NCBI GenBank assembly: GCA_964510165.1
Contig: CAZEBC010000008.1
Coordinates: forward strand, 1-47,965
Source: an uncultured bacterium
Lineage (GTDB): Bacteria > Abyssobacteria > SURF-5
Length of the DNA: 47,965 bases
Reading direction: 5' to 3'
Shown here: in pieces, positions 1 through 47,965 of the stretch
How the letters are laid out: every line of letters begins with the position of its first letter
How positions within the stretch are numbered: the stretch's first letter is position 1
Program-made: the position numbers and the translations under genes
The notes under the pieces: model-generated
The model's input: the letters and a program-made list of their open reading frames with translations, nothing else
The model's database searches: none
Told to the model about the DNA's origin: nothing

Positions 1-290
1 ACCAGTAGGGAATCCGGAGTGATGAATGATGAGTGATGAATATTAAGATCGGAAAAGTCGCCAATCATTGAACTTTGAACCGGGCCCGGAACCGCGAGTG
101 CACGCGAATGAACGCGAATATTGCGGAGCCGAAACGTTGGACGTTGGGCTAATGAGGGCAGCGAAGCGGGCGAACGCCACAGAGATAGGAACTACTTATA
201 TGCAATTCTAGCAACTATCATGAATGTGAATGTGTCGACCTGACCAAGACCTGACCGCTCATCTTTCGTGTAGTTCAAGGTTTGCCGCGC

Positions 291-319
291 TTGACTTCGC
301 GTTGGGTTTTGGGTAGAAT
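291..319 (+). promoter_or_regulatory. sigma70-type promoter of tRNA-Leu
   Basis: TTGACT (291-296), 17-bp spacer, TAGAAT (314-319); tRNA begins 15 nt later. Confidence 0.8.
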
Positions 320-333
320 TGGGGTGGACAAAC

Positions 334-417
334 GCGGAAGTGGTGGAATTGGCAGACGCGCTGGGTTCAGGGTCCAGTGGGAGTGATCCCGTGGGGGTTC
401 AAGTCCCCCCTTCCGCA
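334..417 (+). tRNA. tRNA-Leu (anticodon CAG)
   Basis: Acceptor stem GCGGAAG/CTTCCGC; D-arm TGGTGGAATTGGCAGAC; anticodon arm CTGGG-TTCAGGG-TCCAG (CAG at 368-370); long variable arm; T-arm GGGGG-TTCAAGT-CCCCC; discriminator A417 followed by CCG, so CCA is not encoded. Confidence 0.97.
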
Positions 418-424
418 CCGTGAG

Positions 425-463
425 GCCTTTCGGGTGGGTTTGCCCGAAAGGCTGTTGTGTTTT
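425..463 (+). terminator. probable intrinsic terminator after tRNA-Leu
   Basis: Stem GCCTTTCGGG (425-434) / CCCGAAAGGC (443-452) followed by T-rich TGTTGTGTTTT. Confidence 0.65.
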
Positions 464-644
464 GGGGAAGGCGAAAGGGATTTATCCACCACAATGGCAC
501 GGTGCGGCAGAGCCGCAGGTTTCGGGTTAAGGGCAACCATGACAGGAGGAATGACTGTAAGCTCTCAACCCGTAACTGGCTTCAGAGCAGATCGCGACGC
601 GGATTCAACAAATCAACGGTTAGCGATGCCGTAGATTGCGATCA

Positions 645-687
645 ACTTATTCGGGGACACCATGCGGCATGGTGTCCCCGAACAAGT
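645..687. repeat. 21-bp inverted repeat (palindromic, REP/MITE-like element)
   Basis: ACTTATTCGGGGACACCATGC-G-GCATGGTGTCCCCGAACAAGT; arms 645-665 and 667-687 pair with one mismatch. Confidence 0.8.
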
Positions 688-697
688 GGGGGAAATG

Positions 698-1469
698 ATG
701 GATCATCGGGAAGTCGGCAGGATATGGGATGAGAATGCGAAGTTGTGGACTCCGCTCGCGCGGGCGGGGTACGACATCTTCCGGGATCACGTGAACACGC
801 CGGCATTCCTTGATATGCTGTCCGATGTGAAGGGGCTGTTTGGGCTCGATATCGGCTGTGGAGAGGGGCACAACACCCGCCTGGTCGCCGAGCGCGGCGT
901 GAGGCTTGTCGCTCTCGACATATCGCGAGTGTTCCTCGGGCATGCGATCAAGATAGAGAAGAAGAGGCCCACGGGCATTCGGTACCTTCATGCGAGCGCG
1001 CCGGAACTGCCGTTTCGGAGTGAGAGCTTTGATTTCGCCGTGGTGACGATGAGCTTCATGGATGCGCCCGAGTACGAGCTCATCGTGAGCGAGGCATGGC
1101 GCGTGCTCAGGCCGGGCGGGTTCCTGCAGTTTTCGATCACGCATCCATGTTTTCAGACGCCCCACTGGAAGTGGGTTTGCGACGAGAGTGGGAAGAAGGT
1201 TGCTGTCGAATGCGGCGACTATTTCGATTCCCCGAAAAGATGAAGTCGAGGAATGGATTTTTCGGGATGCCGAGGATCAGGGGGAATTCAGGGTGCCGGC
1301 ATTCCGGCGCACTCTGAGCGGGTGGCTGAATCTGTTGCTCGCCACGGGCTTCGTGATCGAGCGCGTCTGCGAGCCTCGCGCTGACGAGGGGACGGCCAAG
1401 AAGTATCCCGTCTTGTCAGATGCGCGCATCATGGCGTTCTTTCTGGTCGTTCTCCTTCGCAAGGCGTAG
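698..1469 (+). pseudogene. class I SAM-dependent methyltransferase split by a +1 frameshift near 1230-1243 (pseudogene, sequencing error or programmed shift)
   Basis: N-terminal ORF has motif I LDIGCGEG, VALD, FDFAV and RVLRPGG, and ends GDYFDSPKR*. The overlapping frame (ORF 1188-1469) continues DEVEEWIF...FRRTLSGWLNLLLATGFVIERVCEP, a typical C-terminus for this family. Start 698 chosen from the GGGGG RBS; 662 lies inside the palindrome. Confidence 0.75.
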
Positions 1470-1539
1470 CGACGGCGGCGCATGGGAGCGGCGCGCAAGC
1501 GTGATCCTTCGGCCTTCCAGAAAAAAATCAAGAGGGGTA

Positions 1540-1596
1540 TTGACAGCTTTATATGTGTGTGGTATACTCCTAGCAATTCGATAGGAATACTAGGAG
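1540..1596 (+). promoter_or_regulatory. sigma70 promoter with overlapping inverted repeat (candidate Rrf2 operator)
   Basis: TTGACA (1540-1545), 17 bp, TG-n-TATACT (1563-1568). Inverted repeat TACTCCTA-N9-TAGGAATA (1565-1589) overlaps the -10/+1 region. Confidence 0.75.
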
Positions 1597-1665
1597 CATT
1601 GGCCCGAGCACCCTGGAGACAGAGAAGGTCAGTGGGCTTCTGTCATCCCATAGAGCGAAACAGTC

Positions 1666-1707
1666 CGTGTTGCGTGCTGCGTATTGCGTGTCTCGTGTTC
1701 CGGGTTG
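1666..1707. repeat. degenerate heptamer tandem repeat (6 units)
   Basis: CGTGTTG CGTGCTG CGTATTG CGTGTCT CGTGTTC CGGGTTG. Confidence 0.7.
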
Positions 1708-1805
1708 GGCGGATTGTGCGGGATGTTTTTGGAGAGACGCCGGATGATTGCACTCAGCGCTTCTGTATGTACAACCGATTCAGAATTAAGGAGTTGCATT
1801 AAGTC

Positions 1806-2240
1806 ATGAAACTTACGACCCGCGCACGATATGCGTTGCGCGCCATGATTCAGATTGCTCGCAACAGCGAAGAGGGCAAGCCGGTCAATCTGAGCGACAT
1901 CGCCGCGAAGACGCAGGTGTCGCGGCGATACCTGGAACAGTTGGTGATGCCTTTGAAGAGCGCGTCGCTGCTCAGGGGCATGAGCGGCAAGGACGGCGGC
2001 TATGTGCTCGCGAGGCCGGCCGACCAGATAAGAGTGGGCGAGATTGTGGAGGCGGCGATCGGTCCGATCAATATTGTGGACTGCGTGGAGAATCCGGAGT
2101 CGTGCATGAAGGCGGATTGGTGCGAGTGCCGTCCGCTGTATGTGATGTTGAATGACCGGATTACCGACGCGTTCAATGCGTTTACGCTGGCCGATCTGGC
2201 GGAAGACAGGGTGAAGAGGGACAAGGGGAAGCGGTGCTGA
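1806..2240 (+). CDS. Rrf2 family transcriptional regulator (IscR/CymR-like, Fe-S Cys motif)
   Basis: MKLTTRARYALRAM N-terminus, HTH SRRYLEQL, GKDGGYVLARPA wing, C-x5-C-x5-C-x-C (DCVENPESCMKADWCEC). Confidence 0.93.
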   Translation: MKLTTRARYALRAMIQIARNSEEGKPVNLSDIAAKTQVSRRYLEQLVMPLKSASLLRGMSGKDGGYVLARPADQIRVGEIVEAAIGPINIVDCVENPESCMKADWCECRPLYVMLNDRITDAFNAFTLADLAEDRVKRDKGKRC

Positions 2241-2243
2241 AGG

Positions 2244-2350
2244 GTCTCCAGTCTCTGGTCTCTGGTTTCGGGCTGAAAGAAAAGCAAAGGACAAGACGGA
2301 ACGGATTGATCCGCGGAGGTCATCGGGTTTCGAGTTTCGGGTTTTGGGAT
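2244..2350. repeat. two short heptamer tandem arrays in the intergenic spacer
   Basis: GTCTCCA GTCTCTG GTCTCTG GTTTCGG (2244-2271) and TCGGGTT TCGAGTT TCGGGTT TTGGGAT (2323-2350). Confidence 0.65.
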
Positions 2351-2376
2351 AGAGGCATTAACTCACGGAGGAGAAG

Positions 2377-2940
2377 ATGGAAGCGACAGTGGCCCCGACA
2401 GGCATGGCCTGTACGCCGATTGCGGTCAAGGTGGGCAAATCGGTGATACGGCTACGGCACGGCGACCTGACGGCGTTGCCGGTTGATGCGTTCGTGTTCT
2501 ATGCGCGTGAAGACCTCGAGCTTGGGTCGGGCTATGGGACGGCGATCCAGGTTCGCGGGGGAGCGTCCATCAAGAAGGAGCTTGAGAAGATCGGGCGCAT
2601 CAAGATGGGGGAGGCCGTTATCACCGGCGCGGGCAACATGAACGCGAGGCATATCATTCACGCATGCGGCCCGAAGTTCCAGGAAGCGGACATGGAGGAG
2701 AAGCTTCGGCAGTGCATGAAGTCGTCGCTCAGGGTTGCGGAGGAGGCCGGAATCAAGACGTTGGCGTATCCGCCGATGGGGGCTGGTTTTTACGGCGTGT
2801 CGCTCGAAATGGCGGCGAAGGTGATGCTTGATTGCATCAAATCGTTCCTCGAGCGGGGTTCATCGCTCGAGGAGGTGATTATCTGTGTGATTGACTATCG
2901 CGATTACGTTCCGTTCAAGAAGAAGATGGAAACCATGTGA
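2377..2940 (+). CDS. macrodomain (Appr-1-p/ADP-ribose-binding fold) protein with altered catalytic motifs
   Basis: HGDLT..VDA, GEAVITGAGNM..HIIHACGP and AYPPMGAGFYG are macrodomain hallmarks; GGAGGAG RBS. Confidence 0.9.
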   Translation: MEATVAPTGMACTPIAVKVGKSVIRLRHGDLTALPVDAFVFYAREDLELGSGYGTAIQVRGGASIKKELEKIGRIKMGEAVITGAGNMNARHIIHACGPKFQEADMEEKLRQCMKSSLRVAEEAGIKTLAYPPMGAGFYGVSLEMAAKVMLDCIKSFLERGSSLEEVIICVIDYRDYVPFKKKMETM

Positions 2941-3698
2941 AGAAGGGAGTGGGAACCGTGGGTGTGGAGACAACCAGTCCGTTGCTGCAGTTTGCCGAAG
3001 ACAAGCTTCAGATAATTGCGTTGACGTTCATGGCGGTGGTGTACCTTTTCAAGGTGAGGTGGATACTGAGCTTCAAGGCGGGCAAGGAGCGTCAGGCGCC
3101 GACGGGCAATCCGCGCACGACCGCGAAAAAGGGCGCCGTCTATTCATTGTTCAACATCTTCATGCCGTGGTCAATGCCGAGCACGCGGCAGCAGCCGTTC
3201 TTCTATTTGCAGTTCGGCATGTTTCACGTGGCGGTGGCGACTTCGATCACGATGTCGATCGTGATGCCGTATTTTCCCGATCTTATTGCGGGCGAGCGGG
3301 TGGTGCTGGGTTTGCAGACGTTGTTCGCGCTGGGCTGCCTGGTGGGGCTTGGGCGGTTCATTCGGCGTGTGGCCTCTCCGTATATTCGCGCCATCAGCAC
3401 GCCGGACGATTATTTTTCGGTGGCGCTGCTGACGGTGTGGCTGGCGTTCGCGTTCATGGCGGCGCCGAACAACCGGGCCGAGACCGAATTCTGGCTGCTC
3501 GGCTATTTCTTCCTGACCGCGTTCTTCCTGTTCTATGTTCCGTTCAGCAAGATTTCGCATTACATCTTCTACCCGTTCACGCGATGGTATCTGGGGAAGA
3601 CGCTCGGTCATCGTGGCGTCTATCCGTTGCCGTTCAACCCGAGTCATGAGCCGCTGTCGAAGCTGTTCGCGCGGGTTGAGCCGATCGAGGGAAAGTGA
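2937..3698 (+). CDS. NarI/DsrM/TmcC-like membrane subunit (cytochrome b family)
   Basis: About 5 hydrophobic segments; MFH, RAISTPDDY and YVPFSKISH align with DsrM of this window (AFH, RYISLPADY, YFPFSKLMH). Start is GTG 2937 (overlapping the macro stop) or GTG 2958 (GGGAG RBS). Confidence 0.85.
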   Translation: MKKGVGTVGVETTSPLLQFAEDKLQIIALTFMAVVYLFKVRWILSFKAGKERQAPTGNPRTTAKKGAVYSLFNIFMPWSMPSTRQQPFFYLQFGMFHVAVATSITMSIVMPYFPDLIAGERVVLGLQTLFALGCLVGLGRFIRRVASPYIRAISTPDDYFSVALLTVWLAFAFMAAPNNRAETEFWLLGYFFLTAFFLFYVPFSKISHYIFYPFTRWYLGKTLGHRGVYPLPFNPSHEPLSKLFARVEPIEGK

Positions 3699-3716
3699 TT
3701 TTATAGGGGTGAAGCG

Positions 3717-5432
3717 ATGGTTCAAACACGGTCATACAAATGCGAGAAGGTAATCGAGCGACTGCACAAGAAGGTGAATCGTCAGATATTGGCTTCACTT
3801 GAGGCGTGCGTGCATTGCGGGATGTGCACGAACCAGTGCCATTACGTGCTGACAAACCCCGGCGATGTCACCTATATGCCTTCGTACAAGGCGGACAAGT
3901 TGAGGAAATTTTTCAAAGCGCACATTGATTGGACCGGCAAGGCTTTTCCGTGGTGGGTGGGGGCACGCAGTTTCTATACCGACGAAGAGCTTGAGGAGTT
4001 GAAGGACACGGTGTTCGGCAAGTGCACCAATTGCCGGCGCTGCTCGGTGAATTGTCCGATGGGTGTTGACATGGCGACATTCAACCGTATGGCGCGGGGG
4101 CTGCTGGTGTCGGTGGGGATCATGCCGGAGGGAGTGTCGGTCGTTGCCAAGGACCAGTGGGAGATCGGCAACCAGATGGGCGTTCTCAAGGAGGATTACA
4201 TTGAGACGCTGCAATGGATGGAAGAGGAATTGCAGGGCGAACACAATGATCCAACCATCCGAATACCGATCGACAAGATGGACTGCGACGTCGTGTATTC
4301 GATCAACCCGCGCGAGGTGAAGTATGACCCGCGGACCATCGCTGACGCCGCGCTCATCTTTCATGTCGCGGGTGAGAACTGGACGATGGCCAGCGAAGGT
4401 TGGGACATGACGAATTTCGGATTGTTTAACGGTGACGATGAGCTTGGCGGGGCGGTCGCCAGGCGCTGTTATGAGGCGACTGAGAACCTTCGCGGAAAGA
4501 AACTGGTTATCTCCGAATGCGGTCATGGCTATCGTTCGACTCGGTGTGAGGGCCAGAACTGGGGGCAGAAAGACGTTCCGTTCAAGATGGAAAGTTCGGT
4601 CATCACGATGCTGCGCTACATCAAGGAGGGGCGCATCAAGGTAGACAAGACGAAAAACGCGGAGCCGGTGACGTTCCACGATTCCTGCAACAATGCGCGC
4701 AGTTGCGGGTTGACCGAGGAGCCGCGCGAGCTCCTGAAGCTTGTGTGCATGGATTTCCGCGAGATGTATCCGAACCGCGCCGAGAACTTCTGCTGTACGG
4801 GCGGGGGTGGCGCGATGTCTATGTCCGAGTACACGCCGAGGCGGCTCAAGTCGGCGAGAGTCAAAGCCGACCAGTTACGCGCCACCGGCGCGAAGATCGT
4901 GGTGACCTCTTGCCATAATTGCGTGGACGGGTTGAGCGACTTGATACGGCATTACGAATTGGGGATGAAAGTCACCCAGCTCGTGAACCTGGTTGCGAAC
5001 GCGCTGGTCTTGCCCGAGGCGAAGCCGGCGGCAGTGCCGCATCTGAGCGGTTACACCATTCTTGTGGCCGACGACGAACCTGACACGCTTGCCTTCTTCA
5101 GCACCGTGCTTGAGGACAACGGAGCGCGGGTCATAGTGGCGAAGGACGGAGAGGAGGCCCTGAAACTGGCCCGGTCCGAAAAGCCCGACCTTATCACGCT
5201 GGACATCTCGATGCCGGGAAGGGACGGGGGCGAGGTATTCGAGAGTTTGCGAAAGGACCCCGATCTCTGCACCACCAAGGTGTGTATCATTACGGGAAAA
5301 CCGGAATTGAGACGTTTGATCTATGACCGTCATGTGCCGCCTCCGGAAGGCTACCTGACAAAGCCGCTCGCGGATGAGGAGCTTGTGCTTAACGTGCGTA
5401 AGGTGCTCGAGGCGAGCCACGAAATGAACTGA
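3717..5432 (+). CDS. TmcB/HmcF/DsrK-like HdrD-family Fe-S/CCG protein fused to a C-terminal response-regulator receiver domain
   Basis: CVHCGMCTNQC and CTNCRRCSVNCP ferredoxin motifs; ECGH; CCG domain HDSC..FCCTGGGG..CHNC; from about nt 5052 a receiver domain (ILVADDEPD, DLITLDISMP, IITG, TKP). Confidence 0.9.
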   Translation: MVQTRSYKCEKVIERLHKKVNRQILASLEACVHCGMCTNQCHYVLTNPGDVTYMPSYKADKLRKFFKAHIDWTGKAFPWWVGARSFYTDEELEELKDTVFGKCTNCRRCSVNCPMGVDMATFNRMARGLLVSVGIMPEGVSVVAKDQWEIGNQMGVLKEDYIETLQWMEEELQGEHNDPTIRIPIDKMDCDVVYSINPREVKYDPRTIADAALIFHVAGENWTMASEGWDMTNFGLFNGDDELGGAVARRCYEATENLRGKKLVISECGHGYRSTRCEGQNWGQKDVPFKMESSVITMLRYIKEGRIKVDKTKNAEPVTFHDSCNNARSCGLTEEPRELLKLVCMDFREMYPNRAENFCCTGGGGAMSMSEYTPRRLKSARVKADQLRATGAKIVVTSCHNCVDGLSDLIRHYELGMKVTQLVNLVANALVLPEAKPAAVPHLSGYTILVADDEPDTLAFFSTVLEDNGARVIVAKDGEEALKLARSEKPDLITLDISMPGRDGGEVFESLRKDPDLCTTKVCIITGKPELRRLIYDRHVPPPEGYLTKPLADEELVLNVRKVLEASHEMN

Positions 5433-5513
5433 GCGGGGAAAAGGGAAAAGGCGAAAAACAGAGACGTCGGGGCGGGACACAAACTGCCCGGGACGAATCG
5501 GGGGACTGCCTTC

Positions 5514-6947
5514 ATGGAATTGCCCTATCAGCAATATTTCGAGGCGCTACCCTGTTATGTGACCGTCCAGGATCGGAATTTCAAAATCATTCAAGCCAAC
5601 CGGCGATTCCGCAGGGATTTCGGGGACTTCGAGGACCGTTATTGCTATCAGGTCTACAAGCATCGCTCAGAGAAATGCGAGGTGTGCCCGGTTGACCGAA
5701 CCTTCAGGGACGGGCAGTCTCACGGAAGCGAGGAGCAGGTGAAGTCACTCGACGGCAAGGACGTGTCGGTCATTGTGTATACGACCCCGATCCGCGACGA
5801 GACCGGCGAGATCACGTCCGTCCTGGAGATGTCGACCGACATCACCGAGATCAAGATCCTACAGAAGCAGCTCAAGGAAAGCCAGAGCCGTTACCGGCTG
5901 ATATTCGAAGAAGTGCCGTGCTACATTTCAATTCAGGACAAAGACTTGCGCATCGTGGAGGCGAATCGCCGGTTTAAGGAAGACTTCGGCGACATGTTGG
6001 GCTGTAAGTGTTACGAGGTCTATAAGCATCGCTCCGAGCAATGCTTCCCGTGTCCCGTTCAGGCCACGTTTCAGGACGGCAAGGTGCACCAGAGCGAAGA
6101 AGTGGTCGCCTCCAAGGACGGCGAACCGGTGAACGTGCTTGTGTATACGGCGCCCATTCGGGACGCGGGCGGCGAGATCAGAAGCGTGATGGAGATGAGC
6201 ACAAACATCACACAGATACGCGAACTTCAGTCGCAGCTCACCTCGCTCGGACTGCTTATCGGCTCAATTTCTCACGGAATCAAGGGACTTCTCAACAGCC
6301 TTGACGGCGGCATCTATCTCGTCAATACGGGCCTCGACAAGAACAGGCCGGCACGTGTTACGCAGGGATGGGAGATGGTCCAGCGAAATATCTCACGCAT
6401 CCGGAGCATGGTCCTGGATATCTTGTACTATGCGAAGGACCGTGAGCCGGAATATGAGAGAATCCCCGCCTTGGCCATGATTGAAGAAGTTTGCGGGATG
6501 ATGGAAACCAAGGCCGGGGAGCGAGGGATCGAATTGCGGAGGGAATTCGACCGTGAAGCGGGGAGCTTCGAGGGCGATGCCAAGGCCATCCGCTCGATGT
6601 TGGTCAACTTGTTTGAGAATGCCCTGGACGCATGCAGAGTGGATGACAAGAAGGACTCACACCAAGTCTTTGTGGCGATGGCGGGGAACTCCGATCACAT
6701 AGAATTCGAAATACGCGATAATGGCATCGGCATGGACCGAGAGACCAGGGAAAAAGCCTTCAGCCTTTTCTTCTCCTCAAAAGGGGTGGGAGGCACCGGG
6801 CTGGGCCTGTTCATCGCCAACAAGATCGCACTCGCCCATGGGGGCAAAATCCGGCTTGAATCCGAAATCAATCAGGGTACCCGTTGCCTGGTGAAAATCC
6901 CGAGGGTACGACCGAGAGAGCAACCCGAGGAGTCCTACGCCCTCTGA
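5514..6947 (+). CDS. cytoplasmic sensor histidine kinase with two tandem Cys-rich PAS domains
   Basis: Two similar repeats of about 120 aa, each with CYxxYKHRSExCxxCP; H-box SISHGIKG; N-box NLFENALDA; DNGIGM, FFSSK, GTGLGL. Confidence 0.92.
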   Translation: MELPYQQYFEALPCYVTVQDRNFKIIQANRRFRRDFGDFEDRYCYQVYKHRSEKCEVCPVDRTFRDGQSHGSEEQVKSLDGKDVSVIVYTTPIRDETGEITSVLEMSTDITEIKILQKQLKESQSRYRLIFEEVPCYISIQDKDLRIVEANRRFKEDFGDMLGCKCYEVYKHRSEQCFPCPVQATFQDGKVHQSEEVVASKDGEPVNVLVYTAPIRDAGGEIRSVMEMSTNITQIRELQSQLTSLGLLIGSISHGIKGLLNSLDGGIYLVNTGLDKNRPARVTQGWEMVQRNISRIRSMVLDILYYAKDREPEYERIPALAMIEEVCGMMETKAGERGIELRREFDREAGSFEGDAKAIRSMLVNLFENALDACRVDDKKDSHQVFVAMAGNSDHIEFEIRDNGIGMDRETREKAFSLFFSSKGVGGTGLGLFIANKIALAHGGKIRLESEINQGTRCLVKIPRVRPREQPEESYAL

Positions 6948-7348
6948 TGGCAAGCAACAAGAGAAGAATCCTGACAATTGACGATGAGCCTGATGAGCGC
7001 ATCTATCTTGCCGCCCTGCTCGAGGACAACGGCTTCACAGCTGATACCGCCAAGGACGGAAACGAGGCCCTTGAGAAAGCGCGAGCCAGTCCTCCCGACC
7101 TGATAACACTTGACATCACGATGCCGGAGAAGTCAGGCGTAACTTTCTATCAAGAAATACGAAAAGACCCGAAACTGGGCAAGATACCCATCATAATCGT
7201 GACGGGTGTTACCGGATTGGACGGAGATCCGGAAGAATTTCGTCAATTTATATCTACACGAAAAGATACTCCTCCTCCGGAAGGTTTTGTAACCAAGCCC
7301 GTAGACCAAGAAAAGTTTCTCGAGAAGGTCGCCGAGCTTCTGAGGTAA
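6947..7348 (+). CDS. single-domain response regulator (DivK/CheY-like receiver)
   Basis: ILTIDDEPD, DLITLDITMP, IVTG, TKP; ATG overlaps the kinase stop (TGATG). Confidence 0.92.
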   Translation: MASNKRRILTIDDEPDERIYLAALLEDNGFTADTAKDGNEALEKARASPPDLITLDITMPEKSGVTFYQEIRKDPKLGKIPIIIVTGVTGLDGDPEEFRQFISTRKDTPPPEGFVTKPVDQEKFLEKVAELLR

Positions 7349-7427
7349 GACTCTCGGGATTTCACCTTCTCGGACTCCTGTTGGAGTGGTGCTCCGCCTC
7401 AGCGTTGCTGTCCAAGTCACGTCCCCT

Positions 7428-7631
7428 TGCAAAATTTGCATAGTAACAAGTCGAACTTGACTGAATTATGCAAATATTTCATACCTCCCGAAGTGACGTT
7501 TTGATTTCGGCGCTGGTTATTGCTCCCCCTGTCTCCACTTTTTTAGAACTTAACCAATTTGTTGTCAAGAGTTTAGACCTGTCGCCCTTCTGCCCGACAT
7601 CCTGGCTTGGGATAATGGCATGGTAGTTGCT
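7428..7631 (+). promoter_or_regulatory. sigma54 (-24/-12) promoter upstream of dsrA with candidate IHF site and upstream palindromes
   Basis: TGGCATGGTAGTTGCT (7616-7631) fits TGGCAYG-N4-TTGCW with GG-N10-GC spacing. AACCAATTTGTTG (7552-7564) is one mismatch from IHF WATCAANNNNTTR. Palindromes TGCAAA-A-TTTGCA (7428-7440) and ATTTGCATA...TATGCAAAT (7434-7475). Confidence 0.7.
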
Positions 7632-7828
7632 TTTTCTGGAATATTGTGGAAGTAGGTTTCCCTCCATCCAACCCCTGATGCCAAAAGCTGTTAGAAATGT
7701 AAATGGACGAAGAGTGGAGGGAACAAAAACCGGAGGTCACCCCTTGAAGGCAGCACCCTCCGGCAGACCGAGTTAGAGGCGGCATCATTCAGAGGCTCGA
7801 AGGATAAGTAAAAGGACAGGAGAGAGTT

Positions 7829-9055
7829 ATGGCAGAGAAGGGCACACCGATGTTGGACGAGTTGGAGAAGGGTCCGTGGCCGAGCTTTGTGACGGAGATA
7901 AAGCGAGCGGGCAAGAAGAAGAAGGCGTGCATGGACCTTTTGCACCAGCTTGAGAAGTCGTACCGTGACCGTATTGGGTACTGGAAGCACGGGGGTATCG
8001 TTGGGGTGACGGGATACGGCGGGGGTGTGATTGGTCGGTACTCGATGTTTCCGGACGAGTATCCCGACATAGCGCATTTTCACACGATCCGAGTGAACAT
8101 GCCGTCGGGGTGGTTTTACACGTCGAAGGCGCTTCGGGCGGTGTGCGACATATGGGACGCGCACGGGAGCGGGTTGACGAACATGCACGGATCGACAGGG
8201 GACATCATATTATTGGGCACGACGACGGACCAGTTACAGCCGTGTTTTGACAATTTATCTGAGGCGGGTTTTGACCTTGGCGGCTCGGGTTCCGCGCTTC
8301 GTACGCCGAGCGCGTGCGTGGGACCCGCGCGGTGCGAGTGGTCGTGTTATGACACGCTTGATGCATGCCACACGATCACGATGGAGTTTCAGGACGAGCT
8401 ACATCGTCCGCCGTGGCCTTACAAGTTCAAGATGAAGTTCAGCGGGTGTCCGAACGACTGTGTGGCGTCGATTGCGCGGTCGGACCTGTCGGTGATCGGG
8501 ACGTGGCGGGACGCGATGCAGGTGGACAACGGCGCGGTGCGGGAGTATGCGGAGAAGGGGTTGGACATCCAGAAAGAGGTAGCGTCGTTGTGTCCGACGC
8601 GGGCGGTGGATTACGATTCGGGCACCAAGCAGCTTCGGATCATCAATGAGGACTGCGTGCGGTGCATGCACTGCATCAACGTGATGCCGAAGGCGTTGAG
8701 GCCTGGGAAGGAGCGGGGAGCGACGATTCTGGTAGGCGGGAAGGCGCCGATCCTGGAGGGTGCGATGCTGTCGTCGGTGATGATCCCGTTCATGAAGATG
8801 GAGCATCCGTACGATGAGCTAGTGGAGCTTGCGCGGAAGATACATGACTGGTGGGATGAGAACGCGAAGTTTCGTGAGCGAGTAGGTGAGTTGATCAAGC
8901 GAGTGGGGATTCGGACGTTCATCAAGGAGATGGGGCTTCCTGCGGTGCCACAGATGGTGAGTGCGCCGAGGGCGAACCCGTACTATTTCTGGTGGCCGGA
9001 AGAGGTGACGGACAGGGAAGGCAAGCCATTGATGCAGAAGAAGGAAGAGGTGTGA
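7829..9055 (+). CDS. dsrA: dissimilatory sulfite reductase alpha subunit (copy 1)
   Basis: [35 protein letters not shown], siroheme/Fe-S motifs CVGPARC and GCPNDC, ferredoxin CVRCMHCIN. Confidence 0.98.
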
Positions 9056-9057
9056 AG

Positions 9058-10116
9058 ATGGGGAGAACGGATATAGGACCGCCGCTGTATAAGGACATGC
9101 TTCCGCCGGTGATCACGAAGAACTATGGGAAGTGGAAGTATCACGAGATATTGAAGCCTGGGGTATTGGTGCACGTAGGAGAGAGCGGGGACAAGCTGTA
9201 CACGGTTCGGCTGGGTTCACCGAGGTTGGTGAGCACGGACTACATACGAGACCTGGCGGAGTTGGCGGACAAGTACTGCGACGGGTATTTGCGGTTCACG
9301 AGCCGTCACAACGTGGAGTTTTTGTTGACGGACGCGGGGAAGATCGAGGCGTTGATTGCGGACGCGAAGAAGCTTGGGTTGACGCCGGGGGGTACTGGCG
9401 CGTCGATCACGAGCATCGTGCACACGCAGGGGTGGATACACTGTCACACGCCGGCGACGGACGCCTCGGGGATCGTGAAGGCGGTGATGGACGATCTGTT
9501 TGAGTATTTTGGGAGCCACAAGCTGCCAGCGCAGGTGCGAATTGCGCTGGCGTGCTGTTTGAACATGTGCGGAGCGGTGCACTGTTCGGACATTGCGATA
9601 TTGGGGATACACCGGTTGCCGCCGAAGGTGGACCATGAGCGGTTGGGCAAGATATGCGAGGTACCCTCGACAGTGTCGGCGTGTCCGACGGGCGCGATTC
9701 GTCTGGACGCGAAGAAGAAGAGCGTGCAGGTGATCGAAGAGAAGTGCATGTACTGCGGGAACTGTTACACGATGTGTCCGGCGATGCCTTTGATGGACCC
9801 GGACGGAGACGGGGTATCGATCTGGGTAGGCGGGAAGGTGTCGAACGCGCGTCATGCGCCGATGTTCTCGCGGTTGGCGATTCCGTATTTGCCGAACAAT
9901 CCGCCGAGGTGGCCGGAGGTGGTGAAGGCGGTTCGGAACATTGTGGAGGTGTACGCGAGCAACGCGCGCAAGCACGAGCGAGTGGGAGAGTGGATCGAGC
10001 GAGTGGGCTGGGAGCGGTTCTTCAAGCTGACGGGAATCCCGTTCACGGACAAGCACATAGACGACTTCACGCTTGCGCAGGACACGTTCCGTACGACGCC
10101 GATGTTCAAGTGGTGA
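9058..10116 (+). CDS. dsrB: dissimilatory sulfite reductase beta subunit (copy 1)
   Basis: [60 protein letters not shown] 9058 two nt after the dsrA stop. Confidence 0.98.
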
Positions 10117-10118
10117 GT

Positions 10119-10168
10119 GCAGGGGCGGCTCTTGTGGCCGCCCGTAGGGGCGATTTTCGTGATCGCCC
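10119..10168 (+). repeat. tandem pair of REP-like 25-nt palindromes between dsrB and dsrD
   Basis: GCAG-GGGCGGC-N7-GCCGCCC then GTAG-GGGCGAT-N7-ATCGCCC; duplicated at 24407-24456. Confidence 0.7.
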
Positions 10169-10192
10169 GCAAGGAAAGAAGGCGAGAGGCCG

Positions 10193-10438
10193 ATGGACGA
10201 GGTGACGAGGAACGGAGTACTAGAGTTCATCAAGAAGAAGGCGGAGCGAGGGAAGGGCCTGAACAGTTATCGAGACATAACGAAGGGCTGTCCCGAGCTT
10301 GACCGCAAGGCGATAAAGAAGGCGGTGCAGGAGTTAATAGCGGAGGGCGTGCTTGACTACTGGTCGAGCGGCAGCACCACCTACATCCGCCTGGCCGGCT
10401 ATGAGCCCGGCTCTGGCGAAACCCCACCCGAAGAATAG
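10193..10438 (+). CDS. dsrD: DsrD (copy 1)
   Basis: 81-aa basic winged-helix-like protein with YWSSGSTT, directly after dsrB. Confidence 0.93.
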   Translation: MDEVTRNGVLEFIKKKAERGKGLNSYRDITKGCPELDRKAIKKAVQELIAEGVLDYWSSGSTTYIRLAGYEPGSGETPPEE

Positions 10439-10624
10439 GCCTGATGAGGAGAGATTTCGGCTGGATACGAGCCCGAAGGGCTTGAAGGAGGTGGCCGAAC
10501 GAAATCAGCGTGAGGGCAATCACGGTGGAGTGAGAAGAAGCGGGCCTGCCGGGAGCACGGACTGCCCGCGCAATCGAAGAGAGATTTAGTCGCATCTTGG
10601 AGAGCGAAAGGAGGTAGGTAAATA

Positions 10625-11863
10625 ATGTCGCAACTCGTGAAGCCTCACGGCTCGGCGGAGTTGAAGCCGCTTCTGCTGAAGGGCGACGCACTAAAGGAAG
10701 CTAAGAAGAAGGCCGAGAAGTTGCCGAAGGTGATGATGACCTCTCGTGAGACGTCCGACCTCATTATGATGGCGATCGGCGCGTTCACCCCCCTCGAGGG
10801 CTTCATGACCAAGGCCGATTGGAAAGGCGTGTGCGCCGAATACAAGATGGCGAACGGACTTTTCTGGCCCATCCCCATCACGTTATCAGCGCCCAAAGAC
10901 GTTGCCGATTCGATCAAGGCAGGCAGCGAGGTCGCCCTCGTCGATTCCGAGACCGGCGAGTTGATGGGCAGCATGGAGGTGACCGAGAAGTACACGATTG
11001 ACAAGGAATACGAGTGCAAACAAGTATTCCGCACCAATGATAAGGAACACCCGGGCGTAGCGAAAGTAATGGAACAAGCTGAGGTCAACCTGGCTGGCCC
11101 GGTGAAGGTATTCAGCGAGAGCTATTATCCGAAGGAATTTGCGGGCATCTACATGAGGCCTGCCGAGAGCCGGAAGATTTTTGAGGAGAAGGGCTGGAGA
11201 ACGGTAGCCGCGCTTCAGTTGCGCAACCCGATGCATCGCTCGCATGAATACCTCGCGAAGATAGCGGTGGAGGTGTGCGATGGCTTGTTTATTCACCAAT
11301 TGGTGGGCAAGCTCAAGGCCGGCGACATACCCGCCGATGTCCGCGTGAAGTGCATCGACGTGCTCGTTGAGCACTATTTTGTGAAGAACACTGTGGTTCA
11401 GGGCGGTTATCCTATGGAAATGCGCTATGCCGGACCGCGCGAGGCGCTCCTGCACGCGGTTTTCCGGCAGAACTTCGGCTGCAGTCACCTTATTGTTGGC
11501 CGTGACCATGCCGGCGTGGGTGACTATTACGGTCCGTTCGATGCGCAGAAGATTTTCAATGAGATTCCGCCAAACGCGCTCGAACTGAAACCGCTCAACA
11601 TCGACTGGACATTCTATTGCCACAAGTGCCGCGGCATGGCTTCGATGAGGACCTGCCCGCATGGCAAGGAAGACCGGTTGCTTCTGAGCGGCACCATGCT
11701 TCGCAAGATGCTCTCCGAAGGTGGAGAAGTCCCTGCCGATTTTAGCCGACCTGAGGTTCTCGCAATCCTCAAGGAGTACTACGCCGGTTTGACCGAGAAA
11801 GTGGAGATAAAACTTCACGGCGCGGCCACGGGCGAAGCAGCGGTGAAAGACAAGAAGAAATAA
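10625..11863 (+). CDS. sat: sulfate adenylyltransferase (ATP sulfurylase)
   Basis: [35 protein letters not shown], CxxC...CPH Zn site; AAGGAGGT RBS. Confidence 0.98.
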
Positions 11864-12006
11864 CGGGGTTTGTTGCGATTCGGTTGCTTTGCGTAAATAA
11901 AGCAGCGGACTTCACAAGAAAGGAGGTAGCGAAAAAAAAGCAAATGTATTTGTCGTGGAAGTTGAAGGGAAGGGAGCTGACAACGCACAACGTTAAGGAG
12001 TAGACA

Positions 12007-12450
12007 ATGCCAAGTTTTGTGAACCCAGAGAAGTGCGACGGTTGCAAGGCATTGGACAAGACTGCGTGCCAGCATATTTGCCCCAACGATTTGATGGTCT
12101 TGAACAAGGAGCAGATGAAAGCATACAACCAGGAACCGGAAATGTGCTGGGAATGCTACAATTGCGTGAAAATCTGCCCCACTCAGGCCGTCGAAGTGCG
12201 AGGCTACGCAGACTTTGTTCCGATGGGTGCCAGCGTCACACCGATGCGCGGCACCGAAGACATCATGTGGACCGTTAAGTTCCGCAGCGGACAGATCAAG
12301 CGGTTCAAGTTCCCGATCCGTACCACGCCGGAAGGCTCTGCCGTTCCGGATGGCGGTTTTAAGACCGGGACCGACGATTTGAGCAGTCCATTGCTTTTCA
12401 CGGAGCCGGAGTCGACCGGAATGGCGAATCTGGCGCCAGTCAAGAAGTAA
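12007..12450 (+). CDS. aprB: adenylylsulfate reductase beta subunit
   Basis: MPSFVNPEKCDGCK..CQHICPNDLM, CWECYNCVKICP, KRFKFPIRTTPEGS. Confidence 0.98.
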   Translation: MPSFVNPEKCDGCKALDKTACQHICPNDLMVLNKEQMKAYNQEPEMCWECYNCVKICPTQAVEVRGYADFVPMGASVTPMRGTEDIMWTVKFRSGQIKRFKFPIRTTPEGSAVPDGGFKTGTDDLSSPLLFTEPESTGMANLAPVKK

Positions 12451-12468
12451 GGAAGGGAGGTGGAATAC

Positions 12469-14340
12469 GTGGCTGATTTTCAAAATGTAGAAGTGACTAC
12501 CGACCTTCTGATACTAGGCGGCGGTATGGCGGCCTGCGGCGCGGCGGTTGAAGCTGCGTACTGGGCAAAGAAGAACGGCCTCAAGGTGACACTGGTCGAC
12601 AAGGCGGCGATGGACCGCAGCGGCGCGGTGGCCATGGGCCTGTCCGCCATCAACCAATACGTCGGTCTGAAGGACGGCGAGAATACGCTTAAAGACTACA
12701 TCGAGTACGTCCGCAATGACCTCATGGGGATCACGCGTGAAGACCTGGTTGCCAGTATCGCCCGGCACGTTGATTCCACAGTGCATCTGTTTGAAAAATG
12801 GGGCCTTCCCATTTGGCTGGATGCAAACGGCAAGTACGTGCATGAAGGCCGCTGGCAGCTCATGATCAACGGCGAGTCCTACAAGGTCGTGGTTGCCGAA
12901 GCTGCAAAGAATGCGCTCGGCATCGCGAACATTTATGAGCGCGTGTTTATCGTCGAGCCTCTGCTCGATGGAGACCGCATCGCGGGCGCCGTCGGCTTCA
13001 GCGTGCGCGAGAACAAATTCTACGTGTTCAAGGCAAAGGCGGTCCTGGCGGCAATGGGCGGCGCGGTGCACGTGTTTAAGCCCCGGTCGGCAGGAGAAGG
13101 CCTCGGCCGCGCCTGGTATCCGCCGTGGAACTCCGGCTCGAGCACCTACTACACGGCCCGCGCCGGCGCGGAACTGACCTGCCAGGAAGTCCGGTTCATC
13201 CCGGTCCGCTTCAAGGATGCATACGGCCCGGTGGGCGCGTGGTTCCTGCTGTTCAAGTCAAGAGCCACCAACGCCCTCGGCGAGAACTATATGGAGACTC
13301 GCAAGGACGAGCTCAAGAAGTGGGCGCCGTATGGCAGCGTGAAGCCCGTACCCGCGAACCTGCGAAACTGGCTCGGCATGCTGGACGTGATGGAAGGAAA
13401 AGGCCCCATCTCGATGAGGACGGAAGAGGCCATCGCCAACCTGGCCAAGGCAGTGCCGGACGAGAAAGAGCGCAAGAAGAAGCTCAAGGAACTCGAGAGC
13501 GAAGCATGGGAAGACTTCCTCGACATGACCATCTCGCAGGCTATCCTGTGGGCTAGCACGAATGTGCAGCCTGAGCAGAAGCCCTCGGAAATCGCCGCCG
13601 CAGAGCCTTACTTCATCGGCTCGCACTCCGGCGCTTCCGGCGCGTGGGTCAGCGGCATGAAGGACCTGGCTCCGCCCGAGTACTTCTGGGGCTATGGTCA
13701 CATGTCCACCGTCAAGGGTCTGTTCTGTGCGGGTGACGCATCGGGTGCCTCCAGCCACAAGTTCTCCTCCGGTTCCTGCACCGAAGGTAGAATCGCGGCC
13801 AAAGAGGCTATCCGGTTCGTCGTAGAGAACAACACTCAGCCCAAGGTTGACGCAGCCCAAGTCGCGTCACTGAAGGAGAGGATACTGAAGCCGCTGGACC
13901 TGTTCCAGCAATTCAAGGGCGCTTCCAGCGATCCGGACATCAACCCCAACTTCATGAAGCCGAAGATGTTCATGTTCAGGCTTCAGAAGATCATGGACGA
14001 ATACGCAGGCGGCGTGACGGCTCAGTTCAGCACAAGCAAGGCCCTGCTCGAGAGAGCGCTCGAGTTGCTCACCTTCCTGAAGGAAGACTCCGAACATCTC
14101 GCTGCCGAGGACTTGCACGAACTGATGCGGTGCTGGGAGAATGTGCAGAGGTTGTGGCAGGCTGAAGTCCACGTCCGGAGCATACTCTTCCGCGAAGAAA
14201 CACGCTGGCCGGGATACTACTTCAGGGCGGACTTCCCGAAGATGGACAACGAGAACTGGAAAGTTTTCGTTAACGCTACGTGGAGCCCCAAGACCGGTGA
14301 ATGGACAATGGCGAAGAGACCCGTCATTTCCATCATCTGA
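12469..14340 (+). CDS. aprA: adenylylsulfate reductase alpha subunit
   Basis: GGGMAACGAA FAD motif, RSGAVAMGLSAIN, WQLMINGESYK, RFKDAYGPVGAWFLLFK, HKFSSGS, ETRWPGYY; GTG 12469 fits the GGAGG RBS (ORF track starts at 12460). Confidence 0.98.
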   Translation: MADFQNVEVTTDLLILGGGMAACGAAVEAAYWAKKNGLKVTLVDKAAMDRSGAVAMGLSAINQYVGLKDGENTLKDYIEYVRNDLMGITREDLVASIARHVDSTVHLFEKWGLPIWLDANGKYVHEGRWQLMINGESYKVVVAEAAKNALGIANIYERVFIVEPLLDGDRIAGAVGFSVRENKFYVFKAKAVLAAMGGAVHVFKPRSAGEGLGRAWYPPWNSGSSTYYTARAGAELTCQEVRFIPVRFKDAYGPVGAWFLLFKSRATNALGENYMETRKDELKKWAPYGSVKPVPANLRNWLGMLDVMEGKGPISMRTEEAIANLAKAVPDEKERKKKLKELESEAWEDFLDMTISQAILWASTNVQPEQKPSEIAAAEPYFIGSHSGASGAWVSGMKDLAPPEYFWGYGHMSTVKGLFCAGDASGASSHKFSSGSCTEGRIAAKEAIRFVVENNTQPKVDAAQVASLKERILKPLDLFQQFKGASSDPDINPNFMKPKMFMFRLQKIMDEYAGGVTAQFSTSKALLERALELLTFLKEDSEHLAAEDLHELMRCWENVQRLWQAEVHVRSILFREETRWPGYYFRADFPKMDNENWKVFVNATWSPKTGEWTMAKRPVISII

Positions 14341-14353
14341 CGATGAAGCCCTT

Positions 14354-14388
14354 TCCTCCGGGCGCCCTCCCCCTGGGCGCCCGGAGGA
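14354..14388 (+). other. perfect 14-bp GC-rich stem-loop after aprA, without a U-tract
   Basis: TCCTCCGGGCGCCC-TCCCCCT-GGGCGCCCGGAGGA. Confidence 0.75.
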
Positions 14389-14452
14389 GCCCCCTCGGGG
14401 GTTGCTGTTGTATGGGGGACTGGTTAAGAAATACTGAAGAGAGTGATTCAAC

Positions 14453-14740
14453 GTGCAGTGCAATGACACCCCAACCTGCCCGCATTGCGGTCAAGAAATG
14501 AATAAGTGGGCGCTTCCAGACGGAACCACATGGCAAGCGGAGTTTCACTATGTATGTTTCAATGATGAGTGCCCCTATTTCGTTCGCGGCTGGCAGTGGA
14601 TGCATGAGAAATACAAACGTCGCGCCTCGTATCGGCATTGCGTCAACCCCGGGACCGGCGCTTCGCGTCCGCTTCCGGTATGGTCAATCACGGCGTTAAA
14701 AGACCGTATCATCAAAGACACCGTGTCTAATTCCTCATGA
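14453..14740 (+). CDS. small zinc-ribbon-like hypothetical protein
   Basis: CPHC...CFNDEC (CxxC + Cx4C), Trp-rich, in operon orientation. Confidence 0.75.
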   Translation: MQCNDTPTCPHCGQEMNKWALPDGTTWQAEFHYVCFNDECPYFVRGWQWMHEKYKRRASYRHCVNPGTGASRPLPVWSITALKDRIIKDTVSNSS

Positions 14741-14761
14741 AACAGATTGCGAAGATTCTCA

Positions 14762-15589
14762 ATGAAGGAACTGCAAGACCTGAAAGAAACGATTCTGCGG
14801 GATGCACCGAGGTTTACCGAAACCGATAAGTTCAAGTTCTCTTGTCATAAAGGATTGAACTGCTTCACCCAGTGTTGTGCCGACGTCACGATTTTTCTTA
14901 CGCCATACGATATTCTCCGGATGAAGAGGCGCCTCGGAATCTCGTCCGACGAGTTCCTGGCTTCCTATACATTTGTCCCATTCACGCAGCAACAGAAACT
15001 GCCCGTCGTCGTACTGAAAATGGGTGATGACGAGCGAAGAACCTGCCCTTTCCTTGCCGCCGAAGGCTGTTCCATCTATGAGGACCGCCCCTGGGCCTGC
15101 CGCATGTATCCGCTTGGGCTTGCTTCACCGAGCGAGGATGCTGGACCCGCCGAGCAGCGATTCTACTTCCTCATGCAGGAAGGCAATTGCTGCGGGTTCA
15201 ATGAGGACAAGGAATGGATGGTAGGGGAATGGATCGAGAATCAGGGAATAACCCTGTACAACGAGATGGGCGAGTTGTTCAAGGATATCTCGTTGCACGA
15301 ATTCTTCCGCAAGGACGGAAGACTCGATCCTGAAAAGATGGAAATGCTCTACCTGGGCTGCTATCACCTCGACAAATTTCGCAGGTTCGTGTTCGAAAGC
15401 AGATTTCTGCAGCACTTCGATATAGATTCCGAACTCATCGAAAAAATACGAATTGACGACGTGGAACTGATGAAATTCGCGTTTCAGTGGCTGAAATTCG
15501 CCTTATTCAACGAGCCGACCATGAGGATAAGCGAGTCTGTACTGGAGGCGAAGAAACAACGATTATTGGGCAAGAAGCAACCAACGTAA
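14762..15589 (+). CDS. YkgJ-family cysteine-cluster (putative Fe-S/Zn) protein
   Basis: CHKGLNCFTQCC, CPFL...GCSIYEDRPWACRMYP; start ATG 14762 or TTG 14747. Confidence 0.88.
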   Translation: MKELQDLKETILRDAPRFTETDKFKFSCHKGLNCFTQCCADVTIFLTPYDILRMKRRLGISSDEFLASYTFVPFTQQQKLPVVVLKMGDDERRTCPFLAAEGCSIYEDRPWACRMYPLGLASPSEDAGPAEQRFYFLMQEGNCCGFNEDKEWMVGEWIENQGITLYNEMGELFKDISLHEFFRKDGRLDPEKMEMLYLGCYHLDKFRRFVFESRFLQHFDIDSELIEKIRIDDVELMKFAFQWLKFALFNEPTMRISESVLEAKKQRLLGKKQPT

Positions 15590-15599
15590 TGGAGATGCT

Positions 15600-16856
15600 A
15601 TGAGTGCCAACGGCAAGATTCTCGTCATAGGCGGAGGCATAAGCGGCATATCCGCCGCCGCTGAAGCCGCCGAGCTGGGCTGCGAGGTAGTGCTGGTCGA
15701 GAAGGAAGCGTACCTCGGCGGAAGAGTGATTCGCATGAATCAGTATTTCCCGAAGCTCTGTCCGCCCACGTGCGGCATGGAGATAAACATCCGACGCCTG
15801 CGCCAGAATCCCAGGGTCAAAGTCTACACTCTGGCCGAGGTGGAAAAGGTCTCGGGCGAGCCCGGCAGCTACACGGTTACTATCAAGGTGAATCCGCGAT
15901 ACGTCACCGGTAAGCAACCCCTTTCCGAGGCTCACCTTCAGGCTGTGACGACCGAGGTGCCGAACTCGTTCAATTATGATATGGACAAGAGCAAGGCGCT
16001 CTATATGCCGCATGACTCGGCGTTTCCCCCGACATATGTGCTCCGTAAGGACGCTTTAACGAGCGACGAGCGTGAGAAGCTCAAGACGGCCTCGCCCGCG
16101 GAGGCGATCGACCTCGACATGAAACCGCAGAGTATCGAGGAGAGAGTCGGCGCGATTATTGTCGCGACAGGCTGGAAACCTTACGACGCGACCAAGCTGG
16201 ATAACCTCGGTTTCGGCAAATGCGCTAATGTCATAACTAATATGATGATGGAGCGACTGGCAAGTCTGAGCGGACCGACCGGGGGAAAGATAGTGCGGCC
16301 TTCCGACGGCAAAGAGCCGCTCAGCGTCGCCTTTGTTCAGTGCGCGGGCTCGCGGGATGAAAACCATCTGCCATATTGTTCGGCGCTCTGCTGCATGGGA
16401 TCATTGAAGCAAGCGCGATACGTAAGAGAGAAAGTGGCCAACTCAAAGGTCACCATATTCTACATTGACATCCGAACCATTGGCCGCTTCGAAAAGTTCT
16501 ATTATGACCTCTTGGAGGACCCGAATATCTCCTTCGTCAAAGGAAAGGTGGCGAAGATAGCCGAAGACCCTGCGACGAAGAACCCGATCGTTGAGGTTGA
16601 GGAAGTAATGCCGGGCAACAGGGTGCGCGAGCAATTTGACATGGTCGTGCTCGCTACCGGAGTCGTGCCCTCAACGGCTGACTCGCCCATCCCGGGGGCC
16701 AAGATTGCGTATGACAACGATGGATTTATTGTGGATAGCCCAAACGGCGACGCGATATTTGCCGCTGGCTGCGTAAAACGGCCGCTCGACGTATCGAGGT
16801 CGGTGAAAGACGCCACCGCTGCAGTCATGAAGGCCATCCAAAGAGTCAGGAGGTAA
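15600..16856 (+). CDS. qmoA: QmoA (HdrA-like flavoprotein)
   Basis: VIGGGISG, YFPKLCPPTCG, FVQCAGSRDENHLPYCSALCC; follows aprBA. Confidence 0.95.
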   Translation: MSANGKILVIGGGISGISAAAEAAELGCEVVLVEKEAYLGGRVIRMNQYFPKLCPPTCGMEINIRRLRQNPRVKVYTLAEVEKVSGEPGSYTVTIKVNPRYVTGKQPLSEAHLQAVTTEVPNSFNYDMDKSKALYMPHDSAFPPTYVLRKDALTSDEREKLKTASPAEAIDLDMKPQSIEERVGAIIVATGWKPYDATKLDNLGFGKCANVITNMMMERLASLSGPTGGKIVRPSDGKEPLSVAFVQCAGSRDENHLPYCSALCCMGSLKQARYVREKVANSKVTIFYIDIRTIGRFEKFYYDLLEDPNISFVKGKVAKIAEDPATKNPIVEVEEVMPGNRVREQFDMVVLATGVVPSTADSPIPGAKIAYDNDGFIVDSPNGDAIFAAGCVKRPLDVSRSVKDATAAVMKAIQRVRR

Positions 16857-16863
16857 TGGTACC

Positions 16864-19107
16864 GTGGCGAACAAGATCGGAGTATACATTTGTACCGGCT
16901 ACGGCATCGGTGATGCTATCAATATCGAGGAACTGTGCAAGATAGCCACAAGCGAATACAAGACGCCGGTGTGCAAGACTGTGCCCTCATGCGAGGGAGA
17001 TGACCTCGAGTTCATCAAGAAGGACATCGCTGAGCAGGGTCTGGACAAAGTCGTCATCGCCGGGCCATCCCCCCGTTTCTTTGCGCCCAAGACGTTTCCC
17101 GCCGAGCTGATGGTGGAATATGTGAACCTCAGAGAACAGGTTGCATGGTGCCAGCCACCCAACGAAGAAGACACCCAGATGCTGGCCAATGACTATCTGC
17201 GAATGGGCATTGTGAAAATCCAGAAGACGCAGCCGGTCGAGCCGTTCCCCGAGAGCAAAGACATAAACAAGACCATCCTGGTCGTTGGCGGCGGAATCGC
17301 CGGACTGACGGCGGCTCTCGAAACGGCAAAGGCGGGCTACGATACTGTTCTGGTCGAGAAAGCTCCTCAACTCGGAGGCTGGATGGCAAAGCTGAAGAAG
17401 TCCATCCCGAGGCGCCCCCCATACGAACAGCTCGAAGACCCGGGCATCGAGGAGAAAATTAAAGAGGTCCGGCAGAACAGCAAGATAAAGGTGTACACCT
17501 CGGCCGAGATCGAAAAGATCAAGGGCGCACCCGGAATGTTCGACGTGAAGCTCAAGGGCGACGACGCAACATTCCGCGTAGGCGCCATCGTCCAGGCAAC
17601 CGGCTGGAAGCCATATCGGCCGCAGAACCTCGATCACCTCGGTTTTGGCAAGCTTGCGAACGTGATAACCAATGTCGAGATGGAAGAGATGGCCAAGAAG
17701 GGGCGCATCAGGCGTGCTGACGGCAAGGACGCCAAGAACGTGGTGTTCGTGCAGTGCGCCGGGTCCCGTGACAAGATGGAGCTTTCCTACTGCTCGTCCA
17801 TCTGTTGCTTGAACTCCTTGAAACAGGCGGCCTACGTGCGTGAGCAGGACAGTGGCGCGAAAGCTTACATCATATACGACAACCTTCGAGCTCCCGGACA
17901 TTATGAGTATTTCTACAAGAAGATGCAGCAGGACCCGGGCGTTTTTCTGACCAAGGGTCAGGTCGTCGGCGTGCAGGAAAACGGCGGTTCGCTTAGAGTC
18001 AATGTCGAGAACACGCTGGTTGGCGAAAACATAAGCATCGACGCGGACCTGGTCGTGTTGGCCACCGGTATGGTTCCGCAGTCAGCCGACGGCGAAAAGA
18101 TACGCGCTGTGATCGACGCCAAGAAGTTCATCGCCTCGGGCGAAGGCGGGGCAGGCCTTGAGCTTGCGAAGCAGAAGGTCGCTGATTTCGGGCATCACGA
18201 GGGGACCGAGATTCTGAACCTCGCGTATCGACAGGGGCCTGACCTGCCCACTCTCCAATACGGGTTCCCCGATTCCCATTTTATCTGCTTCCCGTACGAG
18301 ACACGGCGAACCGGCATCTATACCGCTGGCGCGGTCAGGTCTCCGATGGACGGACTCGGCAGCATCGAGGACGCGACCGGCGCGGCCTTCAAGGCAATTC
18401 AATGCGTCGAGATGATTTCGCGCGGAGAGGCCGTGCTGCCGCGCGCGGGCGACCTCTCATTTCCCGACTTCTTCCTCCAGCGTTGTACACAATGCAAGCG
18501 CTGCACGGAAGAGTGCCCGTTCGGGACGCTGAATGAAGACGAAAAGGGCACGCCGCAGCCCAATCCCACTCGATGTCGCCGATGCGGTATCTGCCTGGGG
18601 GCATGCCCGGAGCGCATTATCAACTTCAAGAATTACTCGGTGGACATGATCGCTTCGATGATCAAGGCGGTTGAAGTCCCCGACGAATACGAGGAAAAGC
18701 CAAGGGTGCTCATTCTGGCCTGCGAAAATGACGCATATCCCGCATTCGATACGGTCGGCGTCAAACGCTTGCGGTACAGCCCGTTCGTCCGGATCATTCC
18801 GGTGAGGTGTCTGGGTTCGGTCAACGTGATCTGGATCAATGAGGCGCTCGCCAAGGGATTCGACGGCATTCTGTTGCTCGGATGCAAGTACGGCGACGAC
18901 TATCAGTGCCATTTCGTCAAAGGCAGCGAGTTGATGAACACTCGCGGTGAAAACGTAAGAGAAAAACTGAAGCAGATGGCCCTCGAGAATGAGCGTGTTC
19001 AGTTACATCAGATCCAGATATCGGACTATGACAAGTTGCCGGCCATTGTGAACGAGTTCATGGAAACAATCGAACAGGTTGGAATGAACCCGTTCAAGGG
19101 AATGTAA
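16864..19107 (+). CDS. qmoB: QmoB (HdrA-like + ferredoxin + MvhD-like domain)
   Basis: GGGIAG, QCAGSRD..YCSSICC, DSHFICFPYETRRTG, CTQCKRCTEECP, CRRCGICLGACP, C-terminal ACENDAYPA/VRCLGS/QCHF. Confidence 0.96.
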   Translation: MANKIGVYICTGYGIGDAINIEELCKIATSEYKTPVCKTVPSCEGDDLEFIKKDIAEQGLDKVVIAGPSPRFFAPKTFPAELMVEYVNLREQVAWCQPPNEEDTQMLANDYLRMGIVKIQKTQPVEPFPESKDINKTILVVGGGIAGLTAALETAKAGYDTVLVEKAPQLGGWMAKLKKSIPRRPPYEQLEDPGIEEKIKEVRQNSKIKVYTSAEIEKIKGAPGMFDVKLKGDDATFRVGAIVQATGWKPYRPQNLDHLGFGKLANVITNVEMEEMAKKGRIRRADGKDAKNVVFVQCAGSRDKMELSYCSSICCLNSLKQAAYVREQDSGAKAYIIYDNLRAPGHYEYFYKKMQQDPGVFLTKGQVVGVQENGGSLRVNVENTLVGENISIDADLVVLATGMVPQSADGEKIRAVIDAKKFIASGEGGAGLELAKQKVADFGHHEGTEILNLAYRQGPDLPTLQYGFPDSHFICFPYETRRTGIYTAGAVRSPMDGLGSIEDATGAAFKAIQCVEMISRGEAVLPRAGDLSFPDFFLQRCTQCKRCTEECPFGTLNEDEKGTPQPNPTRCRRCGICLGACPERIINFKNYSVDMIASMIKAVEVPDEYEEKPRVLILACENDAYPAFDTVGVKRLRYSPFVRIIPVRCLGSVNVIWINEALAKGFDGILLLGCKYGDDYQCHFVKGSELMNTRGENVREKLKQMALENERVQLHQIQISDYDKLPAIVNEFMETIEQVGMNPFKGM

Positions 19108-19120
19108 GGGAGGTCTTTTC

Positions 19121-20347
19121 ATGACCACCGAAGTGAAAGTCGAAACCGCCGAGATGGAAAAGGTGGAACCTCGCACCGCACAAAAGACTCCCCGCCAAAG
19201 CGGGGTACGGGTCGAGCCGGACCTTGATTTCATTAAGGAAGTCATGGCATCGGGCGGTGAAACGCTCAAGAAGTGCTTCCAGTGCGCGACGTGCTCGACC
19301 GTGTGTGAGATAGCACCCGACCACCATCCCTTCCCGAGGAAGGAAATGATATGGGCATCATGGGGTCTGAAGGATAAACTTGTGGCCGACCCCGATGTGT
19401 GGCTTTGCCATCAGTGCGGCGACTGCTCCGTCCATTGTCCCCGCGGCGCCAGACCGGGGGACACCCTCGGGGCCATCCGAAACTATATGTTCAAGACGTT
19501 CACCTTCCCGAAGTTCTTGGGAACGTGGCTGAGCGAGCCAAAATATTTGCCGCTTGTGTTCGGGGTGCCCGTTGTGTGGTTGCTCGTCTTGCTCGCGATC
19601 GCCGGGACTATCGGGACCGTGCCCGAGGGGGACATTGAATTCACCAAGTTCCTGCCACATACGCATCTGTACAGTATCTTTATTACCGCTACTCATTTGG
19701 CTGCCTTGTTCTTCGCCATCGGGCTTGTCAAATTCTGGAAAGGGCTTGGAACATCGCAAGTGTACCAAGGGACCGGCGTTGCCGGGCCTACCCAGGGCAA
19801 CTTGATGGGTAGTCTGACGGCGACCGTCAAGGAGATTCTCACGCAGGCAAAATTCAAGAGGTGTACGGAAAACGCTTCGCGCCACGTGGGGCATTTGGCG
19901 ATCATGTATGGATTTGCCGCCATTGCGATCGGCACGGGCATTGCCTTCTTCATGATGTATGGTCTGAAAATACACCCTCCCTTTGGTCAATTCACTCCGC
20001 CCAAGCTGCTCGGCCATGCCGGCGTCATAGCCTTGATAATAGGGCTCGTGCTTGTCATGAAACACAGGCTGAGTCGCGAAGAGAGGATCACGAAGGCCAC
20101 CTATCAAGACTGGTATCTGCTGGTAGTGCTGTTCGCAGTTGCGGCGACGGGAGAACTGGTCGAGATCATACGATTTGCCGACATTAAGCCTCTCGCATAT
20201 TGGGGGTACATCGTTCATCTCGTGTTCGTTTTCGGCTTGATCGCTTATTTCCCGTACCATAAGTTCGCACACATGTTCTATCGGTTTGTGGCGATACTGC
20301 ACTCAAAATATTACGGCCGGAATGCGACCGAGAAAATTGCGGCTTGA
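19121..20347 (+). CDS. qmoC: QmoC (ferredoxin domain + membrane cytochrome b)
   Basis: KKCFQCATCSTVC, FPRKEMIWASWGLKD, WLCHQCGDCSVHCPRGA, transmembrane segments, PYHKFAH. Confidence 0.95.
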   Translation: MTTEVKVETAEMEKVEPRTAQKTPRQSGVRVEPDLDFIKEVMASGGETLKKCFQCATCSTVCEIAPDHHPFPRKEMIWASWGLKDKLVADPDVWLCHQCGDCSVHCPRGARPGDTLGAIRNYMFKTFTFPKFLGTWLSEPKYLPLVFGVPVVWLLVLLAIAGTIGTVPEGDIEFTKFLPHTHLYSIFITATHLAALFFAIGLVKFWKGLGTSQVYQGTGVAGPTQGNLMGSLTATVKEILTQAKFKRCTENASRHVGHLAIMYGFAAIAIGTGIAFFMMYGLKIHPPFGQFTPPKLLGHAGVIALIIGLVLVMKHRLSREERITKATYQDWYLLVVLFAVAATGELVEIIRFADIKPLAYWGYIVHLVFVFGLIAYFPYHKFAHMFYRFVAILHSKYYGRNATEKIAA

Positions 20348-20365
20348 ACTGGAGATGGTTCGGAA

Positions 20366-22072
20366 GTGTCTGAAACAGCCCAAAGAATAGTGGTGATAGG
20401 CGGTGTGGCCTGCGGGCCAAAGGCGGCCGCGCGCGCGCGGCGTCGTGACCCGAGCGCCAGAATCACCATCATCGAGCGCGGCCCCTTTCTGTCATACGCC
20501 GGCTGCGGCTTGCCGTATTATATAGGTGGGTCAGTGCCTCAATGCGACGACTTGCGCAAGACTCAATACGGCGTGGTCCGGGACGAAGATTTCTTCTGGA
20601 ATGTCAAGGAGATCGAAGCGCGCACTCGCACTGCGGTAGAGTCGATCAACCGAGACCGAAAGACTGTCACCATCAGAAGTCTCGAAACAAATGCGACCGA
20701 CGAAATCCCTTACGATAAACTGGTGCTGGCCACCGGAGCTTCACCCGCCAAACCGCCCATCGAGGGCTTGTCCCTGGAGCGCGTGTTCTTCGTTCATGTG
20801 CCGCATGACGCTCAACTCATGCGAGAACTGATTGAAGGCGGCGAGGTGGATAAAGCCGTCTTCATAGGCGCCGGACGCGTCTCGCTCGAGGTGGCCGAAT
20901 CGCTCTTCGCGCATGCGGTGGATGCGGCGATCGTCGAAATGGAAGGGTCCATCCTCCCTGCGATGCTCGATCCCGAAATAGCTGCGGTGGTTGCGGGCGC
21001 GCTTCGCGAAGATAACATCGAAGTATTCCTTTCGGAAAAGGTTCTGCGAATCGAAGGCGATGAGGAAGGACGAGCGTGCAAGGTCATTACCGAAGCGCGC
21101 GAAATACCGACCGACATCGTCGTGGTGGCGACGGGTGTGAAGCCTAATGTGGAACTCGCAGTTGCGGCAGGATTGGCTATTGGGGAAGCTGGCGCCATTG
21201 CGGTCAATGATCGGCTGCAAACGAGCGACCCGGACATCTATGCCGGAGGCGACTGCGTTGAGTGCACGAGCCTCGTGACAGGAAAGAAAATATACGCGCC
21301 GCTCGGCTCCACTGCAAATCGCCATGGCCGCGTAATCGGCGACAACGTTACCGGAGGCGATTCCACATTTCCAGGCGTCGTAGGCACATGCGCTATGAAG
21401 AGTATGGGAATGAACATCGCCGGCACCGGCATTACGGAGCGGCAGGCCAGGGCGCTTGGCTATTCTGTCCTCACAAGCATCGTGTCGTCGATGGATCGGG
21501 CTCATTATTATCCGGGCGCCAAGTTTATTCTGGTCAAGATGGTGGCCGACGCCAAGGATGGCCGACTCCTTGGAGCACAGGTGGTCGGGCCCGGCGATGT
21601 TACGAAGCGAATTGACGTGCTGGCCACGGCGCTTACAAGCCGGGCCGATATAGATCAGATTGCGAATCTGGACCTCAGTTACGCGCCGCCGTATTCCACC
21701 GCGCTCGATGCCGTGACGCACGCGGCAAACGTCCTTAGAAACAAGCGTGACGGTATGGCGGAAGCGCTTGGGCCGGCCGAAGTGCGCGCGAGGATGGACC
21801 GCAATGATGAGTTTGTTCTTTTGGATGTTCGCGAGATGACTGAAGTCGAGAAAGCGAAGTTCGAAGACAGACGGGTTTGCGCGATCCCGCTCAGCCGACT
21901 GCGCTCCTCGGCAAGCGAAGTCCCGAACGCAAAGGAGCTTATTTGCCTGTGTCAAATGGGCATGAGAAGTTATGAGGCCTGTCTAACGCTCAAGGGAATG
22001 GGCTTCGAAAATGTGAAGTTTCTTGAGGGCGGCTTGAGATTCTGGTCCGACGCAGGTTACTCCGACACCTGA
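20366..22072 (+). CDS. CoA-disulfide/persulfide reductase-like flavoprotein with C-terminal rhodanese domain (Npsr-like)
   Basis: IGGVACG FAD motif, [10 protein letters not shown] redox Cys, ATG, GD, YAPPYS, rhodanese [17 protein letters not shown]. Confidence 0.9.
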
Positions 22073-22116
22073 GCGGACCGGTAGTCTTGTGGGGTTGGCA
22101 ACTTAAGGAGAGAGTT

Positions 22117-23343
22117 ATGGCAGAGAAGGGCACACCGATGTTGGACGAGTTGGAGAAGGGTCCGTGGCCGAGCTTTGTGACGGAGATAAAGCGAGCGGGC
22201 AAGAAGAAGAAGGCGTGCATGGACCTTTTGCACCAGCTTGAGAAGTCGTACCGTGACCGTATTGGGTACTGGAAGCACGGGGGTATCGTTGGGGTGACGG
22301 GATACGGCGGGGGTGTGATTGGTCGGTACTCGATGTTTCCGGACGAGTATCCCGACATAGCGCATTTTCACACGATCCGAGTGAACATGCCGTCGGGGTG
22401 GTTTTACACGTCGAAGGCGCTTCGGGCGGTGTGCGACATATGGGACGCGCACGGGAGCGGGTTGACGAACATGCACGGATCGACAGGGGACATCATATTA
22501 TTGGGCACGACGACGGACCAGTTACAGCCGTGTTTTGACAATTTATCTGAGGCGGGTTTTGACCTTGGCGGCTCGGGTTCCGCGCTTCGTACGCCGAGCG
22601 CGTGCGTGGGACCCGCGCGGTGCGAGTGGTCGTGTTATGACACGCTTGATGCATGCCACACGATCACGATGGAGTTTCAGGACGAGCTACATCGTCCGCC
22701 GTGGCCTTACAAGTTCAAGATGAAGTTCAGCGGGTGTCCGAACGACTGTGTGGCGTCGATTGCGCGGTCGGACCTGTCGGTGATCGGGACGTGGCGGGAC
22801 GCGATGCAGGTGGACAACGGCGCGGTGCGGGAGTATGCGGAGAAGGGGTTGGACATCCAGAAAGAGGTAGCGTCGTTGTGTCCGACGCGGGCGGTGGATT
22901 ACGATTCGGGCACCAAGCAGCTTCGGATCATCAATGAGGACTGCGTGCGGTGCATGCACTGCATCAACGTGATGCCGAAGGCGTTGAGGCCTGGGAAGGA
23001 GCGGGGAGCGACGATTCTGGTAGGCGGGAAGGCGCCGATCCTGGAGGGTGCGATGCTGTCGTCGGTGATGATCCCGTTCATGAAGATGGAGCATCCGTAC
23101 GATGAGCTAGTGGAGCTTGCGCGGAAGATACATGACTGGTGGGATGAGAACGCGAAGTTTCGTGAGCGAGTAGGTGAGTTGATCAAGCGAGTGGGGATTC
23201 GGACGTTCATCAAGGAGATGGGGCTTCCTGCGGTGCCACAGATGGTGAGTGCGCCGAGGGCGAACCCGTACTATTTCTGGTGGCCGGAAGAGGTGACGGA
23301 CAGGGAAGGCAAGCCATTGATGCAGAAGAAGGAAGAGGTGTGA
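22117..23343 (+). CDS. dsrA: dissimilatory sulfite reductase alpha subunit (copy 2)
   Basis: Same translation as 7829-9055; ATG 22117 behind the AGGAG RBS. Confidence 0.97.
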
Positions 23344-23345
23344 AG

Positions 23346-24404
23346 ATGGGGAGAACGGATATAGGACCGCCGCTGTATAAGGACATGCTTCCGCCGGTGA
23401 TCACGAAGAACTATGGGAAGTGGAAGTATCACGAGATATTGAAGCCTGGGGTATTGGTGCACGTAGGAGAGAGCGGGGACAAGCTGTACACGGTTCGGCT
23501 GGGTTCACCGAGGTTGGTGAGCACGGACTACATACGAGACCTGGCGGAGTTGGCGGACAAGTACTGCGACGGGTATTTGCGGTTCACGAGCCGTCACAAC
23601 GTGGAGTTTTTGTTGACGGACGCGGGGAAGATCGAGGCGTTGATTGCGGACGCGAAGAAGCTTGGGTTGACGCCGGGGGGTACTGGCGCGTCGATCACGA
23701 GCATCGTGCACACGCAGGGGTGGATACACTGTCACACGCCGGCGACGGACGCCTCGGGGATCGTGAAGGCGGTGATGGACGATCTGTTTGAGTATTTTGG
23801 GAGCCACAAGCTGCCAGCGCAGGTGCGAATTGCGCTGGCGTGCTGTTTGAACATGTGCGGAGCGGTGCACTGTTCGGACATTGCGATATTGGGGATACAC
23901 CGGTTGCCGCCGAAGGTGGACCATGAGCGGTTGGGCAAGATATGCGAGGTACCCTCGACAGTGTCGGCGTGTCCGACGGGCGCGATTCGTCTGGACGCGA
24001 AGAAGAAGAGCGTGCAGGTGATCGAAGAGAAGTGCATGTACTGCGGGAACTGTTACACGATGTGTCCGGCGATGCCTTTGATGGACCCGGACGGAGACGG
24101 GGTATCGATCTGGGTAGGCGGGAAGGTGTCGAACGCGCGTCATGCGCCGATGTTCTCGCGGTTGGCGATTCCGTATTTGCCGAACAATCCGCCGAGGTGG
24201 CCGGAGGTGGTGAAGGCGGTTCGGAACATTGTGGAGGTGTACGCGAGCAACGCGCGCAAGCACGAGCGAGTGGGAGAGTGGATCGAGCGAGTGGGCTGGG
24301 AGCGGTTCTTCAAGCTGACGGGAATCCCGTTCACGGACAAGCACATAGACGACTTCACGCTTGCGCAGGACACGTTCCGTACGACGCCGATGTTCAAGTG
24401 GTGA
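23346..24404 (+). CDS. dsrB: dissimilatory sulfite reductase beta subunit (copy 2)
   Basis: Same translation as 9058-10116. Confidence 0.97.
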
Positions 24405-24480
24405 GTGCAGGGGCGGCTCTTGTGGCCGCCCGTAGGGGCGATTTTCGTGATCGCCCGCAAGGAAAGAAGGCGAGAGGCCG

Positions 24481-24726
24481 ATGGACGAGGTGACGAGGAA
24501 CGGAGTACTAGAGTTCATCAAGAAGAAGGCGGAGCGAGGGAAGGGCCTGAACAGTTATCGAGACATAACGAAGGGCTGTCCCGAGCTTGACCGCAAGGCG
24601 ATAAAGAAGGCGGTGCAGGAGTTAATAGCGGAGGGCGTGCTTGACTACTGGTCGAGCGGCAGCACCACCTACATCCGCCTGGCCGGCTATGAGCCCGGCT
24701 CTGGCGAAACCCCACCCGAAGAATAG
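24481..24726 (+). CDS. dsrD: DsrD (copy 2)
   Basis: Same translation as 10193-10438. Confidence 0.93.
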   Translation: MDEVTRNGVLEFIKKKAERGKGLNSYRDITKGCPELDRKAIKKAVQELIAEGVLDYWSSGSTTYIRLAGYEPGSGETPPEE

Positions 24727-24748
24727 GATGGGAAGCAAGCAGGAAGCC

Positions 24749-26164
24749 ATGAGGCATCTGAATAAGAAATGTCCGCGAGTCGTCTTGAGCGGATTGAGCG
24801 GTGGTTCTGGCAAGACGGTTGCCACGCTCGGATTGACTGAAATCTGGCGCCGCAAAGGCCTTGTCGTTGCCCCATTCAAGAAGGGGCCCGACTATATCGA
24901 TGTCGCCTGGCATGCGCTTTCTGCGGGCCGGCCAAGTCATAACCTCGATACGTTCCTGATGGCGCCGGATGACATCTTATGGAGTCTCGAGAACTACAGT
25001 CGATCTGCCGACGTTGCCCTGGTCGAAGGCAACCGAGGACTGTACGATGGGGTGGACGCGGCGGGCACACACAGCACCGCCGAGCTTGCCAAGCTTATTA
25101 ATGCGCCGGTAGTGCTGGTGGTCAATTGCACGAAAGCCACGCGCACCATCGCGGCGCTTGTGCTCGGATGCAGGGTGATGGACGCCGGTGTGAGAATCGG
25201 CGGAGTCATCCTGAATCAGGTTGCAAACATCCGGCAAGAATCCATAATCCGAGCCGCCATCGAGAAGGAAGTCGGAGTCCCCGTCATGGGTTCGATACCT
25301 CGGATAAAGGGCTTTTCTTTATCCGAGCGGCATCTCGGCCTTTTGCCCCCTCAAGAACATCCGCTGGCACGGAAGGCGTTGGAAGACCTGTTCGAGCAGG
25401 TGTTGAGTAATATTGATGCGGATGCTGTCTTGGAACTGGCGGAATCCTCGTCTCCTCTTCCGGCGCCGACGGTTGATGAACTTCCCGTTGCCCGGGCGGC
25501 CCGGGACACTCTCCGCATCGGCGTGTTCCGGGATTCGGCGTTCACTTTCTATTATCCCGAGAACTTGGAGGCGCTCGAGCAAGCAGGCGCTCGACTGGTG
25601 GAAATCAGCGGGCTCCTCGACGGAGAACTGCCTCCCCTAGATGCCCTCTATATCGGTGGCGGATTCCCTGAGACGCATGCAAGGGAATTGGCCGACAACG
25701 GGAGCCTGCGGGCCTCCGTACTCAGGGAAGCGCAGGATGGGCTTCCGATCTACGCCGAATGCGGCGGGCTGATCTATCTCGCGGATGCGGTGGAGTTTGG
25801 CGGGAAGAAGTATCCGATGGCGGGTGTGTTTCCCGTCATTTTTTCGGTCGGGGAAAAACCGCAGGGACACGGTTACATGGTTGTTGAGGTTGACCGACCC
25901 AACCCGTTCTTCCCGAAAGGAACTGTTCTGCGCGGACATGAATTCCACTATGCAGGCGTGTCTGAGTATGACCACGATGTGGAAACCGTGTTCAAGGTTC
26001 GGCGCGGTTCAGGTTTTGATTGTGGGCGCGACGGCCTCGTCTGCAAGAATGTCCTCGCGTCTTTCTGTCATGTGCACGCCCTCGGAGAAAAACAGTGGGC
26101 GAAGGCGCTTGTAGAGATGGCAGCAGCCCGTCGGGCCAGACATTACACAAAGATTGTCTTGTGA
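24749..26164 (+). CDS. dsrN: DsrN, siroheme amidase (cobyrinate a,c-diamide synthase family)
   Basis: GGSGKT P-loop, FKKGPDYID, EGNRGLYDG, ERHLGL, FYYPENL, YAECGG glutaminase Cys, GHEFHY; follows dsrD. Start 24749 or 24728. Confidence 0.9.
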   Translation: MRHLNKKCPRVVLSGLSGGSGKTVATLGLTEIWRRKGLVVAPFKKGPDYIDVAWHALSAGRPSHNLDTFLMAPDDILWSLENYSRSADVALVEGNRGLYDGVDAAGTHSTAELAKLINAPVVLVVNCTKATRTIAALVLGCRVMDAGVRIGGVILNQVANIRQESIIRAAIEKEVGVPVMGSIPRIKGFSLSERHLGLLPPQEHPLARKALEDLFEQVLSNIDADAVLELAESSSPLPAPTVDELPVARAARDTLRIGVFRDSAFTFYYPENLEALEQAGARLVEISGLLDGELPPLDALYIGGGFPETHARELADNGSLRASVLREAQDGLPIYAECGGLIYLADAVEFGGKKYPMAGVFPVIFSVGEKPQGHGYMVVEVDRPNPFFPKGTVLRGHEFHYAGVSEYDHDVETVFKVRRGSGFDCGRDGLVCKNVLASFCHVHALGEKQWAKALVEMAAARRARHYTKIVL

Positions 26165-26181
26165 TGGCGGTCTATTAGCGG

Positions 26182-27084
26182 ATGAAGGACTTGTGCGTGG
26201 CGGCTGTAATCATGCAGTCGGATTTCGGCAAGAAGCGCTCCAACTTGGCGAAGATGAGCAGGCTCTTGAAAAAGGCCGTGAAACGAGGCGCTGAAATCGT
26301 CTGCTTTCCCGAGTTGTGCATTACGGGATACGCGCTTGAAGAGAAGATCAGAGAACTTGCCGAACCTGTGCCGGGTCCATGCACAGAGACTTTGGCTCAC
26401 ATGGCCAAGGAAAGTGGCGCAGCGGTGATAGCGGGAATGGCCGAGCGAACAGAAGGCGGAGGCACTGCAGTGACCCAGATAGTGGCCCTAGCTTCGGGCA
26501 AGATTGCCAAGTACCGCAAAGTTCACCTGTCGCCCGGAGAGAAGAACGTGTTCGAAGCCGGAAACGAGGCGCCGGTCTTTCAGATGGGGCAAACCATATT
26601 TGGAGTCCAACTGTGTTACGACGCCCATTTTCCGGAGCTCAGCACGGTCATGGCATTGAAGGGTGCAGAGGTCCTGTTCATGTCACACGCTTCACCCGCG
26701 CCTGAATCGGCAGAGGCGAAACGGACCAGATGGCTGCGGTACCTTTCCACGCGCGCGTACGACAACAGCGTGTTCGTCGTCGCGTGCAACCAGACCGGAA
26801 ACGGGGGCGCCGGGGTCAGCTTCACGGGTGTAGCCTTGGTTGTGGACCCTCGGGGCGAGGTACTTGCGGAGACGGCCGGCCCGGAGGAAGCGATGGTTGT
26901 CGCGAATCTGAAGGCCGATGTATTGACGACGCGACGCAATACGAGGATGGGCTTCTTCCTGCCGCATCGGCGACCGGAACTGTATGGGGAGCTAGTCACG
27001 AAGGCGGCAGGAGAGCATATCGTCACGGGAGGAAGCGCGAAGCCGTGTCAGGAGACGCCGGGGGCGCTTCAGAACTCACATTAG
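26182..27084 (+). CDS. nitrilase / carbon-nitrogen hydrolase family protein
   Basis: Glu-Lys-Cys triad motifs FPEL, YRKVHL, LCYDAHFPE; RAYDN; RRPELY. Confidence 0.92.
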   Translation: MKDLCVAAVIMQSDFGKKRSNLAKMSRLLKKAVKRGAEIVCFPELCITGYALEEKIRELAEPVPGPCTETLAHMAKESGAAVIAGMAERTEGGGTAVTQIVALASGKIAKYRKVHLSPGEKNVFEAGNEAPVFQMGQTIFGVQLCYDAHFPELSTVMALKGAEVLFMSHASPAPESAEAKRTRWLRYLSTRAYDNSVFVVACNQTGNGGAGVSFTGVALVVDPRGEVLAETAGPEEAMVVANLKADVLTTRRNTRMGFFLPHRRPELYGELVTKAAGEHIVTGGSAKPCQETPGALQNSH

Positions 27085-27131
27085 TCTCAATCGGGGCTAA
27101 TAGGGTAAATCGTTAAGAAAGGAAAGACAAC

Positions 27132-27449
27132 ATGGATTCGATCGTACTCGCTGGTAAGACCTTTGAAATTGACGAGGACGGATTCCTCCAGAATCCCGAC
27201 CTCTGGGACGACGAGGTTGCGGCGGCGTTCGCGCCGACAGAGGGCATCACTCAGATGACCGACGAGCACTGGAAAGTGGTGCACTACATCCGCGATTACT
27301 ACTTGAAGTATGGCGTCGCGCCGATGATCCGCAAGCTCTGCAAAGAGACCGGGTGCAATCTCAAGAAGATCTATGAACTGTTCCCATCGGGTCCGGCCAA
27401 GGGCGCCTGCAAGATAGCGGGTCTTCCCAAGCCGACCGGTTGCGTGTAG
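27132..27449 (+). CDS. dsrC: DsrC sulfur-carrier protein
   Basis: DEDGFL, HWKVV, LFPSGPAKGACKIAGLPKPTGCV with both C-terminal Cys (CX10C). Confidence 0.97.
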   Translation: MDSIVLAGKTFEIDEDGFLQNPDLWDDEVAAAFAPTEGITQMTDEHWKVVHYIRDYYLKYGVAPMIRKLCKETGCNLKKIYELFPSGPAKGACKIAGLPKPTGCV

Positions 27450-27637
27450 TTCGACAGAGCAAGTGAGAGCAGGCGCTGCGGGATTGTCAGGCGCTGGATG
27501 ACCCGGACAAGACCAGAGGCGCCGTGCAAAGAAGTCGGTGTGTCTTCCGGAACAGGGAGACACAACGACCCTGGTTTCGAAAACCGTTGTGCCTGCGCCG
27601 CCGGAGATGTGGCTGATTCATCCGTGCGAGGTGTTGT

Positions 27638-28195
27638 ATGAGCCTGACGGACATTCTGAAAGATAAACGACAAACAATACTGAAGAGGTGGCTCAATCTG
27701 GTTCTGGAAACCTATCCGCCTGATACGGCGAGATTTCTCAGGAGGGAGAGGGACCAATTTGCCAACCCAGTTGGCGCCGCCACTTCACGCGCATTGGATG
27801 GGTTGTATGACGCGGTGGTCCGAGGCGAAACCGCTGAGGAGGCAGCTACGTCTCTTGATCAGATCATTCGGATACGGGCGGTACAGGAGTTTCCTCCATC
27901 GGTCGCCACCGTCTTCATATTCCAACTGAAGACTGCTATCCGGGAGGCATTGTCCGACGAGATTCGAGAGAGCCGTGTGCCTGCCAAAGACCTGTCAGAG
28001 CTTGAGAGCAAGATAGATGACCTCGCGCTTTTTTCGTTCGACATATATATGAGGTGTCGAGAGAAGATATGCGAACTCCGGGCGAATGAGGTCAAGAAGA
28101 TGGCGTTCAGTTTGCTGGAGAGGAGCAATTTGATCGGTCGACTTCCCGATTCGACTGAGGAAGATGACGGCACGAAGAAGAGAGGTAATGGCTGA
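27638..28195 (+). CDS. dsrT: DsrT (RsbRD N-terminal-like protein)
   Basis: DQFANPVG, IIRIRAVQEF, FDIYMRCREKI; immediately upstream of dsrM. Confidence 0.9.
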   Translation: MSLTDILKDKRQTILKRWLNLVLETYPPDTARFLRRERDQFANPVGAATSRALDGLYDAVVRGETAEEAATSLDQIIRIRAVQEFPPSVATVFIFQLKTAIREALSDEIRESRVPAKDLSELESKIDDLALFSFDIYMRCREKICELRANEVKKMAFSLLERSNLIGRLPDSTEEDDGTKKRGNG

Positions 28196-29187
28196 TGGGA
28201 GCCTTAATTTCCTTGTTGGCGGTTGTGGCGCTTGTAGTAATCGCCCTCCTAGGGGCCGGACTCGCGAACATGGGCGCGTTGTTCGGAATCGTCATTCCAT
28301 ATGCCGCGCTCGCCGTTTTCATCGTCGGGGTTTCCCACAAGGTCCTGACGTGGGCGCGCTCGCCCGTTCCATTCCGAATTACGGTGTCCTGCGGACAGCA
28401 GAAATCGCATCCCTGGATCAAATCGAGCTATCTGGACAACCCGCACAACACGCTCGGGGTAATCGGCAGGATGGCGCTCGAGGTGTTGCTCTTCAGGTCG
28501 TTGTTCAGGAATACCAAGGTGGAACTGAGAGATGGGCCAAGGCTTGCGTATGAATGGGAGAAATGGCTCTGGCTCGCGGGGTTGGCCTTTCACTGGTCAT
28601 TCCTCGTCATTCTCATTCGACATCTGCGGTTCTTCCTCGAACCGGTGCCATTCGCGATAACGGCGCTTGAGGGGTTGGACGGATTCTTCCAGATCGGTCT
28701 GCCCGCCCTGTATCTGACTGACGCCGTGCTTCTGGCTGCGGTGAGCTATCTCTTCATAAGGAGAGTGGCTATCCCGCAAATTCGCTATATCTCGCTTCCG
28801 GCCGACTATTTTCCGCTGTTCTTGATCTTTGGTCTTGCTCTTTCGGGAGTGCTCATGCGGTATTTCATCCGGGTGGACGTCGAGAAAGTGAAGGAACTCA
28901 CCATGGGACTGGCCACGTTCAGACCCGAAGTTCCCGCCGGTATCGGGCCTTTGTTCTACGTTCACCTGTTCCTGGTCAGCGTCTTGTTCGCGTATTTCCC
29001 GTTCAGCAAGCTGATGCATCTGGGCGGAGTCTTCCTCAGTCCTACGAGGAACATGCCGAACAATAACCGAATGCGAAGGCACATCAATCCCTGGGATTAT
29101 CCGGTCAAGGTGCATACGTATGAAGAGTATGAGGAAGAATTCAGGGATAAGATGAAAGCAGCCGGGCTGCCTTTGGAAAAGGAGTAA
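28195..29187 (+). CDS. dsrM: DsrM membrane cytochrome b
   Basis: WARSPVPFRI..CGQQKS, FRSLFRNT, FHWS..IRH and VH..PFSKLMH (four heme His), SPTRN. Confidence 0.96.
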   Translation: MGALISLLAVVALVVIALLGAGLANMGALFGIVIPYAALAVFIVGVSHKVLTWARSPVPFRITVSCGQQKSHPWIKSSYLDNPHNTLGVIGRMALEVLLFRSLFRNTKVELRDGPRLAYEWEKWLWLAGLAFHWSFLVILIRHLRFFLEPVPFAITALEGLDGFFQIGLPALYLTDAVLLAAVSYLFIRRVAIPQIRYISLPADYFPLFLIFGLALSGVLMRYFIRVDVEKVKELTMGLATFRPEVPAGIGPLFYVHLFLVSVLFAYFPFSKLMHLGGVFLSPTRNMPNNNRMRRHINPWDYPVKVHTYEEYEEEFRDKMKAAGLPLEKE

Positions 29188-29189
29188 CA

Positions 29190-30815
29190 ATGTCGGAATT
29201 CGATCACGTTCCGAAACCGGAAACACTGGCGAAGGTTGACTTCAAGCCCTCGCGCAACAGGTGGATGGAAACACCCGTTGATTTCAAGAAGGGCACATTC
29301 TGCTACAGTGCGAAGTCCAAGTTCATGGAGTACCTCAACCTTCCTAACCCCAGGGAGTGGTCTCCAAGCGATCCGGACTGGAAACTGCCCCCGAATTGGA
29401 AGGAAATCATCCTCGAGGGTTTCAAAGACAGGCTTTCGAGGTTCCGTTCCTTGCGAGTATTCATGGATATTTGCGTCAGGTGCGGGGCTTGCGCTGATAA
29501 GTGTCACTTCTTTATAGGCTCAGGCGATCCCAAGAACATGCCCGTGTTAAGGGCTGAACTGCTGAGATCGGTGTACCGCAACGATTTCACGACCGCGGGC
29601 AAGATACTCGGGAAAGTCGCTGGCGCTCGCGAACTCACACTTGATGTGTTGAAGGAATGGTACTACTATTTCTACCAGTGCACCGAATGCAGGCGCTGCT
29701 CGGTGTTTTGTCCCTATGGCGTTGACACCGCCGAGATCACCATGCTGGCCCGGGAACTGCTCAACTTGGTTGGTCTAAACATCGGTTGGACCGTTGAACC
29801 ATGCGCGAACTGCTTCAGGACCGGTAACCATCTCGGCATACAGCCCCATGGTTTTGTGGACAGCATCCAATTCGCCGCCGATGAACTCGAGGAAATCACC
29901 GGCATCAAGATTGATGTGCCGATAAACAAAAAGGGCGCCGAAATCCTCTTCATTACTCCGTCCGCCGATTATTTCGCGTCGCCCCATTACTATACTCTCC
30001 TCGGATATCTTGCGCTGTTCCACGAGATCGGGCTTGATTACACGTGGAGCACGTTTGCCTCGGAAGGCGGTAATTTTGGGCTTTTCACGTCACATGAGAT
30101 GATCAAGCGACTGAACGCAAAGATGTATGCCGAGGCCAAACGGCTTGGCGTCAGGTGGATTCTTGGCGGCGAGTGCGGTCACATGTGGCGTGTAGTTCAT
30201 CAGTATATGGATACGATGAACGGACCCGCCTATTTCCTTGAGGAGCCGGTCTCGCCTATAACCGGGACCAGATTCGAGAACGCAAAATCCACGAAAATGG
30301 TTCACATAACCGAGTTCACGGCCGACCTCATCAGGCATAACAAGTTGAAGCTTGATCCAAGCCGGAATGACCATTGGCGGGCCACGTTCCACGATTCCTG
30401 CAATCCCGCAAGGGCGTTGGGGCTCTTCGAGGAACCTCGCTACATCATCAGGCATACGTGCAAGAACTTCTTCGAGATGCCGGACAATACCATCAGGGAA
30501 CAGACGTTCTGCTGTGGAAGCGGCGCGGGCCTCGGCAACGACGAGAACCTCGAGATGAGGTTGCGTGGGGGCCTACCAAGGGCCAACGCCGTCAACTATG
30601 TGAAAGAAAAGCATGGAGTAAACATACTCCTTTGCATGTGCGCCATTGACAAAGCCACGCTGCCGACTCTTATGGAATACTGGGTTCCAGGGATGGAGGT
30701 CGGCGGCGTGCATGAACTTGTCGCCAATGCCCTGATAATGACAGGCGAAAGAGAGCGAACAACTGACGTGAGAGGTACGCCCTTCAAGCCGGAGGAGGAT
30801 GACCAGGATGTATGA
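29190..30815 (+). CDS. dsrK: DsrK Fe-S/CCG subunit
   Basis: CVRCGACADKCH, KNMPVLRAELLR, CTECRRCSVFCP, GGECGHMWR, HDSCNPAR, FCCGSGAG, CAIDK. Confidence 0.97.
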   Translation: MSEFDHVPKPETLAKVDFKPSRNRWMETPVDFKKGTFCYSAKSKFMEYLNLPNPREWSPSDPDWKLPPNWKEIILEGFKDRLSRFRSLRVFMDICVRCGACADKCHFFIGSGDPKNMPVLRAELLRSVYRNDFTTAGKILGKVAGARELTLDVLKEWYYYFYQCTECRRCSVFCPYGVDTAEITMLARELLNLVGLNIGWTVEPCANCFRTGNHLGIQPHGFVDSIQFAADELEEITGIKIDVPINKKGAEILFITPSADYFASPHYYTLLGYLALFHEIGLDYTWSTFASEGGNFGLFTSHEMIKRLNAKMYAEAKRLGVRWILGGECGHMWRVVHQYMDTMNGPAYFLEEPVSPITGTRFENAKSTKMVHITEFTADLIRHNKLKLDPSRNDHWRATFHDSCNPARALGLFEEPRYIIRHTCKNFFEMPDNTIREQTFCCGSGAGLGNDENLEMRLRGGLPRANAVNYVKEKHGVNILLCMCAIDKATLPTLMEYWVPGMEVGGVHELVANALIMTGERERTTDVRGTPFKPEEDDQDV

Positions 30816-31191
30816 CGGCGGGAAAATCATCACAGGGCTTGTAATCTTCATCGGGTTGGTGACCCTTCCGCTCTGGTTTAACCAGGCGAGAGGAGAGGCC
30901 ATTGGAAAGCCCCAGCCCAAGATAGTGACGGAGACGGAATACTGCGTCGCCCCCGTGGACTACATGAGGACAACGCACCCTCAATTGTTGAACGAGTGGA
31001 GAGACCTGTCCGTTCGGGAAGGTAAAAAGCTGTACATTGCATATAACGGGGTAAGTCACCAGATGAGTCTTTCCAAGACATGCCTGGAATGCCACCCGAA
31101 CAAAGTGGAATTCTGCGACCAGTGCCACAACTACGTGGGCGTGACCCCGTATTGTTGGGATTGCCACATCGAGCCGAAGGAGAATGATTGA
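30808..31191 (+). CDS. dsrJ: DsrJ triheme cytochrome c
   Basis: N-terminal TM, MRTTHPQLL, three CxxCH (CLECH, CDQCH, CWDCH); ATG 30808 fits the GGAGGAGG RBS. Confidence 0.95.
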   Translation: MYDGGKIITGLVIFIGLVTLPLWFNQARGEAIGKPQPKIVTETEYCVAPVDYMRTTHPQLLNEWRDLSVREGKKLYIAYNGVSHQMSLSKTCLECHPNKVEFCDQCHNYVGVTPYCWDCHIEPKEND

Positions 31192-31958
31192 TGGAAAGCA
31201 GCAGAAGAAATTTCCTCAAGATATCCGGCGCGTGCCTCCTTGGATTGGGCATCAAGCCGGTGGTTGAGGCGCTCGCTGCTGGCGAACGGCCTCAGGTGTA
31301 CACGAATCCCGAAGCCTTGCGCGGGATTAGATGGGCGATGGTGATCGACATCAACAAGTGCCGGGATGACTGCGCGGATTGCATGAACGCCTGCCACCGC
31401 GTCCACAACGTTCCCGATATCGGGTCAGCCAAAGAAGAAATAAAGTGGATCTGGACGGAAACCTATGGACATGCGTTTCCCGGAAACGAGCATGAGTACC
31501 TTGAGGAGCGACTGCATCACAAGCCCTTCGTCGTGCTCTGCAACCACTGCGACAATCCGCCCTGCGTAAGGATGTGCCCGGTAAAGGCCACCTGGAGGAG
31601 GGAAGACGGCATTGTCATGATGGACTTCCACAGATGCATCGGTTGCAGGTGCTGCATGGCGGCATGTCCATTCGGGTCGCGCAGCTTTAACTGGAGCGAT
31701 CCCAGGAAACACCTCAAAGACCAGAATCCCGAATTCCCGACCAGGACCAAGGGCGTCGTCGAAAAATGCAATTTTTGCGAAGAAAGGCTGGCCGAAGGGC
31801 TGCTTCCGGCGTGCGTCGAGGCTTGCAAGGACAAGGCTTTGGTCTTCGGCGACCTTGAGGACCCCGACTCCGAAGTCAGGGAATTGCTCCGTTCACGCTT
31901 CACCATCAGACGCAAACCCGAACTCGGCACCAGGCCGCAGGTCTATTACATCGTGTGA
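31191..31958 (+). CDS. dsrO: DsrO periplasmic Fe-S protein
   Basis: Tat signal SRRNFLK, RWAMVID, CNHCDNPPCVRMCP, CIGCRCCMAACP, EKCNFC. Confidence 0.95.
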   Translation: MESSRRNFLKISGACLLGLGIKPVVEALAAGERPQVYTNPEALRGIRWAMVIDINKCRDDCADCMNACHRVHNVPDIGSAKEEIKWIWTETYGHAFPGNEHEYLEERLHHKPFVVLCNHCDNPPCVRMCPVKATWRREDGIVMMDFHRCIGCRCCMAACPFGSRSFNWSDPRKHLKDQNPEFPTRTKGVVEKCNFCEERLAEGLLPACVEACKDKALVFGDLEDPDSEVRELLRSRFTIRRKPELGTRPQVYYIV

Positions 31959-31967
31959 GGGAAAACA

Positions 31968-33125
31968 ATGTTAGAGAAGGCATTGACCGGAAGCAAGAGA
32001 TATTGGGCGTGGATAACGCTGTTGCTTGTGCTGATCGGAGTCGGCTTCGGCTGCTACCTATGGCAGTTTAACGAGGGACTCCGGATAACCGGCATGGGAA
32101 GAGACATCTCGTGGGGGCTGTACATCGGACAATTAACGTTTCTCGTTGGCGTAGCGGCCTCCGCTGTCATGGTCGTGTTGCCGTATTACCTGCACAATTA
32201 CAAGGCCTTCGGCAAGATCACGGTACTCGGAGAGTTCCTGGCCGTATCGGCTGTAAGCATGTGTGGCCTGTTCGTGCTTGTGGACTTAGGTAATCCGGCG
32301 CGCGCATTCAACCTCATTCTGCATCCCACGCCAAACTCGATACTGTTCTGGGATATGGTCGTGTTGAACGTGTATCTTTTGCTCAATCTCGTGATAGCGT
32401 GGAACGTTCTGTCGGCCGAGCGCAAATCGGTACCCCCGCCACATTGGGTGAAACCGCTGATTTACTTGTCGATTCCATGGGCAGTCAGTATTCACACGGT
32501 TACGGCGTTTCTGTACGCCGGCCTTCCCGGCAGGCATTTGTGGCTCACAGCCATCCTTGCCGTACGATTCCTGGGATCGGCCTTTGCGGCTGGTCCGGCG
32601 CTGTTGATTCTCTTATGCCTCTTCGTGCGCAGGATAAGCAAGTTCGACCCGGGCCGCGATGCCATCCAGAGTCTGGCCAAGATCGTCACCTATGCGCTTA
32701 TCGCCAGCATTTTCTTCGTGGGACTGGAGTTTTTCACCGCCTATTACAGCCAGATACCCTCGCACATGGACAGCCTCAATTACCTGTATTTCGGACTGGA
32801 AGGGCACGGCAATCTGGTGCCGTGGATGCGAATCTCGGCGATACTTGCGGTCGTTGCCGCCATACTGCTCGTGAACCCCCGCGCCCGCAAGAATGAAGCA
32901 ATCCTTGCGCTTGCCTGCGGGGCGACCTTCATATCGCTGTGGATCGAGAAGGGTGTCGGATTGGTGCTGGGCGGGTTTATCCCGTCGCCGCTGGAAAAGA
33001 TAGTTGAATACACGCCGACAGTTCCCGAGTTGCTGATAACCCTCGGCATATGGGCCATCGGCTTCCTCATTCTCACCGTTCTTTATAAGATAGCCGTCTC
33101 GGTGAAGGAGGAACTGGCGGCCTGA
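31968..33125 (+). CDS. dsrP: DsrP (NrfD/PsrC-family membrane protein)
   Basis: [40 protein letters not shown]; many TM segments. Confidence 0.95.
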
Positions 33126-33149
33126 GTTTGCGCAAAATATCGAGTAATG

Positions 33150-33181
33150 GCAGGGGCACGGTGGGCCGTGCCCCTTTTTTT
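33150..33181 (+). terminator. intrinsic terminator after dsrP (REP-like stem)
   Basis: AGGGGCACGG-TGGG-CCGTGCCCCT followed by a T run to 33181. Confidence 0.88.
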
Positions 33182-33206
33182 GATCTCGTCTGTATGTGTA
33201 AGTTTG

Positions 33207-33230
33207 TGCTATAATCCAGACAAGAAGGAG
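33207..33230 (+). promoter_or_regulatory. extended -10 promoter and RBS for the kinase operon
   Basis: TG-C-TATAAT (33207-33215); AAGGAG (33225-33230) before TTG 33239. Confidence 0.65.
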
Positions 33231-33238
33231 TATCTCAC

Positions 33239-34219
33239 TTGGTCGCAAGAATGGAGTCGCGAGGGGAGAACTGGCTCGGAGAACGCGTGGCGGAAATTCT
33301 CGATACGCCGCGTGGCCAGAAGTTTGACATAGTCACGGATACTACCGAGTTTATGGGCATTCGCCGGGGTCACGTGCTTCGGTTGGGTGGACGCCACTTC
33401 CTGGTCACAGGCAACGTGTATGAGCCAAGATTCGGCCTGAGCGATGAGCCCAAGTATTGGGTGAAGAAGGCTGTGGAGCTGGAAACAGGCGCCCGGCTTA
33501 TCGTAAAGCTCGCTCATTACGAAGAGTTCATCATACGCATCGGCAGGCTTCGGATACGGTGCTATAGAGACCCGCACAAGGAGAGCCGGGTGCTTGAGCT
33601 CGTTCGCGGCAGCCCTCATTTCATGCAGGGTGAATGTCTTTTCGATGAACGCGGAAACGAGGTCAGGATCGTTGAGTTCATCCCCGGCAAGAGCATCTTC
33701 GAGTTGCTTCTCGAACTCCGTATGTCGCATGAGGAGTATTTTCATTCATTATTTCCCGGCATTTTGAAGAGACTCAGGGGTTGCTTCCATGCTGTCCAAT
33801 TTCTACACGACCACGGGCTGTGCCACGGCGACATCCGCAATGACCACATTTTGGTAGAGAAGGAGACCGGTGACTATCGCTGGATCGACTTCGATTTGAC
33901 GCAGGACTTCTCGGACCTCGACATATGGAGTCTCGGTAATGTGCTCCAATTCTGCGTCGGGATGGGCATGAGAACCTTTCGCGAGGTGCTTCAGTCGGAG
34001 GAATTTCCGGACCGCGTTAAACACGCCCTAAGGCCCGATGATGCTTCAGCCTTCTTCGAGCATCGCATCATGAATCTCCAGAAGATATTTCCGTATATTC
34101 CCGATTGTCTGAATGATATCCTCCTCCATTTCGCCGTCAACACCACGCGATTCTATGTTTCGGTCAATGAGATAGTGTCCGATATTGATGCGGTGCTGGA
34201 AGAAGTGGCAACAGGCTAA
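33239..34219 (+). CDS. protein kinase-like (Ser/Thr kinase fold), atypical motifs
   Basis: IVKL (beta3 Lys), KESRVLE (alphaC Glu), HGDIRNDH catalytic loop, WIDFD, DIWSLGNVL. Confidence 0.8.
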   Translation: MVARMESRGENWLGERVAEILDTPRGQKFDIVTDTTEFMGIRRGHVLRLGGRHFLVTGNVYEPRFGLSDEPKYWVKKAVELETGARLIVKLAHYEEFIIRIGRLRIRCYRDPHKESRVLELVRGSPHFMQGECLFDERGNEVRIVEFIPGKSIFELLLELRMSHEEYFHSLFPGILKRLRGCFHAVQFLHDHGLCHGDIRNDHILVEKETGDYRWIDFDLTQDFSDLDIWSLGNVLQFCVGMGMRTFREVLQSEEFPDRVKHALRPDDASAFFEHRIMNLQKIFPYIPDCLNDILLHFAVNTTRFYVSVNEIVSDIDAVLEEVATG

Positions 34220-35748
34220 TGCAAGTACGTCAGCTAAAACTGTTTCGAGCGAAGAAACGAATTGGGATAGGCGTTCGCCTGGCCGTCATGATAGCCGTCC
34301 TGCTCGTACTGACCACCGGTTCGTTCGCTGTTTTCAGCCTGATGAGCCAACGCCGAGAGGCGCTCGACGTCTTTGTGGATAGCTCCATCAACATGTGCAA
34401 GTCACTCGAACGCACGCTGCGCTTCAGCATGCTGGAAAATCGGCGTGACGAGATTGACTCGGCTATCAAACAAATCGTGGAAGAAGATGTCATTGACTCG
34501 GTCACGCTTGTCAGTCATAAGGGTGAACCTGTTTACGTGAGTAATCCGGATTCTGCAATGCCCGTCTTCCTAGACGATGTGCGCTGTGCAGGCTGCCACC
34601 GGCCAGGCGGGGCGACTCTGACGTACCTGCCCGGGATTGCGGGATATCAGCTTGTGGAAGAAACGAACACGGCCAGAGTTTGGCTTCCTGTCTATAATGA
34701 GCCGAAATGTTCGACCGCCGGATGTCACGCTCACTCTCCGGAAGAGACCGTGCTCGGCATCATGCAGATGGATGTCTCTTATAAGGAAATTAGCGAGATG
34801 TTGCGTCGCTCACACACTCGACTGCTCGCGCTGTCGCTAATCATGGCCTTTTCCACTTCACTAATAGTGTTGGCCCTTATTCGCCAGTGGGTGACAAAAC
34901 CTGTAAGGGAACTCCTGGGCGGCACGCGTCGCGTTGCCGACGGCGAGTTGGGACATGTGATACCTGAGGGTGAGGCCGAACTGGGCGCGTTAGCGCGAGC
35001 CTTCAACAAGATGCAACAGAATATTCTCACCAGTCAGCGCCAGTTGATAATGATCGAAAAGTTGGCGTCCATCGGAAAGCTATCTGCTTCGGTTGCCCAT
35101 GAAATCAATAATCCGCTGACCGGAATCCTCACGTTCGCCGAGGACCTTGTAGAAAGCTCCGACCCCAATGACCCCCGTCTGGCCGATTACAAGATAATCC
35201 TGCGTGAGGCGATCCGCTGTCGTCAGATCGTAAGGCAGTTGCTCGACTTCTCGCGACAGGAGACTCCTGACCTCCGTCCCGTCAACATGAATGAGGTGCT
35301 TTCGCACACGCTCAAGTTTGTCTCCAAACAGGCTGTGTTTCGAAACATTAGTATCCACACTGATTTGAGCGAGAACCTGCCTCCCGTGAAGGCGGACCCG
35401 TTGCAGCTTGAACAAGTCATCCTTGACATACTCGTGAACGCATCGGAGGCAATGCCGGACGGTGGGCAGATATTCATCGCCTCGAGCACGAATTCGAAAA
35501 CCCGAGAAATCGAGGTCTCAATCCGAGATACGGGCCCGGGCATTCCCGCGGAATACATTCAGAAGATATTTGAACCGTTTTTTTCCACGAAGGGCGGCAA
35601 GTCAATGGGTATCGGATTGGCCGTCAGTTGGAACATCGTTAGCCAGCATGGCGGCCGGCTTGAGGCCGAATCGAAGCCGGGAGAGGGCGCGACATTTCGT
35701 ATAGTGATGCCCTGGGCTGAGGAGACTCGTGCCAGCATTCGATCCTGA
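34219..35748 (+). CDS. membrane sensor histidine kinase with extracytoplasmic c-type heme motifs and HAMP domain
   Basis: Two TMs; CAGCH and CSTAGCH between them; HAMP; VAHEINNPL, NASEAM, DTGPGI, PFFSTK, GIGLA; ATG overlaps the kinase stop. Confidence 0.92.
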   Translation: MQVRQLKLFRAKKRIGIGVRLAVMIAVLLVLTTGSFAVFSLMSQRREALDVFVDSSINMCKSLERTLRFSMLENRRDEIDSAIKQIVEEDVIDSVTLVSHKGEPVYVSNPDSAMPVFLDDVRCAGCHRPGGATLTYLPGIAGYQLVEETNTARVWLPVYNEPKCSTAGCHAHSPEETVLGIMQMDVSYKEISEMLRRSHTRLLALSLIMAFSTSLIVLALIRQWVTKPVRELLGGTRRVADGELGHVIPEGEAELGALARAFNKMQQNILTSQRQLIMIEKLASIGKLSASVAHEINNPLTGILTFAEDLVESSDPNDPRLADYKIILREAIRCRQIVRQLLDFSRQETPDLRPVNMNEVLSHTLKFVSKQAVFRNISIHTDLSENLPPVKADPLQLEQVILDILVNASEAMPDGGQIFIASSTNSKTREIEVSIRDTGPGIPAEYIQKIFEPFFSTKGGKSMGIGLAVSWNIVSQHGGRLEAESKPGEGATFRIVMPWAEETRASIRS

Positions 35749-35762
35749 GCGGAGGATGTGAC

Positions 35763-36548
35763 ATGGCGGAAAGGATACATGTGCTTGTGGTGGATGACGA
35801 GGAGGTCGTGCTGCAGAGCGTTCTCAAAGTTCTAAAACCCGATGACGAACATGAGTTCCTCGTCGATACGGCTACCTCCGCCGCCGCCGGACTCCGTTTG
35901 ATGGGGCAGAGGAAATTCGATATCGTCGTCACCGACTTGATGATGCCGGGTATGGATGGACTGCAATTCATCGACCGTATCCGCCAGATTGATCGCGATA
36001 GCCGAATTGTCATGATCACGGGCTATGCTACTATGCGCACGGCTCTCCAAGCCTTGAGGAAGGGCGCGTTCGATTACATCGCCAAGCCGTTCACGAAAGA
36101 AGAACTCAGAAGCGTTGTAAAAAACGCCGCGCGGGCGACGCCTGCGATTGCGGAGTCTGGGGCGGGCGTCAACGCCGGTCCTCCGACTTCCGACGAACAT
36201 CGGAGTTTCTTCCACCAGACCTACGCCCGCATATGCCCGGACGGCACAATGTTTTTCGGGGTCGAGCCGGCCTTCTTCAATACGATTGGCGAGCCGCTCA
36301 GCATTGAGGTCTCCAAGCCCGGGGAGACACTGTCGCAAGGATTCCCCTTCGCCTCTATCACAAATTCCGCCATGCGAGTTTTCAATCTCCGCTCTCCCTT
36401 CAGCGGACGGGTTCTCGCTGTGAACAGAGACGCAGTCGAAAACATGAGCCTGATTCGGAAGGACCCCTATGGCGCGGGATGGCTTGTCCAGGTTGCGCCC
36501 ACTGACTTCGAGAACGAAGCGGAAAACCTCGGGACGCAAGCGAGGTGA
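35763..36548 (+). CDS. response regulator receiver fused to a glycine-cleavage-H-like domain
   Basis: VVDDEE, TDLMMPGMDG, ITG, KPF; C-terminal PGE..QG.PF..., SPFSGRVLAVN, DPYGAGWL typical of GcvH. Confidence 0.88.
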   Translation: MAERIHVLVVDDEEVVLQSVLKVLKPDDEHEFLVDTATSAAAGLRLMGQRKFDIVVTDLMMPGMDGLQFIDRIRQIDRDSRIVMITGYATMRTALQALRKGAFDYIAKPFTKEELRSVVKNAARATPAIAESGAGVNAGPPTSDEHRSFFHQTYARICPDGTMFFGVEPAFFNTIGEPLSIEVSKPGETLSQGFPFASITNSAMRVFNLRSPFSGRVLAVNRDAVENMSLIRKDPYGAGWLVQVAPTDFENEAENLGTQAR

Positions 36549-36552
36549 TCTC

Positions 36553-38940
36553 TCAATAGCCGCGATCAAGCAGAGGAATCCGCATCAATTCCCCTCGGCT
36601 CTCCGGCCGGAACAGCGGGAATTCGATTAGCGGCATGTCATCCGTGAGGACGGGTGCATCTCCGACATAGTGTCTGACCGGGTCTTCATTCAGCAAGAGA
36701 AGGGAAAGCGCGAGCTTGCCGTCCACATTCTCGCCCTCGTAGAGAGCCAAGTCCTCTCTGATCGCCGGATCGTCAAAGTAGGCGATAAAGGATTCACGGT
36801 CTATTTCAAGCCTGTCGGGCGTGCCTATCAGATAAGTCCCCGTCTTGTTGGCTGAACTCCACACCGATGTGTGGGGGAATACCTGGGTGAACGTCCTTAG
36901 CAGCATCTTGTATTGGTCTTCCGTGGAAGAGTACATGGGAATCCATTGACAGATGATTCCGTCGGCGGTCAAACGCTTTTTGCAGAGTTCATAAAATTCC
37001 TTGGTGTACAGATTCACGGTGCCTGCGCTGTAGGGTGGGGGAGGCGGGTCGATCGTAATCAGGTCATACTGCTTGTCTGACAATGAAAGATGGTTCCTGC
37101 CATCCGCGATGATTCTGCCTACGTCCGGCTCCTCAAGAACCGAGGCGTCTTCATGATAAAACTTGAAGGCCTCCACAACGTAGGGACACAACTCAACGAA
37201 ATCGGTCTGCATGCCGGCGCTTCTCGCGGAGACGAACGTAGTGCCCATCCCGAAGCACACAACCAATGCGGTGCGGGGGTTTCGTCCAAGCGCCAGCGGA
37301 AGATGCGCCATGAGCTGGGTGTCGAGGCCGAGATATGTCATGGAGACCCCGTTAGTGACTAATAAACGAGTGCCTGAATCGTCTTCCGCGACAGCCACCG
37401 CCGCAGTCGCGTCCTCGTCGAAAGCGAGCACCTCCCAGTTCTGCTCTGTGCGCCTCTCGAGCAGCATTACCGAAAGGTCCTTCATAAGGTCGTTTCCCAA
37501 GGGAAAGCCCGCAATCGGCACGACAATCAGCCCAGCGGCTATCCATTCGCGCGAAGAGCCGCCCTCCTCTCGCCTTGAGAGCGCCATCAGCAACCATCCG
37601 CAGGTCATACTTGTCAGCACCAGCAGAAGCATGCTGTCTTTCGAGCCAATGAGGGGGATTAAGACAAATCCGGCGAGAAAAGAGCCCGCAATCGCGCCAA
37701 CTGTATTGACTGCGTATAACGTACCCGTCTGCTTTCCTATCGTACCGAGACTGCGGGCGTACGTCCGGACGACTACCGGGAAAATAGCGCCCATGAGCAG
37801 GGTTGGCGGGAGAACCACCACGAAGACGCCGATGAGATTCCGGGATAGATAGCTCAGTGGTTCGACACCGAGTGAATAGGGCATGAACGGCAGCCAGCGG
37901 AACAAGAGCAATCCTGCAATGACGGTCAATCCTAGAACGATCTCAAGCCAGCCGAACATCCGAAGAGGATGCTTCAAGCCATCTGCAATTCGCGAGAAGA
38001 CGAGGCTGCCGCCTGTGATTCCAAGCAGATAGACGACCAAAATCATCGAGAACGAATAGATGGAGCTCCCAAGAAGAAACACCAATATCCTGGACCACAG
38101 AACCTCATAAGCGAGCGCCGCCATGCCGGAGACGCCGAATATGAGGATGACAACCCTCAGCGTGCCCCTCCTGTAGGTTGTCTCGGCGGGGACAGGGGCG
38201 TGCGTTGTCTCTCCCGTCTCGAATTGTTCGGCGTCGGCACGCGCTGAGAACCCGTTGAGAACGAGAGCGACTAACCCAACGAGGATGTTCAACGAGGCGG
38301 CAAGCCGCTCCGATCCAGCCATCCCGATCTGGCCCAGCAACACGAACCCTCCCAGAAAACATCCCGTCATCGCGCCGAGGGTGTTTATGGCATAGAGGGA
38401 CCCGATACCGGCGCCAGTCTCATCGCCGCGCCTTACAATGAATTTCGTCAGGACGGGCAAGGTGGCCCCCATCAGTGTCGTCGGCACAAGAAGGACCGCG
38501 ACAGAGAGCAAGAACTTTACCAAGCTCATCACATAGACGGAAGCGCCGGTCTTTTGATAGACAAACCGGTAGGCCGGATTGAGTCCTGCCAATGCGAATG
38601 GCAGTATCAAAGCCGAAAGCCCGATGCCGATCTCAAGCCACCCGTAAACCCGGATGGGGTTTCTCCGTTTGTCAATCAAGCGGCCAAACCACAGACTCCC
38701 GCACGCGAGCCCGCCCATGTATGCGACCAGAACCGTGCTTATCGAATATACAGTTATGCCGAAAATGAGGGTGAGCCTCCGTGTCCAGACGATCTCGTAA
38801 ATGAGCGCGCACATACCCGAAAGAAAAAAGAGCAGGTAGAAGGGACTTTGTGAAATCCCAGGAGTCTCACGGTTGAAAAGCGCTTTGCGAGGTTCTTCGC
38901 AGCTTGGTTGATTCGGTCGGGTTGAAGCGGCGCTACTCAT
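36553..38940 (-). CDS. fused multi-TM (MFS-like) / spermidine synthase-like methyltransferase protein
   Basis: Two repeats of SG..AL.YE..W.R / LMGA..P / LYA.NT.GA..G; C-terminal CFGMGTT, DGRN, DLITIDPP, LYTKEFY. Confidence 0.88.
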   Translation of the reverse strand: MSSAASTRPNQPSCEEPRKALFNRETPGISQSPFYLLFFLSGMCALIYEIVWTRRLTLIFGITVYSISTVLVAYMGGLACGSLWFGRLIDKRRNPIRVYGWLEIGIGLSALILPFALAGLNPAYRFVYQKTGASVYVMSLVKFLLSVAVLLVPTTLMGATLPVLTKFIVRRGDETGAGIGSLYAINTLGAMTGCFLGGFVLLGQIGMAGSERLAASLNILVGLVALVLNGFSARADAEQFETGETTHAPVPAETTYRRGTLRVVILIFGVSGMAALAYEVLWSRILVFLLGSSIYSFSMILVVYLLGITGGSLVFSRIADGLKHPLRMFGWLEIVLGLTVIAGLLLFRWLPFMPYSLGVEPLSYLSRNLIGVFVVVLPPTLLMGAIFPVVVRTYARSLGTIGKQTGTLYAVNTVGAIAGSFLAGFVLIPLIGSKDSMLLLVLTSMTCGWLLMALSRREEGGSSREWIAAGLIVVPIAGFPLGNDLMKDLSVMLLERRTEQNWEVLAFDEDATAAVAVAEDDSGTRLLVTNGVSMTYLGLDTQLMAHLPLALGRNPRTALVVCFGMGTTFVSARSAGMQTDFVELCPYVVEAFKFYHEDASVLEEPDVGRIIADGRNHLSLSDKQYDLITIDPPPPPYSAGTVNLYTKEFYELCKKRLTADGIICQWIPMYSSTEDQYKMLLRTFTQVFPHTSVWSSANKTGTYLIGTPDRLEIDRESFIAYFDDPAIREDLALYEGENVDGKLALSLLLLNEDPVRHYVGDAPVLTDDMPLIEFPLFRPESRGELMRIPLLDRGY

Positions 38941-39029
38941 CACGATTCCCTGGCGGTACGGTTTCAGTAGAGCGTGAAAGCTGGCTCTGGGAGGGTTTAA
39001 CTCTATATAAAGATTGCACTTCTATGTCC

Positions 39030-39096
39030 TTGTTCGTTTCACGTCCGTATGATATAATCAGGCTCTATTCTAAGCGAGCAAATCAATATAAGTCAA
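39030..39096. promoter_or_regulatory. overlapping divergent sigma70 promoters
   Basis: Plus strand: TTGTTC (39030-39035), 17 bp, TG-a-TATAAT (39053-39058). Minus strand: TTGACT (39096-39091), 18 bp, TAGAAT (39072-39067). Confidence 0.6.
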
Positions 39097-39144
39097 CAAT
39101 CAAACGCCGCTCCGCTCCTGAATGAGCGCAGAGAATATCCGTTC

Positions 39145-40830
39145 ATGACAGAGGAAACAAAATATGCCCGCGTGTCTCCCGACACGTTGCTGGCATCTGT
39201 CTTGGCTCTGACGAACCTTGCCGTTCTTCTGACGCTGTGGGATACGGTCGGCGTTCAGGCCGATGAGTCCCTGAATATCTATGGAGCGCTTCGAATCCTG
39301 GACGGGGAACGAATCTACAAGGACTTCTGGATGTACAATCCACCCGGAATCTTCCTTTGGACGGCAACGGTTTTCGCCCTGCTTGGGAAATCGCTTTTCT
39401 CGATCCGTATTATGCTCGTTTTGGCGTCCTCCTTCAGTGTGGCAGTCCTTTTTCTTCTTGGTCGCACGTTTATGGGAAGAGGCTGGTCGTCAGTTGCGCC
39501 GGTCCTGTTTATTGCGGCCGGTGTGAACCTCTGGCCAGTGGCCGGCTACCATTGGTACAGCACATTTATGCTCATATGGAGTGTTTATTGCGCGGCTCGC
39601 TTCCTCGATGAGCGATCCCGAACCTGGTCATTGCTTGCAAGCGGTTTCCTGGCGGGGGTGACGTTTTTGTTCCAGCAGCCAAAGGGTGGACTGCTCATTG
39701 CTTTCATGTTTATGTTCCTTGCCATCGAAGCCCTCGTTTGGGGATGGCGGAGAAATTCGAAAGACGCAGCGATTGGCACAGGTGTCTTGTTTGCGATTGG
39801 CGTCGCCGCCCCTGTATTGAGTGCAGCACTCTATTTCATCTGTTATGGAACGCTGCGTGACGCGATATCAGCGACCGTCGTCTTTCCCTTTCGACTGATC
39901 TCCGAGGGCGGCGGTCAGCCCGGTTATGCCTTGTATTATGGGGCAATGACACGAGAGATTGTAGGTCAGATTCTACAGGCGTCGCCGCTCCACTTGCCGG
40001 GGTGGATCGCCTCCGCGGCCGCCTCTCTCGTCAATTTTGCTGGTCCGATGTTCATTCCCCTGGGAATCCTGGTTTGGATGGGGCGACGGCTCGTTGGAAC
40101 CTCGCATACTTCGATTCCGCTGCTATGCGCATGTGCTGCCTTTGCGGCTTTCGGTTCGTCCTTGCAGAAGCCGGACTTCCATCACCTGCTGACCGTCGGG
40201 CCGATGTGCTATTTGATGATTGCATACGTTTTCTCCTCGCTCGCCGGGAACGGTAAGGGAATACTTCGAAGGGCTGGATCTGCGCTCCCGGCCGCTGTAC
40301 TTATGGGAGGCGCCGTCGGTCTGCTTTTGTCTAACCTGCTGTTTGCCCGGTCTGTCGTGAGAGTCCCGTTGAGCTCATCTCTGGGCTTTATCGCAGTCTC
40401 GGGCAGGCCTGTGTCGGAGGTGGTCGCGGAACGGATTCCGCTCGTGAAGGTGATTGACTATGTCCGGGTCAACACAAGCCCGGACGAAACGGTGTTCGTT
40501 ATGTCCTATTCCCCATTTATCTATTACCTGAGCGAACGCCGAAATCCCACGCCCTATGCCGACATCCCCTCGAGCCCATGCGGGGAGGGGGCAAAATTTC
40601 ACGTGTTGAAGCTGGGCCATGCTTCCTCGAACCTTGAGCGGCTCGAAAAGACCGTCCGTTCCTTGGAAGCTGACAAGACTCCTCTAGTGGTGCTGGATCC
40701 GGCAAGCTCGTGCCAGGTTACGGGAGACGTGAACGAGTATGGATTTGACCCGCTGGTTGAGTACCTCAGGACCCATTATCGGATCGAGGTCGAATATGGC
40801 CCGTACGTCATTATGACACGGTCCGATTAG
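39145..40830 (+). CDS. polytopic membrane GT-C (ArnT/PMT-like) glycosyltransferase, putative
   Basis: ADE acidic pair in first loop, IYKDFW..NPPG, many TMs, IYYLSERRNPT. Confidence 0.7.
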   Translation: MTEETKYARVSPDTLLASVLALTNLAVLLTLWDTVGVQADESLNIYGALRILDGERIYKDFWMYNPPGIFLWTATVFALLGKSLFSIRIMLVLASSFSVAVLFLLGRTFMGRGWSSVAPVLFIAAGVNLWPVAGYHWYSTFMLIWSVYCAARFLDERSRTWSLLASGFLAGVTFLFQQPKGGLLIAFMFMFLAIEALVWGWRRNSKDAAIGTGVLFAIGVAAPVLSAALYFICYGTLRDAISATVVFPFRLISEGGGQPGYALYYGAMTREIVGQILQASPLHLPGWIASAAASLVNFAGPMFIPLGILVWMGRRLVGTSHTSIPLLCACAAFAAFGSSLQKPDFHHLLTVGPMCYLMIAYVFSSLAGNGKGILRRAGSALPAAVLMGGAVGLLLSNLLFARSVVRVPLSSSLGFIAVSGRPVSEVVAERIPLVKVIDYVRVNTSPDETVFVMSYSPFIYYLSERRNPTPYADIPSSPCGEGAKFHVLKLGHASSNLERLEKTVRSLEADKTPLVVLDPASSCQVTGDVNEYGFDPLVEYLRTHYRIEVEYGPYVIMTRSD

Positions 40831-41570
40831 AGGCTGAGGCGTTGACGAAGCGCTTCATACAGGATCACCGCCGTCGCCGCACTGGCGTTAAGAGAGGATA
40901 TCTTGCCCTGCATCGGGATGCGTACTGCAAGCTCGCACTTGCTCCGCACGAGATGCCTGATCCCCGTCCCCTCGCTACCGATCACAATGGCCGTCGGAAG
41001 GCTCAGATCAATTTCGTAAATCGTCTTGTCCGCATCGCCCGCTGTGGCCACCGTCTGAATGCCGCATTCATTCAGCCTACCCACCGTCACGGCAACGTTG
41101 GTCACACGCGCGACAGGGACGAATTGTGACGCGCCCGCTGAATGCTTCGCGACTACAGGAGTAAGCCCGATCGAACGATGGCGGGGGATCAACACGCCGC
41201 TAACACCCACCGCCTCTGCTGTCCTCAATATCGCTCCGAGATTCTGGGGGTCTGTGATGCTGTCAAGGACAAGCAGCAAGGCAGGCTTGCCATCGCGATA
41301 CGGCTGCATCAATTCATCCGGATCAGCGTATTCGACGGGCGAAACCGATGCCACAACTCCCTGATGAACCTCCCCGGAAGCGTATCGTTCAAGGGCATTG
41401 CGCGGAAGGATTTTCACCAAAACTCTTCCGCGATGCGCAAGCTCGTGAATCTCATGCATCGTTGGGCCGTGGGTTCCCTCCGCTATGAAAAGCTTATTTA
41501 CCCGCTCGGGGCACGAACGGAGCGCCTCCAGCACGGCACGTCTCCCACATATGTATTCCGATTCTTGCAT
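40827..41570 (-). CDS. rlmB: 23S rRNA (guanosine-2'-O)-methyltransferase RlmB
   Basis: HQGVVA, LDSITDPQNLGAILRTA, IGSEGTG, IPMQGKISSLNAS (SPOUT motifs). Confidence 0.93.
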   Translation of the reverse strand: MQESEYICGRRAVLEALRSCPERVNKLFIAEGTHGPTMHEIHELAHRGRVLVKILPRNALERYASGEVHQGVVASVSPVEYADPDELMQPYRDGKPALLLVLDSITDPQNLGAILRTAEAVGVSGVLIPRHRSIGLTPVVAKHSAGASQFVPVARVTNVAVTVGRLNECGIQTVATAGDADKTIYEIDLSLPTAIVIGSEGTGIRHLVRSKCELAVRIPMQGKISSLNASAATAVILYEALRQRLSL

Positions 41571-41764
41571 CCCATAACTTTAGCGCATCCAGCAGAGAAT
41601 TTCAAACTGATCGACAATCAATGAGGCAGGTCTTGTGCTGGCATAGTTGATGGTCTTGTCTCATTACATGCTCAATGTAAGCTATGTGATTATAATATAT
41701 TAAGATATACAGCTTCAGAAATAAGATTAAATCTCAATGTTTGAGAATTGCGAAGAGGCAAGCC

Positions 41765-43924
41765 CTAAGAAAGCAGCCGCGCGAGGCGGGTATGGCGCTG
41801 CTGAGTGCGAGCGTTCCTGATGGCCATGGAGAGAGCGTCGCGAGAGCCGACGAGCACCACGAGCTCCCGGGCCCTAGTGACCGCCGTATATATCAAGTTC
41901 CGCTGAAGCAGCACGTAATGCTGGGTCATCACAGGAACGACAACCGCCCGGTATTCCGACCCCTGCGATTTGTGGACCGAGATCGCATAGGCAAGCTCAA
42001 GCTCGTCCAGTTCAGAGAATTCGTAAGCGACGATCCGCCCGTCAAAATCCACCATCACTTGTTGCGTGTCAGCGTCGATTGAGAAAATGATCCCGAGGTC
42101 GCCGTTGAAGACCTCCTTTTCGTACTTGTTTTTCGTTTGCATGACCTTGTCGCGGACTCTGAACTTCCTTGTCCCGTGCTGGAGTTCATGCCCGGCCGGG
42201 TTGAGCAGTTTCTGTAGGCGCAGGTTCAGATCGCCGACTCCCGCGGTCCCCTTATGCATTGGGCTTAAGACCTGGATATCAACCAGTGGGTCCATTCCGA
42301 AAGCGTCGGGAATGCGCTTGGATATGAGCATCTCCACTGTGGAGGCTACCTCCTCAGGGGTTGCTCGCTCTATGAAATGGAAGCCGTCTCTCCTCGCTGA
42401 CTCATCTTGCGGCAAGATGGGATCTTCACCGCGGTTTATCCTGTGCGCATTACTGACGATGAGACTGCCCTCGGCCTGTCTGAATATTTCGGTGAGCCTC
42501 GTCACCTCGGGGAGACCCGAGTCGATAAGATCCCTCAGAACGTTGCCGGGGCCGACCGACGGAAGCTGGTCGGCATCGCCCACAAAGATCACGCTCGCCT
42601 CGGCAGGAACCGCCTTGAGCAGATGGTAAAGCAGCACCGTGTCGAGCATGGAAGTCTCATCTATGATCAGAATGTCGGCGCCCAAAGGGTTGTCGCGGTC
42701 GCGCACAAACCCCATCTTCGCCGGGCTGTACTCAAGCAGGCGATGAATCGTGCTCGCGGGTATACCCGCGCTTTCCTCCATCTTCTTGGCGGCTCTGCCC
42801 GTGGGTGCTGCAAGTTGAACGAACTGCTTCTTGGCTCGGAAGATATCGACGAGGGCTTTGACGAGTGTGGTCTTGCCTGTTCCGGGACCGCCGGTAATCA
42901 CGAGCAACTTGCTCTGGACCGCCTTGCGAATGGCCTCGCGCTGGCCCTCATTGAGCTTGAGAGTGCGGCGACTCTCGAACCATCGGGCTGCCTTGTCGGG
43001 GTCCACAGGCGGAAGCATCTTCAGGGAACTCCATAGCACCCTCAGATGCTCAGCCGCGCCCGATTCCGCTATATAGAGAGGCTTGAGATAGACTGCATCT
43101 ATCCCATTGCGCACTACCACGATCTTCGCCTCGGTCTCGAGTTTGGAGAGGCCATCCTGCACGAGGTCGGACGATGCCTTGAGCATTTCGGCGCATTCGC
43201 CCTTAAGCGGCTCTAACGGATAATACACATGTCCCTCGGCAGACTTTTCGCCAAGGATATGGAGCGCCGCCGCTGCGGCCCGGGCGGGCGAATCCTGAGG
43301 GATGCCCATCTTCCGGGCTATCGAGTCGGCCAGCTTGAAGCCGATCCCGTGAATGTCATACGTGAGCCGATAAGGGTCTTCCCGCACAATGCGGACTGCC
43401 TCGGCACCATATTCCTTGATTATCCTCGTGGCGAACGCCGGCGTGATGTCATGGCTCTGCAGGAAAACCATTGTCTCACGCAAGTCCTTGTTTTGCTGCC
43501 ATGACGCGGTCATGCTGTCGAGCGTTTTGCGCCCGATGCCGCGCACTTCGCACAGGCGCTGGGGCTCTTCGGTGATTACACGGAGCGTGTCTTCACCGAA
43601 CTTTTGGACGATTCTCTTTGCCATGGTTGGCCCGATTCCCTTGAAAAGTCCGGACGCAAGATATCTCTCGATCCCTTCCACGGACGAGGGAGGGACAATC
43701 TCGCATCGTTCCACCCTGAACTGCGGGCCGAATCTGCGGTTTTCTTCCCATTTCCCCTCGACTCGCACATACTCGCCTTCACGCGCCTTGGCAAGGTGGC
43801 CCACTATCGTGACAGGCTCAGCCACTGTTCCAGACGCAAGCCTTGCCACCGTGTACCCGTTTTCTTCGTTAAAATACACGATCCGCTCGATCGTGCCTTC
43901 AAGATAACTTTCTCTCGTTTGCAT
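41765..43924 (-). CDS. recD2: ATP-dependent RecD2-like DNA helicase
   Basis: N-terminal YLASG..KGIG HhH, TGGPGTGKTT, APTGRAA, DETSM, GDADQLPSVGPG, AYAISVHKSQGSEY, YTAVTRA. Confidence 0.95.
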   Translation of the reverse strand: MQTRESYLEGTIERIVYFNEENGYTVARLASGTVAEPVTIVGHLAKAREGEYVRVEGKWEENRRFGPQFRVERCEIVPPSSVEGIERYLASGLFKGIGPTMAKRIVQKFGEDTLRVITEEPQRLCEVRGIGRKTLDSMTASWQQNKDLRETMVFLQSHDITPAFATRIIKEYGAEAVRIVREDPYRLTYDIHGIGFKLADSIARKMGIPQDSPARAAAAALHILGEKSAEGHVYYPLEPLKGECAEMLKASSDLVQDGLSKLETEAKIVVVRNGIDAVYLKPLYIAESGAAEHLRVLWSSLKMLPPVDPDKAARWFESRRTLKLNEGQREAIRKAVQSKLLVITGGPGTGKTTLVKALVDIFRAKKQFVQLAAPTGRAAKKMEESAGIPASTIHRLLEYSPAKMGFVRDRDNPLGADILIIDETSMLDTVLLYHLLKAVPAEASVIFVGDADQLPSVGPGNVLRDLIDSGLPEVTRLTEIFRQAEGSLIVSNAHRINRGEDPILPQDESARRDGFHFIERATPEEVASTVEMLISKRIPDAFGMDPLVDIQVLSPMHKGTAGVGDLNLRLQKLLNPAGHELQHGTRKFRVRDKVMQTKNKYEKEVFNGDLGIIFSIDADTQQVMVDFDGRIVAYEFSELDELELAYAISVHKSQGSEYRAVVVPVMTQHYVLLQRNLIYTAVTRARELVVLVGSRDALSMAIRNARTQQRHTRLARLLS

Positions 43925-43960
43925 GTTGGTGCTCGGACCTTCTGCAAGTCATTCCGTTTC

Positions 43961-43989
43961 ATTATAGTGTACCGGTCACTCATGTTCAA
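43961..43989 (-). promoter_or_regulatory. sigma70 promoter of recD2
   Basis: Minus strand TTGAAC (43989-43984), 17 bp, TATAAT (43966-43961). Confidence 0.65.
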
Positions 43990-44014
43990 ATGCCAGGTTG
44001 TTCGCCAATCTTTT

Positions 44015-44043
44015 TTGACTTTGGGATTTCTATTGAATAATAT
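44015..44043 (+). promoter_or_regulatory. sigma70 promoter of the YfhO-like gene (possibly near-leaderless mRNA)
   Basis: TTGACT (44015-44020), 17 bp, TAATAT (44038-44043); ATG only 8 nt further and no Shine-Dalgarno. Confidence 0.5.
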
Positions 44044-44051
44044 GAATCGCC

Positions 44052-46271
44052 ATGGACTACGGACCAATAGTGAATCACGACAAACCCCGGGCGGTACAAC
44101 GGGTTGATGTATTGGCAATCAGCCTGTTGGCGGCAGTGCTTCTGCTTTATTTTCGATCACTCATCTGGACCGACGAATTTATCTATGGAGAGCTTGACAT
44201 TCGCCGCAGCCTGTATCTCTTTAGACAGATCGCATATGAGACCATGCGGTCGGGCGAAGCACCCCTCTGGATCAAACACTTGAATTGCGGCATGCCCTTG
44301 CTTGGCGGCGCGCTGGTCACCCCCTTCTATCTTCCCGACCTGCTGTTCATGTGGTCTGGGCTTCCGTTGAATGTGGCATTCAATTGGGACCTAATCCTTC
44401 ATTTGATGGCGGGACAGATATTTTCTTACCTCTTCTTCCTGCACTTACTGAAGAATCGTGCGGCGGCGCTGTTTTCCTCGATGTGGTTCTGGAATGCTTT
44501 CTTTCTCGGGTCCGTCATCATCGGCGACGCACTCAACATAAGGGCCATGCTTCTTGTTCCCGTCGTTTTTTACTTTGTGGAGGCTGGCCTGGGGGACAAT
44601 GGCCGGGCGGTTCATCTCTGGCTCGGCGCGCTCGCGCTCTCTTTTCAGCTTTTGTCGGGCGGGCTCCAATTTGTCGTTTATACGATGACGGCAGTCTCGC
44701 TCTATACCTTATTCCTTCTGATCGTTCGAGCAAGGCAGGGAGAAGAGGTCATTCAACCGGCAATGAGTTCGGCCGCACTAGCTGTTGTCGCGCTCGCCAT
44801 TTCCGCAATACAGTTGGTTCCGGGGTGGGAGTACAGCCGTCTGAGCGTACGTTCGACCGCCGTACCGTGGTTTCGGGTCTGGGCGCTCGAGCCCCATCTA
44901 CTCCTGGAGTATGTCATTCCGATGAGCGACCTTGACAGTTCAAAGAGGGGCTATTTCGGGATAATTCCGCTTGTTCTGGCCGCCCACTCGATTGCATCTT
45001 GGAGGGACAAGAAGAAATACTTTTTCATAGGCCTTGCCGCGCTTTCTTTACTCTACTCTCTCGGAGGTCATACCCGCATATCCACCCTCCTCGCGGGATT
45101 GCCTCTTCTGCGCCAATTTCGCGGACCGGCCAGAGCTGCTCTGTTTTTCAATCTGTCGGTCTTTGTCCTTGCTGGCGGCGGTCTGACCAGTTTATATCGA
45201 AACGGCACGTCCGCCAGGCGAGACAAAGTCGTCTTTGCACTGGTGAGTCTGGTCTTGGGCTGTGGTTTCATCATTGCGGCGTTTCTATCGCGCAATTACT
45301 CCGACCGCACCGCATGGGGCGTTGCAGTTTCAGGAGGTTTTCTGATTGTTTCGGTAATTGCCACAAGCCTCTTTCTCCTGTGGCCCCGGTTCAAGAGAGT
45401 TGGCGCGCTCACGCTTGTGGCGCTGCTATTTGCCAATTTGGCGGTTGTGTATGCGAATTATTATTCGCCAACCAAGGTCAGTGAAATTCTGGGCAAGGAT
45501 CGGACCGTTGACTACCTGAAAGGGAGGATCGGACCGTTCAGAATAGCGGCGTACAATACCGCTCACACCAATTATCTGGGATTATACGGAATGGAAGTTG
45601 CCAATGGTCACCATCCCTTTCCCACGATACGTGCGGCCGAGTTTTTTCCGCTTCTTACCATCCCGAAGATAGCTTCTCTCGCGGGGGTGAAATACAACGT
45701 TCTGTATCGCTTCAAGGAGAACGGGCAGCCGTATAATCCGCCCGTTCAGAATCAAAAGGAGGTTGTCATCGAGCCGGCCTCCCTCGAACCCCTGCCGCGC
45801 GTCTTTCTCGTTGCCACGTATCGGGTCTTTCCGGCAGCACGCGCTGCGTCTGCCCTGGCGCTTGGCGATTTGGACCCGAGCCGAGAAGCAATTCTCGAGG
45901 AGTCGCTTGAAGGGTTTGAGAGTCAAAACGGCGCCCACGCAAGCGGCTCAGCCACAATAGTTGCTCGGACGGCCAACGAAGTCTCGGTCAGCACCTCGTG
46001 TGAGCGCGCGGCACTCCTGGTGCTGAGTGAATCATACTATCCCGGTTGGCAGGCCGAAGTGGACGGGCAGAAGGCGAAGGTATTGGTTGCCGACTGTCTG
46101 TTTCGAGCAGTGCAGTTGCCGCCGGGAAACCATGCCGTGGTCTTCCGTTTCAGACCGAAGAGCTTCATGATTGGCGCCGGTATCTCATGCGTGGGGATTG
46201 TGTGCTGGGTGATATGGGGGATTCTCCTCAGGAGGAAACACCCCTCTACCGCTCACCCAGAAACTCATTAA
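44052..46271 (+). CDS. YfhO-family (GT-C-like) membrane protein
   Basis: PLW..HLNCGMP, FYLP, QLVPGWEYSRLSVR, FRGPAR, LPRVFL, SESYYPGWQAEVDG, G.H.V.F.FRP. Confidence 0.85.
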   Translation: MDYGPIVNHDKPRAVQRVDVLAISLLAAVLLLYFRSLIWTDEFIYGELDIRRSLYLFRQIAYETMRSGEAPLWIKHLNCGMPLLGGALVTPFYLPDLLFMWSGLPLNVAFNWDLILHLMAGQIFSYLFFLHLLKNRAAALFSSMWFWNAFFLGSVIIGDALNIRAMLLVPVVFYFVEAGLGDNGRAVHLWLGALALSFQLLSGGLQFVVYTMTAVSLYTLFLLIVRARQGEEVIQPAMSSAALAVVALAISAIQLVPGWEYSRLSVRSTAVPWFRVWALEPHLLLEYVIPMSDLDSSKRGYFGIIPLVLAAHSIASWRDKKKYFFIGLAALSLLYSLGGHTRISTLLAGLPLLRQFRGPARAALFFNLSVFVLAGGGLTSLYRNGTSARRDKVVFALVSLVLGCGFIIAAFLSRNYSDRTAWGVAVSGGFLIVSVIATSLFLLWPRFKRVGALTLVALLFANLAVVYANYYSPTKVSEILGKDRTVDYLKGRIGPFRIAAYNTAHTNYLGLYGMEVANGHHPFPTIRAAEFFPLLTIPKIASLAGVKYNVLYRFKENGQPYNPPVQNQKEVVIEPASLEPLPRVFLVATYRVFPAARAASALALGDLDPSREAILEESLEGFESQNGAHASGSATIVARTANEVSVSTSCERAALLVLSESYYPGWQAEVDGQKAKVLVADCLFRAVQLPPGNHAVVFRFRPKSFMIGAGISCVGIVCWVIWGILLRRKHPSTAHPETH

Positions 46272-47964
46272 GAACAGCCGCGAGCGAGACGTCGGGAGGA
46301 CCCTGATTCTTCTTGAATATCTCGCAGGACTCACAACCGGGCTTGCCCGTGCGTTGGGCCGAAGGAATAGGGGAAACGTTGCGCCAGCAAGGAGAAACCT
46401 TGCCAGACCCGCCGCCAGGCTCTCTTGAGCATTCGCTGAAGGCCTCGGTGGGCAATATCACCGAAACCACCGTTCCCCTCGATGGTTCGCTGTAAAGGCT
46501 CGTAAATCCGCAGTGCTGTTCAATGATTGAGTAGTTGATGGATAGTCCGAGTCCGGTACCCTTTCCGGGCGCCTTGGTCGTGAAGAAGGGATTAAATATC
46601 TTGTCCACAATCTCCGGCTTTATTCCGCAACCGTTGTCCATAATCAAAACTTGCACATAGCGTCCTTCGTCGAGAGGTAGAACCCTGATCTTGACCCTAC
46701 CCTCGCCGTTCTCGTCAATCGCATCCCTTGCGTTAGTCAGAAAATTCAGGAACACCTGGTGTAGTTGATTGGCATCGCCATATACGCGGGGCGTTGAAGC
46801 GTCCAACTCTTCCTCGATCCTTATTCGATGCTGGCGGAACTGTTCGCCCACGAGGATGAGCGAGTCATGGATCGGTTGATGGATGTCTATGAACCCGTAT
46901 TCGAATTTGGACTGCCGCGCCAGATTCCACATGGTTTCGGTAATTTCCTTCATCCGTGAAGCTTGCCTGTCGATCTGGAGTAGCCGAGGCTTCAGTTCGC
47001 TGTCCTCCGGCACCATGCTCAAGAGGAGTTGGGTGTAACCCTTTATTCCGGCAAGCGGCTGGTTCAACTCGTGTGCCACGCCCGCACCAAACTCGCCCAT
47101 TGCCGCCATCTTCCCGGCCTGGATCAACTGTGCCTGCGCTTTGCGAAGCTCCTTGTTCGCCAGTTCAAGCTCTTCGTTGGTTCGCTTCAGCGCCTGGGTA
47201 CGTTCACGCACTCTCTCCTCGAGTGTCTGGCTGTAGTCAATAAGCTCATCATGGGATTTCTGGAGGTTAACAGCCATCTGATTGAAACTGTCGGCAAGCT
47301 CCCCGATCTCATCTCGAGTCTTTGCAACCACAAGCTGCGAAAGGTCTCCCGCGGCAATACGCTTGGTTCCTTGCACAAGCTGGCGGATCGGATTCACCGT
47401 GATTCTCACGAGGGGAATGCTTATCACTATTCCCGCCACTGCCACTGCTCCTGCGATGACAAATATGGTTCCTTGGATTCTCTGAAGCTCTCGAAACGAC
47501 CTGATGCTCGACAGGACGACTCGCGCCGAGCCTATCTCGACGTTCTCGACGCCAGTCTCGGGCGCAGGATCATCCCCGAACATCAGCCCGATTTCCTCAC
47601 GGTCGCGGGTGACGCGACTCGTAAATACCGGCGCCTCAAAATCGAAAAACTGAATGCCATTTCTCTGACTATGGTACTGCCTCATTCGTATCCCTGAAGA
47701 GTCATCGACCTGTTTAAGGGAATGCATATCGTCTGCGGGGTCCGGAAGGGCTGGATTTGAAGCCATCCGCACCAGCACCTCGCCATCGGTCCTTCTTATC
47801 TCGGCCAGATATACGTCGGGGTCTTCGGTGAGGAGTTTGAGCAAGAGGTCCAGATGGTCGGTGTCCGAAAAGAGCACTCCCGACTCACTGTTGTGAGCCA
47901 GGTTGATGGCAATCGACCGTCCTCTGGCGCGTAATTCGTCGATCTCTTTCGCCCTGACCGCGCG
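46246..47964 (-). CDS. HAMP-domain sensor histidine kinase, 5' end beyond the window
   Basis: Frame stays open to the window edge (…[23 protein letters not shown]…); [51 protein letters not shown]. Confidence 0.9.
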
Positions 47965-47965
47965 A

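Follow-up and report, generated by a model that had tools for sequence, protein, structure and literature searches.

What is encoded by the gene cluster that stands before the sulfite reductase genes in this genome, and does it form a unit of its own? The window analysed was the whole 47,965-nt stretch of contig CAZEBC010000008.1, and the cluster lies within positions 1806-7348 of the forward strand. An earlier note on this DNA had claimed six co-oriented genes here, which it read as a DsrMK/TmcBC-like complex wired into a phosphorelay. All six genes were present, preceded by a predicted promoter region:

1540..1599, + strand, probable sigma-70-like promoter at 1540-1568 and, overlapping it, an inverted repeat with arms 1564-1573 and 1590-1599, proposed from consensus, repeat and conservation
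1806..2240, + strand, Rrf2-family regulator with three conserved Cys (Pfam Rrf2, 1.3e-32; rrf2_super, 116.5 bits, cut-off 73.3)
2377..2940, + strand, macrodomain protein, ligand cleft remodelled (Pfam Macro, 1.4e-26)
2937..3698, + strand, NarI/DsrM-like membrane anchor, HmcE/TmcC-like, longest open reading frame (NCBIfam HmcE, 5e-16; TmcC, 2e-9)
3717..5432, + strand, HmcF/TmcB-like CCG iron-sulfur protein (residues 1 to about 440) with a fused receiver (residues 448-560, about nt 5058-5396) (Fer4_8, CCG, Response_reg)
5514..6947, + strand, soluble histidine kinase with two PAS domains (four conserved Cys each) and HATPase_c (domain searches)
6947..7348, + strand, free receiver, same subfamily as its fused counterpart (DVU0259 family match, conserved residues)

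In a scan of species-representative genomes, the fusion protein had 390 relatives. The best 80 of these loci were examined, and those among the 80 with room serve as the denominators for gene presence. The anchor gene was found in 77/77 loci with room, the macrodomain gene in 74/75, the kinase gene in 61/66, and a free receiver on the same strand in 39/63, being absent there in 24/63. The proposed synteny of macrodomain, NarI-like anchor, CCG-receiver protein and PAS kinase was strongly borne out, with order and strand kept across MAGs labelled with more than ten phyla. Rrf2, which had been counted as a member of the unit, was carried by only 16 of the 64 loci with room; MerR/HTH_17 regulators or a sigma-54 activator took its place elsewhere. 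The conserved unit is narrower than had been proposed: its core consists of the macrodomain, the one-heme NarI-like anchor and the HmcF/TmcB-like CCG-receiver protein, accompanied by the Cys-rich double-PAS kinase and often by the free receiver, and Rrf2 is a lineage-specific upstream add-on. No description of the cassette was found in the literature searched; it is widely conserved, apparently undescribed so far, and stands in this window beside the sulfite reductase genes.

The CCG protein retained the complete catalytic set. The eight ferredoxin Cys, the ECGH Cys268 and the CCG Cys324/330/359/360/399/402 were invariant in 28 sequences, as were Asp452, Asp453, Asp496 and Lys549 of the fused receiver, and the invariance of the catalytic set was seen in two alignments (27 and 28 sequences). 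In excerpts of one study (PMC10861901), the ECGH Cys is common to DsrK, HmcF and TmcB and probably essential. The version of this protein in protein collections begins at residue 36; because residues 1-35 are conserved and hold two of the cluster Cys, ATG 3717 is the correct start. The CCG part grouped within the HmcF and TmcB clade (SH-aLRT 98) and outside the DsrK clade, with scores of 344.5 for HmcF (cut-off 750), 320.3 for TmcB (735) and 250.7 for DsrK (400). Of the former DsrMK/TmcBC-like label, the HmcF/TmcB side holds for this protein and DsrK does not.

The anchor scored far under the cut-offs of its closest models (HmcE, 58.9 bits vs 275; TmcC, 37.4 vs 240) and had four hydrophobic segments plus a heme helix. 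Alignments of the family suggest that its true start is probably GTG 2958 or 2964, not 2937. The only conserved His residues were His97 (77/79) and His208 (79/79), which in an alignment with DsrM correspond to the H-x9-H helix (its first His) and the H-x17-H helix (its last His); the other two heme-ligand positions are occupied by Ser and Gly/Tyr, in agreement with the claim that one ligand pair is missing. The anchor thus retains a single bis-His site for heme b, the one on the cytoplasmic side. With a single heme on that side, a NarI-like quinol site at the outer face is unlikely, and the quinone link and energy conservation are therefore uncertain.

The cassette was repeatedly placed near genes of sulfate reduction. 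Such a gene (at least 50% identity and coverage, within 10 kb) was present in 14 of the best 80 loci and in 10 of the 32 loci with long flanks. Five distinct arrangements beside or inside dsr/sat/apr/qmo clusters were observed: between dsrC and dsrT-MKJOP (L046, L049); after dsrC-T-MKJOP-sat (L079); in Acidobacteriota loci, after (dsrN-)sat; in Ignavibacteriota loci, divergent from dsrABN; and, in the window, before dsrABD. A DsrC or DsrC-like gene lay immediately upstream in six loci (L046, L049, L013, L022, L031, L075), four of which, with DsrC-like genes, are additional to the 14. In the window, dsrC (27132-27449) and, as previously claimed, an intact canonical dsrMKJOP (28195-33125) passed the NCBIfam cut-offs, and the cluster had no cytochrome c gene, consistent with the reported lack of a periplasmic cytochrome partner. 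The dsrABD downstream of the cluster exists in two exact copies of 2622 nt, and the sulfate-reduction cluster of the window also includes a CoA-disulfide-reductase-like gene.

The best reading, which we hold tentatively with a probability of about 0.45, is a predicted phospho-switched, quinone-linked thiol/disulfide oxidoreductase of the DsrC type. The core would be a three-subunit membrane complex in which the five-helix NarI-type anchor exchanges electrons with the quinone pool through its single cytoplasmic-side heme b. In the HmcF/TmcB-type subunit, two [4Fe-4S] clusters would connect to a DsrK/HdrD-type noncubane cluster with the catalytic Cys. This site would turn over a thiol/disulfide substrate, for which DsrC-trisulfide or a DsrC-like protein is the likeliest candidate. 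The macrodomain would clamp an invariant loop of this subunit with its remodelled nucleotide cleft. The catalytic subunit would bear the receiver at its C-terminus, and the dedicated cytoplasmic kinase would sense a cytoplasmic redox or sulfur signal via two four-Cys PAS sites (Fe-S, Zn or dithiol) and phosphorylate the fused receiver, and this would switch either activity or assembly. The free receiver may be a second phosphorylation target or a phosphate sink, and the variable upstream regulator, here an Fe-S type Rrf2, would add transcriptional control. The cassette hints that the final steps of sulfate respiration may be switchable at the protein level.

The same genes could encode a general cytoplasmic thiol/disulfide or oxidative-stress reductase that is not specific for DsrC and owes its proximity to dsr to island co-transfer. 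Such an enzyme would reduce a low-molecular-weight or protein disulfide (e.g., a CoA-type mixed disulfide), the macrodomain would help bind the ADP-containing moiety, and a redox-stress-sensing kinase with Fe-S or MerR-type regulators would switch the complex on. The usual ligands of the macro fold are of the ADP-ribose type, the upstream regulators (Rrf2, MerR) are of redox-stress types, and the CoA-disulfide-reductase-like gene fits as well. No sulfate-reduction gene was present in the examined flank of 66/80 loci, among them L003 and L004 (10 kb on each side), two close relatives (85% identity) with unrelated neighbours (methyltransferase, adenylate cyclase, LuxR-type regulator and molybdopterin oxidoreductase). 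We nevertheless consider this reading unlikely: the five arrangements represent independent placement at dsr, sat or qmo clusters, a DsrC or DsrC-like gene adjoins six cassettes, the nearest named relatives (HmcF, TmcB) are proteins of sulfate reducers, and the modelled macro cleft is occupied by protein and not open.

The kinase contains HATPase_c and, as described earlier, two Cys-rich PAS domains, and it is considered soluble because it has no hydrophobic segment. Cys14/44/55/58 of the first PAS were conserved in 52-61 of 64 sequences and Cys136/166/177/180 of the second in 63/64. His254 was present in 64/64, and the ATP-binding domain was complete (N, G1 and G2 boxes retained). The H-box is atypical in that the His is followed by Gly or Ser in place of an acidic residue; Pfam HisKA was not detected in the domain search, and the chemistry of the kinase may be atypical. 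The model showed a tandem PAS fold (pLDDT 92.7) whose nearest folds were the tandem-PAS redox/oxygen sensors DosP, NifL, FixL and MmoS. ATG 6947, overlapping the kinase stop (TGATG), is a likelier start of the free receiver than TTG 6884; in this receiver, Asp12, Asp13 and Asp56 were present in 41/41 sequences, and Thr86 and Lys117 in 40/41. Its resemblance to the fused receiver was confirmed (44% identical, E 4e-33), and the DVU0259 family was the best NCBIfam match for both. The cluster has no Hpt domain, so its genes make up a two-component system with a pair of receivers, and the term phosphorelay does not apply. Of the earlier interpretation, the conserved cassette and its placement at dsr clusters stand, and Rrf2 membership, the phosphorelay and the DsrK affiliation are given up.

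Among the 66 loci with room for the kinase, the fused receiver and the kinase were both present in 61, both absent in 5, and never found one without the other. The five unfused loci correspond to four changes on the CCG tree, at least three of them forced by well-supported branches, and the joint loss is thus a pattern of 3-4 events only. Because macrodomain, anchor and CCG protein persist in these five loci without receiver or kinase, the trio appears to function as an enzyme in its own right. This weakens the alternative, also raised in the earlier note, of a redox sensor, in which anchor and CCG protein would read the redox state of quinone or DsrC and modulate the kinase via the receiver, and the free receiver would be the output on the control of sulfate respiration. 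The absence of a DNA-binding or other classical output domain from the cassette, the one-heme anchor, the atypical H-box, and two single-domain-type receivers with the NCBIfam label DVU0259/DivK would suit a sensor; with the trio surviving at least three independent losses, the full catalytic Cys set invariant, and the free receiver missing in 24/63 loci, which would leave a sensor without output, we regard it as distinctly improbable.

The nearest solved relative of the macrodomain was TTHA0132 (2dx6, 1.1e-27). MacroD-type enzymes carry Asn at position 41 and Asp at position 54; almost all of 75 sequences showed Phe/Tyr and Gly there instead, with a second aromatic residue filling the loop. 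The protein is probably no ADP-ribose hydrolase but a structural subunit whose cleft has been remodelled. In the complex model, the cleft was set on the invariant CCG-protein loop with a median score of 0.78 (best of three controls, 0.00), a mark reached by 116/157 solved complexes and 2/215 mismatched pairs, counts that hold only roughly here because custom alignments and three chains were used, unlike in the calibration. Contact agreement between runs was at least 78% and partner pLDDT at least 86. The modelled contacts joined cleft loops 50-56, 100-102 and 137-140 to CCG residues 141-160, all invariant or nearly so in both families. This model confidence, which is no measurement, supports predicted binding of the macrodomain to the CCG protein as a third subunit. 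A second regulatory layer, in which the macrodomain reads or removes ADP-ribosylation at an acidic position in the CCG loop (about 145-150), would draw on the exact modelled fit to residues 145-151 and the conserved glycine-rich cleft loops but is very improbable given the lost Asn/Asp pair and no recurrent ADP-ribosyltransferase gene among the cassette neighbours, and the complex model is unable to represent such a modification.

The phospho-switched oxidoreductase has partial counterparts among known systems. TmcABCD and HmcABCDEF of Desulfovibrio likewise pair a NarI-type anchor (TmcC, HmcE) with a cytoplasmic CCG subunit (TmcB, HmcF), and next to hmc lie the gene of the founding Rrf2 and one for a receiver. 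The cassette receivers match the family of DVU0259, whose gene lies near tmc. The CCG subunits share two ferredoxin clusters, one CCG motif and the ECGH Cys (excerpts of PMC10861901), whereas the cassette lacks a periplasmic cytochrome c subunit, has one heme site only in its anchor, and adds the fused receiver, the macrodomain subunit and the dedicated kinase. DsrMK of DsrMKJOP has the same two-protein architecture and catalytic motifs, and the cassette often adjoins dsrC and dsrMKJOP; in the same excerpts, electrons pass from menadiol through the DsrM hemes b and the DsrK noncubane cluster to DsrC-trisulfide. DsrM carries two hemes with highly conserved His (part of PMC10504309) in contrast to one in the cassette anchor, the cassette CCG protein falls outside the DsrK clade, and the window holds a bona fide dsrMKJOP as well.

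Hausmann et al. (2018, PMC6018796) noted DsrM2K2 paralogues in MAGs of Acidobacteria, a further DsrMK-like pair that accompanies dsr clusters outside the classical lineages. Directly downstream of the cassette lie genes for a NarI-like protein of 312 aa and a CCG protein of 535-537 aa, the sizes listed for dsrM2 and dsrK2 (PMC6018796 supplement); the NarI-like protein occurred in 18 of the best 80 loci and has the cytoplasm-side His pair only. This second CCG protein shares no more than 27-31% identity with that of the cassette and falls outside its clade, and, unlike the cassette, the pair has no receiver, macrodomain or kinase. In MAG SbA2, dsrN, sat, dsrM2 and dsrK2 are consecutive in gene numbering, leaving no room for the cassette (PMC6018796 supplement).

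Two-component systems with enzymatic receiver outputs exist, as do Cys-cluster PAS kinases such as NreB. The cassette resembles the former in carrying its receiver on an enzyme and not on a DNA-binding domain; no precedent for a respiratory-type iron-sulfur oxidoreductase as receiver output was found in the literature searched. Its kinase resembles the latter in having cytoplasmic PAS domains whose fold carries four Cys in its cofactor region, but the spacing C-x29-C-x10-C-x2-C differs from the NreB pattern.

Upstream of the cassette, Cys93, Cys100 and Cys106 of Rrf2 were retained in 18/18 homologues. The scan for sigma-70-like sites gave 4 sites vs 3.1 expected from shuffles, a count not significant alone. 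The site at 1540-1568 had 11/12 consensus matches and a TG extension, and the inverted repeat had 10-nt arms that were 90% complementary. The -35 box, the -10 box and the palindromic block were kept in the window and L001-L004 while the flanks diverged, and only partially in L005, pointing to a probable promoter and operator of an autoregulated rrf2.

The six-gene arrangement that the earlier note had described upstream of dsrA is present in the window, with small corrections to the start codons. The genes of the cassette (macrodomain protein, NarI-like anchor and CCG-receiver fusion protein, plus a PAS kinase and often a free receiver) and the rrf2 gene occupy the + strand from 1.5 to 7.4 kb:

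1806-2240, + strand, Rrf2 regulator
2377-2940, + strand, macrodomain protein
2937-3698, + strand, five-helix membrane anchor with weak similarity to HmcE and TmcC
3717-5432, + strand, 571-aa CCG protein, an HmcF/TmcB/DsrK-like iron-sulfur part followed by a receiver domain
5514-6947, + strand, 477-aa kinase with two PAS domains
ATG at 6947, + strand, stand-alone receiver

The macrodomain stop codon overlaps the longest membrane ORF or, alternatively, lies 17-23 nt 5' of the likelier GTG starts; 18 nt separate the anchor from the CCG gene and 81 nt the CCG gene from the kinase gene, whose stop is overlapped by the free-receiver ATG. No intrinsic terminator was predicted on the + strand between the genes or 3' of the free receiver, and the terminator count was below the shuffle mean. 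No riboswitch was found in the rrf2 or dsrA leaders (Rfam, positions 1-12000, E 0.1), the sole match being a tRNA at 334-417. A sulfate-reduction super-cluster lies 3' of the cassette, with dsrABD, sat, aprBA, qmoABC, a CoA-disulfide-reductase-like gene, a second dsrABD, dsrN, dsrC, a dsrT-like gene and dsrMKJOP.

Databases list more than 120 relatives of the fusion protein, 72-86% identical to it; all have the receiver family PF00072, and they go under generic names ('response regulator', 'Fe-S oxidoreductase/CheY-like'). The family is a cluster of 264 members in the ESM Atlas. A pattern scan of one genome per species yielded 416 stretches, 390 of which encode a fusion-protein relative. The best 80 loci, labelled as Acidobacteriota, Zixibacteria, Ignavibacteriota, Planctomycetota and Gemmatimonadota among others, were examined by mapping the window proteins onto them by tblastn, and counts were restricted to loci whose contig extends far enough to hold the gene in question (loci with room). 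The anchor was present in 77/77 such loci, the macrodomain in 74/75 (absent from L035) and the kinase in 61/66 (60 under a 50%-coverage rule, the kinase of L015 being fragmented), indicating that the proposed synteny of macrodomain, anchor, CCG-receiver and kinase genes is kept. The free receiver was found on the same strand in 39/63. Rrf2, which the earlier note had counted as a member, was present in 16/64 and is local to the window's relatives; elsewhere the upstream position holds a regulator of MerR/HTH_17 type (19 and 11 loci) or a PAS-bearing sigma-54 activator (13 loci). By these counts, the core is macrodomain, anchor and CCG protein, to which receiver and kinase are usually added.

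Breaks in reading frame were seen in a few loci. The receiver part is out of frame with the catalytic part about 1.4 kb into the CCG gene in L002, L036 and L049; in L036 the receiver is a separate 114-aa ORF overlapping the CCG stop, and L049 has ambiguous bases at the junction. The L015 kinase is split over three ORFs. These could be natural splits or sequencing errors.

The CCG protein has the features of an HdrD/DsrK-type catalytic subunit, namely two CX2CX2CX3C motifs, one CCG set and an extra Cys, here in an S-ECGH motif. Alignments of 27 and 28 sequences, the latter from many phyla, showed no variation at the eight ferredoxin Cys, the complete CCG Cys set or the ECGH Cys. According to PMC10861901, a T/G-ECGH motif and the Cys set are common to DsrK, HmcF and TmcB, and DsrMKJOP reduces DsrC-trisulfide with menadiol. 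NCBIfam ranked HmcF first (NF045711, 344.5 bits against a cut-off of 750), followed by TmcB (NF045724, 320.3 against 735) and DsrK (NF045796 equivalog, 250.7 against 400), all scores being far below the cut-offs. An exhaustive search of 1.84 billion cluster representatives yielded 293 proteins with E values of 1e-30 or lower; the 150 matches listed included one full-length fused representative (P0121, 587 aa, 52% identity) plus junction-spanning fragments, and the next full-length relatives among them were unfused, 400-460 aa long and 38-44% identical, some labelled by NCBIfam as HmcF, near-TmcB or DsrK. In a family tree of 51 rows (quick IQ-TREE, LG+G4), the fused family formed a single clade (SH-aLRT 100) within a clade with HmcF and TmcB (SH-aLRT 98), and the DsrK clade (SH-aLRT 99) excluded it. 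Within the fused clade, branches stay very short although the MAGs carry the labels of different phyla, a sign of strong constraint and of lateral spread. When the PDB was searched with the CCG protein sequence, no DsrK, HmcF or TmcB structure was returned; the matches were to receivers and to 9ojn, an 'iron-sulfur-binding reductase' (1.4e-12).

The membrane anchor showed similarity to HmcE (5e-16) and TmcC (2e-9) and aligned to DsrM over its entire length. It has the NarI/DsrM-type topology of five transmembrane helices, detected as four strongly hydrophobic segments and the heme helix, and a positive-inside loop after helix 1 agrees with this topology. As the earlier note had claimed, one heme-ligand pair is missing: in the alignment with DsrM, the anchor keeps the pair at the cytoplasmic face (His97 in 77/79, His208 in 79/79) and has lost the outer pair, with Ser and Gly/Tyr at the distal positions. 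The four His of a dihaem cytochrome b (H-x9-H and H-x17-H) are present in the DsrM of the window and incomplete in the anchor. Site names follow the NarI residue numbering. The DsrM His are highly conserved according to PMC10504309, and the loss of the outer pair is therefore a real departure. With only the inner heme, a NarI-type redox loop is unlikely, so the role of the complex may be regulatory or dissipative, not energy-conserving.

The best-supported reading is that the cassette encodes a quinone-linked, DsrK-type thiol/disulfide oxidoreductase that would act on DsrC or DsrC-like carriers, with a catalytic subunit that a redox-sensing kinase would switch by phosphorylating it. A sulfate-reduction gene (at least 50% identity and coverage) was found within the flank in 14/80 loci, and in 10 of the 32 loci having at least 8 kb on both sides. 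The cassette lies between dsrC and dsrT-MKJOP, inside the dsr operon, in two Zixibacteria loci; it follows dsrC-T-MKJOP-sat in L079 and (dsrN-)sat in five Acidobacteriota loci, is divergent from dsrABN in four Ignavibacteriota loci, and is 5' of dsrABD in the window. DsrC-like genes directly 5' of it were found in four further loci, some keeping one of the two C-terminal Cys and some being tandem fusions. The rival reading, a general disulfide or stress reductase, would accommodate the 66/80 loci that had no sulfate-reduction neighbour within the covered flank, including the close relatives L003 and L004; the placements beside dsr genes and DsrC-like genes favour the carrier-specific oxidoreductase.

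Two further arrangements were observed next to the cassette. Just 5' of it, L013 (4428-7787), L022, L031 and L075 (Planctomycetota, Gemmatimonadota) encode DsrC-like proteins with only the last Cys, tandem double-DsrC-like proteins without a C-terminal arm, and a pair of two-heme DsrM-like and DsrK-like proteins. Just 3' of it, many loci, among them L079 (13648-16196), L013 (14336-16902) and L009 (13661-16189), carry a second DsrMK-like pair. One member is a CCG protein of 535-537 aa, the other a 312-aa NarI-like protein that has the inner His pair only and is present in 18 of 80 loci; in L009 the pair is fused as one 842-aa ORF. The sizes match dsrM2 and dsrK2 of Hausmann et al. 2018 (PMC6018796). 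Since dsrN, sat, dsrM2 and dsrK2 are consecutive in one MAG in its supplement, the cassette appears to have been inserted between sat and dsrM2 in other Acidobacteriota.

In five loci (L032, L039, L062, L074 and L075), the CCG protein ends after the catalytic part, and the kinase is absent from all five, several of which have 10 kb of downstream sequence covered. Across the 66 loci with room, fused receiver and kinase were both present in 61, both absent in 5 and mixed in 0. The five unfused loci were scattered on a tree of the catalytic part (FastTree, 84 rows), which requires 4 changes, at least 3 of them forced by well-supported branches. This joint presence and absence with scattered losses, although of few events, indicates that the kinase serves the fused receiver and that the macrodomain-anchor-CCG trio is functional without signalling. 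A second rival holds that the cassette is a redox sensor with the free receiver as its output. The free receiver is well kept where present (Asp pair and Asp56 in 41/41, Thr86 and Lys117 in 40/41) and, as claimed earlier, resembles the fused one (44% identity); the existence of natural unfused, kinase-less variants argues against a pure sensor.

Both receivers have the residues of phosphorylatable receivers (acidic pair, acceptor Asp, Thr and Lys). In the fused receiver, Asp452, Asp453, Asp496 and Lys549 were invariant in 27 and 28 sequences, and Thr526 was invariant in one alignment. No hydrophobic segment was detected in the kinase, which is thus soluble. In this probable histidine kinase, His254 was present in 64/64 sequences and the N, G1 and G2 boxes are intact; the His is followed by Gly or Ser instead of an acidic residue, and Pfam HisKA gave no match. 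The term phosphorelay used in the earlier note was not borne out, as none of the six proteins showed an Hpt or Spo0B-like phosphotransfer domain at E 0.01. Each PAS domain has four conserved Cys (C-x29-C-x10-C-x2-C, in 52-63 of 64), placed by a confident model (pLDDT 92.7) on the first strand, in the short helix and where the next helix begins, the region in which PAS domains hold cofactors. The nearest folds to the PAS region were tandem-PAS oxygen or redox sensors of a generic kind, and a PDB sequence search with this region gave generic PAS matches only (E 7e-4 or worse), with no cofactor named.

The macrodomain has the Pfam Macro fold and is closest to TTHA0132, a small bacterial macro protein. 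MacroD-type ADP-ribose hydrolases use the catalytic Asn of the NAAN motif and the Asp of the GGGVDGAI loop. In the 75 cassette sequences, the Asn position is Phe in 49 and Tyr in 20, the Asp position is Gly in 74/75, and nearly all have a further aromatic residue in the glycine-rich loop; the protein is probably not of the MacroD hydrolase type, and it scored below the cut-offs of all NCBIfam macro equivalogs. A three-chain complex of anchor, CCG-receiver and macrodomain was predicted with a separate alignment for each chain. The median score was 0.78, against 0.00 for the best of three controls; at the same mark, 116/157 solved complexes and 2/215 mismatched pairs pass, a calibration that applies only roughly to three chains with their own alignments. 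Contact agreement among runs was at least 78% and partner pLDDT at least 86. In the model, the cleft loops of the macrodomain touch residues 141-160 and 242-253 and the N-terminus of the CCG protein, the contact residues being the most conserved in both proteins; a confident contact with the anchor was not reported. No solved macro-HdrD complex is known to us, which makes it unlikely that the model passed by reproducing an existing structure. The model supports, short of showing, binding of the macrodomain to the CCG protein, and we read the macrodomain as a probable third subunit whose cleft has been reshaped to bind protein; that it recognises an ADP-ribosyl mark on the CCG loop is a lesser alternative. 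The last rival, an ADP-ribosylation switch, is disfavoured by the replaced hydrolase residues.

Returning to the phosphorylation-switched oxidoreductase, we give a probability of roughly three in ten that it is the first two-component system with output through a respiratory iron-sulfur oxidoreductase, in which a DsrK/HmcF-type subunit bears a fused receiver whose phosphorylation would control, within seconds, the passage of electrons between the quinone pool and DsrC-type carriers; the macrodomain, recruited from nucleotide binding to serve the complex in structure or regulation, would be the second novelty. If so, facultative, non-classical sulfate/sulfite reducers could toggle the final step of sulfite reduction with no need for new gene expression. 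A full-text literature search, including the accessible parts of PMC10861901, PMC6018796 and its supplement, PMC10591310, PMC10564751 and PMC10504309, found nothing on a DsrK/HmcF-like protein with a fused receiver, on its kinase or on a macrodomain partner; an earlier mention is possible. How sulfate respiration controls the delivery of electrons to DsrC is unsettled; on this point the accessible sulfur-metabolism literature discusses only transcriptional regulators and the allosteric activator DsrD, and the cassette is a concrete candidate for post-translational control. It is widespread (390 relatives), and the best 80 loci carry the labels of lineages whose sulfur metabolism is known only from metagenomes. 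With a redox enzyme as a new class of receiver output and a non-catalytic role for the macro fold, it would be novel on two counts, and it could serve as a genomic marker in annotating dsr-carrying MAGs. The proteins are soluble or small enough for heterologous work.

The Rrf2 protein has the three closely spaced C-terminal Cys ligands of Fe-S Rrf2 regulators of the IscR/NsrR type (Cys93, Cys100 and Cys106, kept in 18/18) and scored below the IscR, CymR and NsrR equivalog cut-offs of NCBIfam. The window's relatives preserve a strong sigma-70-like promoter with an overlapping palindromic block between diverging flanks, a pattern that fits Rrf2 autoregulation. A class I methyltransferase gene (662-1243) lies 5' of rrf2 and is also upstream in L002 and L003.

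The two dsrABD copies (7818-10439 and 22106-24727) are 100% identical over 2622 nt and 14288 nt apart, the identity running from 11 nt 5' of the dsrA ATG to 1 nt 3' of the dsrD stop. Copy 1 has its own 480-nt upstream region, and copy 2 directly follows the CoA-disulfide-reductase-like gene. Possible causes are a duplication of recent date, gene conversion, or an assembly that passed through a repeat. A sigma-54-like -24/-12 element with one mismatch to the consensus lies at 7616-7631, about 200 nt 5' of dsrA copy 1, and a 15-nt inverted repeat (7428-7481) about 150 nt further 5'. The sigma-54-like pattern occurred 2 times in the window against a chance mean of 1.5, which is not above chance, and an enhancer-dependent promoter for dsrABD is a lead only.

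Elsewhere in the super-cluster, a CxxCxxCC-domain protein (14747-15589) is encoded between aprA and qmoA, and an RsbRD_N-domain protein (27638-28195), which we take to be DsrT, precedes dsrM. In an alignment, the DsrK of the window (29190-30815) has C-x-C and then Asp where relatives show the final CxxC of the CCG region. The stretch 3' of dsrMKJOP (33239-36548) encodes a protein-kinase-like protein, a HAMP histidine kinase and a receiver fused to a glycine-cleavage-H-like (lipoyl-carrier-like) domain, a second receiver in the cluster with a non-DNA-binding output of redox-carrier type. The gene for this receiver-GcvH protein (35763-36548) and its kinase were considered as part of the system and rejected, the full trio being beside the cassette in 1/80 loci (L010). 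In the ESM Atlas, rank 3 (score 0.85) was a 102-protein cluster, commonest in Nitrospirota, that joins a receiver to a HoxE-type 2Fe-2S thioredoxin-like domain and, as a lead only, may be another receiver-controlled electron-transfer protein.

Follow-up and report, generated by a model that had tools for sequence, protein, structure and literature searches.

A receiver domain fused in frame to an HmcF/TmcB-like Fe-S/CCG subunit in a conserved cassette beside dissimilatory sulfite reductase genes

Introduction

DsrMK has been demonstrated to be a menadiol:DsrC-trisulfide reductase, DsrM is a diheme protein, and one CCG motif together with the cysteine of T/GECGH is the signature shared by DsrK, HmcF, and TmcB (PMC10861901). 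The HmcE-HmcF pair is described as a NarI-related cytochrome b with a cytoplasmic Fe-S protein of the GlpC superfamily (bioRxiv 10.1101/2023.11.02.564894). The hmc operon of Desulfovibrio/Nitratidesulfovibrio vulgaris Hildenborough occurs with rrf1, encoding a CheY-like single receiver (bioRxiv 10.64898/2026.06.30.735679), and rrf2, both of which are regulators of hmc expression.

The DNA analyzed here (the window) is a stretch of 47,965 nucleotides from an uncultured bacterium, in which an Fe-S/CCG protein of this kind and a receiver domain are encoded as one polypeptide. What is known about how dissimilatory sulfate and sulfite reduction are controlled concerns mainly gene expression. We describe the fused protein, the genes that accompany it, and its distribution, and we weigh what the receiver may do.

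The Fused Protein

On the + strand, positions 3717-5432 form a single open frame of 571 aa (P0001), in which an HmcF/TmcB-like Fe-S/CCG subunit is joined to a receiver domain. The preliminary description had reported this frame together with its linker, the CHNC end of its core, and the phospho-chemistry residues of its receiver, and all of these were confirmed; both domains were found by Pfam. Two ferredoxin-type 4Fe-4S motifs lie at 3798-4067 (Pfam Fer4_8, residues 28-117), and their cysteines (C31/34/37/41 and C103/106/109/113) were invariant or at least 90% conserved in an alignment of 64 sequences. C268 (codon 4518-4520), within a SECGH motif that has S in place of T/G, corresponds to the cysteine of T/GECGH in DsrK, HmcF, and TmcB and was invariant in 30 of 30 family members. 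A single CCG domain follows at 4668-4922 (PF02754, residues 318-402) as a predicted noncubane 4Fe-4S site, with C324, C359, C360, and C399 invariant and C402 at least 90% conserved in the 64 sequences; in the alignment only C268 and C277 are left of an N-terminal CCG. The core terminates in C399-H-N-C402, whereas the DsrK of the window (29190-30815) has CAID at 484, in agreement with the preliminary description.

Between core and receiver there is a Pro/Ala-rich linker (5010-5054, alignment columns about 443-475) that contains PEAKPAAVP in the translation. Its length varies within the family from about 14 residues here to about 40 in other members. The receiver itself occupies 5058-5396 (PF00072, 2.6e-19; residues 448-560), scoring 69.8 bits against a gathering cut-off of 30.2. 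D452, D453, the phospho-acceptor D496 in LDISMP (codon 5202-5204), T526, and K549 were all invariant in the 30 aligned family members, which were selected out of the 120 homologues listed, and judged by these residues the fused receiver looks competent for phosphorylation. An AF2 model built on the 64-row alignment reached a pLDDT of 93.8, superseding a run on 30 close homologues (68.7); in the region of the linker (residues 431-440) the mean was 69. In Foldseek searches with this model the receiver fold matched known receivers (TMt about 0.9), and the best solved fold for the core was the membrane-bound HdrD-like EtfD (PDB 9ojn; E 1.4e-17, TMq 0.57). A complex prediction of core 1-434 with receiver 444-571, run without controls, gave a score of 0.16 against a mark of 0.32 and weighs neither for nor against docking.

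Fused frames may also arise from errors of assembly or sequencing, or be seen in a gene that is decaying. The window does belong to a draft genome in 325 contigs, and the two domains were separated in 2 of the 80 related loci, by a run of N in L002 and by a frameshift in L023, a long-read assembly. However, contigs from four read runs of three studies, one of them (X1) possibly from the source sample, span the region around the junction (5003-5435, 4618-5084, 5017-5275, and 4154-7400) without an inserted or deleted letter. Core and receiver were in one frame in 73 of the 80 loci, all 120 best homologues listed (72-100% identity) bear PF00072 as well as the core domain, and the functional residues of the fusion are invariant. 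An artefact or a decaying gene is therefore extremely improbable.

The Cassette and Its Surroundings

The fusion gene belongs to a conserved cassette, all on the + strand here, that comprises genes for a macro-domain protein, an HmcE-like cytochrome b (probably with one heme), the fused subunit, a Cys-rich histidine kinase with two PAS domains, and, in many loci, a free receiver. The macro-domain gene (2377-2940; PF01661, 1.4e-26) was present upstream in all 73 loci of the main clade with room for it, and its stop and the start of the gene that follows have 4 nt in common. This following gene (2937-3698) encodes a membrane cytochrome b anchor resembling HmcE, TmcC, and DsrM (HmcE 5.3e-16, TmcC 1.9e-9, both under the cut-off), which was found in 77 of 77 loci with room. 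Just two histidines of the anchor, H97 and H208, were invariant (71/71 rows), and they align with histidines of the TmcC and DsrM of the same genome. Because only these two are conserved, the anchor probably carries one heme, unlike the diheme DsrM. The macro domain, the anchor, and the kinase had been absent from the preliminary description, as had the parallel with hmcEF-rrf1-rrf2.

Upstream lies a gene for an Rrf2-family regulator (1806-2240; PF02082, 1.3e-32), a variable companion that preceded the cassette in 12 of 68 loci with room. A sigma-70-like promoter, TTGACA-17-TATACT with an extended TG, was located upstream of rrf2 (1540-1568, +) as a consensus match only (11 of 12 positions), and four such sites were found in the region against 3.3 expected. 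No sigma-54 promoter was matched within 1400-3717 with up to one mismatch, in a weak scan for which 30 of 100 shuffles gave as many at one mismatch; the only exact sigma-54 match of the window is upstream of dsrA.

Downstream of the fusion, a soluble kinase is encoded at 5514-6947 (PAS_4 twice, HATPase_c), in which the profile search found PAS and ATPase domains only and no membrane segment. Each PAS domain has a conserved cysteine cluster; C44, C55, C58, C136, C166, C177, C180, and H254 were kept in 64 of 64 rows. The kinase stop overlaps the start of the free single-domain receiver (6947-7348), identified by Pfam and NCBIfam profiles. Pairwise alignment of the fused and free receivers (44% identical, 55/125, E 5e-33), which have DDEPD, LEDNG, AKDG, PDLITLDI, RKDP, and PPPEG..TKP in common, upheld the paralogy previously claimed for them, and neither has an output domain. 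Of 62 loci with room, 43 have the free receiver behind the kinase and the remaining 19 do not; since it is optional, the general role as a phosphate sink that had been suggested for it is not required. The nearest curated family for both receivers, and for a third beside a DsrK-like paralogue, is the DVU0259 'DivK' family (NCBIfam NF045717, cut-off 160 bits), of which none is a member (fused 69.9, free 91.2, third 115.1 bits).

In the window the cassette adjoins dsrABD-sat-aprBA-qmoABC, with dsrA, dsrB, and dsrD at 7829-10438 on the + strand. DsrMKJOP, TmcABCD, and an additional DsrK-like module are encoded in the genome as well. This second DsrK-like gene (L081 in this genome) has a similar receiver directly downstream, as it does in seven other genomes of the phylum sample, and a DsrK-like gene with a receiver also occurs near the cassette in several loci.

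Classification of the Fe-S Core

The core fits the broad HdrD-like class of the DsrK/HmcF/TmcB type, having two 4Fe-4S motifs, a single five-Cys CCG, and an ECGH-type cysteine. Its scores were 344.5 bits for HmcF (NCBIfam NF045711, cut-off 750), a profile on which a true HmcF representative (P0149) scored 926.6, 320.3 bits for TmcB (NF045724, cut-off 735), and 250.7 bits for DsrK (NF045796, cut-off 400). A plain HmcF, TmcB, or DsrK was ruled out, as all three curated cut-offs were missed and the genome has a TmcB-like gene and a DsrK of its own. The former lies in a separate TmcABCD-like cluster on another contig (L082), where TmcC and TmcD were above their cut-offs and TmcB scored 700.5 against 735; the DsrK of the window scored 739.2 bits and its DsrM 563.8. 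HdrD proper, the methanogen heterodisulfide reductase, was rejected as well, because two CCG motifs are required for it and Pfam found one in the core, at 318-402. In the tree the fused core formed a clade separate from HmcF and TmcB. No genes for cytochrome c, HmcB, HmcC, or HmcD were found within 1-7400, and of the Hmc-type partners only the HmcE-like gene adjoins the core.

Distribution

At least 443 relatives were counted among species-representative genomes, where the architecture is annotated automatically as 'response regulator', and GenBank CAJ31188.1, for which Mussmann et al. 2005 may be the source, is already titled 'Reductase, iron-sulfur binding subunit containing response regulator receiver'. 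No study of the fusion came up in literature searches; 'response regulator' and hmc do not occur in the main text of either PMC6018805 or PMC6338057, nor does tmc in that of PMC6018805. The view that no characterized protein has this architecture thus stood, but the architecture, which is kept across hundreds of uncultured species, is not rare, only uncharacterized.

The occurrence of the cassette tracks genomes with dsrAB. Of the 80 cassette genomes, 40 were searched for DsrA, which was found in full in 31 and as fragments in one more, and in a sample of 151 genomes from one phylum DsrA was present in 4 of 5 cassette genomes vs. 2 of 146 without the cassette; these tables overstate the link, because related genomes are not independent. 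Only 8 of 101 DsrA genomes in a Desulfobacterota sample, which had nine fused genomes in all, possess the receiver-fused form, so this form is accessory rather than core machinery. By the record titles among the matches listed, the cassette occurs in dsrAB-bearing lineages of Acidobacteriota, Gemmatimonadota, Planctomycetota, Zixibacteria, Ignavibacteria, and others, whose physiology is debated (reduction, oxidation, or disproportionation).

Proposed Mechanism and Alternatives

We tentatively favor, at somewhat less than even chances, the reading that the cassette encodes a quinol-linked thiol/trisulfide reductase module of the DsrC type that is gated by phosphorylation of the tethered receiver. 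The one-heme HmcE-like cytochrome b and the HmcF/TmcB-like cytoplasmic Fe-S/CCG subunit would form a small membrane redox module (HmcE'F') which, like DsrMK, would exchange electrons between the pool of quinones and a disulfide or trisulfide bound to a protein (DsrC being the likeliest) in organisms with DsrAB. The four conserved cysteines in each of the two PAS domains of the kinase probably hold a metal or Fe-S cofactor that senses the cytoplasmic redox state. This adjacent soluble kinase would phosphorylate D496 of the receiver tethered to the catalytic subunit, and phosphorylation would shift the seating of the receiver on the catalytic, DsrC-facing C-terminal side, switching electron flow on or off post-translationally. 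The free receiver, where found, may be a second acceptor of the same kinase. What we infer here is the substrate of the module, its coupling to quinone, its phosphorylation partners, and the gating, which the preliminary description had also suggested as direct phospho-regulation; the fusion, the conserved residues, the gene order, the joint loss of receiver and kinase, the split relatives, and the association with dsrAB genomes are observed.

Enzymatic function is suggested by the conserved 4Fe-4S, CCG, and SECGH cysteines, by the match to the one-CCG and T/GECGH signature given in PMC10861901, by the AF2 fold closest to EtfD, and by a conservation that is higher for the core than for any other cassette gene (median identity 79%, vs. 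55% for the anchor, 49% for the macro-domain protein, 62% for the kinase, and 63% for the receiver). The conserved cysteines do not tell an enzyme from a sensor, because redox sensing also needs them. A link with sulfite respiration is indicated by the co-occurrence with DsrA, by the dsrABD-sat-aprBA-qmoABC neighborhood, and by the nearest receiver-less representative (P0128, 44% identity, a single cluster representative), in which a DsrC-like domain takes the place of the receiver at the C terminus. Several observations weigh against the favored reading: this DsrC-like domain has no cysteine, the anchor probably has only one heme, few DsrA genomes of the Desulfobacterota sample have the fused form, and next to DsrMKJOP, TmcABCD, and the further DsrK-like module a fourth reductase may be redundant.

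Of 67 loci with room, 65 have the kinase downstream; in both exceptions (L027 and L045) HmcF' ends without a receiver while the macro, anchor, and core genes are kept; receiver and kinase were lost together in 2 of 2 cases, which ties the one to the other. These losses bear on another explanation, in which HmcE'F' would sense the redox state of DsrC or the quinone pool, and the tethered receiver would, like DivK, modulate the kinase or serve as a phosphate sink, depending on that state. The output would then come from the free receiver or from other orphans, e.g., the receiver beside the DsrK-like paralogue. Such a role would agree with two receivers that lack output domains and are nearest to the DVU0259 'DivK' type, with the DsrK-like gene and similar receiver that recur in eight genomes and near the cassette, with three other HdrD-like modules available for bulk electron flow, and with a single predicted heme. 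On the other hand, because two loci keep the macro, anchor, and core genes without receiver and kinase, the redox module has a function of its own; moreover, the core is more conserved than the signaling parts, and 19 of 62 loci with room have no free receiver behind the kinase. We regard a sensor, the main rival, as less likely than gating.

The tie between receiver and enzyme is seen in the predominance of the single frame (73/80) and in relatives that have the two apart. In L088 (45-47% identity), HmcE' and HmcF' are followed by a stop, a 69-nt gap, and then REC-HK-REC in the same order, and in the clade of L084-L086 (about 62% identity) receiver and kinase lie two genes off; the tree placed these split relatives around the fused clade. 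They also speak to the idea that the receiver serves chiefly for tethering or assembly, with no direct effect on catalysis. It would then draw the kinase, which is soluble, to the membrane complex, or else control how HmcF' attaches to the anchor or the macro-domain protein. A flexible, poorly conserved linker of variable length, a kinase without its own membrane segment, and a macro-domain gene that always accompanies the main clade (73/73) would suit that role. But an untethered receiver suffices in the split relatives, and a passive tether would not need the five phospho-chemistry residues that are invariant in 30 of 30 members, so that a mere tether seems quite improbable.

Returning to the gated reductase, we can imagine, with more reserve, a two-component kinase that acts on respiration itself rather than on transcription. 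The phosphorylated tethered receiver could be a lid over the DsrC-docking face of the quinol-linked reductase, beside the noncubane cluster, and thereby work as a rapid valve for the final electron transfer in dissimilatory sulfite reduction in bacteria of more than ten phyla; the orphan receivers near DsrK-like paralogues could do likewise in trans. If so, receiver domains would gain a new class of output, and the sulfur cycle a hitherto unknown layer of control. A phospho-switch within a subunit of the DsrK/HmcF type would demonstrate post-translational regulation of the electron flow to DsrC, and it would give a clue to the purpose of the many 'extra' HdrD-like modules of sulfur-cycling bacteria. 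The gating hypothesis is open to direct trial with recombinant proteins.

Comparison with Known Systems

The locus shares with hmcEF-rrf1-rrf2 a row of Rrf2, HmcE-like, and HmcF-like genes and a receiver; in the hmc operon, rrf1 is presumably located directly 3' of hmcF. In contrast to that operon, the cassette has no adjacent HmcA-D genes, its receiver is covalently fused, it includes a macro-domain gene and a Cys-rich PAS kinase of its own, and Rrf2 accompanies it in just 12 of 68 loci. The fusion resembles TmcB-TmcC in its one CCG motif, CxxC end, T/GECGH-type cysteine, and cytochrome b partner, but TmcB is without a receiver; tmc of D. vulgaris presumably adjoins the signaling genes DVU0258-0260, an arrangement on which literature searches turned up nothing. 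DsrMK of DsrMKJOP is similar in domain plan, in its membrane b-cytochrome partner, and in its occurrence in dsrAB genomes, although DsrK also has no receiver; by analogy, the menadiol:DsrC-trisulfide oxidoreductase activity of DsrMK likely points to the chemistry of HmcE'F'. The best solved relative of the core in both structure and sequence is EtfD of Mycobacterium smegmatis (phmmer 1.4e-12), a membrane-linked HdrD-like Fe-S reductase that, unlike the fusion, carries a membrane domain in its own polypeptide, functions in a different pathway, and lacks a receiver; it is 20% identical to the core.

In our literature searches no receiver fused C-terminally to a respiratory-type Fe-S redox subunit was described. 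The nearest precedents for a receiver and an enzyme in one polypeptide are CheB, PleD, RpfG, and similar response regulators with enzymatic outputs in which the receiver governs the enzyme to which it is joined. Their receivers are N-terminal and their outputs serve signaling or modification, whereas here the receiver is C-terminal and its partner is the respiratory-type Fe-S subunit of a membrane cytochrome.

Domain Architecture and Identity of the Fused Protein

The preliminary description held that an Fe-S/CCG enzyme and a receiver domain were joined in one open frame, and this was borne out. The gene (3717-5432, forward strand) encodes 571 aa, in which Pfam placed a 4Fe-4S dicluster region at residues 28-117, a single CCG domain at residues 318-402, and a receiver at residues 448-560 (69.8 bits vs. 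a cut-off of 30.2). The C-terminal motif of the core, described as CHNC, was also found as reported, versus CAID at 484 in the genuine DsrK of the window (29190-30815), which carries GECGH at 328. The free receiver (6947-7348) proved to be a paralog of the fused one, as had been proposed, with 44% identity (E 5e-33) and all the previously named motifs in common. An artifactual fusion is scarcely credible: four public runs, drawn from three studies, yielded contigs that cover 4154-7400, 4618-5084, 5017-5275, and 5003-5435, with no insertion or deletion reported at the junction, in agreement with the claim of an uninterrupted frame. These were contigs rather than raw reads, one run is possibly the source sample, and the check gives assembly agreement rather than per-read depth.

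The retained phospho-acceptor set of the description was invariant (D452, D453, D496, T526, and K549) in an alignment of 30 members drawn from the 120 best homologs listed, as were all Fe-S and CCG cysteines and C268 of SECGH. In the same alignment the linker ranged from ~14 to ~40 residues and its sequence was not conserved. An AF2 model (64-row alignment) gave pLDDT 93.8 and pTM 0.82, with the linker block at 69. The best solved Foldseek match of the core was Mycobacterium smegmatis EtfD (9ojn, E 1.4e-17), followed by LutA, and the receiver matched many receivers (TMt ~0.9); a sequence search of the PDB returned 9ojn as the only nonreceiver match among the 60 shown.

Assignments of the core to HmcF (344.5 bits vs. 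a cut-off of 750), TmcB (320.3 vs. 735), and DsrK (250.7 vs. 400) were all rejected. The window carries a true DsrMKJOP (DsrK 739 bits, DsrM 564 bits), and a TmcABCD-like cluster lies on a separate contig of the same genome. Another contig of this genome (locus L081) encodes a DsrK-like paralog (5407-7011; 357.6 bits, below the DsrK cut-off), and 58 nt 3' of it a DVU0259-like single receiver (7070-7489). Seven more genomes in the phylum sample had this pair, and it adjoins the cassette at L004, L008, L030, and L071. In a maximum-likelihood tree built quickly from 43 rows (support by SH-aLRT only), a clade with 100% support united two divergent fused members, locus L087 (56% identity) and protein P0122, a receiver-less clade at ~62%, and the main fused clade (14 rows), within which the receiver-less loci L027 and L045 were nested. 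Its sister pair was L088 plus P0128; HmcF and TmcB formed a separate 99% clade, with DsrK outside.

Distribution of Fused and Split Forms

PF00072 and the Fe-S/CCG domains occurred together in 120 of the 120 best homologs listed (72-100% identity). A scan with one genome per species recovered at least 443 relatives among 599 candidate stretches, and the best 80 of these, MAGs throughout, were used for locus analyses. Their record titles named Gemmatimonadota, Acidobacteriota, Planctomycetota, Zixibacteria, Ignavibacteria, Calditrichaeota, Fibrobacteraceae, Kofleriaceae, Thermodesulfobacteriota, and Candidatus Abyssobacteria, the last including the nearest named locus among the 80 (87%). Core and receiver shared a single frame at 73 of the 80 loci (70 by script; L032, L054, and L067 by eye). 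Elsewhere the frame was broken by a run of N (L002) or a frameshift in a long-read assembly (L023), the contig ended before the receiver (L034), a stop was followed by 150 nt up to the contig end (L006), or a clean stop left no receiver (L027 and L045). In a library clustered at 50% identity, P0122 (52%) was the sole other full-length fused representative, and all representatives at or below 44% were without a receiver. The receiver-fused HmcF-like feature is real, widespread, and uncharacterized: our literature search found no study of an HmcF-like::receiver fusion. GenBank CAJ31188.1 (UniRef Q3IBN9) is named [quoted passage not shown]; therefore, an annotator had seen the architecture.

Deeper relatives present the same partners as separate genes. 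At L088 (45-47%), the HmcE-like anchor (HmcE') is followed by a 465-aa core (HmcF') with its own stop, a 69-nt gap, a 142-aa receiver, a Cys-PAS kinase, a second receiver, and a sigma-54 activator. At L084-L086 (~62%), the order is sigma-54 activator, HmcE', HmcF' (478 aa, without a receiver), two unrelated ORFs, a 131-aa receiver, and a one-PAS kinase. We read the receiver-enzyme partnership as older than the fusion and as outlasting fission, and the nested receiver-less loci L027 and L045 as secondary losses. Partners that are fused in some lineages and split in others are classically taken, by the gene-fusion argument, to interact physically. Among full-length relatives without a receiver, the nearest is P0128 (44%; a cluster representative without a locus), which carries a C-terminal DsrC-like domain (PF04358, 57.7 bits) in the position of the receiver. 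This domain has no cysteine, and thus it only hints that the C-terminal end of the protein faces DsrC.

Cassette Genes and Proposed Mechanism

Cassette genes were sought at the 80 loci with the window's proteins as tblastn queries, counting loci with room. The HmcE-like anchor was found at 77 of 77 loci (median identity 55%), the kinase (5514-6947 in the window) at 65 of 67 (62%), a free receiver 3' of the kinase at 43 of 62 (48%), and Rrf2 at 12 of 68 (55%). The macro-domain protein (2377-2940) was present at 73 of 73 loci of the main clade (49%), though the deeper loci L084-L088 gave no match; it may bind ADP-ribose or remove ADP-ribosyl groups. The genes are tightly packed in the window, with overlaps between macro and anchor genes (4 nt) and between kinase and free receiver, and a spacing of 18 nt between anchor and core. 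Upstream of rrf2, a consensus match predicts a strong sigma-70-like site. No sigma-54-type motif was found in front of the cassette in a weak scan (30 of 100 shuffles match as often at 1 mismatch); an exact -24/-12 motif of this type, TGGCAT-N5-TTGCT, lies at 7616-7631, ~200 nt upstream of the first dsrA.

Only two His of the anchor, H97 and H208, were invariant (71 of 71 rows), so it probably holds one heme b; both align with His of TmcC and DsrM of the same genome, which have further His. The kinase has no membrane domain. It kept H254 in 64 of 64 rows, as it did C44, C55, and C58 of the first PAS domain (C14 in 54 of 64) and C136, C166, C177, and C180 of the second. The Cys set in each PAS domain suggests a bound metal or Fe-S cofactor, and presumably the arrangement resembles Fe-S-binding PAS sensors such as NreB. 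Sigma-54 activators that neighbor the split relatives have PAS domains with the same Cys motif (L084, 2548-3930; L088, 1626-3068 and 8775-10121).

Excerpts of a study of DsrMKJOP (PMC10861901) ascribe to it menadiol:DsrC-trisulfide oxidoreductase activity, with electrons from the hemes of DsrM reaching DsrC by way of the noncubane cluster in DsrK, and give one CCG motif and a T/GECGH cysteine as common to DsrK, HmcF, and TmcB. The core has all the features named in these excerpts, and HmcE'F' is therefore read as a putative quinol-linked DsrC-type reductase. The neighboring Cys-PAS kinase would phosphorylate the tethered receiver, which in its phosphorylated state may gate the reductase; we propose this scheme tentatively, with nearly even confidence. 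The main alternative, which we consider rather unlikely, has the redox module as the sensor, its receiver as a phosphate sink that depends on redox state, and free receivers as the output. A role of the receiver as a tether or assembly device seems improbable to us. The kinase-less loci were exactly the receiver-less pair L027 and L045, both of which retained macro, anchor, and core. Because the redox module persists after joint loss of receiver and kinase, and because core conservation is higher (median identity 79% for the core, the query locus, and 63% for the fused receiver), an enzyme with an add-on switch is favored, although not decisively. At L045 (Thermoguttaceae), the gene in the kinase's place after HmcF' (~9300-10300) resembles a LutC/YkgG-type gene by eye.

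Association with dsr Genes

On the 3' side of the cassette, the window continues with dsrABD (7829-10438), sat, aprBA, qmoABC, a second dsrABD, dsrN, dsrT, and dsrMKJOP. A DsrA search covered the cassette genomes of 40 of the 80 loci, all of them MAGs, and found the full-length protein in 31; of the other nine, one had DsrA fragments, three weak or terminal fragments only, and five none. Even sampling of the phylum to which G012 belongs (n = 151) gave 5 genomes with the cassette and 6 with DsrA (both 4, cassette only 1, DsrA only 2, neither 144). Without G012, which was picked via its cassette, DsrA was present in 3 of 4 genomes with the cassette versus 2 of 146 without. Among 201 Desulfobacterota genomes, 101 had DsrA and 21 had a match at E <= 1e-120: nine fused (eight with DsrA), one split as in L088, five of the receiver-less ~62% type, and six relatives at 43-47%. 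Related genomes are not independent, so these co-occurrence tables overstate significance. By these phylum counts, only a minority of dsrAB organisms carry the cassette, which is thus an accessory rather than a component of the core pathway. An orthologue was present in 6 of 11 genomes from the window's own phylum, this one included.

The sulfur island has further peculiarities. An exact 2,622-bp duplication (7818-10439 = 22106-24727) spans dsrA, dsrB, and dsrD; it opens 11 nt ahead of the dsrA start and closes shortly after the dsrD stop. The first copy stands after the cassette and the second before dsrN, and their flanks are unrelated, the following 300 nt holding 224 mismatches. Genuine gene conversion could explain the duplication, as could an assembly effect. 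In the nearest named relative (G036), two contigs stop within dsrA codons 1-27, which would fit a repeat that interrupts assembly there as well. Directly upstream of the second dsrA, 20366-22072 encodes a pyridine-nucleotide disulfide oxidoreductase with a C-terminal rhodanese domain, which we take to be of the CoA-disulfide or persulfide reductase type. A second receiver fusion (35763-36548; PF00072 plus a GcvH-like domain, PF01597), without lysine at the usual lipoyl-lysine position by eye, lies just downstream of dsrMKJOP and a HAMP kinase (34219-35748).

Comparison with Known Systems

[quoted passage not shown] Compared with this operon, the cassette looks like a minimal HmcEF with an rrf1-type receiver fused on, and it adds its own kinase and a macro-domain protein. 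The fusion is a variant on two known themes, the HdrD-like membrane module and the receiver with an enzymatic partner.

Follow-up and report, generated by a model that had tools for sequence, protein, structure and literature searches.

A dsrABD repeat bracketing sat, aprBA and qmoABC, conserved across a bacterial family and probably kept homogeneous by recombination

Background

Methanotrophs carry two near-identical copies of pmoCAB, and the enterobacterial genes tufA and tufB evolve in concert by gene conversion. For the genes of sulfate respiration, Mussmann et al. reportedly put forward in 2005 the idea of a 'metabolic island' in which they are clustered; to our knowledge a twin dsrABD arrangement is not part of that description. 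Multiple nearly identical amoCAB operons are described for betaproteobacterial ammonia oxidisers (PMC5029485), and concerted evolution by gene conversion for the mtrA duplicates of methanogens (PMC4632066). In surveys of sulfate and sulfite reducers, dsrAB serves as the standard marker and is treated as single-copy (PMC4351914), in agreement with a preliminary description of the present locus, which had called it normally single-copy. Multi-copy dsrAB genomes include Moorella thermoacetica (PMC4351914, PMC10504309), and pairs of reductive and oxidative dsrAB are described for CG2-30-53-67 and for Actinomycetota, Myxococcota and Desulfocapsaceae metagenome-assembled genomes (MAGs) (PMC10591310, PMC11406059).

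Here we analyse a window of 47,965 nt, the whole stretch of DNA under study, from an uncultured bacterium, in which a dsrABD repeat brackets sat-aprBA-qmoABC within one ~25-kb sulfate-reduction supercluster. A literature search returned no published description of identical dsrABD twins.

Results

Base-by-base comparison of the two dsrABD copies (Table 1) gives an exact match over 2,622 nt at an offset of 14,288 nt. It begins 11 nt 5' of the dsrA ATG (AGGAGAGAGTTATG) and ends 1 nt past the dsrD TAG; over the 50-200 nt outside the repeat on both sides, identity between the copies is 20-28%, equivalent to random, and the flanks are unrelated. A repeat search of the whole window found this to be the sole direct-repeat family of at least 40 nt, and found no inverted repeats. 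Transposon- or IS-mediated duplication was considered and rejected, there being no terminal inverted repeat at the repeat ends (best 25/60 matches), no target-site duplication of 2 nt or longer at either copy, and no transposase or integrase domain among the 38 window ORFs scanned with Pfam. The preliminary description had reported the same identical segments and the same edges, from the dsrA RBS to 1 nt past the dsrD stop, with neither IS ends nor target duplication, and had placed sat-apr after copy 1, dsrN after copy 2, and copy 2 itself 33 nt after the flavoprotein stop; pairwise comparison and Pfam/NCBIfam annotation bear this out throughout, the stop lying at 22072. A possible dsrN ATG at 24728 follows copy 2 directly.

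Table 1. Features of the locus and their positions in the window
Feature	Position	Strand	Remarks
tRNA-Leu(CAG)	334..419	+	ARAGORN; left landmark of locus, common to G006
Sigma-54-type -24/-12 promoter motif TGGCATGGTAGTTGCT	7616..7631	+	198 nt upstream of dsrA copy 1 start
Repeat copy 1	7818..10439	+	RBS, dsrA 7829-9055, dsrB 9058-10116, spacer, dsrD 10193-10438
Block between copies	10440..22105	+	11,666 nt; Pfam and NCBIfam
sat	10625-11863	+	block
aprB	12007-12450	+	block; NCBIfam equivalog above cut-off
aprA	12460-14340	+	block; NCBIfam equivalog above cut-off
Ogr/Delta-type zinc-finger protein	14453-14740	+	block
CxxCxxCC protein	14747-15589	+	block
qmoA	15600-16856	+	block
qmoB	16864-19107	+	block
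qmoC	19121-20347	+	block; NCBIfam equivalog above cut-off
CoA-disulfide-reductase-like flavoprotein with rhodanese domain	20366-22072	+	last gene of block
Repeat copy 2	22106..24727	+	RBS, dsrA 22117-23343, dsrB 23346-24404, dsrD 24481-24726
Downstream dsr genes	24728..33125	+	dsrN, C-N hydrolase, dsrC, dsrT-like, dsrMKJOP
dsrC	27132-27449	+	PF04358
dsrT-like	27638-28195	+	downstream dsr genes
dsrM, dsrK, dsrJ, dsrO, dsrP	28195-33125	+	equivalog models above cut-offs

The repeated genes encode a DsrA matching TIGR02064 at 567.5 bits (cut-off 392.85), a DsrB matching TIGR02066 at 531.6 bits (cut-off 341.5) and a DsrD matching PF08679, and the nearest solved structure is 3mm5_A, a dissimilatory-type sulfite reductase alpha subunit (E 1.1e-167). 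In copy 1 the dsrB-dsrD spacer, 76 nt long, contains a hairpin. The locus has the gene content of a reductive-type module, with dsrD adjacent to dsrAB and with DsrC, DsrMKJOP, sat, aprBA and qmoABC all present, and from the dsrD and apr/sat/qmo context we infer that DsrAB would be used reductively. Outgroup loci contain a single dsrAB followed by dsrN-dsrC, with no dsrD between dsrB and dsrN, an arrangement by which the site of copy 2 is probably the older position.

The twin arrangement recurs in G006, a genome from another genus of the same family, as a 2,622-nt repeat offset by 14,407 nt, with the edges seen in the window's own genome, G000 (11 nt before the ATG to the dsrD stop), and the same block gene order; 87 nt at the tRNA-Leu are 100% identical to a G006 site ~620 nt upstream of its copy 1. 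The two G006 copies differ by 2 mismatches in 2,622 nt, both at repeat positions 2617-2618. For five more family genomes (G001, G004, G005, G007, G009), whose assemblies lack the repeat body, the duplication is read from contig ends, labelled here as A (upstream flank), R (repeat), B (block) and C (dsrN side). G004, G005 and G007 show all four junction kinds: their A-side and block contigs end in an identical dsrA head (141, 99 and 99 nt, respectively), and their block and dsrN-side contigs begin with an identical dsrD tail (141, 99 and 99 nt). G009 shows R|B, R|C and B|R, and G001 shows A|R and B|R; the block gene order is again the same in block-only contigs of G005, G007, G004 and G009. The assemblies of these five MAGs differ in overlap length (55, 99, 141 nt). 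Across these genomes the repeat edges fall 8-19 nt before the ATG and between -20 and +14 nt around the stop codon, the copies parting ~20 nt before the dsrD stop in G004 and inside the stop codon in G009.

As read from these shared sites, the duplication is old and predates the split of at least 6 genera of one family in a small candidate phylum. Of the readings offered in the preliminary description, a very recent event is rejected because the duplication is conserved in another genus and, by contig-break signatures, in five further family genomes. It is very improbable that each lineage duplicated the segment separately and very recently, with no homogenisation over the long term: the within-genome identities of 100% and 99.92% do resemble fresh duplication, but the same segment would have had to arrive at the same two sites, with edges within about 10-30 nt, in at least 7 species of 6 genera, and no mobile-element machinery was found.

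Between G000 and G006 the repeat is ~84% identical, as against 100% (G000) and 99.92% (G006) within each genome. Fourfold degenerate sites differ between the two genomes at 56/165 positions in dsrA and 45/145 in dsrB, and at none within either. The dsrB-dsrD spacer, 76 vs 55 nt long in the two genomes and apparently unrelated when viewed side by side (unaligned), is identical between copies inside each, and in a tree the two copies from each genome sit together, the branches being 0.13 and 0.093. Paralogues are therefore closer within a genome (0 and 2 differences) than orthologues are between genomes (~16%), silent and non-coding sites included, and the duplication is older than the divergence of the genomes, given the same flanking genes and near-identical edges in both. 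What divergence there is gathers at the repeat edges (G006, G004, G009 and the strain of runs X3 and X4, below). A point on the other side is the dS between G000 and G006, which at 0.60 for dsrA and 0.52 for dsrB is lower than in neighbouring genes (1.2-4.2). Two other tandem paralogue pairs in G000, C205 and C6, have perfectly identical interiors and diverged edges, positions 32-1194 of 1,281 being identical in C6. Homogenisation by gene conversion, another reading of the preliminary description, is strongly supported by the edges shared across genera and by near-identity within genomes set against ~84% between them.

Logan contigs of 4 public sequencing runs (X1-X4) from 3 studies were placed on window positions 7000-22140. 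In X1 and X3, contigs stop exactly 30 nt within the repeat at A|R (7000/7023-7847) and at B|R (to 22135); at R|B a contig begins at 10410 in X1 and at 10421 in X4; and at R|C an X3 contig leaves the repeat into 216 more letters, the 30-nt consensus being the window sequence after copy 2. All four junction kinds, which the preliminary description had singled out for checking along with repeat depth, are thus represented among the run contigs of two studies, one of them bridged: if bridging takes at least 31 letters to either side, the X3 R|C contig alone qualifies, the other junction contigs ending 30 letters inside the repeat. Depths of repeat contigs and flanks were 15.5/17.6 vs 6.8-11 (X1), 6.29/7.8 vs 3.6-5.2 (X2), 9.98/8.5 vs 4.8-6.7 (X3) and 6.97/5.78 vs 2.9-4.4 (X4), a ratio of about 1.3-2x, with the caveat that contig depth is not copy number and that these are consensus contigs. 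The strain in X3 and X4 has 12 substitutions within the repeat, at full depth in single contigs of raised depth, and a 1-nt insertion at 10436 found only in a minority-depth contig at R|B (3.7 of 17.2; 4.2 of 9.98).

These observations make it scarcely credible that each genome holds one dsrABD and that the assembler walked a false loop. The draft assembly of G000 is indeed fragmented (325 contigs, N50 18 kb, 148 runs of N), and an exact 2.6-kb repeat in a short-read contig must be resolved by graph logic, not by spanning reads. Against this, the four junction kinds and the raised depth come from runs of two studies, an assembly from another genus shows the same arrangement, five more MAGs branch at matching points despite their three different overlap lengths, and four junctions with no others leave A-R-B-R-C as the only single-molecule solution. 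It is equally improbable that some of the population carries a 14.3-kb unit of repeat plus block, amplified or excised, as tandem arrays or circles. RecA acts well on direct repeats of 2.6 kb to excise or amplify DNA; the X1 block contigs (6.8-11), however, are no deeper than the A-side contig (10.1), pointing to about one block per genome, and no extra junctions were reported.

Somewhat less improbable, though still unlikely, is that the two copies are real and not exactly identical, some differences having been erased by bubble popping in the consensus. All of the sequence evidence consists of assembled consensus or of contigs built at k=31, where bubble popping may have hidden a few differences between the copies, so exact identity cannot be certified from them, and the C205 and C6 pattern in G000 could come from conversion or from collapse. 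On the other hand, repeats of 97% and 99.87% were not merged by the assembler, and the mean k-mer depth of the repeat is near twice that of the flanks in X1, X3 and X4, indicating that most 31-mers are shared and placing divergence, by rough estimate, below about 1%. Divergence of even a few percent would lie far below the 16% between genera, and concerted evolution would stand. The assembler collapse considered in the preliminary description thus survives as a few possible hidden SNPs and cannot account for the pattern of junctions and depth.

We take TGGCAYN5TTGCW to be the sigma-54 -24/-12 consensus. Its single match in the window (0.09 expected; at least one in 8/100 shuffles) lies upstream of copy 1, and the motif is invariant in the aligned copy-1 upstream regions (6/6 genome-derived), 208-232 nt before the ATG, and occurs in 0/10 copy-2 contexts. 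RpoN has two matches in G000; with canonical spacing, retention in relatives and rpoN present, a sigma-54-dependent promoter is predicted for copy 1. No Sigma54_activat domain was found among window ORFs or the 6 ORFs upstream of G006 copy 1. Directly upstream of copy 2, most relatives have a strong predicted sigma-70-type promoter motif; G004 has only a variant of it, none was found upstream of the window's own copy 2, and metagenome contig L029 has the sigma-70-type motif in an A-type upstream context. Because of the sigma-70-type promoter directly before copy 2 in relatives, placement of both copies 'in one operon', as first described, is unsupported as stated. Gene dosage, as proposed in the preliminary description, may play a part; the differing promoter types suggest that one enzyme may be under two controls.

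Discussion

We consider it likely that the locus is a real, ancestral two-copy dsrABD repeat kept homogeneous by recombination, with dual promoters and frequent loss from assemblies. The complete module, two catalytic subunits plus DsrD, would have been duplicated before the genera split, and recurrent recombination between the copies (intrachromosomal gene conversion or unequal exchange) would keep each genome's pair identical while the module diverges between genomes. Recombination that removed one copy would take sat-apr-qmo with it, and selection presumably acts against such loss. Copy 1 would be expressed from behind the conserved sigma-54-type motif and copy 2, in most relatives, from behind the sigma-70-type promoter; given these differing promoter types, the probable benefit would be two regulatory inputs to the same enzyme and/or a higher dose.

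How the two copies came together may have a different answer. A possible origin, though a tentative one, is the joining of two operons that each had their own dsrABD (dsrABD-sat-aprBA and qmo-...-dsrABD-dsrN...), for example by lateral transfer or Campbell-type circle integration, in place of a local copying of one segment, followed by conversion of the homologous genes alone. Such joining would explain without coincidence why identity runs from RBS to stop codon in every genome, and why the promoters and leaders of the two copies are unrelated; the locus also adjoins a tRNA gene, and G010, from the other family of the phylum, is without AprA and DsrK. It is countered by the search for a diverged second dsrABD remnant, integrase or donor, which found none, by the uniform GC content of the blocks (55.6-56.1%; repeat 59%), and by the outgroup loci with their one dsrAB and no intervening dsrD.

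Under the preferred explanation of an old, homogenised repeat, short-read assemblers would break at the repeat, and dsrABD would be missing from most MAGs of the family. Of the 10 genomes of the family, 9 yielded AprA and 9 yielded DsrK, but DsrA was recovered from only 2. On balance we lean towards the broader claim that the whole family consists of sulfate reducers with conversion-maintained identical dsrABD twins, a sigma-54 copy heading sat-aprBA and a sigma-70 copy heading dsrN-dsrC-dsrTMKJOP, systematically scored dsrAB-negative, with other lineages perhaps hidden likewise. If this is true, twins that cannot be assembled from short reads cause these organisms to be overlooked in MAG-based surveys of sulfate reducers; genome surveys choosing by dsrAB presence would miss most of the family, and identical twins would make the lineage look twice as abundant when dsrAB is counted in reads or by qPCR. 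In addition, the locus offers a clean natural case of a bacterial multi-gene catabolic module evolving in concert over the long term, its eroding edges resolved to the nucleotide, and suggests a testable design of one enzyme under two promoter classes.

Like a 'metabolic island', the supercluster holds dsr, apr, sat and qmo in one block, here beside a tRNA gene, and the phylum's other family is without these genes (AprA and DsrK lacking in G010); unlike such an island, transfer is only a possibility here. As with amoCAB and pmoCAB, a slow-growing specialist has its key catabolic enzyme encoded in at least two near-identical copies, by a gene that also serves as an environmental marker. The dsrABD copies differ in comprising DsrAB with its partner DsrD, in bracketing other pathway genes within a single supercluster and in carrying different promoter types, and are known here from metagenome-derived genomes alone. 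The likeness to mtrA and to tufA/tufB is that the paralogues predate a species split yet are closer within a genome than between genomes; the difference is that a three-gene module and its non-coding spacer are homogenised over the whole 2.6 kb, to 100% or 99.92% identity, with divergence at the extreme edges only. Known multi-copy dsrAB genomes share with the present ones the possession of more than one dsrAB, but in the accounts cited above their copies fall apart phylogenetically and are believed to differ in how they work or to run in opposite directions, whereas the twins described here encode the same proteins.

The dsrABD repeat and its genomic setting

Compared base by base, the two copies of dsrABD in the window (7818-10439 and 22106-24727; offset 14,288 nt) match at all 2,622 positions, which bears out the exact duplication reported in the preliminary description, and outside the repeat identity falls at once to 20-28% over 50-200 nt on both sides. 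On the left, the shared sequence opens at the ribosome-binding site (AGGAGAGAG), 11 nt ahead of the dsrA ATG, and on the right it extends one base past the dsrD stop codon, so that the identity is indeed bounded as first described. This is the sole direct repeat of at least 40 nt within the window, where no inverted repeats were found. The apparent lack of insertion-sequence ends and target duplications also holds: the copies show no terminal inverted repeats (best 25/60 matches) and no target-site duplication of at least 2 nt, and a transposase or integrase domain is absent from the 38 ORFs scanned in the window, which together rule out a transposon origin of the duplication.

Gene assignments are summarized in the table below. 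The DsrA and DsrB products score 567.5 and 531.6 bits in NCBIfam, against equivalog cut-offs of 392.85 and 341.5, respectively. Wide spacers separate copy 1 from its neighbours (480 nt upstream, 186 nt downstream). Around copy 2 there is little room: its dsrA ATG comes 44 nt after the stop codon of the preceding flavoprotein gene, and a possible dsrN ATG follows the end of the copy after 1 nt. An Rfam search of window 7200-7900 gave no match.

Genes of the window and the position of the two dsrABD copies among them
Feature	Position (nt)	Strand	Assigned with
tRNA-Leu(CAG)	334-419	+	
methyltransferase, Rrf2 regulator, macro-domain protein	between tRNA-Leu and copy 1	+	Pfam, NCBIfam
HmcF/DsrK-like iron-sulfur protein fused to receiver domain, PAS histidine kinase, receiver protein	before copy 1	+	Pfam, NCBIfam
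dsrA-dsrB-dsrD copy 1	7818-10439, after receiver protein gene	+	Pfam, NCBIfam
sat, aprB, aprA, Ogr/Delta-type zinc-finger protein, CxxCxxCC protein, qmoA, qmoB, qmoC	between copies	+	Pfam, NCBIfam
CoA-disulfide-reductase-like flavoprotein with C-terminal rhodanese domain	20366-22072, between qmoC and dsrA copy 2	+	Pfam, NCBIfam
dsrA-dsrB-dsrD copy 2	22106-24727, after flavoprotein	+	Pfam, NCBIfam
dsrN, C-N hydrolase, dsrC, dsrT-like gene, dsrMKJOP	after copy 2	+	Pfam, NCBIfam

The flavoprotein is kept in most genomes of the family (missing from G004 and G009), also occurs near dsr/qmo genes in the outgroup loci L015 and L017, and may have a persulfide- or polysulfide-related role. The zinc-finger (95 aa) and CxxCxxCC (280 aa) proteins encoded between aprA and qmoA (14453-15589) are conserved at 64-73% identity in all 8 family contigs covering this position. 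Two unusual fusions adjoin the dsr supercluster, one of an HmcF/TmcB/DsrK-like iron-sulfur CCG protein with a C-terminal receiver domain (3717-5432), matched by metagenome locus L029 at residues 1-436 only and apparently without the receiver part, and one of a receiver domain with a glycine-cleavage H-like domain (35763-36548). The stretch from tRNA-Leu(CAG) to copy 1 (334-7817) is variable, holding 7.4 kb of genes in the window; in G006, a genome of another genus (locus L013), only ~620 nt separate the tRNA (100% identical over 87 nt) from copy 1, and genes of arginine biosynthesis flank it on the far side, and in G001 (L163) the PAS kinase and receiver genes are present upstream of copy 1. 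This variability may mark an island boundary at the tRNA gene.

The same twins in a second genus

A DsrA search of 41 genomes, including G000, the draft genome that holds the window, returned two matches on one contig of G006 (same family, different genus), where gene order equals that of the window from tRNA-Leu through RecD2. Its direct repeat likewise measures 2,622 nt, with the starts of the copies 14,407 nt apart, begins at the homologous base (AGGAGAAGGTTATG) and finishes at the dsrD stop codon. The only differences between the G006 copies are two adjacent mismatches at positions 2617-2618, which change the stop codon of copy 1 to CAG. Between the genomes, identity is ~84% for the repeat and ~73% for the block that the copies enclose; 56 of 165 4-fold degenerate sites in dsrA and 45 of 145 in dsrB differ (dS 0.60 and 0.52), whereas within each genome neither gene differs at all between copies. 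The dsrB-dsrD spacers (76 nt in G000, 55 nt in G006) look unrelated between genomes and are identical within each, and a maximum-likelihood tree built from 13 dsrA sequences groups each copy with its partner from the same genome (branches of 0.13 and 0.093). Within a genome the copies are identical, apart from differences at the extreme edges, and between genomes they diverge. Paralogues that predate the genus split yet are identical within each genome carry the signature of concerted evolution. This agrees with the proposal of gene conversion in the preliminary description, conversion itself being the process we infer, and not with its alternative of a very recent event, given the same twins, contexts and borders in another genus. 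Independent recent duplications, in which each genus would have acquired its twins separately at the same borders, are correspondingly very improbable.

The dS values of dsrA and dsrB are far below those of the single-copy neighbours sat, aprA, qmoB, dsrK and dsrP (1.2-4.2) in the same comparison, which could stem from strong expression and its codon bias, from conversion or from a later exchange.

Repeat ends in the other family genomes

This candidate phylum is represented by 11 species genomes, 10 of them in the family of the window. For an RpoB fragment of G000, the full-length matches reach only about 50-64% identity and come from many different phyla. DsrA is matched in only 2/10 family genomes, against 9/10 for both AprA (85-90% identical) and DsrK; AprA and DsrK are both absent from G010, the sole genome of the other family. 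The gap in DsrA is accounted for by contigs that end inside the repeat. G005:C132 (11,945 nt) and G007:C125 (12,034 nt) each run from the last ~25 dsrD codons through sat to the flavoprotein and into the first ~26 dsrA codons, and G004:C112 is arranged in the same way, minus the flavoprotein. Block contigs, that of G009 included, share an identical prefix with contigs starting on the dsrN-dsrC-dsrMKJOP side (G005 99, G007 99, G009 55, G004 141 nt), diverging 14 nt (G005) and 1 nt (G007) past the dsrD stop codon, inside it (G009) or about 20 nt before it (G004). An identical suffix is shared between left-flank and block contigs (G004 141, G007 99, G005 99, G001 55 nt), beginning 8, 13, 19 and 16 nt, respectively, before the dsrA ATG; the left flank of G001 bears PAS kinase and receiver genes as in the window. 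G008 has only the end leading from the block into the repeat. A DNA search found no dsrA head in G010 or in the very fragmented G002 and G003 (830 and 310 contigs), and one for the dsrD tail found no match in G002, G003, G008 and G009, a search that is insensitive, since G009 has a 55-nt tail; a weak dsrD-tail match in G010 (31 nt, E 0.001) was disregarded.

Two different contexts on one and the same repeat end occur, in all, in 7/10 family genomes, spanning six genera. In five of them, where the duplication is deduced from contig ends, the dsrABD body is absent from the MAG, as expected if a 2.6-kb contig of double coverage was left out of the bin. Copies diverged by 16%, as orthologues are, would not break assemblies, which argues for near-identical copies in these genomes too.

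Among 13 metagenome loci returned by our search, L025 (2,605 nt, DsrA 88% identical) consists of dsrABD alone, overhangs the homologous repeat borders by 2 nt at its start and 3 nt at its end, and resembles a collapsed repeat node. L026 and L027 join the flavoprotein to dsrA, the copy-2 context, and L029 carries Rrf2, macro, hypothetical and HmcF-like genes before dsrA, the left-flank context.

Repeat junctions and depth in public sequencing runs

Contig C8, which the window covers completely, belongs to a draft in many pieces (325 contigs, N50 18 kb, 148 runs of N), and an exact 2.6-kb repeat in such a contig warrants suspicion. The stretch is contained in five public DNA runs, drawn from three studies; contigs (k=31) of four of them (X1-X4) were compared with window 7000-22140, the fifth run, X5, having a share of 0.34. 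In X1, a contig covering 7000-7847 ends exactly 30 nt inside the repeat, contigs 7818-8682 and 8684-10439 terminate precisely at the repeat borders, another begins at 10410, 30 nt inside the repeat end, and continues into sat, and one stops at 22135, 30 nt into copy 2. X3, from a different study, has identical stops at 7847 and 22135 and a contig that continues past the repeat end at 10439 with 216 different letters, whose 30-nt consensus equals the window after copy 2; an X4 contig begins at 10421, at the junction of copy 1 with the block. Such stops are the expected k=31 graph output at a true two-copy repeat. With bridging defined as at least 31 letters on each side, the X3 contig leading to the dsrN side is the only one to bridge, and the others display junction sequences.

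The depth of repeat contigs was 15.5 and 17.6 in X1 (flank contigs 6.8-11), 6.29 and 7.8 in X2 (3.6-5.2), 9.98 and 8.5 in X3 (4.8-6.7) and 6.97 and 5.78 in X4 (2.9-4.4). The resulting ratio is ~1.3-2, although contig depth is not a copy number. One of the runs may be the source sample of the window; because the junctions appear in two studies, at least one is independent of it. A false assembly loop is accordingly very unlikely. Equally unlikely is an amplified or circular unit: the block enclosed by the copies does not exceed the left flank in depth, indicating about one block per genome. The two-copy repeat is real, and its borders and contexts are conserved across genera.

As for the assembler collapse offered in the preliminary description, consensus building may have erased differences between copies, which we consider rather unlikely and which would not change our interpretation. 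At 12 positions of the repeat (8 and 4 in two X3 contigs) the X3/X4 population carries other bases than the window, and its flanks diverge by 0.2-1.2%. The repeat variants each stand at full depth in single contigs of raised depth, and both copies of that strain thus appear to share the variant bases. A 1-nt insertion at 10436 occurs only in the minority-depth contig leading into the block (3.7 of 17.2 in X3, 4.2 of 9.98 in X4).

Elsewhere in G000, tandem paralogues on C205 (721-2297, 3261-4837) have only 2 mismatches, at positions 7-8 of 1,577, and those on C6 (8061-9341, 11883-13163) are identical at positions 32-1194 of 1,281, with differences at the edges only. Either gene conversion is common in G000, or the assembler collapsed sparse differences.

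Upstream regions of the two copies

The motif TGGCAT-N5-TTGCT, which fits the sigma-54 -24/-12 consensus, lies 208-232 nt before the ATG in 6/6 genome-derived copy-1 contexts (G000, G006, G005, G007, G004, G001) and in 0/10 copy-2 contexts. The window has a single match, at 7616-7631, against 0.09 expected; RpoN is encoded in G000, and no sigma-54 activator gene was found near copy 1 among the ORFs of the window or the 6 scanned upstream of copy 1 in G006. Copy-2 contexts instead bear a sigma-70-type motif in 8/10 cases (G006, G005, G007, G009, G008, G001, L026, L027), 95-131 nt before the ATG: TTGACT (TTGATT in L026), a 17-18-nt spacer and a TGnTAnAAT-like element. G004 has only a variant of it, and the window has none before copy 2, because its spacer measures only 44 nt. 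These were the only strict patterns recurring across genomes in the scanned superclusters. Two further sites matched: the dsrN gene of the window contains a sigma-54 pattern, which we attribute to chance, and G006 has a sigma-70-type motif ~50 nt ahead of its tRNA-Leu, a position not among the sulfate-reduction genes. L029 is off-scheme, with a left-flank context yet a sigma-70-type motif.

The spacer at 22073-22116 (44 nt) compares with 143-336 nt where measured in contexts bearing the sigma-70-type box, which in relatives is followed by conserved GACGCTnTGCGTTA; G000 seems to have deleted the box.

As matches to promoter motifs, these patterns suggest two transcription units, each led by one dsrABD copy. 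The preliminary description was right that copy 2 lacks an evident promoter in the window, where transcription of this copy probably depends on read-through, and its wording of "one operon" does not fit the motif found in most copy-2 contexts. A general promoter scan of 7000-26900 gave no signal (6 promoter-like sites, 8.3 expected), and a terminator scan of the same region gave 29 terminator-like sites against 18 expected. Hairpins with T-rich tails lie in the dsrB-dsrD spacer (10128-10151, 24416-24439) and after aprA (14388-14403), and could attenuate dsrD transcription and end a sat-aprBA unit.

Origin, maintenance and comparison with known systems

RecA-type gene conversion or unequal exchange would homogenise the copies, and selection would disfavour deletion between them, since sat-apr-qmo would go with it; the benefit of retaining both copies could be dual regulation or dosage. 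The twins may have arisen when two operons that each carried a dsrABD became joined, after which only the homologous genes were homogenised. We regard this origin as tentative, although it gives the simplest account of why every genome shows sharp ends at ribosome-binding site and stop codon; a duplication in place, with later decay of the non-coding flanks, is at least as likely. In the outgroup loci L015, L016 and L030-L034 (DsrA 62-70% identical) a single dsrAB is directly followed by dsrN-dsrC, leaving no space for dsrD, which suggests that the dsrN-linked position is probably the older of the two. In L015, L016, L030, L031 and L034, the nearest single-copy outgroups, dsrN begins within 128-180 nt of dsrB and dsrD is absent at that position; an order of dsrABD before dsrN seems confined to the twin-copy clade.

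Full-text searches of openly accessible articles yielded no account of dsrAB(D) twins that are identical, nor of a repeat that makes dsrAB drop out of assemblies; an earlier description may exist elsewhere. The excerpts of PMC13271369 concern a lineage with asrABC and are not relevant to dsrAB absence. Multi-copy dsrAB cases in the literature excerpts are divergent, unlike the identical copies of the window: the second copy of Moorella (PMC4351914, PMC10504309), and the pairs of reductive and oxidative dsrAB in CG2-30-53-67, Actinomycetota, Myxococcota and Desulfocapsaceae MAGs (PMC10591310, PMC11406059). The closest analogues of the dsrABD twins are found in ammonia oxidisers, whose amoCAB copies are portrayed as nearly identical in excerpts of PMC5029485, together with other gene pairs evolving in concert.
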